This document shows, one piece after another, positions 1 to 52,135 of a DNA stretch of 52,135 bases. Position numbers and translations under genes: made by a program. The notes under the pieces were generated by a model. That model did not search any database and had not been told where the DNA came from. It worked only from the letters and a program-made list of their open reading frames with translations. The stretch is from positions 1 to 52,135 of IMG/VR virus record IMGVR_UViG_3300031965_000041. The stretch is one strand, 5' to 3'. The stretch is from a virus. Its lineage: Duplodnaviria; Caudoviricetes. Numbering within the stretch: the stretch's first letter is position 1; the number at the start of each line of letters is the position of its first letter.

Positions 1-235
1 CGTCGACCGCCCCGCGGGCAATGGCTGATCGTAGCCGCGCAGGTCCAGCGCCCCGTCGACCGTCGTCAGCCCCGCGGGCAATGGATGATCGTAGCCGCCC
101 AGGTCCAGCGACCCGTCGACCGTCGTCAGCCCCGCGGGCAATGGATGACCGTAGCCGCGCAGGTCCAGCCCCCCGCCGACCGTCGTCAGCCCCGCGGGCA
201 ATGGATGATCGTAGCCGCCCAGGTGCAGCGACCCG
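1..235. repeat. 60-bp tandem repeat, about 4 units (left part of array)
   Basis: Unit cgtcgtcagccccgcgggcaatggatgaYcgtagccgcScaggtccagc... aligns at 61, 121 and 181. Confidence 0.95.
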
Positions 236-594
236 CACCACTTGCCCGAGCTCAATGTGACCATGAGTTCGAGCGCAGATTCCACCGCCACGATGCACGC
301 CCGCTCTACCGCTATCTTGTTTCCATCAATGCTTTTAGTGCGCCCTTCATAGACGCAGAGGGCGAAGCGCGTACCTCGGTGCGCATAGCCGTGGTACCCA
401 TCGCCAGGAGCCTGGCCGAAAAACCCGCCGCCCTCGCATGTCCGCTCATCGGTCCACCGCGGACACGTCACCCAGACGCCCGGCCCTGGCCACACAAACC
501 CGCCGTAGGATACGCCGTCGTTATCGGTGCGGAGCATCCAACGACCATCCGCGATGGCCGATGCGATATCGGGGCGGGACAGGAGGCCGCTCAT
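1..594 (-). CDS. 5' part of a repeat protein (DUF7666-like N-terminal domain plus 20-aa LRR-like repeats); runs off the window start
   Basis: Hand-translated, absent from the ORF track. ATG at 594 overlaps the stop at 591 (ATGA). Reads MSGLLSRPDIASAIADGRWMLRTDNDGVSYGGFVWPGPGVWVTCPRWTDERTCEGGGFFG...LHLGGYDHPLPAGLTTVGGGLDLRGYGHPLPAG; open to position 1. Confidence 0.8.
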   Translation of the reverse strand, partial: MSGLLSRPDIASAIADGRWMLRTDNDGVSYGGFVWPGPGVWVTCPRWTDERTCEGGGFFGQAPGDGYHGYAHRGTRFALCVYEGRTKSIDGNKIAVERACIVAVESALELMVTLSSGKWCGSLHLGGYDHPLPAGLTTVGGGLDLRGYGHPLPAGLTTVDGSLDLGGYDHPLPAGLTTVDGALDLRGYDQPLPAGRST

Positions 595-989
595 CGGTCG
601 CCTTCCGGGTCCGGGAACACCATGCACCCCATCTCGTAGACCCAGGGAGCGCCGGGGCACTCCTCACGGTGGAGTGCTTCGATCTCCGCCCGATGGACGC
701 TGTACACATTATCGTAGTGTCCCCGGCGTCGGTCCAGTTGCCCTGCACGTGCTCCGCGTAGGCGCACGCGATCAGTCTCAGATGCGGCTCCGGGATCATC
801 TCGGGCCGCAGTACGAGCCTCAGCCGATCCTCGTGGGGGATCTCCTCGCAGCGCAGGATATCCAGAGCATTCCATCTCCGCATTCCATCTCCGATCCCCG
901 GCAATCGCCTCGATCCGCTCCGGAGTCCAGTCTTTGCACGGCTCCCACGAGAGCACGTCGGCCGCGGTCACGGTGGGGAGAGTCACCAT
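591..989 (-). pseudogene. Rearranged phage gene with a 13-bp duplication and a probable second indel
   Basis: cattccatctccg is duplicated at 868-893. The protein-like text switches between the frames of ORFs 591..989 and 521..904. Confidence 0.55.
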
Positions 990-1408
990 GACTCGATCTC
1001 CCTGCGGAGTAGCTCACGGAGCTGCCGGAGACTCCCGCCGTCCGATGCGAATTCCCCGGGGGGCGTGTCCAGAGCGTTCCGAAGCTGTCGCGCCAGGAGG
1101 TCGATGTCCTCGCGGCCCTCGTAGTCATGCGCCAGCACATCCGCGTGCCGTCGCAGCTCCGAGTACATGCCCGCCGTCAGGTAGTGGTACGCCAGCCGCG
1201 TCCGGACACGCCGCGACTCCGCGGATGCCGTCCACTCCACCAGATCCCCGGGAGAACCAGAGTCCGGCGGCACCGAAGCCATACCCAGCACACCGACCTC
1301 GACCGGCTGCTCCGGTACCGCTTCGCGCTCCTGGCACCCCACCTGCGAGCCCACAAACATCGCGGCCACCAACATCAGGACCGCGGGAAAGTTCAATCCT
1401 TCACGCAT
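983..1408 (-). CDS. Hypothetical protein with N-terminal hydrophobic, possibly lipoprotein, signal
   Basis: PAVLMLVAAMFVGSQVGC; overlaps both neighbouring genes. Confidence 0.55.
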   Translation of the reverse strand: MREGLNFPAVLMLVAAMFVGSQVGCQEREAVPEQPVEVGVLGMASVPPDSGSPGDLVEWTASAESRRVRTRLAYHYLTAGMYSELRRHADVLAHDYEGREDIDLLARQLRNALDTPPGEFASDGGSLRQLRELLRREIESW

Positions 1409-1734
1409 CGCTCAAATGCCTCCTGGATCTGCTCCGTCAGGAGCGGGTGGCGGACCTTGATCGCGTCTCTTTGCCTGGCCCTGACCTTGACTCCGAGCTT
1501 CCCCGCCAGCTCGTGGCACCTGCGGCCGAGCATGATGAGGTTGTCCGGCGTGTCCCGCCGGAAACCCCCGCCTCGCCCCCGGGGCTTGATGTGATTCAGC
1601 TCGAGGTGGCCACACCCACCGGCGCAACCGGGCCATTCGCACCCGAGACCCCACTCCCTCCAGATCTCGTGCAGCGCCCGCATGAACCCGGGGGCGACGG
1701 TGCGGCCCTCCTTGGGGAAGGTCTGATGGCTCAT
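1393..1734 (-). CDS. HNH-like endonuclease (degenerate)
   Basis: CEWPGC...LELNHIKPRGRGG...DNLIMLGRRCH. Confidence 0.7.
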   Translation of the reverse strand: MSHQTFPKEGRTVAPGFMRALHEIWREWGLGCEWPGCAGGCGHLELNHIKPRGRGGGFRRDTPDNLIMLGRRCHELAGKLGVKVRARQRDAIKVRHPLLTEQIQEAFERCVKD

Positions 1735-2069
1735 TTCTCACCCTCCATCAGATCCCCGAACGGATGCACCGCACACTCCTCCGGGCTTACACCGAGGTCC
1801 TCCAGGATCCGTCTGGCGCGCCGGCGAAGCACCTCCCGGTTCCGCATCCGCCGCCCGAACCGTGACAAGCCCTGCGCCACCCCCTGCTCAGTCAGGCCGA
1901 AGTTCTCGCCAAGCAGCGTGTACCCGTCGTTCCTCATCCCGCGAGCCAGGTACATCGCCATGTACCGCGCCTCGACCGGCAAGCGCCGCCGACCCGGAGC
2001 CAACAGGTTCTTTGGGGTGATCCCGTACTCCCGGGCCGTCGCCAGGCAGATTTCAGACAGAGGTTTCAC
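1731..2069 (-). CDS. DnaA domain-IV-like helix-turn-helix protein (start uncertain)
   Basis: EICLATAREYGITPKNLLAPGRRRLPVEARYMAMYLAR...YTLLGENFG resembles the DnaA C-terminus. Confidence 0.7.
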   Translation of the reverse strand: MKPLSEICLATAREYGITPKNLLAPGRRRLPVEARYMAMYLARGMRNDGYTLLGENFGLTEQGVAQGLSRFGRRMRNREVLRRRARRILEDLGVSPEECAVHPFGDLMEGEK

Positions 2070-2433
2070 GTGGAACACTCTTGTTGGTTTGCACAACATC
2101 CGCGGACACGAAGCCGGGGGTCCCCTGCTCCTGCATCAGCCGCCAGAACCACGCGGGGGCGACGGGGATGCTCGTACCCTTCATGCGTCCAGCCAAGCAC
2201 TTACAGCGATACACCGTCGTGTACTTAGCGTCGGTGCAGAACACGAACCCGCCGTCGTACTCAGGCCGGTGCACGAGTCCCGTCTCCGTTTGCCGCGGGT
2301 GCTTCTCCCACCGTCCCGTCCAGGTCGCACGGCAGATCCCGCAGATCGTCTCCGTGACCGTCTCGTACACCGGCTTCTCGTACCGGGCCACGGGACACTC
2401 CGGTGGCGCCTTTCCCCAATCCAGATCGCTCAT
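2053..2433 (-). CDS. Cys-rich protein downstream of the initiator; resembles a helicase-loader zinc-binding N-terminus
   Basis: CGIC...DGGFVF...YRCKC; ATG 2433 overlaps the initiator stop at 2430. Confidence 0.55.
   Translation of the reverse strand: MSDLDWGKAPPECPVARYEKPVYETVTETICGICRATWTGRWEKHPRQTETGLVHRPEYDGGFVFCTDAKYTTVYRCKCLAGRMKGTSIPVAPAWFWRLMQEQGTPGFVSADVVQTNKSVPRETSV
2062..2077. promoter_or_regulatory. parS-like palindrome (ParB binding site)
   Basis: GGTTTCACGTGGAACA; reverse complement TGTTCCACGTGAAACC is a 15/16 match to the consensus TGTTNCACGTGAAACA. Confidence 0.75.
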
Positions 2434-3419
2434 GGCTTGCTCCTGCTGTAGTCCGCGTGGTGGCGGTTGTAGTCCTTCACGAACCATCCGACGTCGATCC
2501 GAGCCGGATCCTTCCGTGACTGCACGTAGTGATCCCAGACGGCCATGATCCGCTCCTCTGACTGCCCGGCCCGGATGAGAGATGCCACTGTCGGGCCGTG
2601 CACGTCCGCGATCACGTAGGGCACCTTGCGCCGCTTTTGCACAATCCCCGCCATCTTGGGGAGGATCCGGTATGGGTCCTGGAAGCTCCGCGGCTCGAAT
2701 TCCGATTCGCCTGAAACAGGGCCGGCCGGGTTCCCCTTCTCGAGTAGCTCAGTATCCCCGGACGGCTCTGAGGCATGGGCATGGGCATGGGCATGGGGAT
2801 CCGGAAGCTTCCCGGAAGCTTCCGGGAAGCTTCCGGGAAGGGTTTTACCGGATGAATTCCACCGTCCTCCTATTCTTCCCGCAAGTTTCTCGAAGGCTTC
2901 CGAGAGCTTTCCGGGAGCGTTGCTGGGAAATTCGCGGCCATCCCAGTTCATCTTGTTGGGATCGCCGCCTGCTGCTTCGAGCGATGGGGGTACTGGGGTG
3001 GCTCGGCCGAGGGGTCGAAACGAGTTGACGCGCAGGACCTTCTCGCCGCGTTGGCCCACAGGGGCATACCAGGCCGTCCAGTGGCCGTACACGCGCCCGT
3101 GGGCCTCCCACACCTCGAGGAGCGGCCCTGTCGTGGCGTACTGCCAGAGTCGCCAGAGGACGTGTTCCCGAGTCTGTTCTGGGAACATCTCCTCGGCCCG
3201 CGCAACGATAGCCAGGGGATTGATCCGGAAGCAGCCGTGAGCGTCCTCGACGGTGAACCGGAGATCCCAGGGGAACATGACGCGGGCGACGAACGGCAAG
3301 CGCCGGACGGTCTCCGAGGTCTCGATATGGGGGTGGAGATTCACGGTCTGTCCCACGCCCCGCCCCACAGAACCCAACCCAAGTAACTGCCCTCCTCGAT
3401 ACCGTGTCTTTTGTGCCAT
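2430..3419 (-). CDS. Phage replication initiator (lambda O/DnaD-like organisation); may start at GTG 3344
   Basis: N-terminal wHTH-like region (DAHGCFRINPLAI...EVWEAHGRVYGHWTAW), low-complexity linker containing DNA iterons, C-terminal helical domain. Confidence 0.7.
   Translation of the reverse strand: MAQKTRYRGGQLLGLGSVGRGVGQTVNLHPHIETSETVRRLPFVARVMFPWDLRFTVEDAHGCFRINPLAIVARAEEMFPEQTREHVLWRLWQYATTGPLLEVWEAHGRVYGHWTAWYAPVGQRGEKVLRVNSFRPLGRATPVPPSLEAAGGDPNKMNWDGREFPSNAPGKLSEAFEKLAGRIGGRWNSSGKTLPGSFPEASGKLPDPHAHAHAHASEPSGDTELLEKGNPAGPVSGESEFEPRSFQDPYRILPKMAGIVQKRRKVPYVIADVHGPTVASLIRAGQSEERIMAVWDHYVQSRKDPARIDVGWFVKDYNRHHADYSRSKP
2772..2916. repeat. Putative replication origin: palindromic GGAAGCTTCC iterons plus (GGCATG)n
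   Basis: ggaagcttcccggaagcttccgggaagcttccgggaag at ~2803-2840, degenerate copies to 2916, ggcatg x4 from 2772. Confidence 0.65.
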
Positions 3420-3787
3420 CCCTTTGATGCAAGTGGAGCGCCGCGCTGCTCCTCAGCGCCCTGGTTTCTGGGGACCAAGGAACCCCATTCGTTGGTGGGG
3501 GTGCCGCCCGGCGCTAACCCCGCGCATCGCCCAACGGGACGCGCCACACCCCCGTTTTTGTATTGCCGCCGCTCCTACTGCCCTAGGGCCGGGCTCACCA
3601 CTTGGTTCCGGCCCTTCCGGGACGATTCGGTCACGGCGGCAAGATATACGGGAAACTCATCCCACGTCCGGCCATCCAGTACGCGGCCACTCAATCCCCC
3701 TCGGACGACCTCCCGGGAAAGCCCGTGACCTCTCCGGGTAGAGACGCTCTCCGCAGCCGCCCGAGGGGGGCGCTCAATCCACGGCCG

Positions 3788-5290
3788 CTAGGCACGATCG
3801 GTCCCCGCCTGCGACTCGGGCAGCATGAGGACTTCCTGCGCGCACCGCTTTGCCGCGAGATCGCAGTACCGCTCCTCGATCTCGATCCCGATGGCGCGAC
3901 GGTTCAAATCCTTTGCGGCCCGAAGCGTGGTGCCGGACCCCATGAAGGGGTCGAGAACCGTATCGCCTTGGTCAGAGTGGAGCCGCACGAACAACGAAAA
4001 CAACCCCAATGGCTTTGGAGTTGGATGGTCCTCTGCCCTCGGCTTGATTCCCGGAATGCGGATCACGTTTGCTTGAGTATGACCACCATTCCATTTGCAG
4101 GCCGCTCCAGGCTTCTGCGCTACGAGCATCAGCTCGTAATTCCGCCGGTAATGCCACCCCATCCCCAGCCCGGTCGTCGACGACGGGGGTTGGCCGACGT
4201 GCTGTTCGACATGCTCGATGATGCTCTGCCCGATGACGCGCCCGAGGTCGACGGGAACCGCGTTGCCGATCATGCGGCCGAGCGCCTTGAACTGGAGTGT
4301 TTCGTCGTCAGGGACGAAGGAGTAGTCCTTCGGGAAGCCCTGAAGCAGCGCGCCCTCGCGCAGCGAGAGACCACGCGCCTGCGTGGGATGGCCAAAGCGA
4401 CCGTTGCCGAAGCCGTAGAACTGTGTCGTCAGCGTCGGCGCGGGCTCGTCGTACTTCATGCGGCCGTAGACGCCGGGATAGGTCTTGCCCGTCTTCTTCG
4501 TATGGCATTTGGCGATCAGGTGCTTCGGCCAGTCACGCCACGTGCCGCCCGGCTTCGAGACCTGAATGCGCTCGTAGTTCAGGTCGGAGAGGCGGGACGC
4601 GGTGTGCAGGCGATCGTCCTTGTGGGTGCCACCATGCCTGAGGATGGGGAGCCCCTTGATCACGTCCTCGACCGTCCTGGTTTCCGACGCGACGGGCTCG
4701 CGCAGCTTGATCTCGCCGTGGAGCGACGCGAGAAGCACGGTACGGTGGCGGCGCTGCGGGAGGCCGTACTTGGCGCAGTCGATGACGTCGTACCAGACCT
4801 TGTACTTGAGACGCTTCAGCGTCGCGACGAAGTCGTCGAATACCTCGTGCTTCGTCACGGTGGGGACGTTTTCCATCGTGACGATGTCAGGCATCAGCTC
4901 CTCCACCAATCGCCCGAAGTGGTTGAGCAGGCTCCACCGCTCGTCGTCCTCGACGTCCTCCTCCTTCTGGTAGCGGAGGGCGTAGTTCGAGAACGGCTGG
5001 CAGGGCGCGCAGCCGGCGAGAACGCGAACCGTCGCATCGCCGAACCAGGCATCGACCTTCGACGCCTCGAGCTTGGCGACGTCGGCTTGGTGGAACTCGA
5101 TGCCCTCGTGGTTCGCCTCGTACGGGTGCCTGCAGCCCTCGTCGAAGTCGACTCCCGCGACGACCTTCACACCGGCGTCGATGAGTCCGTGGGTGAGCCC
5201 GCCCGCGCCGCAGAACAGATCCACGCACACGACGTCCCGATCGGGCCGCTTGGTCCGTCCGTTCCTCGGTGTACGTGACTTTCTCGCCAT
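3788..5290 (-). CDS. Chimeric DNA methyltransferase: full C5-cytosine MTase (M.HgiDII-like) fused to the C-terminal half of a beta-class N4/N6 MTase
   Basis: RBS GGAGGAG before ATG 5290. C5 motifs DLFCGAGG, GCAPCQPFS, ENV, QRRHR, IGNAVP; then GLGMGWHYRRNYE, HPTPKP, VLDPFMGSGTT, GIEIEERY. Confidence 0.9.
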   Translation of the reverse strand: MARKSRTPRNGRTKRPDRDVVCVDLFCGAGGLTHGLIDAGVKVVAGVDFDEGCRHPYEANHEGIEFHQADVAKLEASKVDAWFGDATVRVLAGCAPCQPFSNYALRYQKEEDVEDDERWSLLNHFGRLVEELMPDIVTMENVPTVTKHEVFDDFVATLKRLKYKVWYDVIDCAKYGLPQRRHRTVLLASLHGEIKLREPVASETRTVEDVIKGLPILRHGGTHKDDRLHTASRLSDLNYERIQVSKPGGTWRDWPKHLIAKCHTKKTGKTYPGVYGRMKYDEPAPTLTTQFYGFGNGRFGHPTQARGLSLREGALLQGFPKDYSFVPDDETLQFKALGRMIGNAVPVDLGRVIGQSIIEHVEQHVGQPPSSTTGLGMGWHYRRNYELMLVAQKPGAACKWNGGHTQANVIRIPGIKPRAEDHPTPKPLGLFSLFVRLHSDQGDTVLDPFMGSGTTLRAAKDLNRRAIGIEIEERYCDLAAKRCAQEVLMLPESQAGTDRA

Positions 5291-5513
5291 CTCCTCCGTT
5301 ACCTCACTCTTCGTCTTGCCGTCGGTCCTCGGCGGCTTTTCCTCGACTTCATCCTTCTCCCCCAATACTGCCCCCCCGGGTGGCCCGGGGCTGATTGTCC
5401 TGCCCACCGTCCGGAGGCACGACCACTCCCCGAGAGTTTCTCGAGGACCACCCGAGGGAGGCCAGCAACAGGCGCGGCACTTCCCCCGAAGCCCACACGA
5501 ACCCGTTGCTGCG

Positions 5514-6335
5514 CTATCCTGCAGGCACCATCTCCTTGGCCACGTGCTCCTCGATCTTCTCTGCCGCGCTCTCGCCCATCTCCTTGTGGCCGCACGAGCA
5601 CTGGTACCCGGCGATCTCCTCGCCCTTGCCCTTGAGGGCCTTTGCTTTGTGCTCGACCTTCGGGGGCGCCCCTTTCGGGGTCTCCTCTTCCTCCTCCTTC
5701 TTGGTCTCTCCCGAATCACCGTTCATGGCCGCCTTCTCCTCCAGTTCGGCGGTGAGGTCCTCGGCGTCCGAGGTAGGCTGCCGCTCCAGCTTCTCGGGAT
5801 CCTCGAACTCTTCGGTGGCGTAGGTGCCCGCGAAGAAGTCTGGGGCGATCATCCGCAAACCCCTGGCCTTGCACCGCGCGGCTAACATGTCCTTCGGATA
5901 CCTCTTCCAAACCTCACCCTTCTTGGCGAGCAATCCGGCGTCCCGCGCCTCCTGGATCGTGAATTCAGCCTCGACGGGATCGAACCCTTCACGGGTGAAC
6001 AGGATCCGGCACACCGTGGACGACCATTCGAGGATCTTCTTCCGGACCCCCAGCCGCTTGGAGGCGATCCCGTCCATCAGGGCGGCCTCCAACACGAGCT
6101 TGCCGTCGAAATAGTGGATTGACGCGAATCCCTGCATGGCAGGCACCCCGAGCTCGTGCGCCTTGAGCATCATGGCGAAGGCGGCGTTGGCGTTCCGTTG
6201 CGGGATGAGACCGCTCGCCGCCAGAGCCTTGGCCATCCGCCACCGAGCATCCATCGTGGCGACCCAGGCCGCCATCGGGTCGTCCGTCGTGGAGACTTCA
6301 TTCCGGCGAGCCGGAATCACGTCGTTGTCAGTCAT
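5514..6335 (-). CDS. RecT-like single-strand annealing protein
   Basis: AMMLKAHELGVPAMQGFASIHYFDGK...FTIQEARDAGL...WKRYPKDMLAARCKARGLR; adjacent to the exonuclease. Confidence 0.8.
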   Translation of the reverse strand: MTDNDVIPARRNEVSTTDDPMAAWVATMDARWRMAKALAASGLIPQRNANAAFAMMLKAHELGVPAMQGFASIHYFDGKLVLEAALMDGIASKRLGVRKKILEWSSTVCRILFTREGFDPVEAEFTIQEARDAGLLAKKGEVWKRYPKDMLAARCKARGLRMIAPDFFAGTYATEEFEDPEKLERQPTSDAEDLTAELEEKAAMNGDSGETKKEEEEETPKGAPPKVEHKAKALKGKGEEIAGYQCSCGHKEMGESAAEKIEEHVAKEMVPAG

Positions 6336-7155
6336 AGTTCACGGTCCTTTCCGACATCTTGCGGAACGCCCAATCCGGCATCGAGATCGGGTGTACCTTG
6401 TCCTCGTAGCCGGGCCAATTCCCGGACTCCATGCATTCGGCGTACAGGCGCAGCAGGGGCCGCAGCTCCTCATCCCCCGCGGCCACGGCATCGGCCTCGA
6501 TGCGGTAGACGCCGACGCAGTAAGGGGGAACCTTCTCGGCTGCGATAATGACCAGGTGCCGCAGCCCCATACCCAGGGCGTTGGCGCCGGCCATGTAATG
6601 CGCCGCCTGTATGTAGTAGCCGAAGTTGTAGACCGACCGCTCGAACCCGGCCGGGCTGGCGTCGGTAGTCGTCTTGAGGTCCACCAGGACTCCCGACACC
6701 TCGGAGACGTGGTCGAACCGCCCTTTGCAGAGCACGCCCGTCTCCGCGTCCTTCCAGATTGCGGATCGCTCGGACTCGCCGTCGAAGAGGAGTCGGGCCA
6801 TTCGGTGATTGCGAACGGCATCGCGGATCTGCATGCACAGATCGAAGTCGGCGGGGTCCACAACCGTCTTGCCGGACTTGGCCAGCTCTTCCCGGGCTTC
6901 CTTGATCTCTTTCTTGCGCCCGTCCCCCTCGATTCCGCGGACATGGGTGGCGTCGAACCGATCCGGCTCCAGAACGGCCGTGTGTACCAGGGTCCCGAAG
7001 CGCATGGCGGGCGTCTCGAATTCATAGGGATGATCGAGCCGGTATCGCAGGTGCGCCGGGGTTTGGTCTCGCAGGATCTTGAGCGAGGACTGCGCCGCAA
7101 ACGGCAGGCGGTGGTACTTCTCGGCGGGCATGTCCTTGTAGAGTCCCGGTTTCAT
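6328..7155 (-). CDS. RecE/exonuclease VIII-like PD-(D/E)xK nuclease (DUF3799-like)
   Basis: ETPAMRFGTLVHTAVLEP, CKGRFD, VDLKTT, YYIQAAHY. Confidence 0.9.
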   Translation of the reverse strand: MKPGLYKDMPAEKYHRLPFAAQSSLKILRDQTPAHLRYRLDHPYEFETPAMRFGTLVHTAVLEPDRFDATHVRGIEGDGRKKEIKEAREELAKSGKTVVDPADFDLCMQIRDAVRNHRMARLLFDGESERSAIWKDAETGVLCKGRFDHVSEVSGVLVDLKTTTDASPAGFERSVYNFGYYIQAAHYMAGANALGMGLRHLVIIAAEKVPPYCVGVYRIEADAVAAGDEELRPLLRLYAECMESGNWPGYEDKVHPISMPDWAFRKMSERTVNYD

Positions 7156-7355
7156 GTCCACTCCCCCACAATGGCGGGCCGTTCGGACACCTTCTCCGGG
7201 AGATGAATGTCCTCGCCCGCATGGACGTGCCGGATCCAGTCGATGGTCCGGAACGCCTTGAAGCATCCGGGTTGCGGGCAGGTGTACACGACCTCGCCCC
7301 TCTGATTGCGCTCCACGCGCAATCCGTCGCTCCCGCAGGAAATGCAGCGGATCAT
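7152..7355 (-). CDS. Small zinc-finger protein
   Basis: CISC...CPQPGC...HVH. Confidence 0.55.
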   Translation of the reverse strand: MIRCISCGSDGLRVERNQRGEVVYTCPQPGCFKAFRTIDWIRHVHAGEDIHLPEKVSERPAIVGEWT

Positions 7356-7366
7356 AGGATCTCCTC

Positions 7367-7780
7367 TCACCAACAGCCCCCTTTCCGCGCCCCGCTCAGA
7401 GCGGACCGGATGTACTCGTCCGCATCCATCCGCGTAACCGGCTCGTACTGCCGGTCGCAACCCTGGGTCTGGCACATGAACTGCCCGCGGTACTCCTCGC
7501 AGGGCTGGCCGCACGAGACGCAGAGATAGATGCGCTTGGGCTCCAGGAGGTTGGCCATGTCGTCGCGGCTGTTGGCGCGGGCCTTGAATTGTTCGACGCG
7601 CTCCCGGTGCGTCTCGGTGGGGAAGATCGTGCCGACGCGACCGCCGGCGTCGATGTTGGCGCCACCCATGAGATCCCCGGTGTTGGTGTCCTCCAGGATG
7701 TAGGTGACGTGATGGGTGCGGCACAGGGAGATCCCCATGTCGCACGCGAGATCGGTAACCTCCCGCGGTAGTTTTGTCAT
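7367..7780 (-). CDS. Hypothetical zinc-ribbon protein
   Basis: ATG 7780 with a G-rich RBS; CVSC...CQTQGC. Confidence 0.6.
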   Translation of the reverse strand: MTKLPREVTDLACDMGISLCRTHHVTYILEDTNTGDLMGGANIDAGGRVGTIFPTETHRERVEQFKARANSRDDMANLLEPKRIYLCVSCGQPCEEYRGQFMCQTQGCDRQYEPVTRMDADEYIRSALSGARKGGCW

Positions 7781-7796
7781 CGTGTGACCCCCTATC

Positions 7797-7867
7797 TGGT
7801 AGCGGAACCGGGAGTCGAACCCGGCGCATTGGGGATATGCGCCCCGCGCGGTCCCGCGACTTCCGCA
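7797..7867 (-). tRNA. Non-canonical tRNA-like gene with CAT anticodon (initiator-like)
   Basis: TGCGGAA-GT-CGCG GGAC CGCG-CGGGG CGCATAT CCCCA-ATGCG-CCGGG TTCGACT CCCGG-TTCCGCT-ACCA. Perfect T arm, encoded CCA, 1:72 mismatch. Confidence 0.75.
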
Positions 7868-8106
7868 TCTATCGCGCCAGCAGCATCGCGGCCACCAGGA
7901 ACGCGAGCGGCCAGCGAAGCATCCAGACGTACCGGGCACACACGGACAGGTCCGAACGGATTTCCTGCCAGTCCATGCCCATCTCCTCGTGCAGATAGTG
8001 GCCGACGTGGGTGCGCTCCCTCCCCCGCCGGCCGGTCACGCGCGCCGCCATCTCATGCCTATGCAGATGAGGGCCACGAGCCCAATAGCAAAGATCCATT
8101 CCAGAA

Positions 8107-8403
8107 TCATGAGTGCAGCTCCCGCGTCTCGAATACGCCCCGGAGCGTCGGGTTGCGATCCATCAGCAACCGGGCGTATCGCGAGTGGTAGTTGTTGTTC
8201 AGTTTGAAATCGGGGTCCGTGGTGGTAAGCAGGTGCTCCCACCGGAGGACCTCAAAGAGCATCTTGATCGAGAGCCGTTTCCGTCCCGCAGCAACCAGCT
8301 CCAGGGCCTTCTCCCGGAGGGCCGCGTAGACGTGTGGGTTCTCGGCGTGGAACGCGTGGAACCGGTCGTCGAGGGTCTCGCGGAAGAGTGGGAGTGTGGT
8401 CAT
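8107..8403 (-). CDS. Conserved phage hypothetical protein
   Basis: FHAENPHVY...LFEVLRWE...FKLNNNYHSRYAR, a motif I recognise from many phages; function unknown. Confidence 0.7.
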   Translation of the reverse strand: MTTLPLFRETLDDRFHAFHAENPHVYAALREKALELVAAGRKRLSIKMLFEVLRWEHLLTTTDPDFKLNNNYHSRYARLLMDRNPTLRGVFETRELHS

Positions 8404-8726
8404 ATGACGATCTCCCCGATTCGTGCGGCGGCTTTGATGGTTTTGGTGCGGTAGTAGAATCGGGCGTATCGCATGGTTGCCGCGATGAACCGGCGCGTCC
8501 TCGGGTTGGTCGGATCGGACCAGTTCACCTCATGGCGCATGCGTCGTGCCGCCTCATTTGCGGACGCGGCGCGGTCCGCACATTGTTGAATGCCAGCCAT
8601 GTTCACGGCCGACTGAACAACCACTCGGTCGGCTGCTAGATAGGCGTGCGGCTCTATGCGGCGATCCTCTTCCATCGGCGGCGACGGCGGGTGCGTCTCC
8701 GACCCGCAGATGATGCAGACGGTCAC
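8400..8726 (-). CDS. Hypothetical protein
   Basis: GTG start with GAGGAGG RBS; coupled to 8403. Confidence 0.55.
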   Translation of the reverse strand: MTVCIICGSETHPPSPPMEEDRRIEPHAYLAADRVVVQSAVNMAGIQQCADRAASANEAARRMRHEVNWSDPTNPRTRRFIAATMRYARFYYRTKTIKAAARIGEIVI

Positions 8727-8789
8727 GGGGCACCTCCTCGTTGCTCTCTGAGTATCTCGGGGGTAGCCTCAGAGTCCTCTTTTCCTTGC

Positions 8790-9038
8790 TCACGACCCCA
8801 CTCCCGCGTTGAGGATCTCCACCGCCTGGCCGTCGGCGCAGGGCTCGCAGACCGCGTCGTCCGGATCCATCCGGCTCGCGCCGGTGCAGCCGGAGCACAC
8901 GAGGTCGCCGCAGTCATCGCACGGCTGCACGTCGTCGCCCCCACCGCAATGGAGGCAGTTGGGCAGCGCCGCATCGCATCGGGGACACGCCGCCCCTTCG
9001 ATGCCGGTCTCTCCGCAGTTTCCACACTCATGGATCAT
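8790..9038 (-). CDS. Cys-rich zinc-binding protein
   Basis: Six CxxC pairs in 82 aa. Confidence 0.6.
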   Translation of the reverse strand: MIHECGNCGETGIEGAACPRCDAALPNCLHCGGGDDVQPCDDCGDLVCSGCTGASRMDPDDAVCEPCADGQAVEILNAGVGS

Positions 9039-9174
9039 CGTGACCCCCCTTGGGAGGAGGTAGCGGGCATGCGGTCCGACCCGCAGGGGCCCGCCACCCC
9101 AGGAATAAGGTGCGCGACCCCGGGACTTCCCCTGCCACGGGTTCGCCCCTGTTCGTGGAGGCCGCGCGGAAAAC

Positions 9175-9441
9175 TCATGCCGCGCCCCTGTCCCTGTCCC
9201 TGTCCAACCAGCTGAGGTCGAAGAAGGACTCGGGGCGCTTCTTGAAGGCTCGACAGGCCCGGTCGATCACGGCAGCCGGTGGGCCGGAGCCGTCCCCGCG
9301 CTTGTACTTGAGGAACCCGGACACGGAGATCCCGAGCTGTGACGCCATCTCTGCGTTGGAGAGCCCCAGGGCAACCTGGAGAGCCGAGAGCCGCTCACCG
9401 AAGACCTGCGCGGCCGGGGACCGCAGTTTCGTCGTTTCCAT
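9175..9441 (-). CDS. Cro/CI-type XRE helix-turn-helix regulator
   Basis: FGERLSALQVALGLSNAEMASQLGISVSGFLKYKRG. Confidence 0.8.
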   Translation of the reverse strand: METTKLRSPAAQVFGERLSALQVALGLSNAEMASQLGISVSGFLKYKRGDGSGPPAAVIDRACRAFKKRPESFFDLSWLDRDRDRGAA

Positions 9442-9497
9442 GTGGGCCATTGTGGGGAGTTTCGTGGACAAAAGCAAGAAAAAATTTCACAAAAATA
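9442..9497 (-). promoter_or_regulatory. Sigma70-like leftward promoter, probably giving a leaderless transcript
   Basis: TTGCTT-17 nt-CACAAT-7 nt-ATG(9441), with an AT-rich upstream tract. Confidence 0.55.
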
Positions 9498-9666
9498 GCG
9501 GCAGGACGTACCGCACCCGGTACCCGTTGTCGTAGAAGGAGATGTATCCGTCGAAGTCGCCGCGCTTCCGCTTCTCGCGGAACGTGGAGTATCCCATACG
9601 GAGGAGACGCGCTGCGGTGCGCATCGGGATCATGTCGGACAGATCGGGAATCTGTGCAGGCGGCAA
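9487..9666 (-). CDS. Small excisionase/MerR-like HTH protein (start TTG 9666 or ATG 9633)
   Basis: Hand-translated: DMIPMRTAARLLRMGYSTFREKRKRGDFDGYISFYDNGYRVRY. Confidence 0.5.
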   Translation of the reverse strand: MPPAQIPDLSDMIPMRTAARLLRMGYSTFREKRKRGDFDGYISFYDNGYRVRYVLPLFL

Positions 9667-9865
9667 GGGAAAATGCCCCGCGGGTGCGGGGCGAGCCGTG
9701 GCAGGGGAAGCAGACGTTACCTCATGGGAGCGGTGTCGTCAAGGTGTTCCCCTGGGTGTCGGAGCGGTCACACCGAAGGGGGCCGGAGTCTATTCCGGAG
9801 GTCTAACGGAGGTCTCCGGTAGCGCCCCCCCCCACGTTCTAACTCGTTGCGGTGTCGCAACCTAC

Positions 9866-9974
9866 AGCCAATGTAAAAAAGCGCCCCCCCCCGTCGATTC
9901 CTCTTGCATCCAGCTGTACACGCTGTATACTCCTGTATGTCGGCAATGGGGCCGGCACCACCCGCGCCTCGGGG
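9866..9974 (+). promoter_or_regulatory. Promoter cassette, copy 1 (109-bp direct repeat)
   Basis: TTGCAT (9904)-16 nt-TATACT (9926), three CTGTA repeats, followed by the RBS gaggcaggag. Confidence 0.8.
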
Positions 9975-9998
9975 GATCTGAGGCAGGAGGATAGAGAG

Positions 9999-10532
9999 AT
10001 GATGACCTACCAGATGTCTCTGGATGGGGGAGCTGGCGGGACAGATGAGGTCTCGGCCGACTCACTGGCCGAGGCGATGAGGGAAGCCCTGGAGTGGGCC
10101 GAAGGTGGCGATTGGTTGATCGCCCAAGAGGGCACGGAGGACGTGTACGGCGGCGCAGCCGCCGTACACGTGCGCGTGTGGAGAGAGGACGAGGACGGGC
10201 GCATGATCGAGGAGGAGACCGGCACCTACGAGATCCCCACTCTCGGGGATCTCAAGGAGGAGACGATGGAAGATGGAGATGTCCTCGCGGAGCGGGAGCA
10301 CGAGTACTCCACCGAGTCCATCGTGCGCGTGGGGGAGGACATCTACCTCCGCCACGAGAACGGAGGCGCGCGTGGCTCGTGGGACCGGCAGGGTGGGGAC
10401 GGGGTGTGGAGAGAGCGCCCCGTGGAGCCGGCCAGGCTCCTCACCACCACCGAGGCGAGGGAGCGCCTTCTGGACTGGGGTTATGCCCCGGCAGAGATCG
10501 CCGACATGACCGAGGAAGGCGGTGCCCGATGA
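9999..10532 (+). CDS. Highly acidic early protein
   Basis: First gene after the promoter; AGGAGG RBS; about a quarter of residues are D/E. Confidence 0.75.
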   Translation: MMTYQMSLDGGAGGTDEVSADSLAEAMREALEWAEGGDWLIAQEGTEDVYGGAAAVHVRVWREDEDGRMIEEETGTYEIPTLGDLKEETMEDGDVLAEREHEYSTESIVRVGEDIYLRHENGGARGSWDRQGGDGVWRERPVEPARLLTTTEARERLLDWGYAPAEIADMTEEGGAR

Positions 10533-10693
10533 CCGCGCGCTACGGCCAGGTCCTCGTGTCTCTCGCGGCTGCCCGCCTCCTCATCGTCGATGCTCAGATC
10601 ATGCGGTCCCTCGCGGGGCCGGCGGCGCGAGGGGCCATTACGGATGCCGACCACGGCAATGCTGTGGGACCGCCGGCGCTCAGAGGAGACCCC

Positions 10694-11143
10694 ATGTACA
10701 TCCACCACGTCACCCTGACCACCGGACACGTGCGTAGATCCGTCCGTGAGGAGGTCGCGCCCGAGACGTGGCGACCGGTCTCCGATCTCCTCGCGGCCGC
10801 GCTCCGAGCCGACACGCCGATCCCCGGGGTGTCCCCGGCCTGTACCCTCCGGGCCTCCGCGAGCGCCCGGTGCCTCGTGGCCACCGTCTCCGGGCCGGGG
10901 GACAGACCACTGGTAACCATCGGTGTCGCTGCACATTCCCGGTGCGGTGCTTCCCTCTGGCGCAGGCTGCATCAGGGCGGGGGTCTGGCCACGAGGGCGG
11001 AGGATGTGCCTCCGGAGCCGTGGTGCGCCGCACGCCTGGAGGCAGGGATAGCGCTGCACCCCGAGCATGCTCACTGGCTCGGGGACTTCGAGCGGTGTCT
11101 AGCCTGGGTCTGGATCGAGCGGGATAGGGTGCGGCGCGGATGA
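10694..11143 (+). CDS. Hypothetical early protein (in-frame upstream remnant from 10529)
   Basis: AGAGGAG RBS; MYIHHVTLTTGHVRRS...WLGDFERCLAW. Confidence 0.7.
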   Translation: MYIHHVTLTTGHVRRSVREEVAPETWRPVSDLLAAALRADTPIPGVSPACTLRASASARCLVATVSGPGDRPLVTIGVAAHSRCGASLWRRLHQGGGLATRAEDVPPEPWCAARLEAGIALHPEHAHWLGDFERCLAWVWIERDRVRRG

Positions 11144-11586
11144 AGGGGGCAGACCTCCGCGAGCTCCGGGTAAGGAAGGGCTGGACCCAGGCGAGAGCAG
11201 CGGAGTACGCCCGCGTGACAGCGAACACCTGGGCGCGCTGGGAGAGGGACGAGGTCCCGATCCCCGGGCCCGCGATCGCCCTCCTGGAGCAGATCCCCGA
11301 GGAGACGCTGGGGGACACCGGCCAGGTCCTCGTGTCTCTCGCGGCTGCCCGCCAGTACGCAGCCGGCCGCGGGCTCGGCATCGAGGAGGCCAGGCGGGAG
11401 CTCACCGAGCTCCTGGTCGGCGCAAAGCGCACGAGCTCGCCGCCGGCGAGCGGGCTCGAGGGCTGGAGGGCCCGGTCCCGGACTCTCCAGGTAGACGTCG
11501 GGGCGCAGGTCTCCCGGGAGGGGGCGCTCGCCGTGGTCACCCACGCGCACGTGAGGGGGTACCGGCCGCGCCGCCGGAGGAGGTAA
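11140..11586 (+). CDS. XRE HTH protein with a C-terminal domain
   Basis: LRELRVRKGWTQARAAEYARVTANTWARWERDEVPIP; ATGA coupling. Confidence 0.85.
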   Translation: MKGADLRELRVRKGWTQARAAEYARVTANTWARWERDEVPIPGPAIALLEQIPEETLGDTGQVLVSLAAARQYAAGRGLGIEEARRELTELLVGAKRTSSPPASGLEGWRARSRTLQVDVGAQVSREGALAVVTHAHVRGYRPRRRRR

Positions 11587-11744
11587 ACCGGGCCAGGGTC
11601 GATGGGTTTACACCCCAGCGACCGGTCGCTGACGGTCCGGAGCTGTCCTCTCGGAGCACTCGGACCGCGACCGTGCCCTCGGCCTCCACCGGCGGACGGT
11701 GGCCGCAAACGGTGGCCGCAAGCTGGTGCAATTCCTTCGTTTAT

Positions 11745-11853
11745 AGCCAATGTAAAAAAGCGCCCCCCCCCGTCGATTCCTCTTGCATCCAGCTGTACAC
11801 GCTGTATACTCCTGTATGTCGGCGATGGGGCCGACACCACCCGCGCCTCGGGG
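11745..11853 (+). promoter_or_regulatory. Promoter cassette, copy 2
   Basis: Matches 9866-9974 with 2 mismatches; TTGCAT 11783, TATACT 11805. Confidence 0.8.
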
Positions 11854-11875
11854 ACACAGAGGCAGGAGACACGAG

Positions 11876-12424
11876 ATGACGACGACCCAGAAGATCGGAC
11901 GCCGGTACTACTTGCGGGGCCTGCCCTTCGCGGCGAAGGATGAGGCCAAGAGACGCGGCGCCAAGTGGGACCCGCAGGAGCGGGCATGGTGGAGCGGCAA
12001 AGAGGACGTGGCGCAGGCCATCGTGGACGCGGCGCAGACCGCGCAGACGGCGGCTCGCACAGCCGAGCGCGAGTCCGGGATCAGCCTGGAGGCCCAGGTC
12101 GTCCGCGGCCGTGCCACGTACAAGGGAAAGACGTATTATGTCCTTTATGAGGGGCCGACGAAGCAGGGTAAACCTTGCGCCAAGCTCGTGAGCCGAGACG
12201 GCTCGCTCGTGTTCTGGGCCGCCGATATGGCCCAGTTCCGCCTCCTGAAGACTTACCGCGCGCCCACCTCCATAGCGGCTCTCCGCGCCTACGCCGAGCG
12301 CCGCAAGGCCGAGGACGCTGGTGAGATCGAGTGCTCGCTGTGCGAGCGCTACTGCACCTGCGGGACCGGTCGATTCTGCACCCATCACCACGACGGGTGT
12401 GACCGCTGCGGCGAGGAGCGCTGA
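11876..12424 (+). CDS. DUF5710-like domain protein with Cys/His-rich tail
   Basis: PFAAKDEAKRRGAKWDPQERAWW; CSLC..CTC..CTHHHDGCDRC. Confidence 0.7.
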   Translation: MTTTQKIGRRYYLRGLPFAAKDEAKRRGAKWDPQERAWWSGKEDVAQAIVDAAQTAQTAARTAERESGISLEAQVVRGRATYKGKTYYVLYEGPTKQGKPCAKLVSRDGSLVFWAADMAQFRLLKTYRAPTSIAALRAYAERRKAEDAGEIECSLCERYCTCGTGRFCTHHHDGCDRCGEER

Positions 12425-12425
12425 C

Positions 12426-12815
12426 ATGAGCGTGCTCGACAGGATCTCACCATACGAGGCCCACCTGCCGCCATCGGAGCGGACCTGGGCGCGCGTGGTC
12501 AGGGTAGGCGGGTGGGATGTGCTGGAGCTCCGGGACCCCAATAGCGGTCAGGGTTCCGACCCCTCCAGCAAGCCCAGGCACCAGTACGCGGTGTCGATGG
12601 GCGTGCTGTACGCCCGGCGGCTGCCACCGGCGCCGCTATCCGTCACCGACGACGAGATGCCGTGGGTGGACGATCCGCTGGCGGCGCGATCCCCGGGCCG
12701 GCGACCGCCCTCCTGGAGCCTCTCCTCGAGGGGGGGGACGCGCCGGACCCCTAGGGCAAGCCAGCCAGGAACAGCACCACGGCCCCCAGAGGCAGGTAGG
12801 CCACGATGTCGATGA
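12426..12815 (+). CDS. Hypothetical protein
   Basis: ATG just after the previous stop, with GAGGAG upstream; the 3' end overlaps the convergent lysis gene. Confidence 0.45.
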   Translation: MSVLDRISPYEAHLPPSERTWARVVRVGGWDVLELRDPNSGQGSDPSSKPRHQYAVSMGVLYARRLPPAPLSVTDDEMPWVDDPLAARSPGRRPPSWSLSSRGGTRRTPRASQPGTAPRPPEAGRPRCR

Positions 12816-13029
12816 GATCACCCTCGCGGTGATCCCACCGCCACCGGCGCGCCAGCTCCGGAGTCATGTACTCCAGAGCGATCCCCACCGCCAGCACAAG
12901 AACAAACCCGAGGACGGCTCCATCTCGGCCACCGACTAAGAGACCGAGACCTGGCCCCATACCGCCCCAGGCCAGGTGTTGGAGCCGCCCCCGGGTACAG
13001 ATCGGCCCGGCCTTGGGCCGGAATCTCAC
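12751..13029 (-). CDS. Small membrane protein (end of lysis module)
   Basis: Hydrophobic segments; GTGA coupling to the holin-like gene. Confidence 0.6.
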   Translation of the reverse strand: MRFRPKAGPICTRGRLQHLAWGGMGPGLGLLVGGRDGAVLGFVLVLAVGIALEYMTPELARRWRWDHREGDLIDIVAYLPLGAVVLFLAGLP

Positions 13030-13385
13030 TCCGATCCGGCCTTCCGAGCGTTGTGCTTCTCGGCCCCCGTGCGCAGCGCCATCATGTTGATGGCACTCTT
13101 GCCGGTGATCGTGATGCCGAACAACGCACCGACCATCTGCAACACCAGATTCAGCGTGTCGTCGGGCATCTCCGGCATGAATTGATTCCGGAGAATCGGT
13201 AGAACGATGACCAGCAGCGAACCGATCGCGGCCAGCGCGGTCTTGTCTCCTCGTAACATGGGTATCTCCTTTCGGATATACTGCGTAGCTTCACGGTGGA
13301 CGATCTGCGTTCTCTTGGCTCGTGGCACGAGCTTCCACACCACCTTGAACGGGGTCGCGAGAATCTTCCCGATCGGTAGCTTCAC
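13026..13385 (-). CDS. Putative holin (2 TM segments); second start at 13259
   Basis: ALAAIGSLLVIVLPIL and LVLQMVGALFGITI; follows the endolysin. Confidence 0.6.
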   Translation of the reverse strand: MKLPIGKILATPFKVVWKLVPRAKRTQIVHREATQYIRKEIPMLRGDKTALAAIGSLLVIVLPILRNQFMPEMPDDTLNLVLQMVGALFGITITGKSAINMMALRTGAEKHNARKAGSE

Positions 13386-13846
13386 GCCGCACACTCCGAG
13401 TACAGTCGGCGAATCCCAAGCACCCGATCCACGGCGTACCGCTCCACGGATACGCTGTTTGACTGGTTTCCGCCGAGCACCAGGACATACCCAGGCTCCG
13501 ACCCGGCGTAGAAACCAACATGCCCGGGAGCGGTGGTATCCTCGGGGCCGGGCTGATTGGCACCGGCACGCTTGAGCACGACCACGTCGAACCCCACCCG
13601 GGCGTCATCGAGAGCTACCGACTCACCGATGCGTAGCCATGACCGGGCCAGCAGGCTCTTGGATCGCGGCAAGCGCAGGAGCCAACACACGTCGTTGGCA
13701 AACCCGCTGCACCACGGCACCTCGTCGTGCTGCGGCCATTCGTTGTCCAAGGTGAGCATGGCCATGATCCTCGGATTGTCCTTGGTGCCTGGCACTTCCT
13801 TGATCCCGACATAGCGCTGGGCTATCCAGAACGCAGTTACTCTCAT
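13382..13846 (-). CDS. Endolysin, TIGR02594/NlpC-P60-like peptidase
   Basis: GIKEVPG..NPRI, DEVPWCSGF, ARSW, GHVGFY, LGGNQSNSV. Confidence 0.9.
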   Translation of the reverse strand: MRVTAFWIAQRYVGIKEVPGTKDNPRIMAMLTLDNEWPQHDEVPWCSGFANDVCWLLRLPRSKSLLARSWLRIGESVALDDARVGFDVVVLKRAGANQPGPEDTTAPGHVGFYAGSEPGYVLVLGGNQSNSVSVERYAVDRVLGIRRLYSECAA

Positions 13847-14184
13847 GATCGCTCCTGGGCCCGCAAATCCGCGCGCAGCTCAATCAAGTCGCGGAAGATG
13901 CTCTCCTGCTTGTTCCCTTGCAGTCGCAATTGATCCTGTATACCCTTGAGCGTGCCCACCAGTTCGTTGAGCACCCGCTCCTCAGCTTGGGCGTGGTTTT
14001 GCATGTGATCCAACAGTTTCTCGGTGATGCTGTGGACACGTGCCACGTCGTCCCGTGTCGCGGGGGCAGATCCGTTCTTGCTACGGGACACCCCGAGAAT
14101 CACCTGTGCAAGCATGACGACGGCAATTGCGAGAATGCCGATAGGCTGCGCCTGATCCAACACGTGCATGAGCTCCTTGTCCAT
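13843..14184 (-). CDS. Membrane-anchored coiled-coil protein (lysis-associated)
   Basis: One TM segment then a coiled coil; coupled to the endolysin. Confidence 0.6.
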   Translation of the reverse strand: MDKELMHVLDQAQPIGILAIAVVMLAQVILGVSRSKNGSAPATRDDVARVHSITEKLLDHMQNHAQAEERVLNELVGTLKGIQDQLRLQGNKQESIFRDLIELRADLRAQERS

Positions 14185-14302
14185 TGTTGCTGCTACTCCT
14201 TAGACGCGACCCATTGGTAAAGCTGGGGGCGGCCGGTCTCCCGGCACCGGGCTGTAATCGTGGGGAAGCCCCGATACGCCGAACGCGTCACCCCCAACAG
14301 AC

Positions 14303-15931
14303 TCAGCCTCCCCTCCTGAAATAGTTCCGAGCGATCTCCCACGTGCGGCCGTAGCGAACGAGGTCCATCTCTGCGATTGCGTTGATCGAGTTTTGCATCG
14401 CCCTCATGTTGGAAAGCCAGACAAACCCCGGGGGCGTGGCCGGCGTGATCCCCCGCCCGTAGCTGAACACCGGCACGTGGTTGATCGTGATGTAGCGCTG
14501 GAGGTGGTGGCCGTCGAAGATCTCGAGGTTCTTCAGCGCGGCCACCGTGAACTGGCCCGTTCCCCAGGCAGCGGTATCCGTGGCCGTCTGGTTGGTCTGG
14601 GGGTAGAAGGTGATGAGATCCCCGTCGTAGCGGTGCTGGATCCAATCGAAGAGGTTGGGGTCGGTGGCGGTCGGGGCGGGACTGATGCTCGTCGAGAGCA
14701 GGGACGTCCGCAGATACTCGACCCCGTGGGGGGCCATGGCCGCCACGAGGGAATCCAGGGTCATGGTCTGGTAGAAGTTCCCCCCGAACTGCCCGCCCGT
14801 GAGCCAGACGTCGTTGATGGTGTAGTCCGGAAACGCCCACCGCAGGGAGTCGAAGGCGGCCTTGGTGGCCGCGCTCATCGCTGCGACCGTGGTTTCCTTC
14901 TGGATTTCGGTCCCGTGAGAGTGCCAGGCGATCTGGAAGTAGGGCCGCACGGCGGGGTCATTGTAGATGGCCCGCTTCGCGATTCCTTCGCTCGTCGACA
15001 CCGAGTCCGGGTTCACGCCCATGCAGACGATCATGTCCCCCCAGGTCTGGAGGGAATCCGCCAGGCGCTGCAGCTGCACGGTGTCGTACCAGTCGAGGTC
15101 CGTCGTCGCGTCCCGGTAGGGGTAGCCGTTCGATGCGTCCAGATTGTGGAGCTCGTCGTCCAGATGCACCCCCCAGTACAGGGGATGCTGAATCTCCTGA
15201 GGGGCGTAGTAGGCGATGGCGGCGATCACCAGATAGGCGTCCCATTGCTCGGGGACGTCGAACGCAGTCACGGGATCGTGAGGTCGGAAAGTTCCGAGGG
15301 TGGAGTAGATGAACGTCCACCCCTGATCGTGGGGAGCCTCGTCGCCGGTGATCCGCCACGCCTGCGCACGGGTGGAGTCCGTGGGAATGGCCCCCAGGAC
15401 ATCCATCGAGGTGATGTAGGATGCGGCCGGATTCAGGTGAATCTGCTGGGCCGCGAACACGGGAAAGGCTACCTCCTGGCCCTGGCCCAGGAACAGGTCG
15501 GTGCTGTTGGTGGAGAACGTAGTTCCGCCGGTCTCCACGTTGAAGTAGAGCTTGAAGTCAGGCTGGTACACGATCATCGGTAAGTCGGGGGTGAAGGTGC
15601 TCCCGGTCTGGAGCACGTTGGCCCACCACGCTTTCGATACGTTGTCCTGGTTGCCCCCCACCCAGACCACCACCGAGTACCCCTCATCGTCGAGGCTGTC
15701 GCAGATCGCCGCGGTGGCCACGTCGGCGGTGTGCCCCAGGTACTCCGAAACGAAAACCGTGTAGTCCAGCCCGTAGGCTTCGAGCAGCGGGGTCAGGGCT
15801 TGCAGGCAAATGCCGGCTTTCTTGATGTCCGCGGCTCCACCCACGTGGTCGTAGCTGGTCATGATGGCGACCTTGCCGTGGGCAGGCGCCGCGAGCAGGG
15901 CCAGCAGGAGCGCACAAGCAAGTCTACGCAT
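14303..15931 (-). CDS. Signal-peptide protein with a polysaccharide deacetylase (NodB-like) barrel
   Basis: MRRLACALLLALLAAPAHG; VHLDD and IAWHSH motifs. Confidence 0.65.
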   Translation of the reverse strand: MRRLACALLLALLAAPAHGKVAIMTSYDHVGGAADIKKAGICLQALTPLLEAYGLDYTVFVSEYLGHTADVATAAICDSLDDEGYSVVVWVGGNQDNVSKAWWANVLQTGSTFTPDLPMIVYQPDFKLYFNVETGGTTFSTNSTDLFLGQGQEVAFPVFAAQQIHLNPAASYITSMDVLGAIPTDSTRAQAWRITGDEAPHDQGWTFIYSTLGTFRPHDPVTAFDVPEQWDAYLVIAAIAYYAPQEIQHPLYWGVHLDDELHNLDASNGYPYRDATTDLDWYDTVQLQRLADSLQTWGDMIVCMGVNPDSVSTSEGIAKRAIYNDPAVRPYFQIAWHSHGTEIQKETTVAAMSAATKAAFDSLRWAFPDYTINDVWLTGGQFGGNFYQTMTLDSLVAAMAPHGVEYLRTSLLSTSISPAPTATDPNLFDWIQHRYDGDLITFYPQTNQTATDTAAWGTGQFTVAALKNLEIFDGHHLQRYITINHVPVFSYGRGITPATPPGFVWLSNMRAMQNSINAIAEMDLVRYGRTWEIARNYFRRGG

Positions 15932-16512
15932 CACCAATCCCTCCTCTTCTCCAGGTCGGCCTTCAACGTGGTGACGTTGCCGGTGCCGTCGTGGTAAAAG
16001 CCGATGCTGTAGCGGGGCAGGTACAGCGGGGCGCCGGACCGATCCACCAGGGATAGGGTCGCCGTCCCTCCCAGACCGCCGGTGTCCTTCACGTGGGCGA
16101 GCACGGAGTCCACGACGTTCGGGGTGCTGGGATCCAGGTCCACCGCGTAGGACACGGTGACGTCGAGGTCCCAATGCCTTCGGACGACCACGATCATGCT
16201 GTCGGTGAAGTTGTTCGCCCAGCTCAGGAACAAGACCCCGTCGTCCATGTCCGACCCGTCCTGAACGCTGGTGTAGGACCATGCTGCCGAGGTCAGGGTC
16301 ACGCCGTTGCCGCGGAGGGCTTCGCGCTGCCCGGTGTTTGCCACGGTTGCAATCGGAGTAACCGACAGGGCGGTGTCCGCTTTGGTGGTGTCCACCATGT
16401 TGTCCCACATCCAGGAGGCACCGTCGTTGCCGTAGATCGGCGCAAACGGACCCGCATGCGCGGTCCCTGCCAGAAAGATCGTGAGAAGCAATCCAGTCCA
16501 CTTCATCGTCAT
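15931..16512 (-). CDS. Signal-peptide beta-rich protein
   Basis: MKWTGLLLTIFLAGTAHA; GAGGAGG RBS. Confidence 0.75.
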   Translation of the reverse strand: MTMKWTGLLLTIFLAGTAHAGPFAPIYGNDGASWMWDNMVDTTKADTALSVTPIATVANTGQREALRGNGVTLTSAAWSYTSVQDGSDMDDGVLFLSWANNFTDSMIVVVRRHWDLDVTVSYAVDLDPSTPNVVDSVLAHVKDTGGLGGTATLSLVDRSGAPLYLPRYSIGFYHDGTGNVTTLKADLEKRRDW

Positions 16513-16520
16513 TCCCCTCC

Positions 16521-17423
16521 TCAAGAGAAGTCCTCATCGTGCAGAAACCCCTCTGCGTCGATGGTGTAGGTGAGCGATCCAGTCCCGTCCGTGGCCTCCG
16601 ATGCATGGGTGATCGCACACACAAGTTCGTGGTCGGCGTCGGTCGTGTTCTCGATGTAGATCACCACACCACCAACGTTCCCCACGTCGAGATCCCCGGA
16701 CCCGAAAACGATGTTGTCGCAGTCCAGTTCCCCGCGGTCGTTGGCGTCGTCTTGGTTGGACGCCACACCTGCCAATGTCTGTCTGGCGTAGCCCGTACCT
16801 GATAGCTCGTATGGGGCAACCGCCTCAACGTAGTTGTCCGCAGGATCGAAGACAAACGACGTGTCCACAAGCAGCGCCTTCAACGTTTTCCCGGCCAGGG
16901 TTTGCAGAGAATACTTGTGCCTCGCTCTCGTGTAGGCTCGCAGGAGCCGACCGGCCGCGGGGGAGTACCCGTCCGGGTAGTTGTAGTCCACCAGGATCCC
17001 GGCGTCGGGCCAGACGATGCGCACGGTCTTCCCGTCCGTGGTGTAGCTCAGCCCACCGATAGTACCGTTGCCGAAGTAGGCAATCGGGATCGCGGTAGCG
17101 TCCGATCCGCCAGTCTCGTAGATGAGCACAGCGCCAACGATGGTTCCGGCATTGATGCCCACCCAATCCACGTTGTCCCCGGTGAGGCGCGACCCGGCGA
17201 TCGCGTCCACCTGGGTGCCAGTGAGGTTGGCGAGGGTCGTTCGTCCAGACCCGCCGTATCCGCTCGTGTACCCTGTCCCGGTCAACTCCGTGGCCCCAAG
17301 CCCCGATACGGTTGCGTGATCCGGGTTGAAGCTGTAGGAAGAAACGAGCATCACCTTGAGGGTCATCCCAGCCAGGTCCTCGACGGAGTACTGATGCTTG
17401 GCAATGTTGTACCACTCAGGCAT
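16521..17423 (-). CDS. Minor tail protein with two tandem homologous domains
   Basis: KHQYS..LAGMTLKVMLV..ELTGTGY and RHKYS..LAGKTLKALLV..ELSGTGY. Confidence 0.75.
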   Translation of the reverse strand: MPEWYNIAKHQYSVEDLAGMTLKVMLVSSYSFNPDHATVSGLGATELTGTGYTSGYGGSGRTTLANLTGTQVDAIAGSRLTGDNVDWVGINAGTIVGAVLIYETGGSDATAIPIAYFGNGTIGGLSYTTDGKTVRIVWPDAGILVDYNYPDGYSPAAGRLLRAYTRARHKYSLQTLAGKTLKALLVDTSFVFDPADNYVEAVAPYELSGTGYARQTLAGVASNQDDANDRGELDCDNIVFGSGDLDVGNVGGVVIYIENTTDADHELVCAITHASEATDGTGSLTYTIDAEGFLHDEDFS

Positions 17424-20295
17424 AGGTCACCGTAGGACTGACGACAAGGCGCCGTCGGATTGCGGAGGAGGGCTCGATAGTGGGGCCTTCGGCGCCCCCC
17501 TCGCGTTTCTCAACAACCCGCTCGCCGCGGTAGTGGCCGTAGCCGAGCTTGTGATATGCGTTTCCCTCCCGAAAGGAGGCGTTGGGGCTCCCCACGCCAG
17601 CCATGTAGGTGTTGATGTCCTCTTGTCGTTCACCCTCTCCGATTGTGAACTTTCCAAATGGCGGCACCTGGCCAGGCGCTCTTGAAATGGACGAATAAAA
17701 TGCGTCCGCGTCAATGTTGAATCCGTCCGTGTTGGGCGCGTTCTTCGCTCCAAATCCAGTTTGAAAGGAGGTTGAGAGTAGCGGTACATCGAGTAGGAGT
17801 AGGTTCCCAGCATACGTCTGCTGGTTGTTCGCAGTCTCGCCGTAGGCAAACAGGGTGAGGCCCTTGTACTCGCCGGGTGGGATGAACCCCATCCACGAGT
17901 TGTCTTTGTCCATGTACGGACCCACAGTACCGAATAGAGTTATCCGATTCATGGTGTTGTATTCGGTAATGAATGTCGTAAGCGTGGTCACCGCCTCCGC
18001 TGACCCAACGTGCTGCAAACTGAACCCTCCGCGCCGCGTGATGAAAGTGAATGGACTCTTAGGCGTGAGGTCTTGCACCATCCCCTCTTGCCAAAACCGG
18101 ACCGCGCCGCCGGCCGATTTCGTGGGCCAGAACAACCAAACGACCTTGCGGCCCTCCTTCACCCGGAGCCGCTCCATAAACGGCATGCCGTGGTACGCCT
18201 CCCCGCAAAAGGGGCTCTTTAGGACTTGCGACTGGTCGTCACCGAACGACGTGTAGGAGCGCCCCGACTTGTTGGCTTGGCTGCTCAGGCTGTAAGTTCC
18301 CGCCCGCTTCATCGGGTGGAAGAGGTCGCGCTGCTTTCTGATACGGTTCGTGAGCGATGTCACCTTGCGCTGATACTGCTCCACTTGGTTCAATAGATAG
18401 GCTTCCTGGCTCTGCCCCTCCAGCATCTCCTCGTAGGTCTGGACGCGGATCTCAGTGTCACCGGGATCATGCAGATTGACTTTCTTGAACTTGACCCACG
18501 CGGTGTCGTCTACACTCAATTCGTCGTCGATGATGCGCGCGACGTCGGAGACGCCGAAGGAGTCGTAGGGGTGGCGCGCCGAGTCCTCCGCAGACAGGTC
18601 GCGCATCTTGACTTCGTGATGGATCGACGGGACGCGCCGCCGCGCCATCTCTCTGTACACCCGAACCCAGAGTTGATGGCGGCTGGTGATGTCCACCCAT
18701 CCTGAGGACAAGGAAGCCGATGGCTCGACCTGGATCGAGTCGATGTAAAACTCGGAATCTCCGTCCCCGAGTTGCGTGATGTAGAGCGCCCCGTCGTCGC
18801 CTTCGGTGTTCTGTAAGCCTTCGAGGGTCAGGATGTGCCACTCGCCCGCCCCACTCACGTCTATCTGCGCTTCCTTGGCTGTATACGGTGGAAACACGCG
18901 GCCACGCTCCGCGCTGCCGATGCCCTGCGTAAAATCACCTTCGATGGCGAACATCGTGATCCTGCCAGAGACCAAGTAAACCAAAGCCTTGGCTGAGAAA
19001 TACTCGGTGTCGTAATCGGCCAGCCCGAAGTCGAACGCCGTGTAGACGCCGGCGCCCTGGCGATCCGTCACGACCTTTTGTGACCGCGTGCCGTTCTGGA
19101 TGTACTGGAGATCCGCGTTCTCGGTCAACGCGGCCGATCGGTCGGCGTAGTCGAAGGTTTGATCTTTGATGATCGGGTGAGCCCCGGACGAAAACGCATC
19201 CCTGGACAGGAACGGGTCATTGATGAGGTTGTCCACCAACTCCAAATCGCCCTCGTCGAGAAACCCGTCTACCCACCCGATGGAATCGTACTGTTCCCGG
19301 TCCTCGATCCAGTCGAGTAACTGAGGTCCCGAGCCCTTGTCCACCCACAGACGGAAGTACGCAACGTCGGGCGGAGTGGTGTGTCCGACCGCAGGTGAGT
19401 ACGCGATATCGTCGTCCCCGTTCGGGCCGAACCCAGCCGCGAAGTCGGTCACCTCGTTCAGCACACCCACCTCGTGCCGGAACTCCAGGTAGTAGGTGTA
19501 GGCAGCGGTGCCGACATAGCAGTCGTCCGACAGTCCCAAGTACAGGGCGGACACCGCTTTGTCCCCACCGTAGTCCCTCTCGACCGTCGTGACCGGGTGC
19601 CACGTACCGGCCAGGGTCATCCGCGGATCGCCCCCGCCGAAGCCGTACATACGCGAGACCAAGTCCCCCGAGTCCTCTTCCTCCTCCTCCTGGAGCAATT
19701 GCTTCCGGACGTGCAACACGAGATCGGGCGTGCCTGTCAGGGACTTACGCTTGTTGAGATCCACAGACTTGTCGTCGTTGACCACCAACACGGCGTCGAG
19801 AACCTCGGCGAGTCCCCGCAGGTTGTCGAGGCGCGAGGTTCCGCCAACCGAGAACTCGGGCACCTGGAACGCACCAAGAACGGCGTTGACGCTGCCAACC
19901 GTGAAGTCGGACCCGTCGAGGATCCTGGTAACGAGGTCCTCCGCGGCGGCTCCCGAGTACAGGGTCGGTGACCCTGGGAGCACTTCCTTAGCCAGATCGT
20001 TGGTGATGTGCTCGCACCGGACCGGCACGGAACGGACTCCGTCACGGTCCCGCATGCGGCCGATGCCGACCACGCGAAACTTCCGCGGCGTCGCGCTTGA
20101 GCCCACCTCCTTGACCCACACCTGTTTCCGCCTGGAGATGTGCTCGTAGGCCGCGGAGGTAATCAGCGTCTCGAAGCTCAGGAGATACGATCCGTTCTCC
20201 TCTTGCTCGATGACCGCGTCTTTCACCTCGTCGGGGTGAAACTCCCCCAGCCGCGTGGTGCCCGCAGCATCGAAGACCTGGAGGGTATAGATCAT
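17416..20295 (-). CDS. Tail tip/Tal-like protein (prophage tail endopeptidase-like) with inserted CBM-like domain
   Basis: EENGSYLLSF, VRCEHITNDL, LVSRMYGFGG; located after the distal tail gene. Confidence 0.75.
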   Translation of the reverse strand: MIYTLQVFDAAGTTRLGEFHPDEVKDAVIEQEENGSYLLSFETLITSAAYEHISRRKQVWVKEVGSSATPRKFRVVGIGRMRDRDGVRSVPVRCEHITNDLAKEVLPGSPTLYSGAAAEDLVTRILDGSDFTVGSVNAVLGAFQVPEFSVGGTSRLDNLRGLAEVLDAVLVVNDDKSVDLNKRKSLTGTPDLVLHVRKQLLQEEEEEDSGDLVSRMYGFGGGDPRMTLAGTWHPVTTVERDYGGDKAVSALYLGLSDDCYVGTAAYTYYLEFRHEVGVLNEVTDFAAGFGPNGDDDIAYSPAVGHTTPPDVAYFRLWVDKGSGPQLLDWIEDREQYDSIGWVDGFLDEGDLELVDNLINDPFLSRDAFSSGAHPIIKDQTFDYADRSAALTENADLQYIQNGTRSQKVVTDRQGAGVYTAFDFGLADYDTEYFSAKALVYLVSGRITMFAIEGDFTQGIGSAERGRVFPPYTAKEAQIDVSGAGEWHILTLEGLQNTEGDDGALYITQLGDGDSEFYIDSIQVEPSASLSSGWVDITSRHQLWVRVYREMARRRVPSIHHEVKMRDLSAEDSARHPYDSFGVSDVARIIDDELSVDDTAWVKFKKVNLHDPGDTEIRVQTYEEMLEGQSQEAYLLNQVEQYQRKVTSLTNRIRKQRDLFHPMKRAGTYSLSSQANKSGRSYTSFGDDQSQVLKSPFCGEAYHGMPFMERLRVKEGRKVVWLFWPTKSAGGAVRFWQEGMVQDLTPKSPFTFITRRGGFSLQHVGSAEAVTTLTTFITEYNTMNRITLFGTVGPYMDKDNSWMGFIPPGEYKGLTLFAYGETANNQQTYAGNLLLLDVPLLSTSFQTGFGAKNAPNTDGFNIDADAFYSSISRAPGQVPPFGKFTIGEGERQEDINTYMAGVGSPNASFREGNAYHKLGYGHYRGERVVEKREGGAEGPTIEPSSAIRRRLVVSPTVTYA

Positions 20296-22691
20296 CCGGC
20301 CCCCCCGATCCGCAGAGACGCCTGAATGCCAGGGATGTCAACGTCCGAGTACAAAACGGGACACTCGAAGAACTCCGGCAGGTCGCCGGTGATGTTGGTA
20401 AAGGCGTTCAGCAGCTTGGGGTCGGCGTCGTGGTCCCACTTCTCGATCTTGTAGCGGCTTAGGTCAATCTCCAGCGAGTCGCCGGCCGTCAGGGTGCCGG
20501 CGTAGGTCAGCAGCCGATTGCGGTTGACCGGCACGACGGGGCTGACCAGGTTACGCAGCACGTTCTCCTGCGGGAACTGGTAGACCCAGAACGCGTCCCA
20601 GATGAACGCGTCGCCCAGGATGATGGTGTCCGGAGTACGGTCGCATGCGGTGGTGTCGGTACTGGTATCGGACTCCGCGGCCTGCTCGAACGGATGGCCC
20701 GATGCATTGGGGCGCTCCACGTACAGCCGCATGCCACGGTCCGCTGTAGGTAGCAAGGACCCGTCGGAGTACCGGCACGCCACACCGATAACGCCCCTGG
20801 AGGTGGATCCGGCAAGGGGTGTCACCGTGATGGCGTCCCCGAGAATGCGGACGGTGGACGGAGCGGCAGACCCGGCAGACCCGACCCCGCGCTGGAATGC
20901 GAAGGCTCCGGCAGCCTCATCCCAGAGACACGAGAACAGCGCCCCATTGTCCTTGGCGGCAGTCCACAAAAGAGCAGAACCGAAACCATTCCCGCCACCG
21001 AACAGCGGCAGGCCGTGGGCAACGACGGTGTTTCCAAGCCGATTGACAGGATCTGAGATGACCACGCACTCGCCGGTCTGTACCTGGAGCCGACGCCCGT
21101 AGACGCCGGGCTCAAAGAAGTAGGAGTCCCCCGCTGCCTTGGCCGCCAACTCCACAACAGAGAGATCGTCGAACACGAAGGCCGTGTCCGCGACGGTCGT
21201 CTGAAACATGATCGACGCGGCTCCGGTACCGGTCGCCTTGAAGTGGCCCGAGATCCGGGTCCAGTCCTCACCCACGTCGAAGGATGCGTTAAGAGTGGTC
21301 AGGTCGGTGTTGTCCACCACACGAAGCAGGCCCGTTCCGGCCGTCTTCTTTACCCAGGCGGTGAAGTGGTAGATCTTGTCGGCGGTGACCCCGCCGGTGA
21401 TCGCATGGCGGATCAGCATGTTGGACAAGGTGCCCGCATCGAACGTGACCCCGTAAGAGTACGTGCCGGTGCGCTGGGAGCCTCCCGTTATCTGCGCTTC
21501 CGTCACGTCGGTGGCCACCCACCCGGTCGGGTTGTCCCCGGTCCACGCGTCTTCGAAGGATCCGTTTGCAAGAAGGCTGGGGCACACCACCCAGTCATCG
21601 ATGAGAATCACGTCGTTGGCTTGCGTCGAAGCGATCTTCGGACGCCATGTGGTCGCGCCGGTCGAGGGAGCCACGAATTCCACGAGATCCCACTTGCCCT
21701 CGGTGCCTAACCCGGTCTGCTCTGCAACCGCTGGCCCGCCCGTGGGACCGATGTTCGCGGTGATACCCGCGGCCCCCGCTTCGCGGAACACCCACGCCCG
21801 GAATAGATACTCCTGAGCCGAGACGGAGACGTCCTCGTAGACCTCGGCTCCACCACCGCCACCCGCGGCCAGCCGCAGCGCCTGTGTCCCGAACATGATG
21901 CGGGCCAACGAGTCCGTATGCCCACGCTTGGCCACAGCTCCACCACTCCACGCGCTCGTGCCGGCGGCCTCCATGTCGCCGTCGGTCAACAGATTAGCCG
22001 TCTGGAGCCCGTACAGGACCGCGGTAACATCTGTCCCCAGGGTGCCTTTGGCGGTCAGAGTCCCGTCGAATCCGTGGGTGATCCCGTGCTCCGCGCTGGC
22101 AATCCGCGGGTTCGTGCAGGGTCCGAAGATCCGGAGGAGCGCATCCCGGTAGCTCGACCCGTAGCGAGATCCGTTCTCCAGCAGAAACGCAAACTCGGGT
22201 TGGCTCGTCGCTGCCTGCCGGAAGGTCGAGTAGACCGGGGTTTCGGATGTCCCGTATGCGGACGGCGCCACATCAATAGCGTCAACGTGAGTGATCGTGA
22301 ACTCCACGGCCACGTTGACCTCGGGGTTGAGTCGCCGCGGCCCAGCCTGATCGGTGGGATCGAACTCGTCCAGCGTGTCGAAGTAGTAGCGCGAGGCGCC
22401 GTTGTCGTCGGCAAGCTGGACGTACCCCAACGACCGGGACAGAGACGGGTACCGCGTGTCGGACCGCAAGGCCCTGAGCATCGTGTCCTTCGATGCGGTG
22501 GTCATGTAGCCGAGAAGGCGCAGCTTGGCTTCCTCGTAGGTCCCGCCCTGGGTATGGATCCCGTGTCGGTGCGGGAACTCTACTTCGCGCCGACGCAGGG
22601 AGACGTTCTTGAGGATCCGCAGGACCTCGAATCCGAAGTGAGCACGAACGTCCATGCCGTTGATGACGACCGAGGTAGTGAGTGCCATCAT
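20292..22691 (-). CDS. Distal tail protein (evolved Dit) with carbohydrate-binding modules
   Basis: Follows the tape measure; IFGPCTNPRI...LTAGDSLEIDL flank NLLTDGDME and LLANGSFE CBM4/9-like starts. Confidence 0.75.
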   Translation of the reverse strand: MMALTTSVVINGMDVRAHFGFEVLRILKNVSLRRREVEFPHRHGIHTQGGTYEEAKLRLLGYMTTASKDTMLRALRSDTRYPSLSRSLGYVQLADDNGASRYYFDTLDEFDPTDQAGPRRLNPEVNVAVEFTITHVDAIDVAPSAYGTSETPVYSTFRQAATSQPEFAFLLENGSRYGSSYRDALLRIFGPCTNPRIASAEHGITHGFDGTLTAKGTLGTDVTAVLYGLQTANLLTDGDMEAAGTSAWSGGAVAKRGHTDSLARIMFGTQALRLAAGGGGGAEVYEDVSVSAQEYLFRAWVFREAGAAGITANIGPTGGPAVAEQTGLGTEGKWDLVEFVAPSTGATTWRPKIASTQANDVILIDDWVVCPSLLANGSFEDAWTGDNPTGWVATDVTEAQITGGSQRTGTYSYGVTFDAGTLSNMLIRHAITGGVTADKIYHFTAWVKKTAGTGLLRVVDNTDLTTLNASFDVGEDWTRISGHFKATGTGAASIMFQTTVADTAFVFDDLSVVELAAKAAGDSYFFEPGVYGRRLQVQTGECVVISDPVNRLGNTVVAHGLPLFGGGNGFGSALLWTAAKDNGALFSCLWDEAAGAFAFQRGVGSAGSAAPSTVRILGDAITVTPLAGSTSRGVIGVACRYSDGSLLPTADRGMRLYVERPNASGHPFEQAAESDTSTDTTACDRTPDTIILGDAFIWDAFWVYQFPQENVLRNLVSPVVPVNRNRLLTYAGTLTAGDSLEIDLSRYKIEKWDHDADPKLLNAFTNITGDLPEFFECPVLYSDVDIPGIQASLRIGGAG

Positions 22692-25600
22692 AGCCCGCTC
22701 CTGGTTTGGCGCCGGGCCTTCCCGGCGGAGCGGAGGCGGACCTTGGAACCGATGGCGTCACGGACGCCCGAAGCCGTGGCCGCGCGAACGGTTGCTACAT
22801 CCGTGGTGCCAGTGAACGTCTGGTAGATCGACACTTCCTGCACGCCGGTAGGCGTGTCCTCTACTCCTTCCAGGGCCATGCGCGTGTTGTGCGCGATGTC
22901 CGCCAAGAGCTGCTCCTGGGCTCGCATCACGAGAAGCTGGGTGTTGCCGATGCCGATCCATGTGCGTCCCTGTTCCTCGGTCATGCCGACCGTTCTGGAG
23001 ACGGTGGTGATGTCGTCGGCGCCGCCGGCCCCCTGATCGCCCAGGCTTTCAATGTCGAGGATGAGCTGCTTAAGTTCCTCCTCGGTTAACTCGCCCTCTT
23101 CGATCTTCTGAAGGATCTCTACTATTTCCTGGATCGATACGCCCAGGAGATCCGCAAGCTCCTGGAGCATCGGGTTGGCGGCATTGAGCGCCATCGCGAT
23201 CGGGTCCGTGATCGGGTCGCCCGTGAGAAATTGCACGGGTACGCCGGAACTCCCTGTGATGAGCTGCCCGAATAGCTCCATGGACCGTTCCAAGTCCTCG
23301 GGGCTGAGGTTGGATAAATCTATACCCGTGAACTGCTTAAAGATCTGCAACAGCCGTTCCATCTGTTCGGCTGGGTCGTTAATGTCGAGCAATTCAAACT
23401 CGAATCTGGCGGCGCCGATCGCACCCTCAAAGGTGTCAAGCGCGAAGTTTGCGAACTGCTTGATGCGGTGCTCAAGCTCGTCAAACGCCTCGTTTATTAG
23501 ATCCTTCAAGCGTGCGACGTCTCTGTCACTCAGCTCCTTCGGAATCGCCAACCCAAGCTGCTCGGCCAGCCTACGGAGGTCCGCCATGGCTACGGCAAGC
23601 CTGGACTGCAAACGGATCCTCGCGTCGCCGTCGGCCTCTACGAGTTCTTTGTTGATCTGTTCAACCTCGCGCATCAAAGCGAACAGCTCATCGAATCCTT
23701 GCTTGCGTGAGGAAAGCTCCGAGCCGACGGACTCTTGAATCGACGTGACGAACTCTTCGAGCGCTTGTGCAGAACGGGCCATCTTTTCGGCGGCAGACGC
23801 ACCACTCTGGAACATGCCGCCCAACAGTTGCACCGCAGCGCCGATACCGGCCACTCCCAGCGAGAGCTTGTCCAGGTTGTCGAACCCGCCCTCGCCAAGA
23901 TCCGAGGCGAGTCCGCGAATCCGGAGGAACGCGCCGATGGCGGACCCGAGCTGCCCCGCGGCACCGCCGGCGGCGTTGCCAAGATCCACCGCAGCATCGG
24001 CCAGGAGTTCGATACTGTCGGTCGTCTCCTCGGGGAGATTGCCCACCATTCTCCCGCCGAGCCCGCCGAACATCCCCGTTCCGCCCTCCGGTACCGCCCG
24101 GGCGCGCGTGGGAATCAGTCTGCCCCCTGGACCGATGGCCATGCTGGACGCGATCAATCGCTCCTGCATGGCGAGGACTTTCTTCTGGTGCTCCTCCTCC
24201 AGCCTCAGCTTGTCGCTGAGTCGCTCCTCCCAGATCCGGATATACTCGGGGTTGGCCTTGGCCAGCGCTTCGAGTTCGGCGGAAGCGAACTTCTCCCCCG
24301 TCTCTGCAGCGATGAAGTCGACGATGCGCTGCCGCTCGGCGTCGATCTTCGCCTGGGCGGATGCGATGGCGCGCTGTAAACCCGCGGCAATGTCTTCGGG
24401 CTTGGGAAACGGCGACACACGCGCAATGCCAAGTCCGTACTCAACTCCAATACTCCTGAGAGCGAGCACGAGCTTCCCCAACTTCTCACGTGACTCCTCA
24501 ATATGGTCTTTCCCGAATACAGTGGGCAGCGCATTCTCAAGAGTGCGGATAATCTCACGGTAACGCTTCGTCTCTACTCCCGTCGCGTCTACTGCGGTTC
24601 TGAGGTCGTTCCACTCAAGGATCACCTTGCCCACACCAAAGGCGTCTACAAGTTCGGCAAAGTCCTTCCTGGCAAACTCGGCCTCTTCCCGGGCGGATGC
24701 CACAGATGAGAACATCTCCTGGATCCGTGTTCCGAGTTCTGCCTCGGTAAACGCCCGGCCGCCGTCCCTCAGGGTCTGAACGAAATCCCGCAACGAGCGG
24801 TCCTTCAATTCATCATTGAGCGCATCAAGAGAGACCGTAACCCCGGTAATGTTGCCCTGTGTTCCGGTCAATAGGGGGGCAAGCAGCTTCGCGGTCCGAA
24901 GTGCGGCATCCATGGCGTCGGACGGGTCGTCAAACCGGATCGGAACACGAGCCGCGCGTTGGCCGCCACGAGCAATATCGACTTCCAGTCGGTTGCGGGC
25001 AGTTTGGAAGTCTTCGAACCTTCGGAGTACACGCCCCATCCTGTCCTCAGCGCGCTGCATTTCGTCCGCAGCTTCCCGGAATCGCTCTTTGAGTTCGCTG
25101 CTGATGGCATCGACAGACGCGTCGCGCAGCTCGCGCATGAGATCGATGTTGAACCCAAGAGCCTCGCCCATTGCGTTCAGGCCGGTTACAGCCTCAGGGA
25201 ATGTTCTGGCCAAGACTCGCGTGATCGTGTTCAGTTCCTCGGTCTCTTCGACTGTGCGTACCTGCGTGTTACGCAATTGCTGGTACCGCGCAATCATGGG
25301 CTCAAGATCTTCGGTCAATCGGCGCTGGGACCCGCTGAGTCTGGTGACTTGGTCCAGGCGGTCCTCCATGGAATCACCAAACAGGGCCGAGTCAAGACCC
25401 TCCACAATCTTGTTGGCAGTTCCCAGCACGGTATTCCCGAAGAGAACCCATTGCCGGCTGATCTTGTTCTGCAGTAGCTTCCGGTGATTCTCCAGGGTGT
25501 TGTTCATCTCCTCAAACGCTGCCTGGCTGCTCCCCAGAGACCCATTCACTTCCACGTCCACGATCCTGGCGAACTCCTGGTACTGGTTCCCGGCCAACGC

Positions 25601-26473
25601 CATGATGACGTTCAAGGCCCGCTGCTCCGGAATCAGCTTCTTCATCAGCTCGATGTTGCCCTCGGTGGCGTCCCGGAACTCTCCAAGCCACTTCACGAAT
25701 CCCTTCGCCTTGATCTCTCCGATGGTGAAGGCCAGACCGAGCTTCTCAGCGGTTTGCTTCGCCTCGTCGCCGGCGCCGACAACGGAGAGCATGGCCGCCC
25801 GCAAACCAGTCGTGGCGATGGCCGCGTCGAACCCGCCCTTGGTCAACGTCGCAATCGCGGCCGCAAGCTCTTCGAGTTGCAGCCCCGCTTGCGCCCACAC
25901 CGGGATCGCTGTACCGATGTTCGACGCCAGTTGCTCAAAGGTGATCTTGCCTTCGCGGACGGTCGTGAAAAGAACGTCGGCGACGCCGCTGGCCTCGCGC
26001 GCCTGCATCCCGAACGCATTGAGGATCGTGGTGATGACGTCCACGGCGGTGAAGGTGGACGTGAGACCGCCCGTAGCTGCCTTGGCCGCCGTGCGAAGAA
26101 CGAACAGGGAATCCGAGGCACCGGAGATCCCCGAGGAGAGAACCTGGTAGTACCCCTTCGCCAGCATGGAGGAGTCTTGCGGAATGATGTTGGTGAGGCC
26201 CAACACCCGCTGCTCCATGGCGCCGATCTCGGCGGAAGTACCATTCATGATGGTCTTGACTTCAGACCACGATGATTCCCACTTGGACGCGGCGGCGACA
26301 GCCTTGACGCCGACGGCGGTCATCGCCGCACCGATGCCTAAGGCGATCCCGGCGGGACTCTTCGCAAGCGCAGCGATCCGCCCCAGGCTGCCGGACACAG
26401 CCCGCTCGCCCGTCGCCAGGCCGGCGGTGTCGTAGCCTACGCCGTATGCGAGCCGGTCAATAATGAGCGGCAA
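22688..26473 (-). CDS. Tail tape measure protein (TP901 family)
   Basis: 1261 aa, helical; ADVLFTTVREGKITFEQLA, AAIATLTKGG...ATTGLR. Confidence 0.92.
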   Translation of the reverse strand: MPLIIDRLAYGVGYDTAGLATGERAVSGSLGRIAALAKSPAGIALGIGAAMTAVGVKAVAAASKWESSWSEVKTIMNGTSAEIGAMEQRVLGLTNIIPQDSSMLAKGYYQVLSSGISGASDSLFVLRTAAKAATGGLTSTFTAVDVITTILNAFGMQAREASGVADVLFTTVREGKITFEQLASNIGTAIPVWAQAGLQLEELAAAIATLTKGGFDAAIATTGLRAAMLSVVGAGDEAKQTAEKLGLAFTIGEIKAKGFVKWLGEFRDATEGNIELMKKLIPEQRALNVIMALAGNQYQEFARIVDVEVNGSLGSSQAAFEEMNNTLENHRKLLQNKISRQWVLFGNTVLGTANKIVEGLDSALFGDSMEDRLDQVTRLSGSQRRLTEDLEPMIARYQQLRNTQVRTVEETEELNTITRVLARTFPEAVTGLNAMGEALGFNIDLMRELRDASVDAISSELKERFREAADEMQRAEDRMGRVLRRFEDFQTARNRLEVDIARGGQRAARVPIRFDDPSDAMDAALRTAKLLAPLLTGTQGNITGVTVSLDALNDELKDRSLRDFVQTLRDGGRAFTEAELGTRIQEMFSSVASAREEAEFARKDFAELVDAFGVGKVILEWNDLRTAVDATGVETKRYREIIRTLENALPTVFGKDHIEESREKLGKLVLALRSIGVEYGLGIARVSPFPKPEDIAAGLQRAIASAQAKIDAERQRIVDFIAAETGEKFASAELEALAKANPEYIRIWEERLSDKLRLEEEHQKKVLAMQERLIASSMAIGPGGRLIPTRARAVPEGGTGMFGGLGGRMVGNLPEETTDSIELLADAAVDLGNAAGGAAGQLGSAIGAFLRIRGLASDLGEGGFDNLDKLSLGVAGIGAAVQLLGGMFQSGASAAEKMARSAQALEEFVTSIQESVGSELSSRKQGFDELFALMREVEQINKELVEADGDARIRLQSRLAVAMADLRRLAEQLGLAIPKELSDRDVARLKDLINEAFDELEHRIKQFANFALDTFEGAIGAARFEFELLDINDPAEQMERLLQIFKQFTGIDLSNLSPEDLERSMELFGQLITGSSGVPVQFLTGDPITDPIAMALNAANPMLQELADLLGVSIQEIVEILQKIEEGELTEEELKQLILDIESLGDQGAGGADDITTVSRTVGMTEEQGRTWIGIGNTQLLVMRAQEQLLADIAHNTRMALEGVEDTPTGVQEVSIYQTFTGTTDVATVRAATASGVRDAIGSKVRLRSAGKARRQTRSGL

Positions 26474-26498
26474 ACTTCCCTACCCTCTCCCCACGTCG

Positions 26499-26697
26499 TC
26501 ACACGTCTGCCCATTCGTCCACCGTCGGACCGCTCTTGCGGAACGTCCGACCGTAGCCCCGGAGGCTCGCTATCAGCGGCCCACGTCCGATCCCCCACAT
26601 CACGTACTCGGGACTGTATGCGCCCCTTGTGGCCCGGAGGATCATCCCAAGGAAGTCCTCGACCGCGGTTATACCGACAGGACCAGAATTTTTTTTT
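26499..26697 (-). CDS. Tail assembly chaperone frameshift extension (gpGT-like)
   Basis: -1 frame after the slippery run GGAAAAAAAAAT at 26688-26699. Confidence 0.7.
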
Positions 26698-27304
26698 CCG
26701 CGGCCCGCTGCAACACCACGTCGCGCATGAGCCACGCTTCGATGGCCTTCCGGCCCTCTTCGCCCGGGATTCCCCAGGCCGCCTCATCCTCGGATAACGC
26801 AAAGCTATTCTCATCCGGAGGTCCAGGGGGGTTCTTGGGTGGTTCCGCAAGTAGTTGCAGGATGCGGATATACGCCTTACCCCGCTCGGTCTGCACCTTC
26901 CCCACCGCCTCCATCTGCGCCTTGCGGATGCTCTCGGCAAGGCGTTCCGCTTCGCCGTCTTTCTTGTCTTTGATGAGCTGGGCGAACTCGGTTATCCGTT
27001 CCATCGTGATGGCGTCGGTCGTCTGCCCTTCGTCGGCGGCCGCGATGATCTTCCGAAACTCGGCGAAGATCATGTTGGTGATCCCCTGCGGCTTCGAGCG
27101 GACGTTGTACGTCTTGATGGCCGTACCGTCGGCGTCGTACACGCACATCTTGGTTGGCAGGTCCATGGCATCGGCCATGCGCTGCGTCTCGATGTAGTCC
27201 TCGATGATGGCCCGGGTGTTGTCCTTGGGCGGTTTCGGCTCACGCGGCTTCTGCGCCTGCCGGTCGGGCTTGGGCGGAGGCGGAGGGGCGAACTCGTCGG
27301 TCAT
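26669..27304 (-). CDS. Tail assembly chaperone (gpG-like)
   Basis: Directly upstream of the tape measure; A9 slippery site near its end. Confidence 0.7.
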   Translation of the reverse strand: MTDEFAPPPPPKPDRQAQKPREPKPPKDNTRAIIEDYIETQRMADAMDLPTKMCVYDADGTAIKTYNVRSKPQGITNMIFAEFRKIIAAADEGQTTDAITMERITEFAQLIKDKKDGEAERLAESIRKAQMEAVGKVQTERGKAYIRILQLLAEPPKNPPGPPDENSFALSEDEAAWGIPGEEGRKAIEAWLMRDVVLQRAAEKKILVLSV

Positions 27305-27440
27305 TCATTCCTCGCGATGGCAGCATTGGCCCACATCACCGACTCTTCCAGCTTGGTGATGGCCAAGGACTTCTCCCGGCTCTCCGGGCACAAGCTGTTG
27401 ATGAGGTCGGCGAACTCCAGAGCCTTTCGGCGTTGGTCAT
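27301..27440 (-). pseudogene. Frameshifted Acb2/Tad1-like (nucleotide-signal sponge) gene
   Basis: RBS GGAGG plus ATG 27440 (MTNAE) is out of frame with KALEFADLINSLCPESREKSLAITKLEESVMWANAAIARNE. Confidence 0.65.
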
Positions 27441-28228
27441 GGCACCCTCCTGCAAAACGCGTACATGTCCTTGCCGCGGCGCTCGGCAAGGTTCTGCCTC
27501 TGTCCCATCTCGACGGGATCCAACCCTGCCCCGCGCAAGAGTCCGGACCATCCGCCCGTCCACGTCCGCCGCGCCGAATGCACCGGCGTTGTTGCCGCCA
27601 CAGTTACCGGTAGGCGATCCAATCGCTTCGCCGCGCGGTGCAGCCCAGGATCGGAGAACCCCATCTCGAAGTCGGTGACGCGCTCCTGATTCCAGAGACT
27701 CGGACCCCGCTTGGGGATGGTGAGCACGAACACGGATCCCTCCGGGAGTAGACCGGAGATTCCCGCCAACACGCGCTGGGGCTCAGGGATGAACTGGAGC
27801 ACGTTCCGCGCTAGGATGAGGTCGTACCAGCCCACGGACTCGCGCTCGATCTTGAGCCACTCCACCAGGGCCTCCACGGTGTCCTTGATCTGGACGATCC
27901 GGGCGCCTGGGTACTGCTCCCGGCAGCGCGCGACGTGCTCCGGTAGGATCTCTACGCCAGTCATGTCCGACTCGGCCACGTGAAGTTCCCGGCGCAAAAA
28001 CTCGAACGAGTATCCGAGTCCGAAGCCGATGTCGAGGAACCGACAAGGCCGGTGCCCGTCCTCGATGTAGCGTCCGAGAAACCGGGTAACGGCGGTATGG
28101 AGCAGGTTGCCGGTGGCGACCCACTCGGAATGGGTCCAGACCTGGCGGAACTTGGCGTTGGACTGGAGCATCCCCTTCCAGGACTCCCAGGCTTCGCGGT
28201 TCGGCTGCAGGAGGTGCAGGAGGTTCAT
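27437..28228 (-). CDS. Class I SAM-dependent methyltransferase
   Basis: FLDIGFGLG, GVEI, YDLILARNVLQFI. Confidence 0.85.
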   Translation of the reverse strand: MNLLHLLQPNREAWESWKGMLQSNAKFRQVWTHSEWVATGNLLHTAVTRFLGRYIEDGHRPCRFLDIGFGLGYSFEFLRRELHVAESDMTGVEILPEHVARCREQYPGARIVQIKDTVEALVEWLKIERESVGWYDLILARNVLQFIPEPQRVLAGISGLLPEGSVFVLTIPKRGPSLWNQERVTDFEMGFSDPGLHRAAKRLDRLPVTVAATTPVHSARRTWTGGWSGLLRGAGLDPVEMGQRQNLAERRGKDMYAFCRRVP

Positions 28229-29604
28229 CGTGCCTCCACCCGGTGCCGGCTCGGGTTGATGATCGAGGTCTTCCGCTCCTCGTAGCCGCGGTGCGACCAC
28301 ATCAGATCATCCAGCCAGCCCAACTCCCGCAGCGCATCAACCACCTGCTGAAACGCCCGCTCCCAGGACCATTGCTTGTGCACGAGCGCCGATGCGCGGA
28401 GACCCATGTCCTTCACAGCCTCACGGTGCTTGTACGCGAACAGCATCCGCTCCATCAGCTCGCCGATGTCGACCTGAGCATCCTCGCCGAGATCGCTCTG
28501 CGTGGTGAGATACTCGCCAAACTCGGCGTCCACTGGGTCGGCTCCGCGACCGCACACCGGCGCGCGCCGCGCCTGTTGGTCGAAGAACGACGGCCCCATC
28601 ACGGGCGTCAATCCGAGGTAGTTCCCGTCCATCGTCTCCAGGTAGTCCATCGGCCCCGAGTACTCCGTCTGGATGGTCGGCAACCCCGTGGCCATGTGCT
28701 CCAGAGGAATCATCCCGAACCCCTCTGCCCGGTACGGATTCACGGACACGTCGGAGTTGAGGAGAATCGCCCTCATGTCGTCGGGTGAGAACTTGGCCCC
28801 GTAGGTGTCAATCAAGGTGCCGTCGAGCGGGTAGTTGCTGATCTCCCAACGCTTGTTGAATACCGTGGTCCACTTGAGGATCAGCCTGGCGTCGTCCTTG
28901 ATCTCTCCCGACTCCCGTAAGCGAAGGAACGCCTCGCGTACCAGCAGCGCCTGCTTCCGGTCGCCCTCGGAAGACCGGACGCTCCGCGCCGCAATGGCCG
29001 CTTCCGAGTAAGGATCCTTCCCCACAGCCATGAACCACGGAGGTACATTTGTACCGACCGGCACCTCCACCGCGGGGGGCACCACGGGCTCGTCCAGGGT
29101 CATCGGGTAGATGGGGCCGGGGGACATGCCCTGCCAGAGAAAGGTGAACGTATCCCTGTGGGGGCGCCAGATCGGCGGGAACGCTCCCGGGTCCACTCCG
29201 TGATGCACGACGAAGATGGGCACGGTGACGCCGTCGTCGATGAAGTTCTGCTTGCTCCACTCCGAGGTTGTGAAGCATGCATCGAATTCGTTGATGGCCT
29301 CGACCCACGACACCGGGAGGCGCGATGCCTCCCAGGTCGTGTAGACGATGGCTCGATCTGCTTGCCGTTCCCAGATGGTAGGCTCGAGGTGGCGGAACAG
29401 CGGTGCGTGGGCGACCTGCACGAAGTCGACACCCACAGGGGGCGGGCCGCAGTTGCGCACGCCCATGCCCCCTCTTCGCAGGATGGCGCACAACTGCTTG
29501 CGGACGCGGTTGTAGCCCGTGTGCTCGATGTCTGGCGGGTCCCGATAGACCCGCTTCCCATCCACCGTCTTATAGCCGCCCGTGAACCACAGCCCAAACA
29601 TCAT
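28225..29604 (-). CDS. GT-B (GT4-like) glycosyltransferase
   Basis: YTTWEASRLP, TTSEW, VVHHGVD, PYRAEGFGMIPLEHMATGLP. Confidence 0.9.
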   Translation of the reverse strand: MMFGLWFTGGYKTVDGKRVYRDPPDIEHTGYNRVRKQLCAILRRGGMGVRNCGPPPVGVDFVQVAHAPLFRHLEPTIWERQADRAIVYTTWEASRLPVSWVEAINEFDACFTTSEWSKQNFIDDGVTVPIFVVHHGVDPGAFPPIWRPHRDTFTFLWQGMSPGPIYPMTLDEPVVPPAVEVPVGTNVPPWFMAVGKDPYSEAAIAARSVRSSEGDRKQALLVREAFLRLRESGEIKDDARLILKWTTVFNKRWEISNYPLDGTLIDTYGAKFSPDDMRAILLNSDVSVNPYRAEGFGMIPLEHMATGLPTIQTEYSGPMDYLETMDGNYLGLTPVMGPSFFDQQARRAPVCGRGADPVDAEFGEYLTTQSDLGEDAQVDIGELMERMLFAYKHREAVKDMGLRASALVHKQWSWERAFQQVVDALRELGWLDDLMWSHRGYEERKTSIINPSRHRVEAR

Positions 29605-29625
29605 GCCTCCCCACTGAGTTCGGTG

Positions 29626-30120
29626 CTAGACGTGCCAGCCGAGCGCGAACCTGGCCGGAGTCAGGCTCGTGTCCAGCAGGAGCTGGAAGTCGAACGGAAG
29701 CTCCACATCCGAATCCCGCGCGAAGCTGAACGTCATGTCGCCCATGGCAAACGCCCGCGTGGCATCGAAGTAGAGGACCTGATCGTCCGGCCCCGGTCCC
29801 TCGAAGTAGACCTCCACCTCGTCGTCGTCGGAGTCGGTCATGTAGATGGACGAATTCTGGATCTGCGCCTGCTCGATGTTCCACGAATACCCAAAGTTCG
29901 ACCACGGTGCTTCCGCGAACGCCCCGCGGACGTGCATCTCGTTCATGATCGTGCGCGCCTTCAGGTGCGCCGTGTTCTGGTCGACTTCCGAGAGATGCAC
30001 CGAAAGCGACCGGCTGATCTCGACACCGCCCCGGGTGGCCCCTACGTCGGTGCCGGCCGCGCCTCCGATCTTGAACACGGTGACACCACCGCCGAAGATC
30101 TTTCCACTGTCAACAGCCAT
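29626..30120 (-). CDS. Major tail tube protein
   Basis: DVGATRGGVEI...VDQ; size and position fit. Confidence 0.8.
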   Translation of the reverse strand: MAVDSGKIFGGGVTVFKIGGAAGTDVGATRGGVEISRSLSVHLSEVDQNTAHLKARTIMNEMHVRGAFAEAPWSNFGYSWNIEQAQIQNSSIYMTDSDDDEVEVYFEGPGPDDQVLYFDATRAFAMGDMTFSFARDSDVELPFDFQLLLDTSLTPARFALGWHV

Positions 30121-30146
30121 CGTCCTTTCTCCTCACATCCCCACGA

Positions 30147-30605
30147 TCACGCCTTGTCCCGCACGCGCGCAACCATCGTCGCCACCCGGTAGCTGTTCTC
30201 CGGGTCGTCGCGGTCGCGCAGAGTCCCGGTCTGTACCTCGATCCAGGAGTCCTGGAACCGAAGGCCGGAAGAATCGAAATTCCCATGGCCCGGGATCAGC
30301 GCCCGGACCGCATCCATGATTGCCTTGTGCTTCACGTTGTCCGCGTGCTGGCTCTTGTCCACATTCGCAACGACGGACCGCAGATCCACCATGCAGCGGT
30401 AGCTGTGCGTGTAGGGATCCGGCGTGCAGAACTTGACCTCGATGTGCAGCCTGGGCGGGATGAGCCCCGACGGCGCCTTGTCCTGCGTCACGATCCTCCC
30501 TGCTCCGCCAAGCGCCGTCTGGAGCGTTGCGTCCGCCTTGAACACCGCGAACAGCGCCGAGGCAACATCGGTCTCATCAATGGTCAGTTGCGCCAGGGTG
30601 CTCAT
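30147..30605 (-). CDS. Tail terminator/completion protein
   Basis: ALFAVFKADATLQTALG..RI; position before the tube gene. Confidence 0.7.
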   Translation of the reverse strand: MSTLAQLTIDETDVASALFAVFKADATLQTALGGAGRIVTQDKAPSGLIPPRLHIEVKFCTPDPYTHSYRCMVDLRSVVANVDKSQHADNVKHKAIMDAVRALIPGHGNFDSSGLRFQDSWIEVQTGTLRDRDDPENSYRVATMVARVRDKA

Positions 30606-31060
30606 GACACTCTCCGCAGGATCTCGGACGCGCTCCGGATCTTGAGACGGTCACCGAGTAGCTGGGTGAGCACGGGGCGGAAGTGCTCGACCGCACCGCG
30701 CAGCACCCACTTTCCAGCCTTGTACTCGACGAAGATCCCGTACCGCATGCCGGCAAAGAACACGAGCATCGGGCCCGGCGTGTCGTTGACGACGGTCACC
30801 GTCTGTACCCCATCCGTATCGGTGAAGTACTGGACCTGGGCCGTTTCACCAGGTGCCAACACGTACCACGAGATCGACCTGCGCAGGTTTGATGTTTGGT
30901 CTTGCCAAGGCCCGTGGTCCTTGGAGTAGTTCGCCAACTGCTCGCCAAGGTAAGCAAGCGTAGCCGGCGCCTTACGGTCCTTGATGTAGGACGTTACCGC
31001 CCTGATCTTCATTTTTGCCCTAGCAGCCTGCACGCCCATGGATGTGAATGTCTGCGGCAT
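30602..31060 (-). CDS. HK97 gp10-like neck protein
   Basis: WQDQTSNLRRSI...AGMRYGIFVE. Confidence 0.75.
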   Translation of the reverse strand: MPQTFTSMGVQAARAKMKIRAVTSYIKDRKAPATLAYLGEQLANYSKDHGPWQDQTSNLRRSISWYVLAPGETAQVQYFTDTDGVQTVTVVNDTPGPMLVFFAGMRYGIFVEYKAGKWVLRGAVEHFRPVLTQLLGDRLKIRSASEILRRVS

Positions 31061-31422
31061 CAGTTCTCCCCCGGGTCGGACAGCTTCTCGAGAATGACTT
31101 CCTGCGGCAGCCCGGAGCCGTAGTCCTGGACGAACGCCACCCGGTAGCGCTGCGAGTTGGCGTCGGTGGCCATTTGCTCCTCCGCCAGTCCGGACACCCG
31201 GGCCAGTGGGATGAACACATGGGTGGATTGCGGGTCGAGGCCCGTCATGTTCTGTCGCATGTCGCCAGACAGCGGTTGCAGGTCGCCCTCCACGTCCGCC
31301 GCGACCGTAGTGCTGGCAGGAGTGAACTGTCCCGTGGTGGCGTTCTGCGTCGCCGGCGACGGGCTGGTGAACGTCACGGTGGTGGTCCGCAGGGGGTCGG
31401 TGACAACGGCGGTCTTGCTCAC
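31060..31422 (-). CDS. Head closure (stopper) protein
   Basis: Size, synteny and beta-rich sequence; GTGA coupling at 31422. Confidence 0.6.
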   Translation of the reverse strand: MSKTAVVTDPLRTTTVTFTSPSPATQNATTGQFTPASTTVAADVEGDLQPLSGDMRQNMTGLDPQSTHVFIPLARVSGLAEEQMATDANSQRYRVAFVQDYGSGLPQEVILEKLSDPGEN

Positions 31423-32159
31423 GGCGCTCTCCGTCTCTGGCCCGGACTGCGCCACCCATAGGTGCCTTGGCTCTGCAATCCCCCGGTGAGCACGGTCCTG
31501 GGCGAGCCATCCACCTCATGCGGATACCCGGCCGAGAGCACCGCCCCGTGCTGTCGTAGCTTCGCGTAGACGCTCTCCTCGAGTTCCTTGGCCATCGTCC
31601 GGAGTTCTCCGGTGGTGCGCCCGTGGTCCTCCTCGCGCATCCCGACCTTCCAACGTCCTTGTGCACCGCGGTCCTGGGCCAGCTTGCGGTAGTACCGGGC
31701 CACCATCAGATCCGAGAGGTACCCCTCATCGCTGGCCGGCACGGTCAACTCGGCGGCCTCGCTCGACGGCTGGGTGTGCTCGGTGACGCAGTACACCCGG
31801 AGCGCTGTCCCGGCGTCCGGGAGCGTACCCGACAGGCGCACCGTGATCTTGAGCTTGTGCTCCCCTGGCTCGGAGGCGAATTGCTCAAACGGTACCGTGT
31901 AGGCGGCCTCCTCACCGTCGGTGAAATCCCAGATGGACTGGACCCGCCTCACACCCTGGTCCATGGCGTAGTCGGTGGTGTCGGCCAACACCGTGAGGGT
32001 CTTGGTGGTGTGGTATTCGCGGTACCGGGAATAGTCCTGGATGACCTGGCTGACCCAGTTCAACGCGAGATTCGTCGACACGAAGTAGGTGGCCTCGACC
32101 GTATCCCCTACTTCTTCGCGGAACCGTGTGATGACATCGTCTGCGGTAAGCGCCGCCAT
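31419..32159 (-). CDS. Head-tail adaptor protein
   Basis: DVITRFREEVGD...ADTTDYAM; synteny. Confidence 0.65.
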   Translation of the reverse strand: MAALTADDVITRFREEVGDTVEATYFVSTNLALNWVSQVIQDYSRYREYHTTKTLTVLADTTDYAMDQGVRRVQSIWDFTDGEEAAYTVPFEQFASEPGEHKLKITVRLSGTLPDAGTALRVYCVTEHTQPSSEAAELTVPASDEGYLSDLMVARYYRKLAQDRGAQGRWKVGMREEDHGRTTGELRTMAKELEESVYAKLRQHGAVLSAGYPHEVDGSPRTVLTGGLQSQGTYGWRSPGQRRRAP

Positions 32160-32162
32160 GGG

Positions 32163-32690
32163 CTATTCCTGCGGAAGCAGCAGCCCCGGGTTGTCGGTGA
32201 GCGCCTCGACCACCGCTTCGACACCCCGGAATGTCTGCTCGTCCCTGGCGCCCGGCCACAGAACCACCTCGCCCTTGTTCTTGCCGCGCTGCTTGACCTT
32301 GAGACGCTCCTGCTGGCGCAGACCCTCGAGCACATCGAGTACGGGCACAACGCGGCCGTCCTGCAACGACACCTTGGCGTTGTGGAGGTTCCCGCCCTCG
32401 CTGTCCACGACCTGCACGAAGCCCAGTGGGTGCTCCTCTTCGGCTTCGGCGGACTCGAACAGAAGCCCGTTGGTGCTCAGAGCGCGCGGATCCTCCTGTG
32501 GCTTCAGTTCCTCGGGGCTGTCCTGCACCTCGTACCAGCCAGGGTTGGCCTCGTACTTCTCCCGGAGCGCCTCGTCGAAGATGGGCACGAAGGCTCCGTG
32601 CGCAAGGTAGATGCGGTTGCCTCTGCTGTCGCGCTGGACATAGGGGGCGCCGCCGAGGTTCTTGACGTAGAAGGCGGGTGTGTCAGACAT
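32163..32690 (-). CDS. Hypothetical protein after the capsid gene
   Basis: GGAGGA RBS; 175 aa. Confidence 0.65.
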   Translation of the reverse strand: MSDTPAFYVKNLGGAPYVQRDSRGNRIYLAHGAFVPIFDEALREKYEANPGWYEVQDSPEELKPQEDPRALSTNGLLFESAEAEEEHPLGFVQVVDSEGGNLHNAKVSLQDGRVVPVLDVLEGLRQQERLKVKQRGKNKGEVVLWPGARDEQTFRGVEAVVEALTDNPGLLLPQE

Positions 32691-32708
32691 GCAATCCTCC
32701 CCACGATG

Positions 32709-32732
32709 GCCCCCGGGCCGAAACCCGGGGGC
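32709..32732 (-). terminator. GC hairpin downstream of the capsid gene
   Basis: gcccccggg-ccgaaa-cccgggggc; no U tract. Confidence 0.45.
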
Positions 32733-32744
32733 TCAGGATTCTGG

Positions 32745-35700
32745 TTACTCGTCGATGGACAGATACCCGCGGGTCTCCGGGCGCACGCTCAACTGAGCCG
32801 AGCGCTGCCGGATGATGTACTGGTCGGCCATGTTGCCGTTGTACAGGGGGCCGCGGATCTGGAGCGGCACGTACACCGGATAGAACAGGGTGTCCCGCGC
32901 ACCCATGAGCATCCGGTTGTGGTTCTGGTGCTGCGAGACGAAGCTGTTCATTCCGTGGATGCGCCCCCAGGAAGCGCCACCGATGAACGCTTCGGTCCGG
33001 GAACCGGCGTTGCGGTCCACCTTCTCGCCGAACCAAGTGAACTTGTGGCGGTCGCCCAGGTTCACCAGCATCCACGACGGGGGAATGAAGCCGCGGGACT
33101 CGACCATCGCACTCGTCTGCGAGATGTAGTCGATCAGCTCCTTCTTCCAGTCGGGAGCCGAGTAGCCGGGATCGGGAGACGTGGAGTCGAACTCCATCGT
33201 GTTGATGTTCAGGAAGTCGGTCGCGTCGTTGAGCAGGTTCATCCCGCGCAGATCGATCCAATCCGCGAAGTCGCGCACGATCGTGTCCAGCACCAGCGCA
33301 GCCGCGTCGGTGCGCCCGGGGCCATGGTTGGCCAGCGACATGTTGGCGTCCTCGATGGTCCGCCACGAGATCTCCGTGTCCAGGGACAGCTCTTCGACCG
33401 TCCCCGTGCGGTAGTCCAGGTTGGCCTTCGCGCGGCCCGACACGGCGAGTTCCGAGCCGGCGTTGAGATCCGTCTCGGCGATGAGATCCAGCGCTCCCGA
33501 CGTCCATCCGGTCACCGTCACGTCCGTGATCTCTTTGATCCGCTCCCCGGTCTGAGGGAACACCCGGAAGTACTGGCCGGATGCGGTTCCGACGGGCACC
33601 GTCCGTTGGGTGGTGAGTCCCGTGGTGCCGTTTTCATTCGTGTAGGTGATCGTGCAGACGGCGTCGGCCCCACCAATCGCGGTGGTCACCTTGATCCAGG
33701 CGCGCGAGGCGTAGGTGATCGATCCCGCACCGGCCGCGAAGGCAACCGCCTGCGACACCGTGCCGTACGACTGCTCGCCGGTTCGCCGGTAGTTGTTGTA
33801 GGCGATCTTGTAGGAATCGCTCTTGCAGGGAACCAGGGTGGCGATATTCGGCCAGATCGCGGTGGCGAACAGAACCTCGAGGATCCCCTGCCGGATGTCC
33901 GGGTGGAGGGTCCCGAGGGTCGCGGCCGTGGTCATCTCGTTGGCCTCGGCCTTGAAGTCACCGCGGCAGATCGCGTTGAACCGCTTGTACGACTCCATCT
34001 GCCGGAGCTGTGAATCGTTGGTGCCTCGGTCCTGCTGATCCGACATGAAGGGGAAGCCGGCCACCCGGTTGCCCTCGGAGCCGATATGGTCCGAGTACAC
34101 CTCGGACATGACCTGCACCTTCTCCCGAAGGCCGGGGAAGCGTACATCCAGGATGTGCGCCTTCCCGCCGTAGTCGGGGTGCTCGACGTAGACCGGGCGG
34201 TTGCCCAGCCACTTCGACACCACGACGTCGGTGAGGCGAGCGCCGACCGGGCGCCCGTCGGGGTGCTTCTGGCCACGCGGCAGACCCACGCGCTCGTTGT
34301 CGGACTCGACGCAGAGGGTCTCGTAGGGCAGCGTGTTGATGTAGGGCGCCGCCTCGAGCTTCCGATCGTTCCGGCCGCCCGCGGGGTCCTTCTCCGGGAC
34401 CGTATCGGGGGGTAGCCCGGCCGCTTCCATGGCGGCGCGGCGCGCCGCCGCACGGAGACTCTCGAGCTGCTCCCGATGCTTCTTGAATGGGGCCTCCAGC
34501 TCGGAGACCAACGCCTCCTTGAAGGCGTCGCTTTCCGGGGCGAAGCCGGAGTGTTCCTTCTTCACCTTCTCGATTGCCGCCGGAGTCGCTGCGGACACGG
34601 CCTCCAGAACGGCCAGCTTGAACTCGTTGTCCTCGTCGCCGAGTTTGGCGGTGTAGGACTCCAGAGCCGCCTTGCCGGCCGACTTGTACGCCTGTTCGAC
34701 CTGGGCCGCCTTGAGGCTGTCGGCCTCCGTGGCCTTCGCCTTCATGGCTTCGAACTGCGCCTTTACCTCGGGCGACGCGTCCTTCAACAGTTCCTCGAAA
34801 CTCATCGTCTTCCCCTCTTTCCCCACTTCACTTTCCAGTTTCGGAGCCGCTTTGGACGGCCGCTCGTAGGGCGTGTTCGGCCTGTCGCAGAAGTCCGCCC
34901 CGAACCCCTGCTCCGTCTTCATGGCCTTGACGTAATCCACTCCATCGGACTCGTTGACCATTCCGTTGCGCTTGAACCCGGCCAAGGAGATGCCCTTGAC
35001 GAAGTTCGTCTCGGTAAGCAGCGCCACAAGGGCCTGCCCCCGCGGCGTCGAAAGCGTTTCGAACGTGACGCCGATGACGTCTCCGTCCTGAATGTCCCCG
35101 ATGGCCTTGCCGCCCTCGACATAGACCCCGGTAAATTTGGCGGCGATATCGCCCAAGTTGTTGAACCCGCCCGGCATGTTGAGCCGGTCGCCGTGGCTGA
35201 GGTACATGGCGCCGACGGGCCACGGGCCGGTCTCGGTCCAGGCGTCCTCGACCGACTCCACCCGCACCGCGAGCTCGTTGTAGAGAGCCTTCGCGCACTC
35301 GACGGTGTAGTTGGTGTTGGATTTCGTTGTCGCGCCGGCGATCATGAGCGGGACGCGGCCGCGGACCTTGCGTACCCCGCCGGAGTCCCGGACGGCCTCC
35401 AGCTTGGTCGGCCGCGACCAGATGCGGAGATCGCCGGGCTCCCGCTCACGGGTGTTCGCCTCGACGATGTCCGGCGCGCCCAGCTTCAGGGCCTCCACCT
35501 TCAACCCCGTGGCGTCGGCCGGCAGGCCCCGAGACTCCTTGACCACGGTGACGCGGTTGTCGCCGGCGGGGTCTCCATCCTGCGAGACGTCCACCACCTC
35601 GGTCTTGATCGCCACCTGGCGCTCGTTGAATAACTCGAATGTCGCCTTGTCACCGGTGTCCTCGATGACGGTGTAGTCGATGGCGAGGTACTTCCGTTCC

Positions 35701-35873
35701 CCGTCCATCTCGGCGCACACGACGACGTAGCTTGGGAACACTGCCATGACCCATGCATAGCCGCCCTTTTCGAGGTCCTCGTGCTGCTCGTGCAGCCACT
35801 TCTTGACCGCGTTGGAGAGGGTCTCCTCGAACTCGTTCAGGCTGCCCTTGAGAGCTTCCATCTGCGCCGTCAT
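32745..35873 (-). CDS. Fused prohead protease-scaffold-major capsid protein
   Basis: Protease-like region (TKSNTNYT, YLSHGD, TPRGQ, KGISL, ADFCDRP), helical scaffold from MSFEELL, capsid C-terminus (YPVYVPLQIRGP). Confidence 0.85.
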   Translation of the reverse strand: MTAQMEALKGSLNEFEETLSNAVKKWLHEQHEDLEKGGYAWVMAVFPSYVVVCAEMDGERKYLAIDYTVIEDTGDKATFELFNERQVAIKTEVVDVSQDGDPAGDNRVTVVKESRGLPADATGLKVEALKLGAPDIVEANTREREPGDLRIWSRPTKLEAVRDSGGVRKVRGRVPLMIAGATTKSNTNYTVECAKALYNELAVRVESVEDAWTETGPWPVGAMYLSHGDRLNMPGGFNNLGDIAAKFTGVYVEGGKAIGDIQDGDVIGVTFETLSTPRGQALVALLTETNFVKGISLAGFKRNGMVNESDGVDYVKAMKTEQGFGADFCDRPNTPYERPSKAAPKLESEVGKEGKTMSFEELLKDASPEVKAQFEAMKAKATEADSLKAAQVEQAYKSAGKAALESYTAKLGDEDNEFKLAVLEAVSAATPAAIEKVKKEHSGFAPESDAFKEALVSELEAPFKKHREQLESLRAAARRAAMEAAGLPPDTVPEKDPAGGRNDRKLEAAPYINTLPYETLCVESDNERVGLPRGQKHPDGRPVGARLTDVVVSKWLGNRPVYVEHPDYGGKAHILDVRFPGLREKVQVMSEVYSDHIGSEGNRVAGFPFMSDQQDRGTNDSQLRQMESYKRFNAICRGDFKAEANEMTTAATLGTLHPDIRQGILEVLFATAIWPNIATLVPCKSDSYKIAYNNYRRTGEQSYGTVSQAVAFAAGAGSITYASRAWIKVTTAIGGADAVCTITYTNENGTTGLTTQRTVPVGTASGQYFRVFPQTGERIKEITDVTVTGWTSGALDLIAETDLNAGSELAVSGRAKANLDYRTGTVEELSLDTEISWRTIEDANMSLANHGPGRTDAAALVLDTIVRDFADWIDLRGMNLLNDATDFLNINTMEFDSTSPDPGYSAPDWKKELIDYISQTSAMVESRGFIPPSWMLVNLGDRHKFTWFGEKVDRNAGSRTEAFIGGASWGRIHGMNSFVSQHQNHNRMLMGARDTLFYPVYVPLQIRGPLYNGNMADQYIIRQRSAQLSVRPETRGYLSIDE

Positions 35874-35888
35874 AAGTCGTTGCGCCCC

Positions 35889-36374
35889 TTAGTCGTCCGA
35901 GGGGATGAGGAGGTACCAGGAGTAGCTACTGGTATCCACGGTCGCCTTCTGATTGGTGACCACCACCTCGAGGGATACGGCGAGATTCGCGAGTGAGGTG
36001 GTCCCGTGGTTGGTCTCGGCGGCGTAGGAGGTGTCGGTGCGGGCGATGGTGCGCACGGATCCGGAAGTCTGAGCCGCAGGGACGTAGTGCGCCCAGATCT
36101 GGGTCTGGACGGTATCGCCGGTGCCGATGGAGAAGGACACCAACTGCGTGGGCAGGTTGATGTCGTTGTCCTCGTCGAGGAACGGCACGTCCCGAAGCAT
36201 GAACGAGGCGGAGTCGGCTGCGCCGTTGGTGATGCCGGTTGCGGTGATCTTCCACCGCTTCACGTCGCCGAGGTGATCGGGTGTCACGGTGACCGCGGCG
36301 AGCAGCGGCGAAATGCAGAATGCGACCGCCAAAGCGATCGCACAGACAGACAGAACGGGTCGGAAGACCTTCAT
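35889..36374 (-). CDS. Signal-peptide protein directly upstream of the capsid gene
   Basis: MKVFRPVLSVCAIALAVAFCISPLLA; GGAGGAGG RBS. Confidence 0.75.
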   Translation of the reverse strand: MKVFRPVLSVCAIALAVAFCISPLLAAVTVTPDHLGDVKRWKITATGITNGAADSASFMLRDVPFLDEDNDINLPTQLVSFSIGTGDTVQTQIWAHYVPAAQTSGSVRTIARTDTSYAAETNHGTTSLANLAVSLEVVVTNQKATVDTSSYSWYLLIPSDD

Positions 36375-36442
36375 CACTTCCCCTCCTCCACACACACACG
36401 GTCCCCACGTTCGTACTATCTAATACCAACTCCAGCGGAATT

Positions 36443-36715
36443 TTATTCCACGATTTTTTGTAGGCGGCGGACCGCCACCCCATTTCCCGTCCCGTTCCTC
36501 CCGTCACGGGCGGCCCGCCACACGACGTACACCGGTCGTTTGAAGTCTTCAGCCCGACGAAACATCGGCGTGTCGTCCTCCTCCGCCAAGGCGCGGCGGA
36601 TTGCCGCGATCTCGGCCAGAGTGCACCCCAGAGCGATCAGATCCCGGAGCGTGTACTCGATGTCCTCCTGGTCGACGTTCAGGTCGTACTCCAGGCGGAC
36701 GGCAAATCCTGTCAC
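36443..36715 (-). CDS. Hypothetical protein
   Basis: GTGA coupling. Confidence 0.5.
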   Translation of the reverse strand: MTGFAVRLEYDLNVDQEDIEYTLRDLIALGCTLAEIAAIRRALAEEDDTPMFRRAEDFKRPVYVVWRAARDGRNGTGNGVAVRRLQKIVE

Positions 36716-36927
36716 GTCAATCCGAGCTTCCCGAGGTAGTCCTGCTCCTCAGACGGCATGCAACGGATCCGCCGGCGCACAACCGGCACCTCGAGATCCA
36801 GCGCCGCGGCGATCTCGCCGACAGACTTCGCGCCCGCAACCACGGCCTCGGCATAGGCGCGGAAGTTCCCGGATCCCCAATCGGGAGCCCGGAGTCGTTT
36901 CTTGGTTCGTTTCTTGGCCTCAGCCAT
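36712..36927 (-). CDS. Small HTH-like protein
   Basis: KSVGEIAAALDLEVPVVRRRI; AGGAGG RBS. Confidence 0.55.
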   Translation of the reverse strand: MAEAKKRTKKRLRAPDWGSGNFRAYAEAVVAGAKSVGEIAAALDLEVPVVRRRIRCMPSEEQDYLGKLGLT

Positions 36928-37708
36928 GGTCTGCCTCCTGGTAAGTGAAGTCCTGTGATCCAGATACGGGGCGCACAAGCTCCATGCCCCCGTAGACCCG
37001 GCGGGACCACGCCGGGTCGCACATCCCCACATGCCCGATGTGGATCGCCCGGTTGGCCAGGCTGGATAGACACCGTAGACCGGGGTTGGCGTCCATGTAC
37101 CGCGTCATGGCATGCTCACCCACCTGACCCGTGAAGTTGGGCTCGAGATGCGTCTCCCAGGCGCCCCGGGAGTACATCATGCCCTCCATGTGGAATCGTT
37201 CCCCGGTCTGCCGGGCTGTAACGGCGTCGTCCCCTCGGCTCGTGGTGATAACCTCGGGGCGGGAGTTGTCCGGACTGTAGGTCAGCGGCCACAGTCCGAG
37301 GTAGTCGTCCCGGTCAGGCCGGCCGGCGTACCACTCCAGAAGGGCAAAGATGTCGCTGGAGAGGACAACGTCATCCGCGACTCGGAGGAACACTTCCGCC
37401 GCGCCCCTGCACGCGCTCTCCATCGTTGCGCGAATGTTCGGCACCGGACCCATCCGGTGTGTGTGGCAGTGGACGGCCAACCCGCGGTATAACCAGGCTG
37501 CATCGTTTTCCAGGCTTTCGAGCGTGCGGAGAAAGTACTCTATATCGGATTGATCCCTGCCGTAGTCGATCCCGCAGTACAGGGTCATCGGCCCGGGGTA
37601 CGGGTAGTGGGACCACGCCGTTTCTAGGCTTTCGAGCGTGCGTAGGAGATACTCTCCCCGCGGCCCCCGCGCCCGGTGGGCGGTCATGATGATCGCTGCC
37701 GGGGTCAC
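36920..37708 (-). CDS. GT-A fold glycosyltransferase-like protein
   Basis: IMTAHR..EYLLRTLESL, FLRVADDVVLSSD, NRAIHIG. Confidence 0.75.
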   Translation of the reverse strand: MTPAAIIMTAHRARGPRGEYLLRTLESLETAWSHYPYPGPMTLYCGIDYGRDQSDIEYFLRTLESLENDAAWLYRGLAVHCHTHRMGPVPNIRATMESACRGAAEVFLRVADDVVLSSDIFALLEWYAGRPDRDDYLGLWPLTYSPDNSRPEVITTSRGDDAVTARQTGERFHMEGMMYSRGAWETHLEPNFTGQVGEHAMTRYMDANPGLRCLSSLANRAIHIGHVGMCDPAWSRRVYGGMELVRPVSGSQDFTYQEADHG

Positions 37709-37899
37709 TTGGGCTCCTCGTGCTCCGGGCGATGTGCCAAAGGTGGCATCCAGTGAATGCAACGCACTCGGTTCCATGGTTCGGGAATATTCTTTTCCGT
37801 GGACAGGCGCAGTTCGGGAGTCTCCCGGTCTCTCTCTCGGCGCCGGCGTTCGGCCTCCTCCAGTTTGCACATGGCGAAGTATCGAGCGTCGAGCTTCAC
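37705..37899 (-). CDS. Small hypothetical protein
   Basis: GTGA-coupled at both ends. Confidence 0.45.
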   Translation of the reverse strand: MKLDARYFAMCKLEEAERRRRERDRETPELRLSTEKNIPEPWNRVRCIHWMPPLAHRPEHEEPK

Positions 37900-39041
37900 G
37901 AACCACCTCCCAGGCCGAAGATCGTTTCCCCGTTTGCCTCCACCACCTCCCGGAACGCAGCCACTCCGCGCTCCAGCGACAGGCTCCCCAGCAGCGCCGG
38001 ACTCCCGACCGCGTCGCCGCGCAGCTCCATCAGGGCCGCAAACTGGCCCGGGGGCATGAGCACGGACGTCGTGTAGCACAGGTCCTGGGGGTGCCCCGGG
38101 GGAAGCTGATCCGGCGGATAGACGCCCGCACCGAGTTCGTAGTCGTCGGTGGAGGACCACACGTCACACACGTCTTCGAACGGGTGGCTATTACTCAGAT
38201 TCCACTGCATCCCATTCACCACAGGGAACGGCACCAATCGCTGAAGGCCCATGACGTTGATCTGGTGCGCGGCCTTCTGGGCGTGGAAGATCTCCGTCCT
38301 CGCCACCCGGAGATGCGTGTAGCTCGTGGTGTTGCGCGCCGAGTAGACACCTGCCCTGCGACTGCGCGAGATCCGATTCCTCAGCCGTCGCGGAGCGTTG
38401 GCCCGGTTCCATTCGCGGAGCGTGTCCTCCTGGGGCACGAGTACGTGCTCCAGGTCCTTGGCGATGTCCACAACGTCGTCACCCCGCAGCAGCCCCGTTC
38501 TCACGATGCCGGACACCTGGGAGTTGGCGAGCTGAGCGTTCGTCCACACCGCCTGGGACAGCTCCAACCCGCTCCCGAGGGTGGTCTGCATGAGGTTCTC
38601 CGCCACCACCTTGCCGACGTAGTGGACGGGCACGGCATTGAACAGCGCGGTCTGGACCTTCCTTGGCAAGTCCGAGGCAACGGCCTTGAGCAGCTCGCGT
38701 TCCCGAAGCATGGTCAGTTCGGCCGAGTCCACCAGGGACGTCTGCATGTATCCCTGGAACGCCCGGGCGAGATCGGTCGTGGCCGATGCGATGATCTGGG
38801 CAATCTCCGCATCGGTAACGGCCGGGTTGGCAAACACGCCGGCCGCGGTGAGTTCGCCCACAACGGCCTTGTGGTACGTCGCGAGGATCCGGACCAGGTC
38901 CTCGGAGGCGTGCCGGTTGAGCAAGAGGAACTGCTCCCGGAAGTCGTCGATGATGGCGTCGGTGCGCTCCGTGAAGGTCCGTTTCTTGCGGGTCTCTTCG
39001 AGGTGCAGGCGCGACGCCTCAATGTCAGCCACCCAGGTCAT
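37896..39041 (-). CDS. MuF-like minor head protein
   Basis: RVARTEI, WNLSNSHP..DVCD, PPGHPQDLC. Confidence 0.8.
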   Translation of the reverse strand: MTWVADIEASRLHLEETRKKRTFTERTDAIIDDFREQFLLLNRHASEDLVRILATYHKAVVGELTAAGVFANPAVTDAEIAQIIASATTDLARAFQGYMQTSLVDSAELTMLRERELLKAVASDLPRKVQTALFNAVPVHYVGKVVAENLMQTTLGSGLELSQAVWTNAQLANSQVSGIVRTGLLRGDDVVDIAKDLEHVLVPQEDTLREWNRANAPRRLRNRISRSRRAGVYSARNTTSYTHLRVARTEIFHAQKAAHQINVMGLQRLVPFPVVNGMQWNLSNSHPFEDVCDVWSSTDDYELGAGVYPPDQLPPGHPQDLCYTTSVLMPPGQFAALMELRGDAVGSPALLGSLSLERGVAAFREVVEANGETIFGLGGGS

Positions 39042-39802
39042 GTACCCCACCCAACACGAGCTTCTTGCGCCGCCAGAACGGCCGCATCCCACCCAACCCT
39101 AGCTTCTTGCGCCGCCAACACGGCCGCATCGTATTGCCCTAGTATGGCGGTAGCATCGGTATCCCACAGGCGCACCCACTCCATGTCCTGCTGGCCCAGC
39201 ATCGGTCCGAACTCCACCCCGCAGTTGCGGCAGAACTTGTCCTCCGCGTCCACGATGGTGCCGCATCCTCCCGGTGCCGCCGTGGCGGTTAGGGACTCAA
39301 GGTCGAGGTGCCGCGCAACACCGAAATCGATGAGCCAGAACTCATCTTGCAGGTCCACGATGATGTTCGCGGGCTTCACGTCGCGGTGAACGATGCTCAC
39401 GGCTTCGGCAGCGACCAAGGTCTCGGAGACGTGCAGCGCAAGTCGCAGGAGTTCATGGTGCGAGAGCGTGCCAGCTTGGATTCGAGCGCTCAAGACCTCG
39501 CTGGGGATCCGCTGCTCACGAAACCAGACGATCGTCCCGGTGTTGCCGGTGAGCTGCCCGCGCTCGAAGATGCGCGGCATCCGTGCAGCCCGGACCTTCG
39601 TCGCTGCCTCCAGCTCCCTCTCTGTTCGCGCCGGATCTGTCCCCGGGTGCATCAGCTTGACGACGACCTCGCCGTCAGTCGCGTGCCTCGCGGCGAAGAC
39701 CTGCTTCTGACCTCCCGACGCAAGCGCCTGGAGGTCAGTGAGGTCCGGCAACTGGCGTGCGAGCCAGACGGGGTCTACTTGGGAGTAGCTGGGCATCGCC
39801 AC
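39038..39802 (-). CDS. Truncated Hanks-type Ser/Thr kinase fused to a phage zinc-ribbon protein C-terminus
   Basis: ASGGQKQV, VVVK, HRDVKPAN and DFG are present; APE and the C-lobe are replaced by CGTIVDAEDKFCRNCG. Confidence 0.85.
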   Translation of the reverse strand: MAMPSYSQVDPVWLARQLPDLTDLQALASGGQKQVFAARHATDGEVVVKLMHPGTDPARTERELEAATKVRAARMPRIFERGQLTGNTGTIVWFREQRIPSEVLSARIQAGTLSHHELLRLALHVSETLVAAEAVSIVHRDVKPANIIVDLQDEFWLIDFGVARHLDLESLTATAAPGGCGTIVDAEDKFCRNCGVEFGPMLGQQDMEWVRLWDTDATAILGQYDAAVLAAQEARVGWDAAVLAAQEARVGWGT

Positions 39803-40515
39803 GATCCTTGCTCACTTGGGTTCTTCGAGGCGCGCCATGCCAGGTCATTTACGACCCACGAGGCGTACGAGCGCGGCAGGCGGGCGGTGGACGCGTCCCA
39901 CTCCCTAATCCCATCTTGCTCCGGGGAGAGCACCCCAATGCCGAATCGTCGCGCATCCCGCACTTGATTCTCGGAAACCTGAGGCACGAGGACGTAGGAC
40001 TTCGATGCGAACCAGGTGTTCAGCCGTGCCTGGTTGAGCACCTTGGTCCACTTTCCGATCTTGGCCTCGACGGCAATGATCTTGGTGGCCGCGAAGGCGC
40101 GCTCGAAGGCACACGGGAACCACGCGCGACCGGCCGGTCGAACGAGCCCGGCGTCGTGCAGGCGTTCGGTCGAGGATCGCGCGAAGCGGGAGCCAAAACA
40201 GCCCTCAAGTTCGGAGTGGGCGGCTCTACGACGCTGGAAGACGTAGTGCATGAGCCGCAAGTCGTCCGGTACGAGCGCCAGACGCGATTCGCCCCAGTCG
40301 GCGGTGCGAGCGTCGCGCCACACAACGATGACGAGATCGGGGAACCCGGTCTCAAGGCCGGGCTCGCGGAGCACCGTTACCCGACTGTCCGGGGCATGGA
40401 CGAGTGGCATGGCGGGGATGAACCGCTCCACGAGTTCCAGTTCGGGCCCCGGCAGAGTTCTTCGAAAGACGACACCCTCCGGCGCCGAGTCCCGGTCAAC
40501 GATCGTCGGGGTCAC
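39775..40515 (-). CDS. PD-(D/E)xK nuclease-fold protein (MmcB/sce7726-like)
   Basis: GFPDLV...IAVEAK...LNQARLN...SYV...FGIGVL. Confidence 0.75.
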   Translation of the reverse strand: MTPTIVDRDSAPEGVVFRRTLPGPELELVERFIPAMPLVHAPDSRVTVLREPGLETGFPDLVIVVWRDARTADWGESRLALVPDDLRLMHYVFQRRRAAHSELEGCFGSRFARSSTERLHDAGLVRPAGRAWFPCAFERAFAATKIIAVEAKIGKWTKVLNQARLNTWFASKSYVLVPQVSENQVRDARRFGIGVLSPEQDGIREWDASTARLPRSYASWVVNDLAWRASKNPSEQGSWRCPATPK

Positions 40516-41978
40516 GGTGGAGTCCCGTTCAGCCGGCCCTCCGGGTTCGCGCGCTGCGTCTCCCCAGCCTTCGCTCGGGCATCCCGCAGCGCCTGAATCT
40601 CCTCGCCAAGACGGTCACCGCCGTCAAACGAGTCTTCGTACTCCCGGTTCTCGCGCTCGTCCTCGGGGTCGTATCCCGCCTCCTGCAAGATCGTCGTGTC
40701 CGAAAGACCGTGACCCGAGAGCAAGCTGTTCGCCCGCACGATATCCAGGAACTCCCGCTCGTCGTTCTCCGTCCACATCGTCCGGAACGGGTAGTCCGCC
40801 GGGTTGTAGCCCCAGAGCCACAACTGCGTCTTCACTACTTTGGAGATCGGCTCCGAGGCAACGGAGTGGAACTCCCCCAACAGGCGGATGAACTGCTTCA
40901 CTTGTTCCCGCAACGTGTCCCGGTTCACGTCGGCGCCGTAACCCGGCAACAGGGCATAGGGCACCCCGAGAGCCGAATGAATCGTGGCCCGGCGGTACTT
41001 CAAGTCGTCGATCTTCATCAGGGCATGGTTCGCCGGGTCCAGCAGCTTCACATCCGTGGTGGCCGCAACATCCGAGTCCGGACCAACCTCACCCTTGCGC
41101 TTCATTTGATCGTAGAGCTGCATGAACTCCAGGGCCTGCGATACCGTCCACGCCTTGTTCACGAAGGCGAGCCTGGAACCGCTCCGCTTGTCGCGGAACA
41201 CAAACAGGCCCTCCTCCCCCTGGTACAACTGGCGCCACTGGACCCGAACCGGCATGGCCATCGGAAGCCCCATGTTCCAATCGAATACCAGGAGCTGATA
41301 CGGCAAGAACTCACGGACTCGCTCCGATGTCTGAATGTCGAACAGGCCCCAGCCTACAAACGCGTTGTCGCCTGACCGGTGCAGCTTCCGCAGGATGTAC
41401 CCGTCCCGGATGGACGGCACCGGCTCGAACCGCTCGATGGTGCCCTCGCCCTTCATGTCCCAGACAATCTCAAGAGCGTGCCGTCCGTACAGCGCGGTTC
41501 GCTCGAAGTGATTAGCCAGAACCCGGTGCAGCCCGGCGTTGAAAAGCGTAGTCTCGATTCGGTCGTAGACCTCGTTCACGGCCTGCTGTTGTGGGGTCGC
41601 CATGCACCGCTGACTGCCATCAGGACGCTTCTTCACCACAGTGGCGTTCTCGAGCTTCTTCCGACCGGACAGCTTGAAGGCGATGCCCTCGTTGTCCTTC
41701 TGTGCGGCAGAGAGCCCCAGAATCCGGAACGCGGAAGCGACGTCGCCGTCGTTGTCGTACATCTCCTGCACGTCCTGGAGCATCTCGATGTAGTCGAATT
41801 GCCGCGTGACCTCTCGCCACTGACCGGACACGTCGGAGATCGGATACAGGGGGTCGGGCTGGGTTGTGACGGCGGGCGCTCGGGTGGGGCGGATCTCTTC
41901 CACCCGCCGGGCGATCCGGCGAATCACGGCGTTCTCGATGGCCCGCGCGGGCCGCACGATGGGGCTCCAGAAGCTCAT
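40512..41978 (-). CDS. Portal protein
   Basis: Follows the terminase; YGRHALEIVW, IHSALGVPYALL. Confidence 0.85.
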   Translation of the reverse strand: MSFWSPIVRPARAIENAVIRRIARRVEEIRPTRAPAVTTQPDPLYPISDVSGQWREVTRQFDYIEMLQDVQEMYDNDGDVASAFRILGLSAAQKDNEGIAFKLSGRKKLENATVVKKRPDGSQRCMATPQQQAVNEVYDRIETTLFNAGLHRVLANHFERTALYGRHALEIVWDMKGEGTIERFEPVPSIRDGYILRKLHRSGDNAFVGWGLFDIQTSERVREFLPYQLLVFDWNMGLPMAMPVRVQWRQLYQGEEGLFVFRDKRSGSRLAFVNKAWTVSQALEFMQLYDQMKRKGEVGPDSDVAATTDVKLLDPANHALMKIDDLKYRRATIHSALGVPYALLPGYGADVNRDTLREQVKQFIRLLGEFHSVASEPISKVVKTQLWLWGYNPADYPFRTMWTENDEREFLDIVRANSLLSGHGLSDTTILQEAGYDPEDERENREYEDSFDGGDRLGEEIQALRDARAKAGETQRANPEGRLNGTPP

Positions 41979-43924
41979 GGCCTCTCCTTCTCCCCACGTT
42001 TCAGCTTGCTCAGCGACGATTCCCGGTTCGAGATCGCGGATACCATGACGGCCGGTTCGGCGGCCGCGTCCAATAGTTCCGCAGCGATGAAGTCGTAGTT
42101 GTCCGCATGGCGGTAGTCGTCCCTCTTTTGCTTCCGCCACACGTGCCGCTTGTTGCCCTTCGTGTCCTCCTCCTCGACCTTCTTGAGATCGCACATCTCC
42201 TCGTAGTACTCGGGGATCATGGAGGCATTGCGGGGCAGGTGATTCAAGCCGACCCGCATCTCGGCATGCGAACGGTCGAGCGTCCGGTTCCGCTGGGCCA
42301 GGACGAACCGCTCCGACCGGCGAATGTCCAGCAGGTCCTTGCTCGGGTTGTCCTGGGCGGGATAGTCGGCCAGCCAAAGAAAGGGGAACCGCTCCTGCAT
42401 CTCCTTGGCTTTCGATGTCTCGGGTTCGGAGTCCATCACCGCTACCGTGACGGGGAAGCGCTCGAATAGCTCGTCCAGGCCCTCCCACGGTACGCGACCG
42501 ATGAACACCGCCTGGCGTACCCGGTCTCCGTCCCGCCGCAGAATCCGGGAGATCCGGACGGCGAGATACCGCCGCTGCACGTCGATCCCGGCGGTCAACA
42601 CTCCGCCCGTCATCTTCGCCGGCATGAGGTAGGCGCCCTGGCAGGCGCTCAGCATCTCCGGGTCCAGCCCGGAGCTCCTGGGCGTGTAGCCTAGCCCGAG
42701 ATCACCGTTGTAGAAGACCCGGAGCTTGTCGTCGTCGCCGGTCCGGATCGCCCGGTCGAAGATCTTCCACAGGTCCCGCACCGTGGTCCGGTTGGTCACG
42801 AGCCGGGTCAGATGGTATCCGTAGACCTCTCGCTCAGGGTATGCCGGCACCCACAGACCCGGCCCCAAACGGTCGAGTGGCCGGTCACACTCCCGGCACA
42901 GCACCGCAATGTCTCTACCCGAATCCTCGCTCCACGCCCGGTCCCGGAGCGTGAACCGGATCTCCGACTCCTGCACCACCACATCGCGGAACCAGTCGAG
43001 GTCCTGCCGGTTTCCGCAGTGTCCGCACTGCACGAACCAGGAGCGCTGGTCCGACTCCTCGTAAGCCTCCTCGATCAGATCCCCGACCGTGGTTGGTCGC
43101 GAAATCTTCCGAATACGCTTGTAGTCACTGGCGTTGAGCCGCTTGTATATCTCGTCCAGCCACGAAGAGTCGAACAGGCTGAACTCGTCCAGACACACGA
43201 TGTCCGCCGGCGTTGCTTGGCGGGACAGCGGGCTCTTGGCCCCCTTGGCGTGCCACCACCCTTGGCCGATTCGCTTCTGATGGACACGCGCGACCTTGCG
43301 GGCGTGCCCGTGCCGGTCGTCGTATACCCGGGAGCGCAGGGGCGGAGACGCGTTGATGACCGGGTCCACGCGCTCCTGGACCATCTTCGCAACCTCTTCA
43401 TCGGTCGGAAAATAGTAGATCGCGCTGCGGCCATGGGCGTCGGCCTCGTACAGCGACCCCCCGACCATCCACTCCGTCTTCGCCACCTGGTTCGGGAACT
43501 TCAAGACGATCTCTTGCGCCTCGTCCCACACCTCGTATGGCTCCACCATGAAGCCGTACCCGTTGAGGGACAGCGGCTTACCCTTGATGGTGTGGAAGTG
43601 CATCGCCCAGTCCAGGTAGGTCCAATCCAAGGCGACGGTCTCGGCGCTCAACTGAATCGCCTCAAGCGGGTCAAAGAGAGGGGCGGGTCGAGCGGGACCC
43701 TGTGTTCTCGTTGAGGCTTCTGCAGCCCAGATACCAGTGTCCCTACGGACTGCCCGCTCGTTGCCCGCCTCACCCAAGGCCCCCGGGCACGCGCTTGCCG
43801 TAACGGCGCCGGCGAAGCTCGCGCAGACCAACCACCACCCCGTCAGGATGCTTCGACGCTGCTTCGAGGTCCTCCAGCGAGACCGCGTTGGATGTATCCT
43901 CATGGCGCTCCGTTGGGCCGCCAC
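41975..43924 (-). CDS. Terminase large subunit, GpA-like (true start likely between 43600 and 43780)
   Basis: KFPNQVAKTE, VCLDE, ISRPT, SDQRSWFVQCGHCG, AGIDVQ, DDYRHA. Confidence 0.9.
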   Translation of the reverse strand: MAAQRSAMRIHPTRSRWRTSKQRRSILTGWWLVCASFAGAVTASACPGALGEAGNERAVRRDTGIWAAEASTRTQGPARPAPLFDPLEAIQLSAETVALDWTYLDWAMHFHTIKGKPLSLNGYGFMVEPYEVWDEAQEIVLKFPNQVAKTEWMVGGSLYEADAHGRSAIYYFPTDEEVAKMVQERVDPVINASPPLRSRVYDDRHGHARKVARVHQKRIGQGWWHAKGAKSPLSRQATPADIVCLDEFSLFDSSWLDEIYKRLNASDYKRIRKISRPTTVGDLIEEAYEESDQRSWFVQCGHCGNRQDLDWFRDVVVQESEIRFTLRDRAWSEDSGRDIAVLCRECDRPLDRLGPGLWVPAYPEREVYGYHLTRLVTNRTTVRDLWKIFDRAIRTGDDDKLRVFYNGDLGLGYTPRSSGLDPEMLSACQGAYLMPAKMTGGVLTAGIDVQRRYLAVRISRILRRDGDRVRQAVFIGRVPWEGLDELFERFPVTVAVMDSEPETSKAKEMQERFPFLWLADYPAQDNPSKDLLDIRRSERFVLAQRNRTLDRSHAEMRVGLNHLPRNASMIPEYYEEMCDLKKVEEEDTKGNKRHVWRKQKRDDYRHADNYDFIAAELLDAAAEPAVMVSAISNRESSLSKLKRGEKERP

Positions 43925-44342
43925 GGAATAACTGCAGGTCCTTCAGAGCGGCCGCGATGGATCGAAGAAGCGTGGCCTGCGAGTCGTCCGCGAACCCATC
44001 AGCGCCCTGTCCGGACCCCGGCAGCCGCCCCAACTGGATCCGCAGCTTCTCCTCGAACTCGTCGATCAGCTCCGAAGCCAGGCCGACCTGCCGCCGGATG
44101 ATGAGAGCATCCGTTCTTCTCCCGGCTTCATTCCGCAGGGCTTCCAGGCGCGCCACCCACCCGAATTTCTTCTCGTACTCCAGTACCGTCTTGAGGTTCT
44201 TGGGGATGTCGGGGTTTCCGCGTTCCTCACGGACGAGCTTGCTGGCGTTGCCGTCGTAACGCTCGTAGAGAGGCCAGATTAACTCCGGGTCATAGCCGAG
44301 CCTCGGCGGCGTCGGCGTCCCTGTCCCCTTCTTCTTCCCCAC
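43770..44342 (-). CDS. Putative terminase small subunit
   Basis: Upstream of terL; TVLEYEKKFGW...GGPTER. Confidence 0.65.
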   Translation of the reverse strand: MGKKKGTGTPTPPRLGYDPELIWPLYERYDGNASKLVREERGNPDIPKNLKTVLEYEKKFGWVARLEALRNEAGRRTDALIIRRQVGLASELIDEFEEKLRIQLGRLPGSGQGADGFADDSQATLLRSIAAALKDLQLFRGGPTERHEDTSNAVSLEDLEAASKHPDGVVVGLRELRRRRYGKRVPGGLG

Positions 44343-44684
44343 ACCTCACCGTCCCCGGGGATCGGGGTTACCCCCCCGCTGTCCCCTTGGAGTCCGCACC
44401 TAGCCCTCTTCGTCGGTGCTGGCCAAGGTCTTCGCCAGGGCGGCGAGATCCACGGCCAGGCGGCCCACGATGCTCGACACGCTGGCCGAGGCCGCCGTGT
44501 TGTCGATGGTGGCCGTCGATCCCGGCCGCTTCGTTCCCGCCGTCTTCTTCCGTGCCATTCGTTCCCTCCCGAAATCAGGTTAATGGGTGGGGTGCCGTCC
44601 GAAGCCAACACCCCACCCGGGGGTCGCGGGATAGAATGGGAGATGATGACCCTCCTGCCCACTTACCTTTATACCGGAAGGGAA

Positions 44685-44981
44685 TTAGCTTGTGGCGGAA
44701 GAAGGGGTTACGTTTTCTTCCGCAAGGATCTGGCGGACACGGCGGCGAGAGATGCAGAAATCCTTGGCGATCTGCTTGATGCTCTCGGCCTCTGTGAGTT
44801 CCAGGCCGTAGGGCTGCTTGGCCTGGTTCAGCTCGTGGGTCACCACGATCCGAGTCCGGCGGCTTTCCCGCGCTCCGGGAAGTTCCTTCGGGACTCTGAT
44901 GATGCAGCCCCCGGCGATCCTGATAATGGCTCGGGCGCTCTCGGGACCAATGGCCTGGGCGATCCGCTCGAAGTTGGTCAT
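44685..44981 (-). CDS. Mor/C-like late transcription activator
   Basis: IGPESARAIIRIAGGCIIRVPK...QIAKDFCISRRRVRQIL. Confidence 0.75.
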   Translation of the reverse strand: MTNFERIAQAIGPESARAIIRIAGGCIIRVPKELPGARESRRTRIVVTHELNQAKQPYGLELTEAESIKQIAKDFCISRRRVRQILAEENVTPSSATS

Positions 44982-45193
44982 CCGTCCAGGTCCCAGGGCG
45001 TTGAACACACATCACAGACCATCTCGTGGATACCTGCCATCACAGTGATGGCCCCGTCCTCGTTGTCCCTGGATGAGATGCTGAGCCTTGGGCCAGAGGA
45101 TGCTCCACGGCACCGACACCGTTTGCGAAGCTTCAACTCCCGTTGCTGTCCGTGGCAGCGCAATATTAGGGAATTTCCTTCGTAAACCCTCAT
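44978..45193 (-). CDS. Small Cys-containing protein
   Basis: Coupled at both ends; CRC and CDVC motifs. Confidence 0.5.
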   Translation of the reverse strand: MRVYEGNSLILRCHGQQRELKLRKRCRCRGASSGPRLSISSRDNEDGAITVMAGIHEMVCDVCSTPWDLDG

Positions 45194-45546
45194 GACTGGT
45201 AATCCCCGAGCGCCTCGACCGCCTTGCGGATTTGGGCCTGCATCGTTTGGATCTCTTTCGTCATCGTGTCCTGCTGCGTCTGGAGCACTTCCTTGACCCG
45301 GTCCAGTTCCCTCCCCAAGTCCCGGATTCTCTGACGGGCGGCTTTGAGGATCAAGGGGTCGCCTTCCGAGGACTCTCCCTCTCGTTCACGCCGGCGGGCT
45401 TCCCCGTCGCGGTACACGGCTACCGTCTCCTGGTGGTCTCCGCGCCGTTCCAGCCTGAGACTGTACCGACCAAGGAGAGCGTCCAGATCCTTGTCGAACT
45501 GCTCCCCGTAGAAGGTGATTACCACCGGCTTCGTGACGTCTCTCAC
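45190..45546 (-). CDS. Coiled-coil hypothetical protein
   Basis: GTGA coupling; AGGGGAGG RBS. Confidence 0.55.
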   Translation of the reverse strand: MRDVTKPVVITFYGEQFDKDLDALLGRYSLRLERRGDHQETVAVYRDGEARRREREGESSEGDPLILKAARQRIRDLGRELDRVKEVLQTQQDTMTKEIQTMQAQIRKAVEALGDYQS

Positions 45547-46094
45547 TGTACCCTCCCCTGTTTTCTCCTCAACCGCTTCCACCACGGCCTTGTGTCGATC
45601 TGGAATGTGAGTCGCTCATTCGCCGCGGCGTCATCGCGTTCGAACCGAGCCGCGCTCGCCGGGTTCACCCCCCAGAGCCCGCTCGCGGACGGCTTGTAGG
45701 GAGCCATTTCCCGCATCGCCCGAGCCGTGATACACCCGCCTTCGACCAAGCCATCTCTCCCTTTCCAGAACGCCCACACTTTCGTGTCGGTAGCCATTGA
45801 CTCCTTGAGACCCTCGACCGGAAGAGACTCGCCAAGCCTCCACTCGAAGAGGACCCGCCCACCAAGTGTGGCTTTCAGGTATGTCTCCAGTGTGACGACG
45901 ACGTCGAACTCGCTTCCGTCAGACCTCTTCCAAGTCTGATTCTGAGGGAACTCGGCCTTGACGCTAAGTTGCACCGCCTCTGCTACTTTCGACCAGTCCC
46001 TCTCACGCCACCCAAGCATGAATTCGGCTACCGCGCGCTCCGGCGTGTCGGGCCTGTAGTCTGTCGGATGGTCTGCTGTCAGGCCGATTATCAT
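45543..46094 (-). CDS. Hypothetical protein
   Basis: GGAGG RBS; ATGA coupling. Confidence 0.6.
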   Translation of the reverse strand: MIIGLTADHPTDYRPDTPERAVAEFMLGWRERDWSKVAEAVQLSVKAEFPQNQTWKRSDGSEFDVVVTLETYLKATLGGRVLFEWRLGESLPVEGLKESMATDTKVWAFWKGRDGLVEGGCITARAMREMAPYKPSASGLWGVNPASAARFERDDAAANERLTFQIDTRPWWKRLRRKQGRVQ

Positions 46095-46369
46095 CGTTGC
46101 CTCCCAATAAATTGCGGATAGCTCGGGTCGTTGTAGACACGGGTGTAGTGCTCGTTGAGGTCGGGCATCGGCTCGGGAAACCATTCACCCCGCCCGATCA
46201 TGCCAGCGACATGACCGCCAGACATGACGGTGAACACTCTGCCCCGCCATCGCTCAGCAGCAGGACACCCAATGCAAACGCATACCCGCACCGTTGGCGT
46301 ACCAAAGCCGCCGGCATACTGTGTCGTCCACTTGTGCCCACCCAAAAAGCAGGACAGTCGTCTTATCAT
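46091..46369 (-). CDS. Hypothetical protein (C..GHKW motif)
   Basis: RLSCFLGGHKW...CIGC. Confidence 0.5.
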   Translation of the reverse strand: MIRRLSCFLGGHKWTTQYAGGFGTPTVRVCVCIGCPAAERWRGRVFTVMSGGHVAGMIGRGEWFPEPMPDLNEHYTRVYNDPSYPQFIGRQR

Positions 46370-46537
46370 GGCTCCCTCGCCTTTAAGGCCCGGGGGGAGG
46401 AGTGATCTCCCCCCGGATGGCCCGCCCTCCGTTTTGCTCACCAACCCGGGCCAAGATCGGCTGATGCACCGCCATCGAAGGATCGCGGGTCCCGATGTTC
46501 GCGCCGTTATTTGACCCTCGGGACCGAGGTGTACCGG

Positions 46538-46879
46538 TTACCGCGACGGGGCCGCGCGGGGCTCACTCTCTTCCTGCTTCTCCTTGTGCGTCTCGGCCGC
46601 AGCCTTCAACTCCTTTCGCCTTGCCTCGCTCATCGCCAGCAGCCGGTCGATCTCCTTCCGTACCTCCTCCACCTTGGCCCGCTTCTCCGGACCCGACAGG
46701 TTCAGGAGGTTCTTCCCCTCGTTGAGCATCGTGAGGATCAGCTTCTCCTTCTCCTCGGCGTCGGCCTCGAAGTCGGCCGCCCTCTGCAGGATCCCTCCGT
46801 ACATGGCACGACGCATCCAGCCCATCTCCTGCATGAGTCGCAGCGCCCGCTCATTGTCCTTCCGGTTCATCCAAGCCAA
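46538..46879 (-). CDS. Helical hypothetical protein
   Basis: AAGGAGG upstream; charged helical sequence. Confidence 0.55.
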   Translation of the reverse strand: MAWMNRKDNERALRLMQEMGWMRRAMYGGILQRAADFEADAEEKEKLILTMLNEGKNLLNLSGPEKRAKVEEVRKEIDRLLAMSEARRKELKAAAETHKEKQEESEPRAAPSR

Positions 46880-47047
46880 CTACTTACCCTCCTTCTTGGG
46901 GGCCAAGCACAGGAAGTAGTCCGGTGACTTGTCCCCCTTCTTCTTCGTGTTCTTGAACACCATGACACGGGCGAAGCCCAGACTTCCGCTCATGTACTTG
47001 GTCCCGCTCTTACTCTCCGAGGCGAATAGCCCGCAAAGAGTCAACAT
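46880..47047 (-). CDS. Small DUF736-like protein
   Basis: Hand-translated: MLTLCGLFASESKSGTKYMSGSLGFARVMVFKNTKKKGDKSPDYFLCL; GGAGG RBS. Confidence 0.6.
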   Translation of the reverse strand: MLTLCGLFASESKSGTKYMSGSLGFARVMVFKNTKKKGDKSPDYFLCLAPKKEGK

Positions 47048-47048
47048 G

Positions 47049-47447
47049 TCATTGGCCACTGTGCCCTCCCGGTATCGTTTCCACCACGCGCCGACCGCGA
47101 ATCACCTTCAACTCGTGCGGCCCGTAGGCTCGCCATAGATTCTTGTCCCGCTTGAACTTGCTCGTCTCGTGCCCCTTTACGTCCTCCGTCCACTCGATCC
47201 CATCCAGCCCCGTGACAAGGAAGTCAGCGACGTACACATTCTCGGGCACCCCGAGATGGTACTTGGGCTGGCGCCTCCACCGCTGGATGGTCCCGGCGCG
47301 CAGCATGACGTCCAACTGGAAGGCGCGTAGGGCCTCCTCTTTGCTGGCGTACCAGACTCCGTTGTATTCGGTGCGCTCGTTGCGGTACTTCGATCTCGGC
47401 CGCATGCGGCTGAGGATCGCTGCGGCGATCTCGCGGCGGCTACTCAT
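47049..47447 (-). CDS. DUF1064-like endonuclease
   Basis: SKYRNERTEYNG..ASKEEA..RQPKY..YVADF..EDVKG. Confidence 0.85.
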   Translation of the reverse strand: MSSRREIAAAILSRMRPRSKYRNERTEYNGVWYASKEEALRAFQLDVMLRAGTIQRWRRQPKYHLGVPENVYVADFLVTGLDGIEWTEDVKGHETSKFKRDKNLWRAYGPHELKVIRGRRVVETIPGGHSGQ

Positions 47448-47886
47448 CTTGGCCTTTATCGAGCGCGGCGCGGATTCGCTTCTGGAGCATGCCGAGGTCC
47501 AGAAATCGAGTATCTCCCAAAGCAATAAGCTCCCTCGCTCTCCGGATCCCATGCATGATGGTGGTGTGGTCCCGGTTGTACATGCGCCCGAGGTCGACGA
47601 GGCTCGTACCCAGGTACTTCTGTGTGAGCATCCATGCTATCCAGCGTGTCCTGACGAAAACAGTGCACCGACTTGGGCCGAGCAACGACGTGATGGAACA
47701 GAGGTAGAACTCGGCGACGAGGTCCCTGATCGTATGGCGGTTCCGCGGGGTGTCCTCGAATGTGCTCACTTGTGCTTCACCCTTGCGCCCGGTTGCCCTG
47801 CACTCATCGCACGGCCCGAGTGGGCTATCGTCCCAGGCCATTTCCTCACCGCACTCAGGGCACAATTCAATCCGCAGATCGCTCAC
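47440..47886 (-). CDS. DnaA domain-IV-like HTH protein with possible N-terminal zinc finger
   Basis: RWIAWML...SLVDLGRMYNRDHTTIMHGIRR; CPEC..CDEC. Confidence 0.8.
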   Translation of the reverse strand: MSDLRIELCPECGEEMAWDDSPLGPCDECRATGRKGEAQVSTFEDTPRNRHTIRDLVAEFYLCSITSLLGPSRCTVFVRTRWIAWMLTQKYLGTSLVDLGRMYNRDHTTIMHGIRRARELIALGDTRFLDLGMLQKRIRAALDKGQDE

Positions 47887-48227
47887 TCCTTCTTTCCGCG
47901 CCAGGGCCACGACTCTTGACACTTCAGGTACGCGGCTAAGATGCCCGCGTCTGTGTCGCACTTCGAGTCGTCCAGGCTGCGCTGGTACGCCGCCAGTTCC
48001 TCCGCGTCCATCTCCTGCATGCCGACGGCATCCAAAAGTTCCTCCCGCGCCTGCTTCCGGCACCAATCGCGGAGATAGCGCAGTTCGGACTCGATGATGC
48101 GCCTTATCTTGCGCATGCGCGGCAAGGAGTCCTCTGATCCCTCTGTCCATCCACGCGCCGTTCGGATGCGCAGATAGGCTCGGTACGCCCGCTTGTGCAG
48201 GTCCGGCTGCTTACGCTGCTTCGCCAT
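47883..48227 (-). CDS. Hypothetical protein
   Basis: AGGAG RBS; coupling to the next gene. Confidence 0.55.
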   Translation of the reverse strand: MAKQRKQPDLHKRAYRAYLRIRTARGWTEGSEDSLPRMRKIRRIIESELRYLRDWCRKQAREELLDAVGMQEMDAEELAAYQRSLDDSKCDTDAGILAAYLKCQESWPWRGKKE

Positions 48228-48232
48228 TACTC

Positions 48233-48589
48233 CTACTTCAGCAGCGCCGCCAGGGCGCAGTCCGGCGCGTGACCGCCCCCGAACTGACCCCGTGCGCAGA
48301 TCGGGCAGAGGCCACAGGATTCGTTCACATACTCCACCATTTTCAGCACTTCCACCGCGCGCGCCTTCCACTCGCGCAGGGCGTCACGCTCCTTCTCAGC
48401 GCGGTCCCGGGCACGTAGAGACTCTTCAAGCTCAGCCTCGCACTCGGCGAAGGCTTCTTCCTCTTGTCGCAACCGTTTCTCGATGCAATGCGCACACTTC
48501 ACGTCCTCGGGGACGCCGTGCTCGCAATCCTCCGGCGGGTCGGGCGGTTCCGCCGCCGCTTGCCACGCCGACCAGCTACCGCTGTTCAT
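48233..48589 (-). CDS. Cys/His-containing coiled-coil protein
   Basis: CEH..CAHC..CPIC..HAPDC; AAGGAGG RBS. Confidence 0.6.
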   Translation of the reverse strand: MNSGSWSAWQAAAEPPDPPEDCEHGVPEDVKCAHCIEKRLRQEEEAFAECEAELEESLRARDRAEKERDALREWKARAVEVLKMVEYVNESCGLCPICARGQFGGGHAPDCALAALLK

Positions 48590-48853
48590 CGTTCCTCCTT
48601 CCATCCAAGCCGTGGAGCCGCGGGGCCGGGGTTACCGGCTCCGGGGTCCGGCTGCCATACGCATCCCTGGTCAGCCGCCATCTCCGGTCAACGACATGCG
48701 TAAATCGCCAGCGTGTACTTCCACGCCGCCCGCGACTCCCCGAACACTTCATATCTCGACCATAGTGTGAACGATGGCCCGGAACACGTAATCCTTGGCC
48801 TGTTGTTCCGGAGGCAACGATCCGAATGGCACCTCGGGTTACGCGCATGGACT

Positions 48854-50236
48854 TCACGGCAACTCCTCCCGCGTGACGCGGTATCGACCTTTATAGGTGA
48901 CGCCAAAGAACGGCATGTCCTCGAACCGCTCGTCGATGTGGACCGTGAACACGTCACCCGGCTGCAACGTGTTGGGAATGTTGTACGATGCCAGATCAAT
49001 CGGGGTTAGGTCTTCCCCGGTGTCCTCGCCGTCGTCCAACTTGAGAAATAAGGCGGTACCCGGACGAATTGAGATTCCCTCCCCGTTCGTCACACGTTGC
49101 TCTTGAGTATCCGAGAAAGCGTTCAGCCAGTAATACGGCTTGGTGCCGCGGCCACGGAACAAAGCAGTCTGTATCGGGCTAAACCCGGTGTCGTTCCAAT
49201 CCTTCAGGCAGCACACCATCACCACCCAACTACCGAACTGCCGCGTGTACACGTGGTAGCCGTCCGGTGTCACTTCCGTTTGCACCGGCCCTGCTTTGTC
49301 AAGCGGAATGTCCCATCGAACAATCGGCTGCGCCCAATACCACTCCCACCCATCCACGTACCACGCATATTTCCCGAGATGGACCATCGAATGTACATCC
49401 GGTTGAATGATCGCCTGCCATCCGAGGGCTGCAACGTACTGATCCTCCCGCATCCAGCCCTTGAAACCATCCTCCTTGATCGAAGGAAGGTGGATGTGGG
49501 GACCTGGATCTCGCGTCAGCTCCCCCTTGATCCTTGTGTACGCATCTCCCCATTCCCGGTAGGGCGCGGACAGCGTCCACTCCAGCAGTCTGCCCGCGCC
49601 GCATCCATCGAATCCGCGGTTGTTCAATACGATGGGAAAGTGTTCACCCGCGGCAGCGTTGAGCGCACGGACCGCTTCCTTGTGGAGTTCGACGAACTCG
49701 GGACTACCAAGATCAACCCCGAGTTCCTCACACAAGCCCCCACTCAGAATGTTAAGGTTCCAGGTCGTGTGGGAGATGTTGTCCAGGAAGATTCCGGAGA
49801 ATTCTTCTGGGACGGTGTCCCGCATGTACTGAAGCAGCGCAGCTCTGACTTCGTCATTGTAGATGTTGACCAAACAGCGGGTGTCGTTGTAGACGCGACA
49901 CCTTTCGCCTTTGGCGTAGGGTTGATCCCGCATGGAGGTTTGCGTTTCCTCCCCGTAGTGCAGGTAGGCCCGCTCCCCTAACCCTATTTCTTTGTAATAC
50001 AAGTCCTCGGCCTGGCCGACGTAGTCGTCGCTCCCGCTGTTGTACGCCACGAACTGCGTGGTGCCGTGCTTCCACGGGTACAGCGTGACCTCTGGATTGC
50101 GGTCGGTGCATACGATTATCTTTGGTCTGATGTGGTAGTCCACGTATGCGATCTGCTCATCTGGGATCGTCATGCCTTCGTTGTACGAGACCAGACCGAC
50201 CCTAAACCAAGGATACTCCCGCTTTGGAATGTTCAT
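48854..50236 (-). CDS. Putative glycoside hydrolase (TIM barrel)
   Basis: FSGIFLDN, IVLNN, GRLLE, HVYTRQF. Confidence 0.6.
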   Translation of the reverse strand: MNIPKREYPWFRVGLVSYNEGMTIPDEQIAYVDYHIRPKIIVCTDRNPEVTLYPWKHGTTQFVAYNSGSDDYVGQAEDLYYKEIGLGERAYLHYGEETQTSMRDQPYAKGERCRVYNDTRCLVNIYNDEVRAALLQYMRDTVPEEFSGIFLDNISHTTWNLNILSGGLCEELGVDLGSPEFVELHKEAVRALNAAAGEHFPIVLNNRGFDGCGAGRLLEWTLSAPYREWGDAYTRIKGELTRDPGPHIHLPSIKEDGFKGWMREDQYVAALGWQAIIQPDVHSMVHLGKYAWYVDGWEWYWAQPIVRWDIPLDKAGPVQTEVTPDGYHVYTRQFGSWVVMVCCLKDWNDTGFSPIQTALFRGRGTKPYYWLNAFSDTQEQRVTNGEGISIRPGTALFLKLDDGEDTGEDLTPIDLASYNIPNTLQPGDVFTVHIDERFEDMPFFGVTYKGRYRVTREELP

Positions 50237-51198
50237 GGACGTACCTCAATACTTCCTGTTTTCGTGTCATGGTTCGCCACTACCCACGCCTTCTCATATT
50301 CTTTCCTCCACTCACCGTTCCGGACCTCGGGGTCACCCGACGCCGGTAGACCAAGATCCAACTCGAACTCCGGCATCCAGACCTCGGACTGATGCAGCCC
50401 TTGAGCTTCGCTCGCAGCAAACACCGTGTCGGGCCGCAGCAGGCTGCACGCCAGACCGTACAGGTGGTACGGCGCCGATGCGTGGACGATGTGCAGCCTG
50501 CGAAACCCTGAGACCGGCGACGTGTGGCGCTCGTAGATCGGCCGGAAATGCCGCTCCAGATCCTCATAGAACCCTTGGTACGTTTGCGCCTGCCAGGAAC
50601 TGCCAAGGTTCTCAATCATGCGGCCGTTGAGCGGCCAGCCAAAAGTGTTGCGCCCGTTGCCGATCATCTGCGGATTGTCGCCGCGCAACCGGCACAGCGC
50701 GTAATGCAACATCTGCATCCACACGGCCTCATCTATCCAAGGCGCTTTCCACTTCATCGAGTTGCAGTTGTCCAGATAGATGCGCGTGTTGGCGCGCATC
50801 GAATCGGCCACCAAACCCGCCCAGATCGCCGCCGTCACCGGCAACTGCCAGTTCAGCAGAGCGCCGCGCCCGTCCGGGTAGTCAACAGCCGGAGTGCGCG
50901 AGTTGGGCCTGGTTTGGCCAAAAGGAGGAAGCCAAAGCGCATGTAGCGAAGCCGCCCCACCAATGTGATAGACGAACTTCTCCGGTGGGTGCTCGGCCCA
51001 GTTCTTCCATGCCCCGGCCATGTCGTAGTAATCCCATACCTCGGTGTGGCCAAACTCCAGATCCGGGTGCTCAAGCCGGTGGTCGTTGTTCAAAATAAGC
51101 ATGTCGAAATCAGCGAACCGAGCACGCTCGAAGTCGTCACCGCGGACGCCGCCCAACCAGAGCTTACAGATCCGCGGAGTTCCTTCCTTACCGATCAT
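50233..51198 (-). CDS. Putative glycoside hydrolase (TIM barrel), similar layout to the adjacent gene
   Basis: ADFDMLIL, IYLDN, MIGNG, NGRMIE, LDLGLP, WRKEYEKAWVVAN. Confidence 0.6.
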   Translation of the reverse strand: MIGKEGTPRICKLWLGGVRGDDFERARFADFDMLILNNDHRLEHPDLEFGHTEVWDYYDMAGAWKNWAEHPPEKFVYHIGGAASLHALWLPPFGQTRPNSRTPAVDYPDGRGALLNWQLPVTAAIWAGLVADSMRANTRIYLDNCNSMKWKAPWIDEAVWMQMLHYALCRLRGDNPQMIGNGRNTFGWPLNGRMIENLGSSWQAQTYQGFYEDLERHFRPIYERHTSPVSGFRRLHIVHASAPYHLYGLACSLLRPDTVFAASEAQGLHQSEVWMPEFELDLGLPASGDPEVRNGEWRKEYEKAWVVANHDTKTGSIEVRP

Positions 51199-51734
51199 TG
51201 GACGATCCTTCCTGTCGCTACCCTGCGATCATCTTTGCCGTTGATCGCCACCCACCGGTCACCTCGCACGTCCAGCGCCTCCAGGTGCCACCCGTTGCTG
51301 ATCGGACCCGTCGGTATCTGCACGTTGCCCCACAGAAGGGTTCCATCCTCATCACGGAAGCAGAAGAGATGCCCGGTGAAGGTGGCGACGTAGACTCTGC
51401 CGGCATCCCAAGCCACTCCTCTCGGATGATCGTGGTCTGAGGAGATTGTGGTGTCGTCCACCGCCACGCCGTACTCGTACACGCCGCCTCCGGTGAGCCG
51501 GTGCAGCATTGATGGGTGCTCCGTCACGATGTACACGTTGCCCGAGTCGTCCACCGCGCAGTCGAAGCGGCTCTGGGGAAATCCGAAGCTCGGCCCGTAG
51601 TGGGTCAGATTCAGACTCGGGGCCTGCTGGATTGCGAGTGTCGGCGGGCGCAGTTGGTGGGTGCGCTGGAACTCGGGGGCTGCGGGTTTCTCCCCGCACG
51701 CACAGAGGAGGAGCAGGAGGAGCAAGGCTCTCAT
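51195..51734 (-). CDS. Lipoprotein with beta-propeller-like repeats
   Basis: MRALLLLLLLCAC; AVDDSGNVYI, PRGVAWDAGRVYVA. Confidence 0.7.
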   Translation of the reverse strand: MRALLLLLLLCACGEKPAAPEFQRTHQLRPPTLAIQQAPSLNLTHYGPSFGFPQSRFDCAVDDSGNVYIVTEHPSMLHRLTGGGVYEYGVAVDDTTISSDHDHPRGVAWDAGRVYVATFTGHLFCFRDEDGTLLWGNVQIPTGPISNGWHLEALDVRGDRWVAINGKDDRRVATGRIVQ

Positions 51735-52135
51735 CGGCGCAGCCCCGAGGGCAGGGGGTGATCGTAGCCCTCCAGGTACAGCCACCCGTCGACCGTCGTC
51801 AGCCCCGCGGGCAGAGGGTGACCGTAGCCGCGCAGGTCCAGCCACCCGCCGACCGTCGTCAGCCCCGCGGGCAGAGGGTGACCGTAGCCGCGCAGGTCCA
51901 GCCCCCCGCCGACCGTCGTCAGCCCCGCGGGCAGGGGGTGACCGTAGCCGCGCAGGTCCAGCCCCCCGCCGACCGTCGTCAGCCCCGCGGGCAATGGATG
52001 ATCGTAGCCGCGCAGGTCCAGCCACCCGTCGACCGTCGTCAGCCCCGCGGGCAATGGATGACCGTAGCCGCGCAGGTACAGCGACCCGTCGACCGTCGTC
52101 AGCCCCGCGGGCAATGGATGATCGTAGCCCTCCAG
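51731..52135 (-). CDS. 3' part of the 20-aa repeat protein (continuation of the ORF starting at 594)
   Basis: Open from the window end: LEGYDHPLPAGLTTVDGSLYLRGYGHPL...; its stop is coupled to the lipoprotein ATG. Confidence 0.85.
   Translation of the reverse strand: MEGYDHPLPAGLTTVDGSLYLRGYGHPLPAGLTTVDGWLDLRGYDHPLPAGLTTVGGGLDLRGYGHPLPAGLTTVGGGLDLRGYGHPLPAGLTTVGGWLDLRGYGHPLPAGLTTVDGWLYLEGYDHPLPSGLRR
51745..52135. repeat. 60-bp tandem repeat, about 6 units (right part of array)
   Basis: Lines 51781-52081 align at a 60-nt period; same unit as 1-235. Confidence 0.95.

Follow-up and report, generated by a model that had tools for sequence, protein, structure and literature searches.

How does bacterial DNA come to lie within the coding sequence of a phage, and to be read there together with resident sequence? 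The question is raised by the complete IMG/VR virus record IMGVR_UViG_3300031965_000041 (Duplodnaviria; Caudoviricetes), whose 52,135 nucleotides form the window analysed here; the phage is an uncultured one from soil and sediment, and the majority of the record's genes lie on the minus strand. A first-pass annotation had marked two inserts of ~1.2 kb (4172-5346 and 39266-40510). Sequence comparisons indicate that both are real, each being ~1.2 kb of apparent bacterial defence-island DNA inside phage genes, and their ends depart from those first given by no more than 3 nt at site 1 and 13 nt at site 2. Each capture is one continuous fused reading frame with resident phage sequence. The best explanation of the whole, and in our judgement a likely one, is that two separate and recent replacement insertions arose by illegitimate joining and kept translation unbroken. 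The pick-up of host genes without homology is a process already known, of which this is a sharply resolved example.

The features of site 1 are as follows.

3788..5290, minus strand: C5-beta methylase fusion ORF, 500 aa (Pfam PF00145, E 1.6e-53; PF01555, E 2.2e-23)
3788..4173, minus strand: resident beta-class methylase remnant (80-84% identity to ~250-aa intact relatives)
4174..5343, minus strand: insert 1, 1170 nt (blastn limits against 85 C5-methylase loci, and alignments)
5299..5352, minus strand: putative relic start and 17-codon leader ORF (sequence, family starts and frame arithmetic)

Residues ~1-373 of the fusion ORF are a DrmMII-like C5 cytosine methylase; the 127 that follow are the C-terminal end of a methylase of the beta-class N6/N4 type. 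C5 methylases are recognised by the catalytic and SAM motifs FxGxG, PCQ, ENV, QxRxR and GNAVP, all of which are present in the translation (DLFCGAGG, APCQPF, MENVP, QRRHR, GNAVP); with a full-length PF00145 match (profile 3-323/324), the captured part has both the full domain and the motifs of a C5 cytosine DNA methylase. TIGR00675 matches the ORF at 122.8 bits (cut-off 100.65), and the best PADLOC match of the C5 methylase is DrmMII (E 6e-91). The PF01555 match is partial (profile 159-221/221 only): the SAM-binding half (DPFMGSGTT) is kept without the catalytic DPPY half, the relatives' ‘LTDPPYGH’ region has no counterpart in the fusion ORF, and homology to intact beta-class methylases starts at GLGMGWHYRR. 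The beta-class part is a remnant, predicted to be dead.

Nucleotide similarity to stand-alone C5 methylase loci spans 5343 to 4174, with six loci reaching the upstream limit at 5341-5343 and two (L167 and L171) in which similarity stops at 4174; similarity to intact beta-class methylases begins at 4172/4171. Insert 1 takes in non-coding and upstream-gene DNA of the donor type, and opens with ~13 codons from the end of an HTH_17 (excisionase-like) gene of the donor; the donor's ribosome site comes next, then the C5 methylase, which lacks its last ~17 codons. In donor-like loci the order is HTH_17, C5 methylase, Vsr, DrmD and DrmMI, that is, DISARM operons, and these loci also carry an integrase. 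Among the 56 ORFs of the phage, Pfam searches found no helicase, DUF1998 or PLD family as DISARM partners, and the methylase appears to be the only part of DISARM imported.

Both inserts had been proposed to enter right after a phage start codon. At site 1 this is plausible: the ATG at 5352-5350 is preceded by a GGAG-type ribosome site and followed by AAG, like the MK start of the family, and 7 of the 13 relatives shown start with [A/G]TG-AA[A/G]-CC. We infer that this ATG, assigned on 6 nt and the ribosome site, is the original start of the resident methylase, ~130 N-terminal codons of which, DPPY among them, have been replaced. The leader ORF that it opens ends in TAA (5301-5299), 8 nt ahead of the C5 methylase ATG. 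At site 2 the proposal fails, the GTG at 40515 being the captured gene's own start and not a phage start.

The second insert has the portal gene upstream and a MuF-like gene downstream.

40512..41978, minus strand: portal gene, 488 aa (phrog_9232/19480; exact protein on record, P0429)
39254..40522, minus strand: insert 2, 1269 nt (run X3 contig breakpoints 40523 and 39253; protein alignments)
39775..40515, minus strand: captured 246-aa protein, predicted PD-(D/E)xK type (665 relatives; predicted-structure comparison)
39038..39802, minus strand: kinase-tail fusion ORF, likely start ATG 39796 (Pfam, PADLOC, alignment)
39038..39253, minus strand: resident 72-codon tail (partial zinc ribbon, duplicated 14-residue unit)
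39046..39130, minus strand: 42-nt tandem duplication (TRF)
37896..39041, minus strand: MuF-like head morphogenesis gene, 381 aa (phrog_1657, E 6.6e-34)

Logan contigs of sequencing run X3 break exactly at 39253 and 40523, ~13 nt from each end first given. Insert 2 comprises 8 nt from upstream of the donor genes, a complete nuclease gene, and a kinase gene that is cut 18 residues beyond DFG, where kinase homology stops after ‘...APGGCGTI’. The portal gene starts at ATG 41978 in an ATGA overlap with the terminase, and its last three codons and TGA (40523-40512) are donor-derived DNA: the match to the donor sets in 8 nt before the GTG, inside these codons and stop, and the TGA overlaps the nuclease GTG (GTGA). 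At the other end, the MuF ATG at 39041 lies in an ATGA overlap with the TGA of the kinase-tail ORF; MuF has an exact 381-aa protein on record, plus 99% variants. The resident tail lacks the first Cys pair of its zinc ribbon (Zn_ribbon_3 profile 8-25/26, E 1.8e-4, below the Pfam cut-off) and had no homologues among proteins of 41-132 aa; instead of a gene of its own, it may be what used to be the C-terminus of the portal. The units of its 42-nt duplication differ at 4 nt, each synonymous in the tail frame. In the collections there is no close relative of the phage, and of the scattered indel scars proposed in the first-pass annotation the sequence by itself shows only small tandem duplications (TRF).

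The captured nuclease is 100% identical to the donor-type protein P0412. Across 80 sequences of its family E25, P59-D60, E150 and Q162 are invariant and K152 is near-invariant (at least 90%), with P59-D60, E150 and K152 making up the acidic/lysine motif of PD-(D/E)xK enzymes. A structural model (pLDDT 93.6) gave no Foldseek match at E <= 0.001; VIA-align returned 3dnx (Z 9.8, 131 aligned, rmsd 3.9), PaqCI (Z 9.2) and NucS (Z 8.2), rows that stand among many winged-helix rows of equal Z. The protein may have a restriction-endonuclease-like fold with an inserted winged helix; PADLOC gave no match for this protein. In 3 of 3 distant genomes a small full-length kinase follows the nuclease gene. 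Full relatives of the phage kinase have 285-299 aa, and PD-T4-6 models cover the full-length donor kinase P0005 from one end to the other (E 3.7e-40, profile 15-272/292), whereas the phage copy keeps the N-lobe, catalytic loop and DFG (Pkinase profile 4-152/263; PD-T4-6 in PADLOC, E 2.5e-23, profile 15-175/311) and is without ~100 C-terminal residues, the C-lobe being absent. The in-frame exits, the defence-type content and the use of existing expression signals, all put forward in the first-pass annotation, hold up: the C5 methylase runs into the beta-class remnant and the kinase into the 72-codon tail; PADLOC recognises a DrmMII-like methylase and a PD-T4-6-like kinase, with DISARM genes in donor-like loci; and the captured ORFs are translationally contiguous with phage ORFs.

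Where the segments came from can be read from their relatives. Intact donor genes occur at 90-100% protein identity on contigs of bacterial size, up to 150-615 kb, whereas the phage copies are truncated and fused. Composition marks the inserts less: neither stands out in GC content, and in tetranucleotide use only insert 1 does, within the top 1% of windows. Along 596-661 nt, contigs of run X3 differ from the insert at no more than one position (0-1 differences), and then turn into unlike sequence at 39253 and 40523; another matches the portal with 0 differences to 40523, followed by 127 unlike letters, and represents a phage form that lacks the insert at that junction, probably the pre-insertion one. 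Donor, probable pre-insertion phage and insert sequence all appear in this run at about 100% identity. These comparisons support, at the level of sequence, the reading of both segments as recent imports from bacterial defence islands, probably expressed from phage signals. The further idea of a single donor island did not fare as well: none of the 85 C5-methylase loci (relatives at 55-87%, many short) had the nuclease or a close kinase relative beside the methylase within flanks of up to 10 kb, which argues weakly against it.

Similarity on the donor side and on the recipient side fixed the joins themselves with an uncertainty of 1-2 nt. Donor and phage have at most 2 nt in common at the right junction of site 1, and donor-type and phage-type contigs share 1 nt at the left junction of site 2; we infer both which resident DNA was lost and how much microhomology there truly was at three of the junctions. 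Nothing points to a transposon or insertion sequence, in agreement with the first-pass annotation: Pfam found no transposase or integrase in the 56 ORFs, and terminal inverted repeats or target-site duplications did not rise above chance, the longest exact matches between insert ends being of 6-8 nt, a length that 69 to 292 out of 300 random pairs also reached.

In the mechanism first proposed, phage recombinases captured both segments, possibly from one host island, by annealing phage to host DNA where the two share short or diverged homology. The enzymes are indeed encoded.

6328..7266, minus strand: RecE-like exonuclease (DUF3799 / exonuclease VIII; PF12684, E 2.1e-34; phrog_412, E 1.1e-93)
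5514..6335, minus strand: RecT-like single-strand annealing protein (phrog_561, E 1.4e-22; Pfam RecT 0.0044, below cut-off)

The three members of the RecT cluster are 100% identical, and the recT stop lies 161 nt upstream of the putative relic ATG. RecET/Red-type systems are reportedly able to recombine diverged sequences (De Paepe et al. 2014 are said to have described this), and an imperfect ~9/12 match (GAAGTCGAGGAA against donor GAGGTCGACGAG) is found at the left junction of site 1 only. Phage recombinases may facilitate such events, as the available text of PMC3029335 has it. But at the two junctions that show both partners, homology of the kind needed for annealing is missing; each site has lost resident DNA, a loss that is no necessary part of annealing at two short homologies; and none of the 85 C5-methylase loci has the cassette. 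We regard this mechanism as unlikely. Microhomology of at most 2 nt at the measurable junctions, loss of resident DNA and the missing transposase and end repeats together favour illegitimate joining followed by selection for unbroken translation.

That the fusions are old, functional multi-domain proteins and not insertion scars is harder still to credit, even though multi-domain phage methylases exist (the phrog_116 profile has 779 positions), neither fusion frame is interrupted and the remnant keeps 80-84% identity with intact relatives. When the beta-methylase tail is compared with its 120 best relatives, PF00145 is found in just one, the record's own protein, and the other 119 are stand-alone proteins of 227-316 aa; the missing DPPY half, the missing kinase C-lobe, and non-coding and upstream-gene DNA within the donor similarity likewise speak against it. 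Chimeric assembly of phage and bacterial reads could arise where donors and phage share a sample, as in run X3, yet identical junctions recur on contigs of JGI, ENA and Logan assemblies. An ENA contig of 46,070 nt carries both fusions, and further contigs with the fusions are a Logan one of 5,515 nt and JGI ones of 1,984, 1,818 and 1,299 nt; contig 29 of run X8 bridges the right junction of site 2, and a 2025 soil run from a different study spans 39253 with 75 nt on each side. Chance chimeras would also have had to give open fused frames from both junction pairs, and we consider them highly improbable. Equally improbable is transfer in the reverse direction, from phage to bacteria: the donor-like loci, with their excisionase-like gene and integrase, may be mobile, but it is the phage's copies that are truncated, the intact ones sit in complete DISARM operons and have many phyla-wide relatives, and the phage has kept a 13-codon stump of the donor's upstream gene.

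Illegitimate joining would account for the two sites as follows. At site 1, a fragment of a DISARM-type island would have been joined a few bases past the start of the phage's beta-class DNA methylase, replacing ~385 nt of that gene, so that a C5 methylase with all its motifs now reads in frame into a presumably dead C-terminal half. At site 2, a nuclease-kinase cassette would have been joined at the end of the portal gene at the expense of resident DNA, of which roughly 100 nt or more would have been lost; as a result the portal stops within the insert, and the kinase, cut after DFG, continues in frame into the resident ORF that overlaps the MuF start. The joins, with 0-2 nt of microhomology, may reflect break repair that captured a host fragment, or template switching. 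Many such captures probably happen, the survivors being those that leave gap-free translation through a tightly coupled operon; the spacing of starts and stops is close at both sites (GTGA and ATGA overlaps at site 2, an 8-nt gap at site 1). By chance alone, both exits would be in frame with a probability of 1 in 9, and selection on the frame is accordingly not proven. It is doubtful that the shared geometry is a selected rule, in which the upstream ORF ends at the captured start and the captured frame runs into a resident ORF overlapping the next start, with the stolen defence pieces serving in counter-defence.

Morons are extra genes in phage genomes that lie between genes, with a promoter and terminator of their own. 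Like them, the inserts add accessory host-like genes to a conserved phage backbone, but both lie within coding sequence, have displaced the 5′ portion of a resident gene and are read within the operon. Illegitimate recombination is the favoured source of mosaic junctions in phages, and the Hendrix/Hatfull mosaics, as described in the portion of PMC3029335 available, resemble ours in lacking homology and mobile-element machinery and in keeping gene function in the survivors. Those junctions fall at gene boundaries, whereas ours fall inside genes, have bacterial defence-island DNA as a partner, and can be set beside donor, recombinant and probable pre-insertion form at about 100% identity.

At least in the case of the methylase, the ‘defence genes’ are possibly better read as counter-defence. 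In the accessible text of bioRxiv 10.1101/2021.12.28.474362, plasmid entry rose 134- and 82-fold on methylation by DrmMI and DrmMII, which is called ‘an off switch for DISARM’. As with phage orphan DNA methylases and DISARM DrmMII, the C5 methylase here is full and its donor-like loci are DISARM operons; the differences are that searches of the phage turned up no further gene of the DISARM system and that the enzyme carries the dead 127-residue remnant. The stolen methylase would mark phage DNA as ‘self’ for a host DISARM or restriction system. The kinase family resembles PD-T4-6 Ser/Thr kinase defence genes but is paired here with a nuclease gene that is not in PADLOC; the nuclease and half-kinase could be a decoy for the host's nuclease-kinase system.

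Rare illegitimate joins that pass the filter of selection are the presumed origin of phage mosaicism, and fresh pairs of donor and product are seldom caught. Here, two joins inside genes are resolved almost to the base, before later evolutionary tidying, and they give a profile of survivable capture, in which resident DNA is lost, the donor genes are truncated and translation stays unbroken. The nuclease-kinase gene pair, undescribed and widespread in bacteria, is a candidate defence system, and the methylase offers a concrete candidate, by sequence, for phage escape from DISARM through methylase theft. If the reading of run X3 is true, a capture event would be datable and reconstructable from natural samples.

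Comparison with donor genes, with relatives and with contigs assembled from sequencing run X3 placed the junctions of the two inserts at 5343/4174 (site 1) and 40522/39254 (site 2), in agreement with the insert coordinates that the first-pass annotation had proposed from the sequence alone. The phage carries at these sites a pair of recent host-gene captures that are real and well resolved, and that involve the following reading frames.

Open reading frames at the two insertion sites (two ORFs lie between the portal and MuF genes)
3788..5290, minus strand, fusion methylase, 500 aa counted from the ATG that relatives use
37896..39041, MuF, neighbour of site 2
39038..39802, kinase-tail fusion, kinase only to profile position 152/263
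39775..40515, captured nuclease, 246 aa, restriction-endonuclease-like core in a structural model
40512..41978, portal, neighbour of site 2

In the fusion methylase a C5 cytosine methylase of full length (PF00145, profile 3-323/324, E 1.6e-53) comes first, followed by no more than the final third of a beta-class N6/N4 methylase (PF01555, profile 159-221/221). Used as a query, the 127-residue tail found 7,372 relatives; among the best 120 of these, 119 are stand-alone proteins of 227-316 aa that carry PF01555 only and reach as much as 84% identity with the tail, the sole carrier of PF00145 being the window's own protein. In an alignment the window meets these beta-methylase relatives exactly at GLGMGWHYRR, with the preceding ~130 residues, including DPPY, missing. 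The C5 part falls into a 90%-identity cluster of stand-alone methylases of 362-460 aa, one of which is found on 13 contigs (the longest of 150,197 nt). Donor-type C5 methylases end in '...HVGQPPSSTT-QRRGRNGRKHT...', and the window diverges after SSTT, so that ~17 codons are missing.

Between 5343 and 4174 the window is similar at nucleotide level to 85 C5-methylase loci. Six of the loci extend to 5341-5343, and L167 and L171 stop matching at 4174. Similarity to beta-methylase relatives starts at 4172/4171, and at this right junction no more than 2 nt are attributable to both partners. The upstream end of the insert retains the last ~13 codons of the donor's HTH_17 (excisionase-like) gene, together with its stop and a ribosome site. 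Directly before donor similarity starts stands an ATG (5352-5350) followed by AAG and preceded by a GGAG-type ribosome site. A start of the form [A/G]TG-AA[A/G]-CC (M/V-K-P-Y-Y) is seen in 7 of the 13 beta-methylase relatives shown and, to judge from these 6 nt, the ATG could be the relic start of the resident methylase gene; the ORF that it opens has 17 codons.

Donor-like loci share a gene order of HTH_17, C5 methylase, Vsr, a 1,106-aa protein and a 1,388-aa protein, with an adjoining integrase in one locus. The 1,106-aa protein gave end-to-end matches to DrmD and to a DrmA-named model (E = 0), the 1,388-aa protein gave an end-to-end match to DrmMI (E = 0), and DrmMII is the best PADLOC match of the C5 part (E 6e-91). 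Because the donor-like loci carry DrmD and DrmMI and the C5 part best matches DrmMII, the phage imported only the cytosine methylase from a DISARM-type island. Since all its motifs are present, the C5 methylase of the fusion is probably active. For Class 1 DISARM, a preprint (bioRxiv 10.1101/2021.12.28.474362) reports 134- and 82-fold gains in plasmid entry upon methylation by methylases of the system, which by analogy makes counter-defence a plausible role for the captured DrmMII-like enzyme. Some 1.7 kb downstream of site 1, at 1393-2099 on the minus strand, lie genes for an HNH endonuclease (PF01844, E 1.2e-4) and a DnaA-C-like helix-turn-helix protein (PF08299, E 1e-8), neither of which adjoins a junction.

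At site 2 the limits of the insert (40522..39254, 1,269 nt) were set by two donor-type X3 Logan contigs, because these diverge from the window at 39253 and 40523: one follows it from 39848 down to 39253 with 0 differences before 98 unlike letters, and the other from 39863 up to 40523 with 1 difference before 85 unlike letters. At the left junction 1 nt is shared. A third X3 contig is identical to the portal between 41108 and 40523 and then continues with 127 letters unlike the window; it is a phage form without the insert at the 40523 junction. No joint from this portal form to the tail was reported among the X3 contigs, whose cover is absent over 38608-39210, and for this reason the insertion probably removed ~100 nt or more of resident DNA. 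The GTG at 40515 is part of the insert, as are the last three codons and TGA of the portal gene, which form a GTGA overlap. Donor-type nuclease proteins are called 13 codons longer ('...NVNST-VTPTIVD'), one being 100% identical over all 246 residues; the same-frame reading of the window is '...ERDST-VTPTIVD', and its GTG is the exact start position of many family members.

The nuclease gene is intact in the phage. Its product found no family match in the libraries searched and has 665 relatives, among which E25, P59-D60, E150 and Q162 are invariant and K152 is near-invariant. A structural model (pLDDT 93.6) predicts a restriction-endonuclease-like core with an inset winged helix; it matches 3dnx (Z 9.8), PaqCI (Z 9.2) and NucS (Z 8.2), and Foldseek alone returned nothing at E <= 0.001. 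The kinase that follows matches PD-T4-6 models over positions 15-175/311. Its relatives are 285-299 aa long (165 at E <= 0.001), the best, P0005, being 94% identical. Homology ends after '...APGGCGTI', where the relatives continue with 'GYAPAEQ...' and the window with 'VDAEDKFCRNCG...'; since the C-lobe is missing, the kinase is probably dead. Relative proteins P0411 and P0005 have a longest contig of 615,265 nt in common, and P0420 and P0009 one of 54,818 nt. A search of 401 genomes from a single phylum turned up three distant nuclease family members, and in each of the three the nuclease gene is followed by a full-length small kinase. Scanning genome contigs with generic kinase motifs yielded only relatives of 28-46% identity, and the nuclease was found neither in plasmids and phages nor in five genomes reached through loci. 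Three donor-type genes (P0413, P0414 and P0396) are called as fusions to an upstream helix-turn-helix, which is of XRE type ahead of the nuclease and of excisionase type ahead of the C5 methylase; these called fusions suggest that both donors are placed behind small regulators on mobile islands. That both came from one island, which the first-pass annotation held possible, found no support: the 85 C5-methylase loci, taken together with as much as 10 kb of flanking sequence, contain neither the nuclease nor a close kinase relative, although these are 55-87% relatives and many are short, which leaves a single island unsupported rather than excluded.

A search of 41-132-aa proteins returned no homologue of the resident tail; a zinc-ribbon match (profile 8-25/26) misses the first Cys pair and falls below the Pfam cut-off. 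The tail contains a 42-nt tandem duplication whose units differ at 4 nt, all synonymous in the tail frame (GTG/GTT, TTG/CTG, AGG/CGT), and its stop codon (TGA) overlaps the start ATG of the 381-aa MuF protein, a protein on record in precisely this form. Both features support the tail frame as a putative real coding frame, and the tail may be a separate small gene or else the former end of the portal.

Judged from assembled contigs, the fusions are not an assembly artefact, because they recur on several other contigs (ENA, 46,070 nt, with both fusions; Logan, 5,515 nt; JGI, 1,984, 1,818 and 1,299 nt) and because in a contig from a separate study (X8, a soil run of 2025) position 39253 is spanned by 75 matching nt to either side. 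The record itself is one whole IMG/VR virus, classed linear (CheckV completeness 57%), with a G+C content of 63-64% and most genes on the minus strand, and encodes a gpA-type large terminase, portal, MuF-like head protein, tape-measure and tail proteins. Its two ends share one 60-nt tandem repeat (1-235 and 51740-52129; 3.9 and 6.5 copies, 91-93% matches). In spite of that completeness estimate, the genome is probably a circular or complete one that the assembly cut within a gene bearing the repeat. The phage has no close cultured relative: among 50,697 phage records, neither megablast with both regions nor tblastn with the portal ORF produced a match, and the nearest terminase relatives are only 22-25% identical. 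An insert-free relative was found neither by IMG/VR protein-pattern scans with RecT, portal, nuclease and MuF nor with a 27-nt flank pattern (0 matches), and each of 80 viral loci with an intact beta-methylase has at most one neighbouring gene in common with the window. Within the tail/structural block, 27437-29604 (minus strand) holds a SAM-methyltransferase (Methyltransf_11, E 9.4e-9) and a GT4 glycosyltransferase with a further match to 'GT4-conflict', a pair that may be another accessory module. The window's strongest coding signal (GC3 0.89) belongs to a 1,042-aa ORF at 32745-35873 (minus strand) with no match in Pfam or PHROG. At 41439-41742, contigs from runs X10 and X13 have 38 other letters replacing ~300 nt of the portal, and may represent a portal variant or a relative.

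The first-pass annotation had ascribed the captures to RecE/RecT. RecE-like and RecT-like proteins are indeed encoded, and an imperfect match (about 9/12) is seen at one junction only, the left one of site 1; the homology shared at the other junctions measured, no more than 2 nt on the right of site 1 and 1 nt on the left of site 2, does not support such a route. Its report that transposase, terminal repeats and duplications are absent was borne out: no transposase or integrase was found in 56 ORFs, and repeats or duplications at the insert ends did not rise above chance. The inserts are not distinguishable by GC content. Because mobile-element functions and end repeats are absent, so few nucleotides are shared, and resident DNA was lost at both sites (probably so at site 2), we infer that the pattern is a signature of illegitimate joining, not of RecT annealing of homologies; such joining would proceed through break repair with a captured fragment or through template switching. 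Passages of an earlier paper (PMC3029335) favour illegitimate recombination for phage mosaic junctions and allow that phage recombinases may help.

The beta-class methylase gene appears, from a reading of L116, to be disrupted in other phages too. In two further viral contigs, L116 (5992-6426) and L117, the same methylase matches residues 3-102 only, and the L116 ORF passes into unrelated sequence after '...IKPG'. Family members (P0125-P0169, beta-methylase alignment A2) have a Cys then a Gly run (CCCCC-GGGGG) just ahead of the L116 break, and in P0125 the HYRRNYE...KPGAA segment is duplicated internally. The gene may be a hotspot owing to repeat-prone DNA.

Both inserts had been thought to enter after a phage start codon and to exit in frame. 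The exits stand, the C5 frame continuing into the old methylase at site 1 and the kinase frame into the tail at site 2; entry after a start codon applies at best to site 1, through the relic ATG, and fails at site 2, where the GTG lies within the insert. The feature common to both sites is instead unbroken translation. At site 1 only 8 nt separate the end of the relic leader from the C5 start. At site 2 there are three overlaps: of the portal stop with the nuclease start, of the nuclease end with the kinase start (22 nt), and of the tail stop with the MuF start. Two in-frame exits alone would have a chance probability of 1 in 9, and the arrangement would fit a selection of survivors against polarity. 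Events of this kind are already known; the resolution reached here and the link to DISARM make the present pair a good case study.

Follow-up and report, generated by a model that had tools for sequence, protein, structure and literature searches.

Capture of part of a bacterial three-gene cassette into the head operon of a soil and sediment tailed phage

Closest described systems

Phage morons are extra genes inserted between conserved late genes, and the classical ones bring their own promoter and terminator. The locus described here lies in a stretch of 52,135 nucleotides of viral DNA that was analysed as a whole (hereafter the window). It resembles the morons in that foreign DNA is found amid the head genes of an otherwise syntenic module and is absent in relatives, but it differs from them in that the inserted module has no promoter or terminator, is wired into the operon by overlapping stop and start codons and yields a chimeric protein. 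The module derives from a bacterial cassette of three genes, the second of which encodes a Hanks-type kinase, and this invites comparison with PD-T4-6, which is likewise a Hanks-type kinase. The full-length donor-type kinase of the bacterial locus L003 matches the PD-T4-6 profile PDLC04042 at 2e-40 over positions 15-271 of 292, but many bacterial Hanks kinases would be expected to match as well as this. PD-T4-6 is moreover a single-gene system, whereas the donor kinase is found between gene 1 and gene 3 in 20/20 complete cassettes, and the partial match of the window kinase (2.5e-23) covers only the first ~175 profile positions. TGT-superfamily enzymes are also known in defence, namely the DNA preQ0 insertase DpdA and Cap10 of CBASS, and the third gene of the donor cassette is, according to its predicted model, a TGT-like TIM barrel; however, this gene has no sequence-level match to any TGT family and it is not in the phage.

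A different parallel is offered by phage TE, which escaped ToxIN through recombination with the toxI antitoxin locus, thereby acquiring ToxI repeats (PMC5086642). The two cases are alike in that recombination with a conflict locus yields only a potentially neutralising part, which is then carried onward, but the donor of phage TE is a proven abortive-infection toxin-antitoxin system and the captured RNA antitoxin has a proven effect, whereas the module of the window is protein-coding and both its effect and the defensive function of its donor are putative. CapK/CapS, an anti-sigma-factor-type kinase and a STAS-domain repressor found upstream of immune operons (PMC13373217), is similar to the cassette in that a kinase and a DNA-binding partner are encoded just upstream of an effector gene. 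Membership in that group was nonetheless rejected, since the cassette kinase is Hanks-type (Pkinase) and its partner combines a nuclease core with a winged helix, which makes it a different family. A BREX-related system with a TGT was likewise set aside, since its components differ from those of the cassette (PMC12839542).

The captured segment and its junctions

The foreign DNA occupies window positions 39253-40523, where it separates the portal gene of a tailed phage from MuF, and consists of an 8 nt leader, a complete 246-aa gene and codons 1-181 of a ~287-aa Ser/Thr kinase. From the alignments we consider it very probable that these 1,271 bp were acquired by an uncultured soil/sediment tailed phage from a bacterial three-gene cassette via illegitimate recombination, and the original prediction that about 1.25 kb had been taken from a bacterial operon was accordingly close to the mark. 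The head region contains the following features:

41975-43924, minus strand: TerL (large terminase); Pfam GpA_ATPase 2.4e-26 and GpA_nuclease 2.2e-13, phrog_675 1e-69
40512-41978, minus strand: portal protein, 488 aa, N-terminus MSFWSPIV; phrog_9232 5.5e-06, 38% identity to the portal of L023-L025
39253-40523, minus strand: captured segment, from DNA alignment to L003, L004 and L007; boundaries +/- ~2 nt
39775-40515, minus strand: ORF246, complete gene 1 of the cassette; predicted restriction-endonuclease-like fold
39038-39796, minus strand: chimeric kinase-tail ORF, 252 aa from ATG, 254 aa if the GTG at 39802 is used
39253-39796, minus strand: kinase-derived part of the chimeric ORF; Pkinase profile match and alignment with relatives
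39038-39252, minus strand: phage-derived tail of the chimeric ORF; half zinc-ribbon-like motif (KFCRNCG)
39046-39130, minus strand: 42-nt tandem duplication, 2.0 copies with 90% matches; encodes DAAVLAAQEARVGW twice, directly upstream of MuF
37896-39041, minus strand: MuF-like head morphogenesis protein, 381 aa; phrog_1657 5.7e-34, 47% identity to the MuF of L023-L025

Because both junctions are in frame, stop and start codons overlap without a break from TerL through portal, gene 1 and the kinase stub to MuF. The TerL TGA and the portal ATG overlap as ATGA, the GTG start of ORF246 (40515-40513) overlaps the portal TGA (40514-40512), the chimeric ORF overlaps the 3' end of gene 1 by 22-28 nt, and its TGA (39040-39038) overlaps the MuF ATG (39041-39039), again as ATGA. 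The two overlaps with the portal and MuF genes are thus exactly where they had been predicted, but the accompanying notion that both couplings had been preserved needs correction, since the last three codons of the portal gene (TPP) and its TGA stop are donor DNA inside the captured segment, and the portal/ORF246 overlap has therefore been newly created by the capture. No promoter- or terminator-like site was found within the insert or between TerL and MuF, and the GC content of the insert (65.1% vs 63.5% for the window) does not distinguish it. Further apparent add-on genes, in the form of methyltransferase-like and glycosyltransferase-like ORFs, are seen in the late region at 27437-29604.

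At the DNA level the kinase/phage junction lies between 39253 and 39252, and homology to full-length relatives ends after ...GGCGTI, close to the switch that had been placed at GGCGT (~39266). Environmental contigs (X4 records 9 and 13; X8 records 20 and 22) furthermore match the window up to 39253 or 40523 and then diverge from it, continuing into non-phage sequence, and the donor-type sequence in them is nearly identical to the module (0-2 mismatches over 533-661 nt). In a further X4 contig (record 15), portal sequence corresponding to 40523-41108 gives way to 127 nt that do not resemble the window. The presence of a donor-type cassette in the same samples, together with contigs that break at the junctions, is also what would be seen if the junctions were artefacts of metagenome assembly. 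This explanation is however effectively refuted by the facts that the same phage sequence resumes after 1.27 kb with both junctions in frame, that contigs of two of four runs, neither of them the source run, span the 3' junction with 0 mismatches (X3, sediment 2020, 38858-39406; X9, soil 2025, 39178-39329), and that junction-bearing proteins occur under three source labels (JGI/IMG, ENA and Logan). The exact 252-aa chimeric protein is found on 3 contigs and a 180-aa piece spanning the junction on 2 more. The 5' junction is bridged by none of the 32 contig pieces listed, out of 397 from the four runs, but it is supported by protein look-ups, since the donor-ended portal recurs in them, as the exact 488-aa protein on 2 contigs and as a 150-aa C-terminal piece on 1 more. 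Independent assemblies and runs hence carry the junctions, which are therefore not an assembly artefact.

The junction-bearing runs are dated 2019, 2020 and 2025, and none of the copies seen has a disrupted ORF. Strain-level variation of the phage is seen in MuF, with P0289-P0291 differing from the window form at 1-3 residues, and in two gene-1 alleles, of which P0277 differs at 2/246 residues. The portal cluster at 90% identity (2 members on 3 contigs) contains only junction-bearing forms and no insert-free variant. Of the 9 codon changes in gene 1 that are specific to the window, 2 are non-synonymous, and the 5 such changes in the stub are all synonymous; dN/dS against L003 is 0.14 for gene 1 and 0.21 for the stub, similar to donor-donor values. 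These figures give no signal of post-capture selection and are uninformative in that respect.

In the nearest relatives, L023-L025 (TerL 48%, portal 38% and MuF 47% identity), the portal is 486 aa long (vs 488), MuF homology begins ~200 nt further on, and cassette genes are absent. Single-protein scans of viral contigs and metagenome contigs with MuF and portal gave no near-identical phage free of the insert, a word-based protein search gave no portal homologue, and an exact 22-nt pattern from the 3' end of the portal gene was absent from viral contigs. The sole match to this pattern among metagenome contigs, L019, proved to be an unrelated locus, and a degenerate pattern for GGQKQVF of the kinase was found at 22 viral-contig loci, none encoding a relative.

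The donor cassette and the captured proteins

Although the donor had been taken for a kinase-nuclease pair, it is actually a cassette of three genes, encoding a nuclease-fold/winged-helix protein, a Hanks-type Ser/Thr kinase and a TGT-like TIM barrel. The full trio is found in 16/16 bacterial loci, in 3 IMG/VR contigs and on one Bacillus plasmid (20 complete cassettes), and in all 16 bacterial loci the kinase gene follows gene 1 and is itself followed by the gene-3 homologue. The length of the donor kinase is 285-306 aa at 15 loci, and in L011 an inserted element interrupts it. The window kinase is aligned with the donor kinases in the same register up to GGCGTI and diverges beyond. Cassette hosts range from Bacillota to Planctomycetota. 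Gene 3, which the phage lacks, most closely resembles archaeosine TGT (Z 17.8 over 307 aa) and bacterial TGT (Z 16.2), followed by Cap10 (Z 13.1) and DpdA (Z 12.4); the three TGT-family chains score 17.8, 16.2 and 14.2 vs ~12-13 for generic TIM barrels, and Foldseek likewise returns a TGT at E 2e-4, with a pLDDT of the model of only 70.5. The modelled fold of gene 3 is hence a TGT-type TIM barrel, and no Pfam or NCBIfam family and no PDB sequence in profile searches matches it.

The bacterial flanks of the cassette are not conserved across loci. Within 4.5 kb, as raw counts, defence domains (ThsB_TIR, HEPN, NACHT, Cap15, GmrSD and DruA) are found at 6/16 loci, toxin-antitoxin genes at 3 and transposases or integrases at 9, while 1 locus has none of these; the Bacillus plasmid is mobilizable, and a recombinase and an integrase adjoin its cassette. 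It is this association with defence, toxin-antitoxin and mobile genes that points to a putative role of the donor as a defence system. PADLOC had been proposed as a check on such a role and does not bear it out, since genes 1 and 3 match no PADLOC model and the kinase matches PD-T4-6 as any generic Hanks kinase would. A literature search, with supplementary files outside its scope, gave no description of this gene trio.

The complete cassettes of the IMG/VR contigs (L020, L021 and L050) raise the question of whether the phage once carried a complete cassette as cargo, from which a deletion then removed the end of the kinase gene together with gene 3 and neighbouring DNA; such a deletion would result in the same 3' junction. 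We regard this as quite improbable, since no complete-cassette copy of this phage has been seen, the donor-type contigs diverge from the phage to either side of the module, and the IMG/VR cassettes are only 42-59% identical to the window module. Partial copies, on the other hand, are seen only in two phage head modules, that of the window and that of the unrelated phage contig L022. The latter has, between TerL and a MuF-like gene, 217 bp with 99% identity to the L021 cassette at the gene-1 3' end, and these form an 83-aa ORF that lacks the catalytic residues of gene 1. Common to both captures are the C-terminal ~70 residues of gene 1, which include the invariant motif LPRSYASW.

The product of gene 1, ORF246, had been predicted to have a nuclease fold, and this is borne out by an AF2 model (pLDDT 89) with structural matches to SPO1766 (3dnx, Z 9.9 over 131 aa), the PaqCI nuclease domain (Z 9.6 over 134 aa) and NucS (Z 8.6 over 97 aa), although these Z values are moderate and the best Foldseek E-value is only 6e-3. 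The model consists of a nuclease core into which a winged helix is inserted at residues 80-139. D60 (in PDLVIVVW) and E150-A-K152 (in IAVEAK) are invariant in 23/23 aligned homologues and their location on the strands of the model was judged by eye. ORF246 thus combines the PD-(D/E)xK core fold with a D...(D/E)xK motif and is a predicted nuclease, and the conservation of the D...ExK motif fits an active nuclease better than a passive antidote. No model of Pfam, PHROG, PADLOC or NCBIfam matches ORF246, no GenBank phage has a match, and profile searches of PDB sequences with genes 1 and 3 returned chance-level rows only. Matches in the ESM Atlas are to unnamed clusters only, and the nearest one with a name, MmcB-like (0.76), is no more than a lead.

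Since gene 1 is the sole gene captured in complete form, its conserved motif and its resemblance to nuclease domains could also mean that it benefits the phage on its own as a nuclease active late in infection, for instance in host or competitor DNA degradation or superinfection exclusion, with the stub being irrelevant. Such a role seems improbable to us, given that gene 1 is never alone in 20/20 contexts outside head modules (16 bacterial, 3 IMG/VR and 1 plasmid), which suggests a need for, or control by, its partners, that the L022 fragment lacks the catalytic residues, and that an unregulated nuclease in the late operon would endanger the phage's own DNA.

The kinase was predicted to run through HRD and DFG and to lack its C-lobe, and the Pfam Pkinase profile (PF00069, E-value 2.8e-12) is indeed covered at positions 4-152 of 263 only, vs 4-256 in the full-length relative from L003. 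K49, E63, HRDVKPAN (139-146) and DFG (159-161) are in place, K49 and E63 being invariant in 16/16 aligned sequences, but the stub ends before the APE motif and lacks the remaining C-lobe (helices F to I), and from GYAPxEQ onward it is replaced by unrelated sequence. The stub is probably catalytically dead, because the substrate-binding half is missing, though the ATP-binding lobe, HRD and DFG are kept. A complex prediction for ORF246 with kinase residues 1-180 scored 0.00 and gave no verdict, and is not evidence for or against an interaction.

After ...GGCGTI the chimeric ORF continues as an in-frame fusion to 71 phage codons. The earlier description of a zinc ribbon without its first Cys is reflected in the residues after the junction, VDAEDKFCRNCG, which correspond to Pfam Zn_ribbon_3 in its second half alone (profile positions 8-25 of 26), with a score of 21.3 bits that is below the 27-bit cut-off. 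A true zinc ribbon (PF13248 / PF13240) was furthermore rejected, as there is one CxxC only (C192, C195) besides a distant kinase-derived Cys. The tail is the sole frame open throughout and has a coding-like GC by codon position (0.73/0.49/0.70). A word-based search of proteins of 42-137 aa with the 78-aa tail gave no homologue and the nearest relatives of the phage have no such ORF, which leaves the small zinc-ribbon gene suggested as the target of the insertion conjectural.

Possible functions of the module and its significance

Our best guess at the function of the module is counter-defence by a partial copy of the cassette, a reading that we would give somewhat less than an even chance and that is roughly as likely as a neutral passenger. 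Gene 1 and the chimeric stub would be produced late in infection through translational coupling, and the payload would be gene 1, perhaps mainly its most conserved C-terminal ~70 residues. The partial cassette made by the phage might then interfere with the complete cassette of the host, as an antidote or as a dominant-negative subunit, in the manner of phage TE and ToxIN, while the kinase stub would be tolerated or helpful because it bridges the reading frame into MuF. Arguing against counter-defence are the arbitrary-looking breakpoints (mid-kinase in the window, mid-gene-1 in L022), which fit random illegitimate recombination filtered for viability alone, and two captures are too few to demonstrate selection. 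It is rather unlikely, though worth considering, that phages repeatedly capture the gene-1 end of an immune cassette and express it from the head operon as an antidote or dominant-negative, with the shared ~70 residues as minimal inhibitor.

The same capture may alternatively have given a module that is useless to the phage, with expression of portal and MuF kept by chance and too little time for decay, and we take this seriously while leaning against it. The near-identity of the donor-type sequence (0-2 mismatches, and 2/246 residues in P0277), breakpoints inside genes, the insert's want of a promoter or terminator of its own and the uninformative dN/dS are all in agreement with a neutral passenger, as are the other apparent add-on genes of the late region. 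It is on the other hand in poorer agreement with an insert that is intact in all copies from 2019, 2020 and 2025 and across strain variants, with a portal cluster devoid of insert-free forms, and with the retention by a second phage of an uninterrupted 83-aa ORF derived from this gene family.

Natural examples of a phage met so soon after it has taken up part of a host conflict system are, to our knowledge, rare, and the value of the present case lies in a near-identical donor in the same environments, mapped junctions and persistence over years. With this capture the phage may have turned a piece of a host immune system against the system itself. If the captured part works against the cassette, it would be a new anti-defence protein, a natural experiment on which part of the system suffices to block it and a pointer to an uncharacterised three-gene system occurring from Bacillota to Planctomycetota, and if captures are indeed repeated, they would flag both a new defence system and its weak spot. 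Should the module prove neutral, the locus still illustrates how the head operon, through its translational coupling, limits which insertions survive.

Structure of the captured module

The record is rated 57% complete (IMG/VR virus record, 52,135 bp), and its head genes lie on the minus strand.

Head-operon genes of the window
41975-43924, minus strand: TerL (Pfam GpA_ATPase 2.4e-26; phrog_675 1e-69)
40512-41978, minus strand: portal, 488 aa (weak portal PHROG matches; 38% identity to that of the nearest relatives)
39775-40515, minus strand: ORF246, 246 aa
39038-39796 or 39802, minus strand: ORF of truncated kinase and tail, 252 or 254 aa
37896-39041, minus strand: MuF (phrog_1657 5.7e-34)

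The overlaps named in the original prediction are present, the GTG of ORF246 lying on the portal TGA (GTGA) and the TGA of the kinase ORF on the MuF ATG (ATGA). An ATGA overlap also joins TerL and portal, and ORF246 and the kinase ORF overlap by 22-28 nt, so that the five genes form a continuous chain of overlapping stops and starts (37896-43924), because of which probably only in-frame insertions survive here. No promoter- or terminator-like sites were found in 38800-40800. Long antisense ORFs, the usual by-product of high G+C, lie on the plus strand opposite the head genes (36000-42100; for example 37638-39389, 583 aa), and crude GC3-weighted ORF picking preferred them to the true genes.

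Alignment of the DNA to three bacterial loci (L003, L004 and L007) places the start of donor homology at 40523, 8 nt upstream of the ORF246 GTG, which is the start codon position of many homologues, and its end at 39253; L003 is 96% identical in gene 1 and 92% in the kinase at the protein level. The observation in the original prediction is accurate, and its core inference, that a piece of a host operon was taken up, is correct. Since homology begins at 40523, the last three codons of the portal (TPP) and its TGA are donor DNA, and hence the overlap between portal and gene 1 was made by the capture rather than preserved, contrary to the original prediction. Contigs of four non-source metagenome runs aligned to 38000-41500 independently gave the same boundaries, as pieces that differ from the module at 0-2 positions end their match exactly at 39253 (X4 record 9, X8 record 20) or, in other such contigs, at 40523 (X4 record 13, X8 record 22). 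Beyond these points the donor-type contigs run on for 34-98 letters that do not resemble the phage, and a near-identical donor cassette therefore coexists in these habitats. A 713-nt contig (X4 record 15) holds the portal 3' end up to 40523 (40523-41108) and then 127 letters unlike the window, and could represent an insert-free or differently filled site.

The kinase was correctly recognized as truncated after HRD and DFG: K49, E63, HRDVKPAN and DFG all align, and Pfam Pkinase is matched at profile positions 4-152 of 263 only. Kinase C-lobe helices scaffold the active site, and as the stub has neither these helices nor an APE motif or P+1 loop, it is probably catalytically dead. After ...GGCGTI the chimeric ORF continues with VDAEDKFCRNCG, previously read as a zinc ribbon without its first Cys; the second half of a zinc-ribbon profile is indeed matched, but at 21.3 against a curated cut-off of 27 bits. 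Among proteins of 42-137 aa, nothing homologous to the remaining 71 residues was found. The tail frame is the only one open throughout and its GC by codon position is coding-like, and at its end, directly upstream of the MuF start, a 42-nt tandem duplication (39046-39130; 2.0 copies, 90% matches) encodes DAAVLAAQEARVGW twice.

The site before insertion and the persistence of the junctions

An exhaustive HMMER search with TerL found a closest relative of 48% identity, the next being 33-37% identical. The three IMG/VR loci of the closest relative (L023-L025) have the same TerL-portal-MuF order (portal 38%, MuF 47% identical) and contain nothing that matches a cassette gene, and the module is therefore an insertion relative to the family layout. 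The L024 portal has 486 aa versus 488 in the window, whose portal was barely shortened by the insertion. In L024, MuF homology starts about 200 nt past the portal stop with no zinc-ribbon ORF in between, and the 215-nt tail of the window is about as long as the portal-MuF spacer of the relatives. The coding-like frame and the ATGA coupling favour an ancestral small ORF at the tail, and the small phage gene of the original prediction, a zinc ribbon, is a possible target, although the tail has no homologue in the range searched and lacks the first zinc knuckle.

Two of the four aligned runs have contigs that cross the 3' junction and the MuF start without mismatch, X3 (sediment, 2020; 549 nt, 38858-39406) and X9 (soil, 2025; 152 nt, 39178-39329). 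None of the 32 contig pieces listed from the four runs, with 365 further pieces beyond the listing, bridges the 5' junction, and support here comes from exact-sequence look-ups of the donor-ended portal, which supply what the bridging pieces did not: the 488-aa protein is found on two contigs and a 150-aa C-terminal piece on one. The exact 252-aa chimeric protein occurs on three contigs, and two more have a 180-aa piece across the junction. These proteins were found in assemblies from three types of source (JGI/IMG, ENA and Logan), another contig measuring 46,070 bp. That the arrangement is an assembly chimera is very improbable. Parts of the stretch occur in 24 runs from 21 studies, including two possible sources, and several studies may share one campaign. 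The phage population is diverse, with three MuF variants (P0289-P0291) differing from that of the window by 1-3 residues and two gene-1 alleles, and insert and open frames are retained in every phage copy seen. Capture, architecture, in-frame fusions and persistence are matters of observation.

The donor cassette

Scanning a single genome for each species gave 33 pattern matches. Of these, 17 encode a relative, and they fall into 16 separate loci, in Planctomycetota, Gemmatimonadota, Chromatiales, Thioalkalivibrio, Desulfosarcina, Acidobacteriota and other taxa. In all 16, gene 1 is followed by an overlapping kinase gene and, downstream, by a third gene of ~400-450 aa, while the flanks vary. 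The kinase is complete (285-306 aa) in 15 loci; in L011, a Terriglobia MAG, a ~1.2-kb insertion (9114-10322) with a 402-aa ORF, transposase-like by eye, splits it. Complete cassettes also occur in three IMG/VR contigs, and a mobilizable Bacillus mycoides plasmid has the same trio (28%, 34% and 30% identity), annotated as hypothetical, Ser-Thr kinase and hypothetical, beside genes for a recombinase and an integrase. The cassette, with its nuclease-fold/winged-helix protein, a Ser/Thr kinase of ~287 aa and a TGT-like TIM barrel of ~400 aa, is found from Bacillota through to Planctomycetota, in settings that vary and abound in mobile elements and defence genes. The literature searched, which excluded supplementary files, gave no description of the trio, and the donor is apparently an undescribed three-gene cassette.

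ORF246 is unrecognized by every family library searched (Pfam, PHROG, PADLOC and NCBIfam). Its family comprises 340 proteins at E <= 0.001 among 2,469 candidates and is strongly conserved, at 80-97% identity across several phyla. In the AF2 model (pLDDT 89), residues 80-139 form a winged helix that interrupts a restriction-endonuclease-like core, and the model matches 3dnx (Z 9.9, 131 aa), the PaqCI nuclease domain (Z 9.6, 134 aa) and NucS (Z 8.6, 97 aa) as well as many MarR-type winged helices; Foldseek alone is weak (best E-value 6e-3). Since D60 and E150-x-K152 are furthermore invariant in 23 of 23 aligned homologues, the earlier call of a nuclease fold is reasonably supported as a prediction. 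That ORF246 serves as a stand-alone late nuclease is unlikely. Donor-type P0277 differs from ORF246 in 2 of 246 aligned residues, and both it and P0278 (JGI, 334 aa; likewise 2 residues off) are called with an 88-aa N-terminal extension, annotated at source as an XRE-family HTH regulator, a possible sign that this subclade has a fourth gene, upstream and regulatory, or a fusion.

Gene 3 has no sequence-family match in Pfam, PADLOC, NCBIfam or PDB sequence profiles, and its model (pLDDT 70.5) most resembles tRNA-guanine transglycosylases (Foldseek E 2e-4; VIA Z 17.8, 16.2 and 14.2, versus about 12-13 for generic TIM barrels), with Cap10 at VIA Z 13.1 and DpdA at 12.4.

Among 125 neighbouring ORFs, up to 4.5 kb from the 16 cassettes, known defence domains (ThsB_TIR, HEPN, NACHT, Cap15, GmrSD, DruA) are found near six, toxin-antitoxin genes near three further loci and transposases or integrases near nine, L009 alone having none of these; the IMG/VR cassette L021 is near a weak BrxC/D-like ATPase. 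The full-length kinase matches the PADLOC PD-T4-6 models at 2e-40, and NCBIfam MAD6 and PglW far below cut-offs, as expected of a generic Hanks kinase. Because the neighbour association is without a background control, we place the cassette no higher than a candidate defence or conflict system.

A second capture and possible functions

In IMG/VR, the gene-1 alignment yielded 40 pattern matches and three relatives, namely two complete cassettes and the phage contig L022 (8,427 bp).

Features of L022 (capture locus at 4536-5958)
3222-4535: TerL
4578-4829: 83-aa ORF, only the C-terminal ~68 residues of a gene-1 protein
after the 83-aa ORF, before the MuF-like gene: small ORF with CxxC...CxxC
following the small ORF: MuF-like gene (phrog_324 8.5e-45)

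The 83-aa ORF is 49% identical to ORF246 residues 165-230 and misses the catalytic residues. Over its 217 captured bases it agrees at 99% with the 3' end of gene 1 in L021, the flanks being unrelated, and the L022 TerL and MuF have no detectable relationship to those of the window. Recent, partial pieces of two different cassette-family members are therefore present in two unrelated phages. Both pieces are open frames beside MuF in the head module, and none of the 20 other cassette instances examined was a partial copy. That the phage once carried the whole cassette as cargo and later lost part of it seems improbable. Two capture events cannot prove selection, and gene boundaries in head operons are generally permissive for insertions; a neutral passenger is nearly as likely as interference with the host cassette, and substitution counts do not separate the two. 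Elsewhere in the window are a large DNA methyltransferase (3788-5719; phrog_116 1.9e-79) and, amid the tail genes (27437-29604), a methyltransferase-like (1e-07) and a glycosyltransferase-like ORF (phrog_2170 2.7e-23), the latter two being possible further add-on genes.

A defensive donor and a role of the captured genes as decoy or antidote, as originally suggested, are plausible hypotheses. Gene 1 and the stub would be translated late, by coupling, and the phage's partial copy may interfere with the host's complete cassette. Phage TE, which gained ToxI repeats by recombination (PMC5086642), offers a precedent. Our tentative guess is that the partial copy may be used against the complete cassette of the host.
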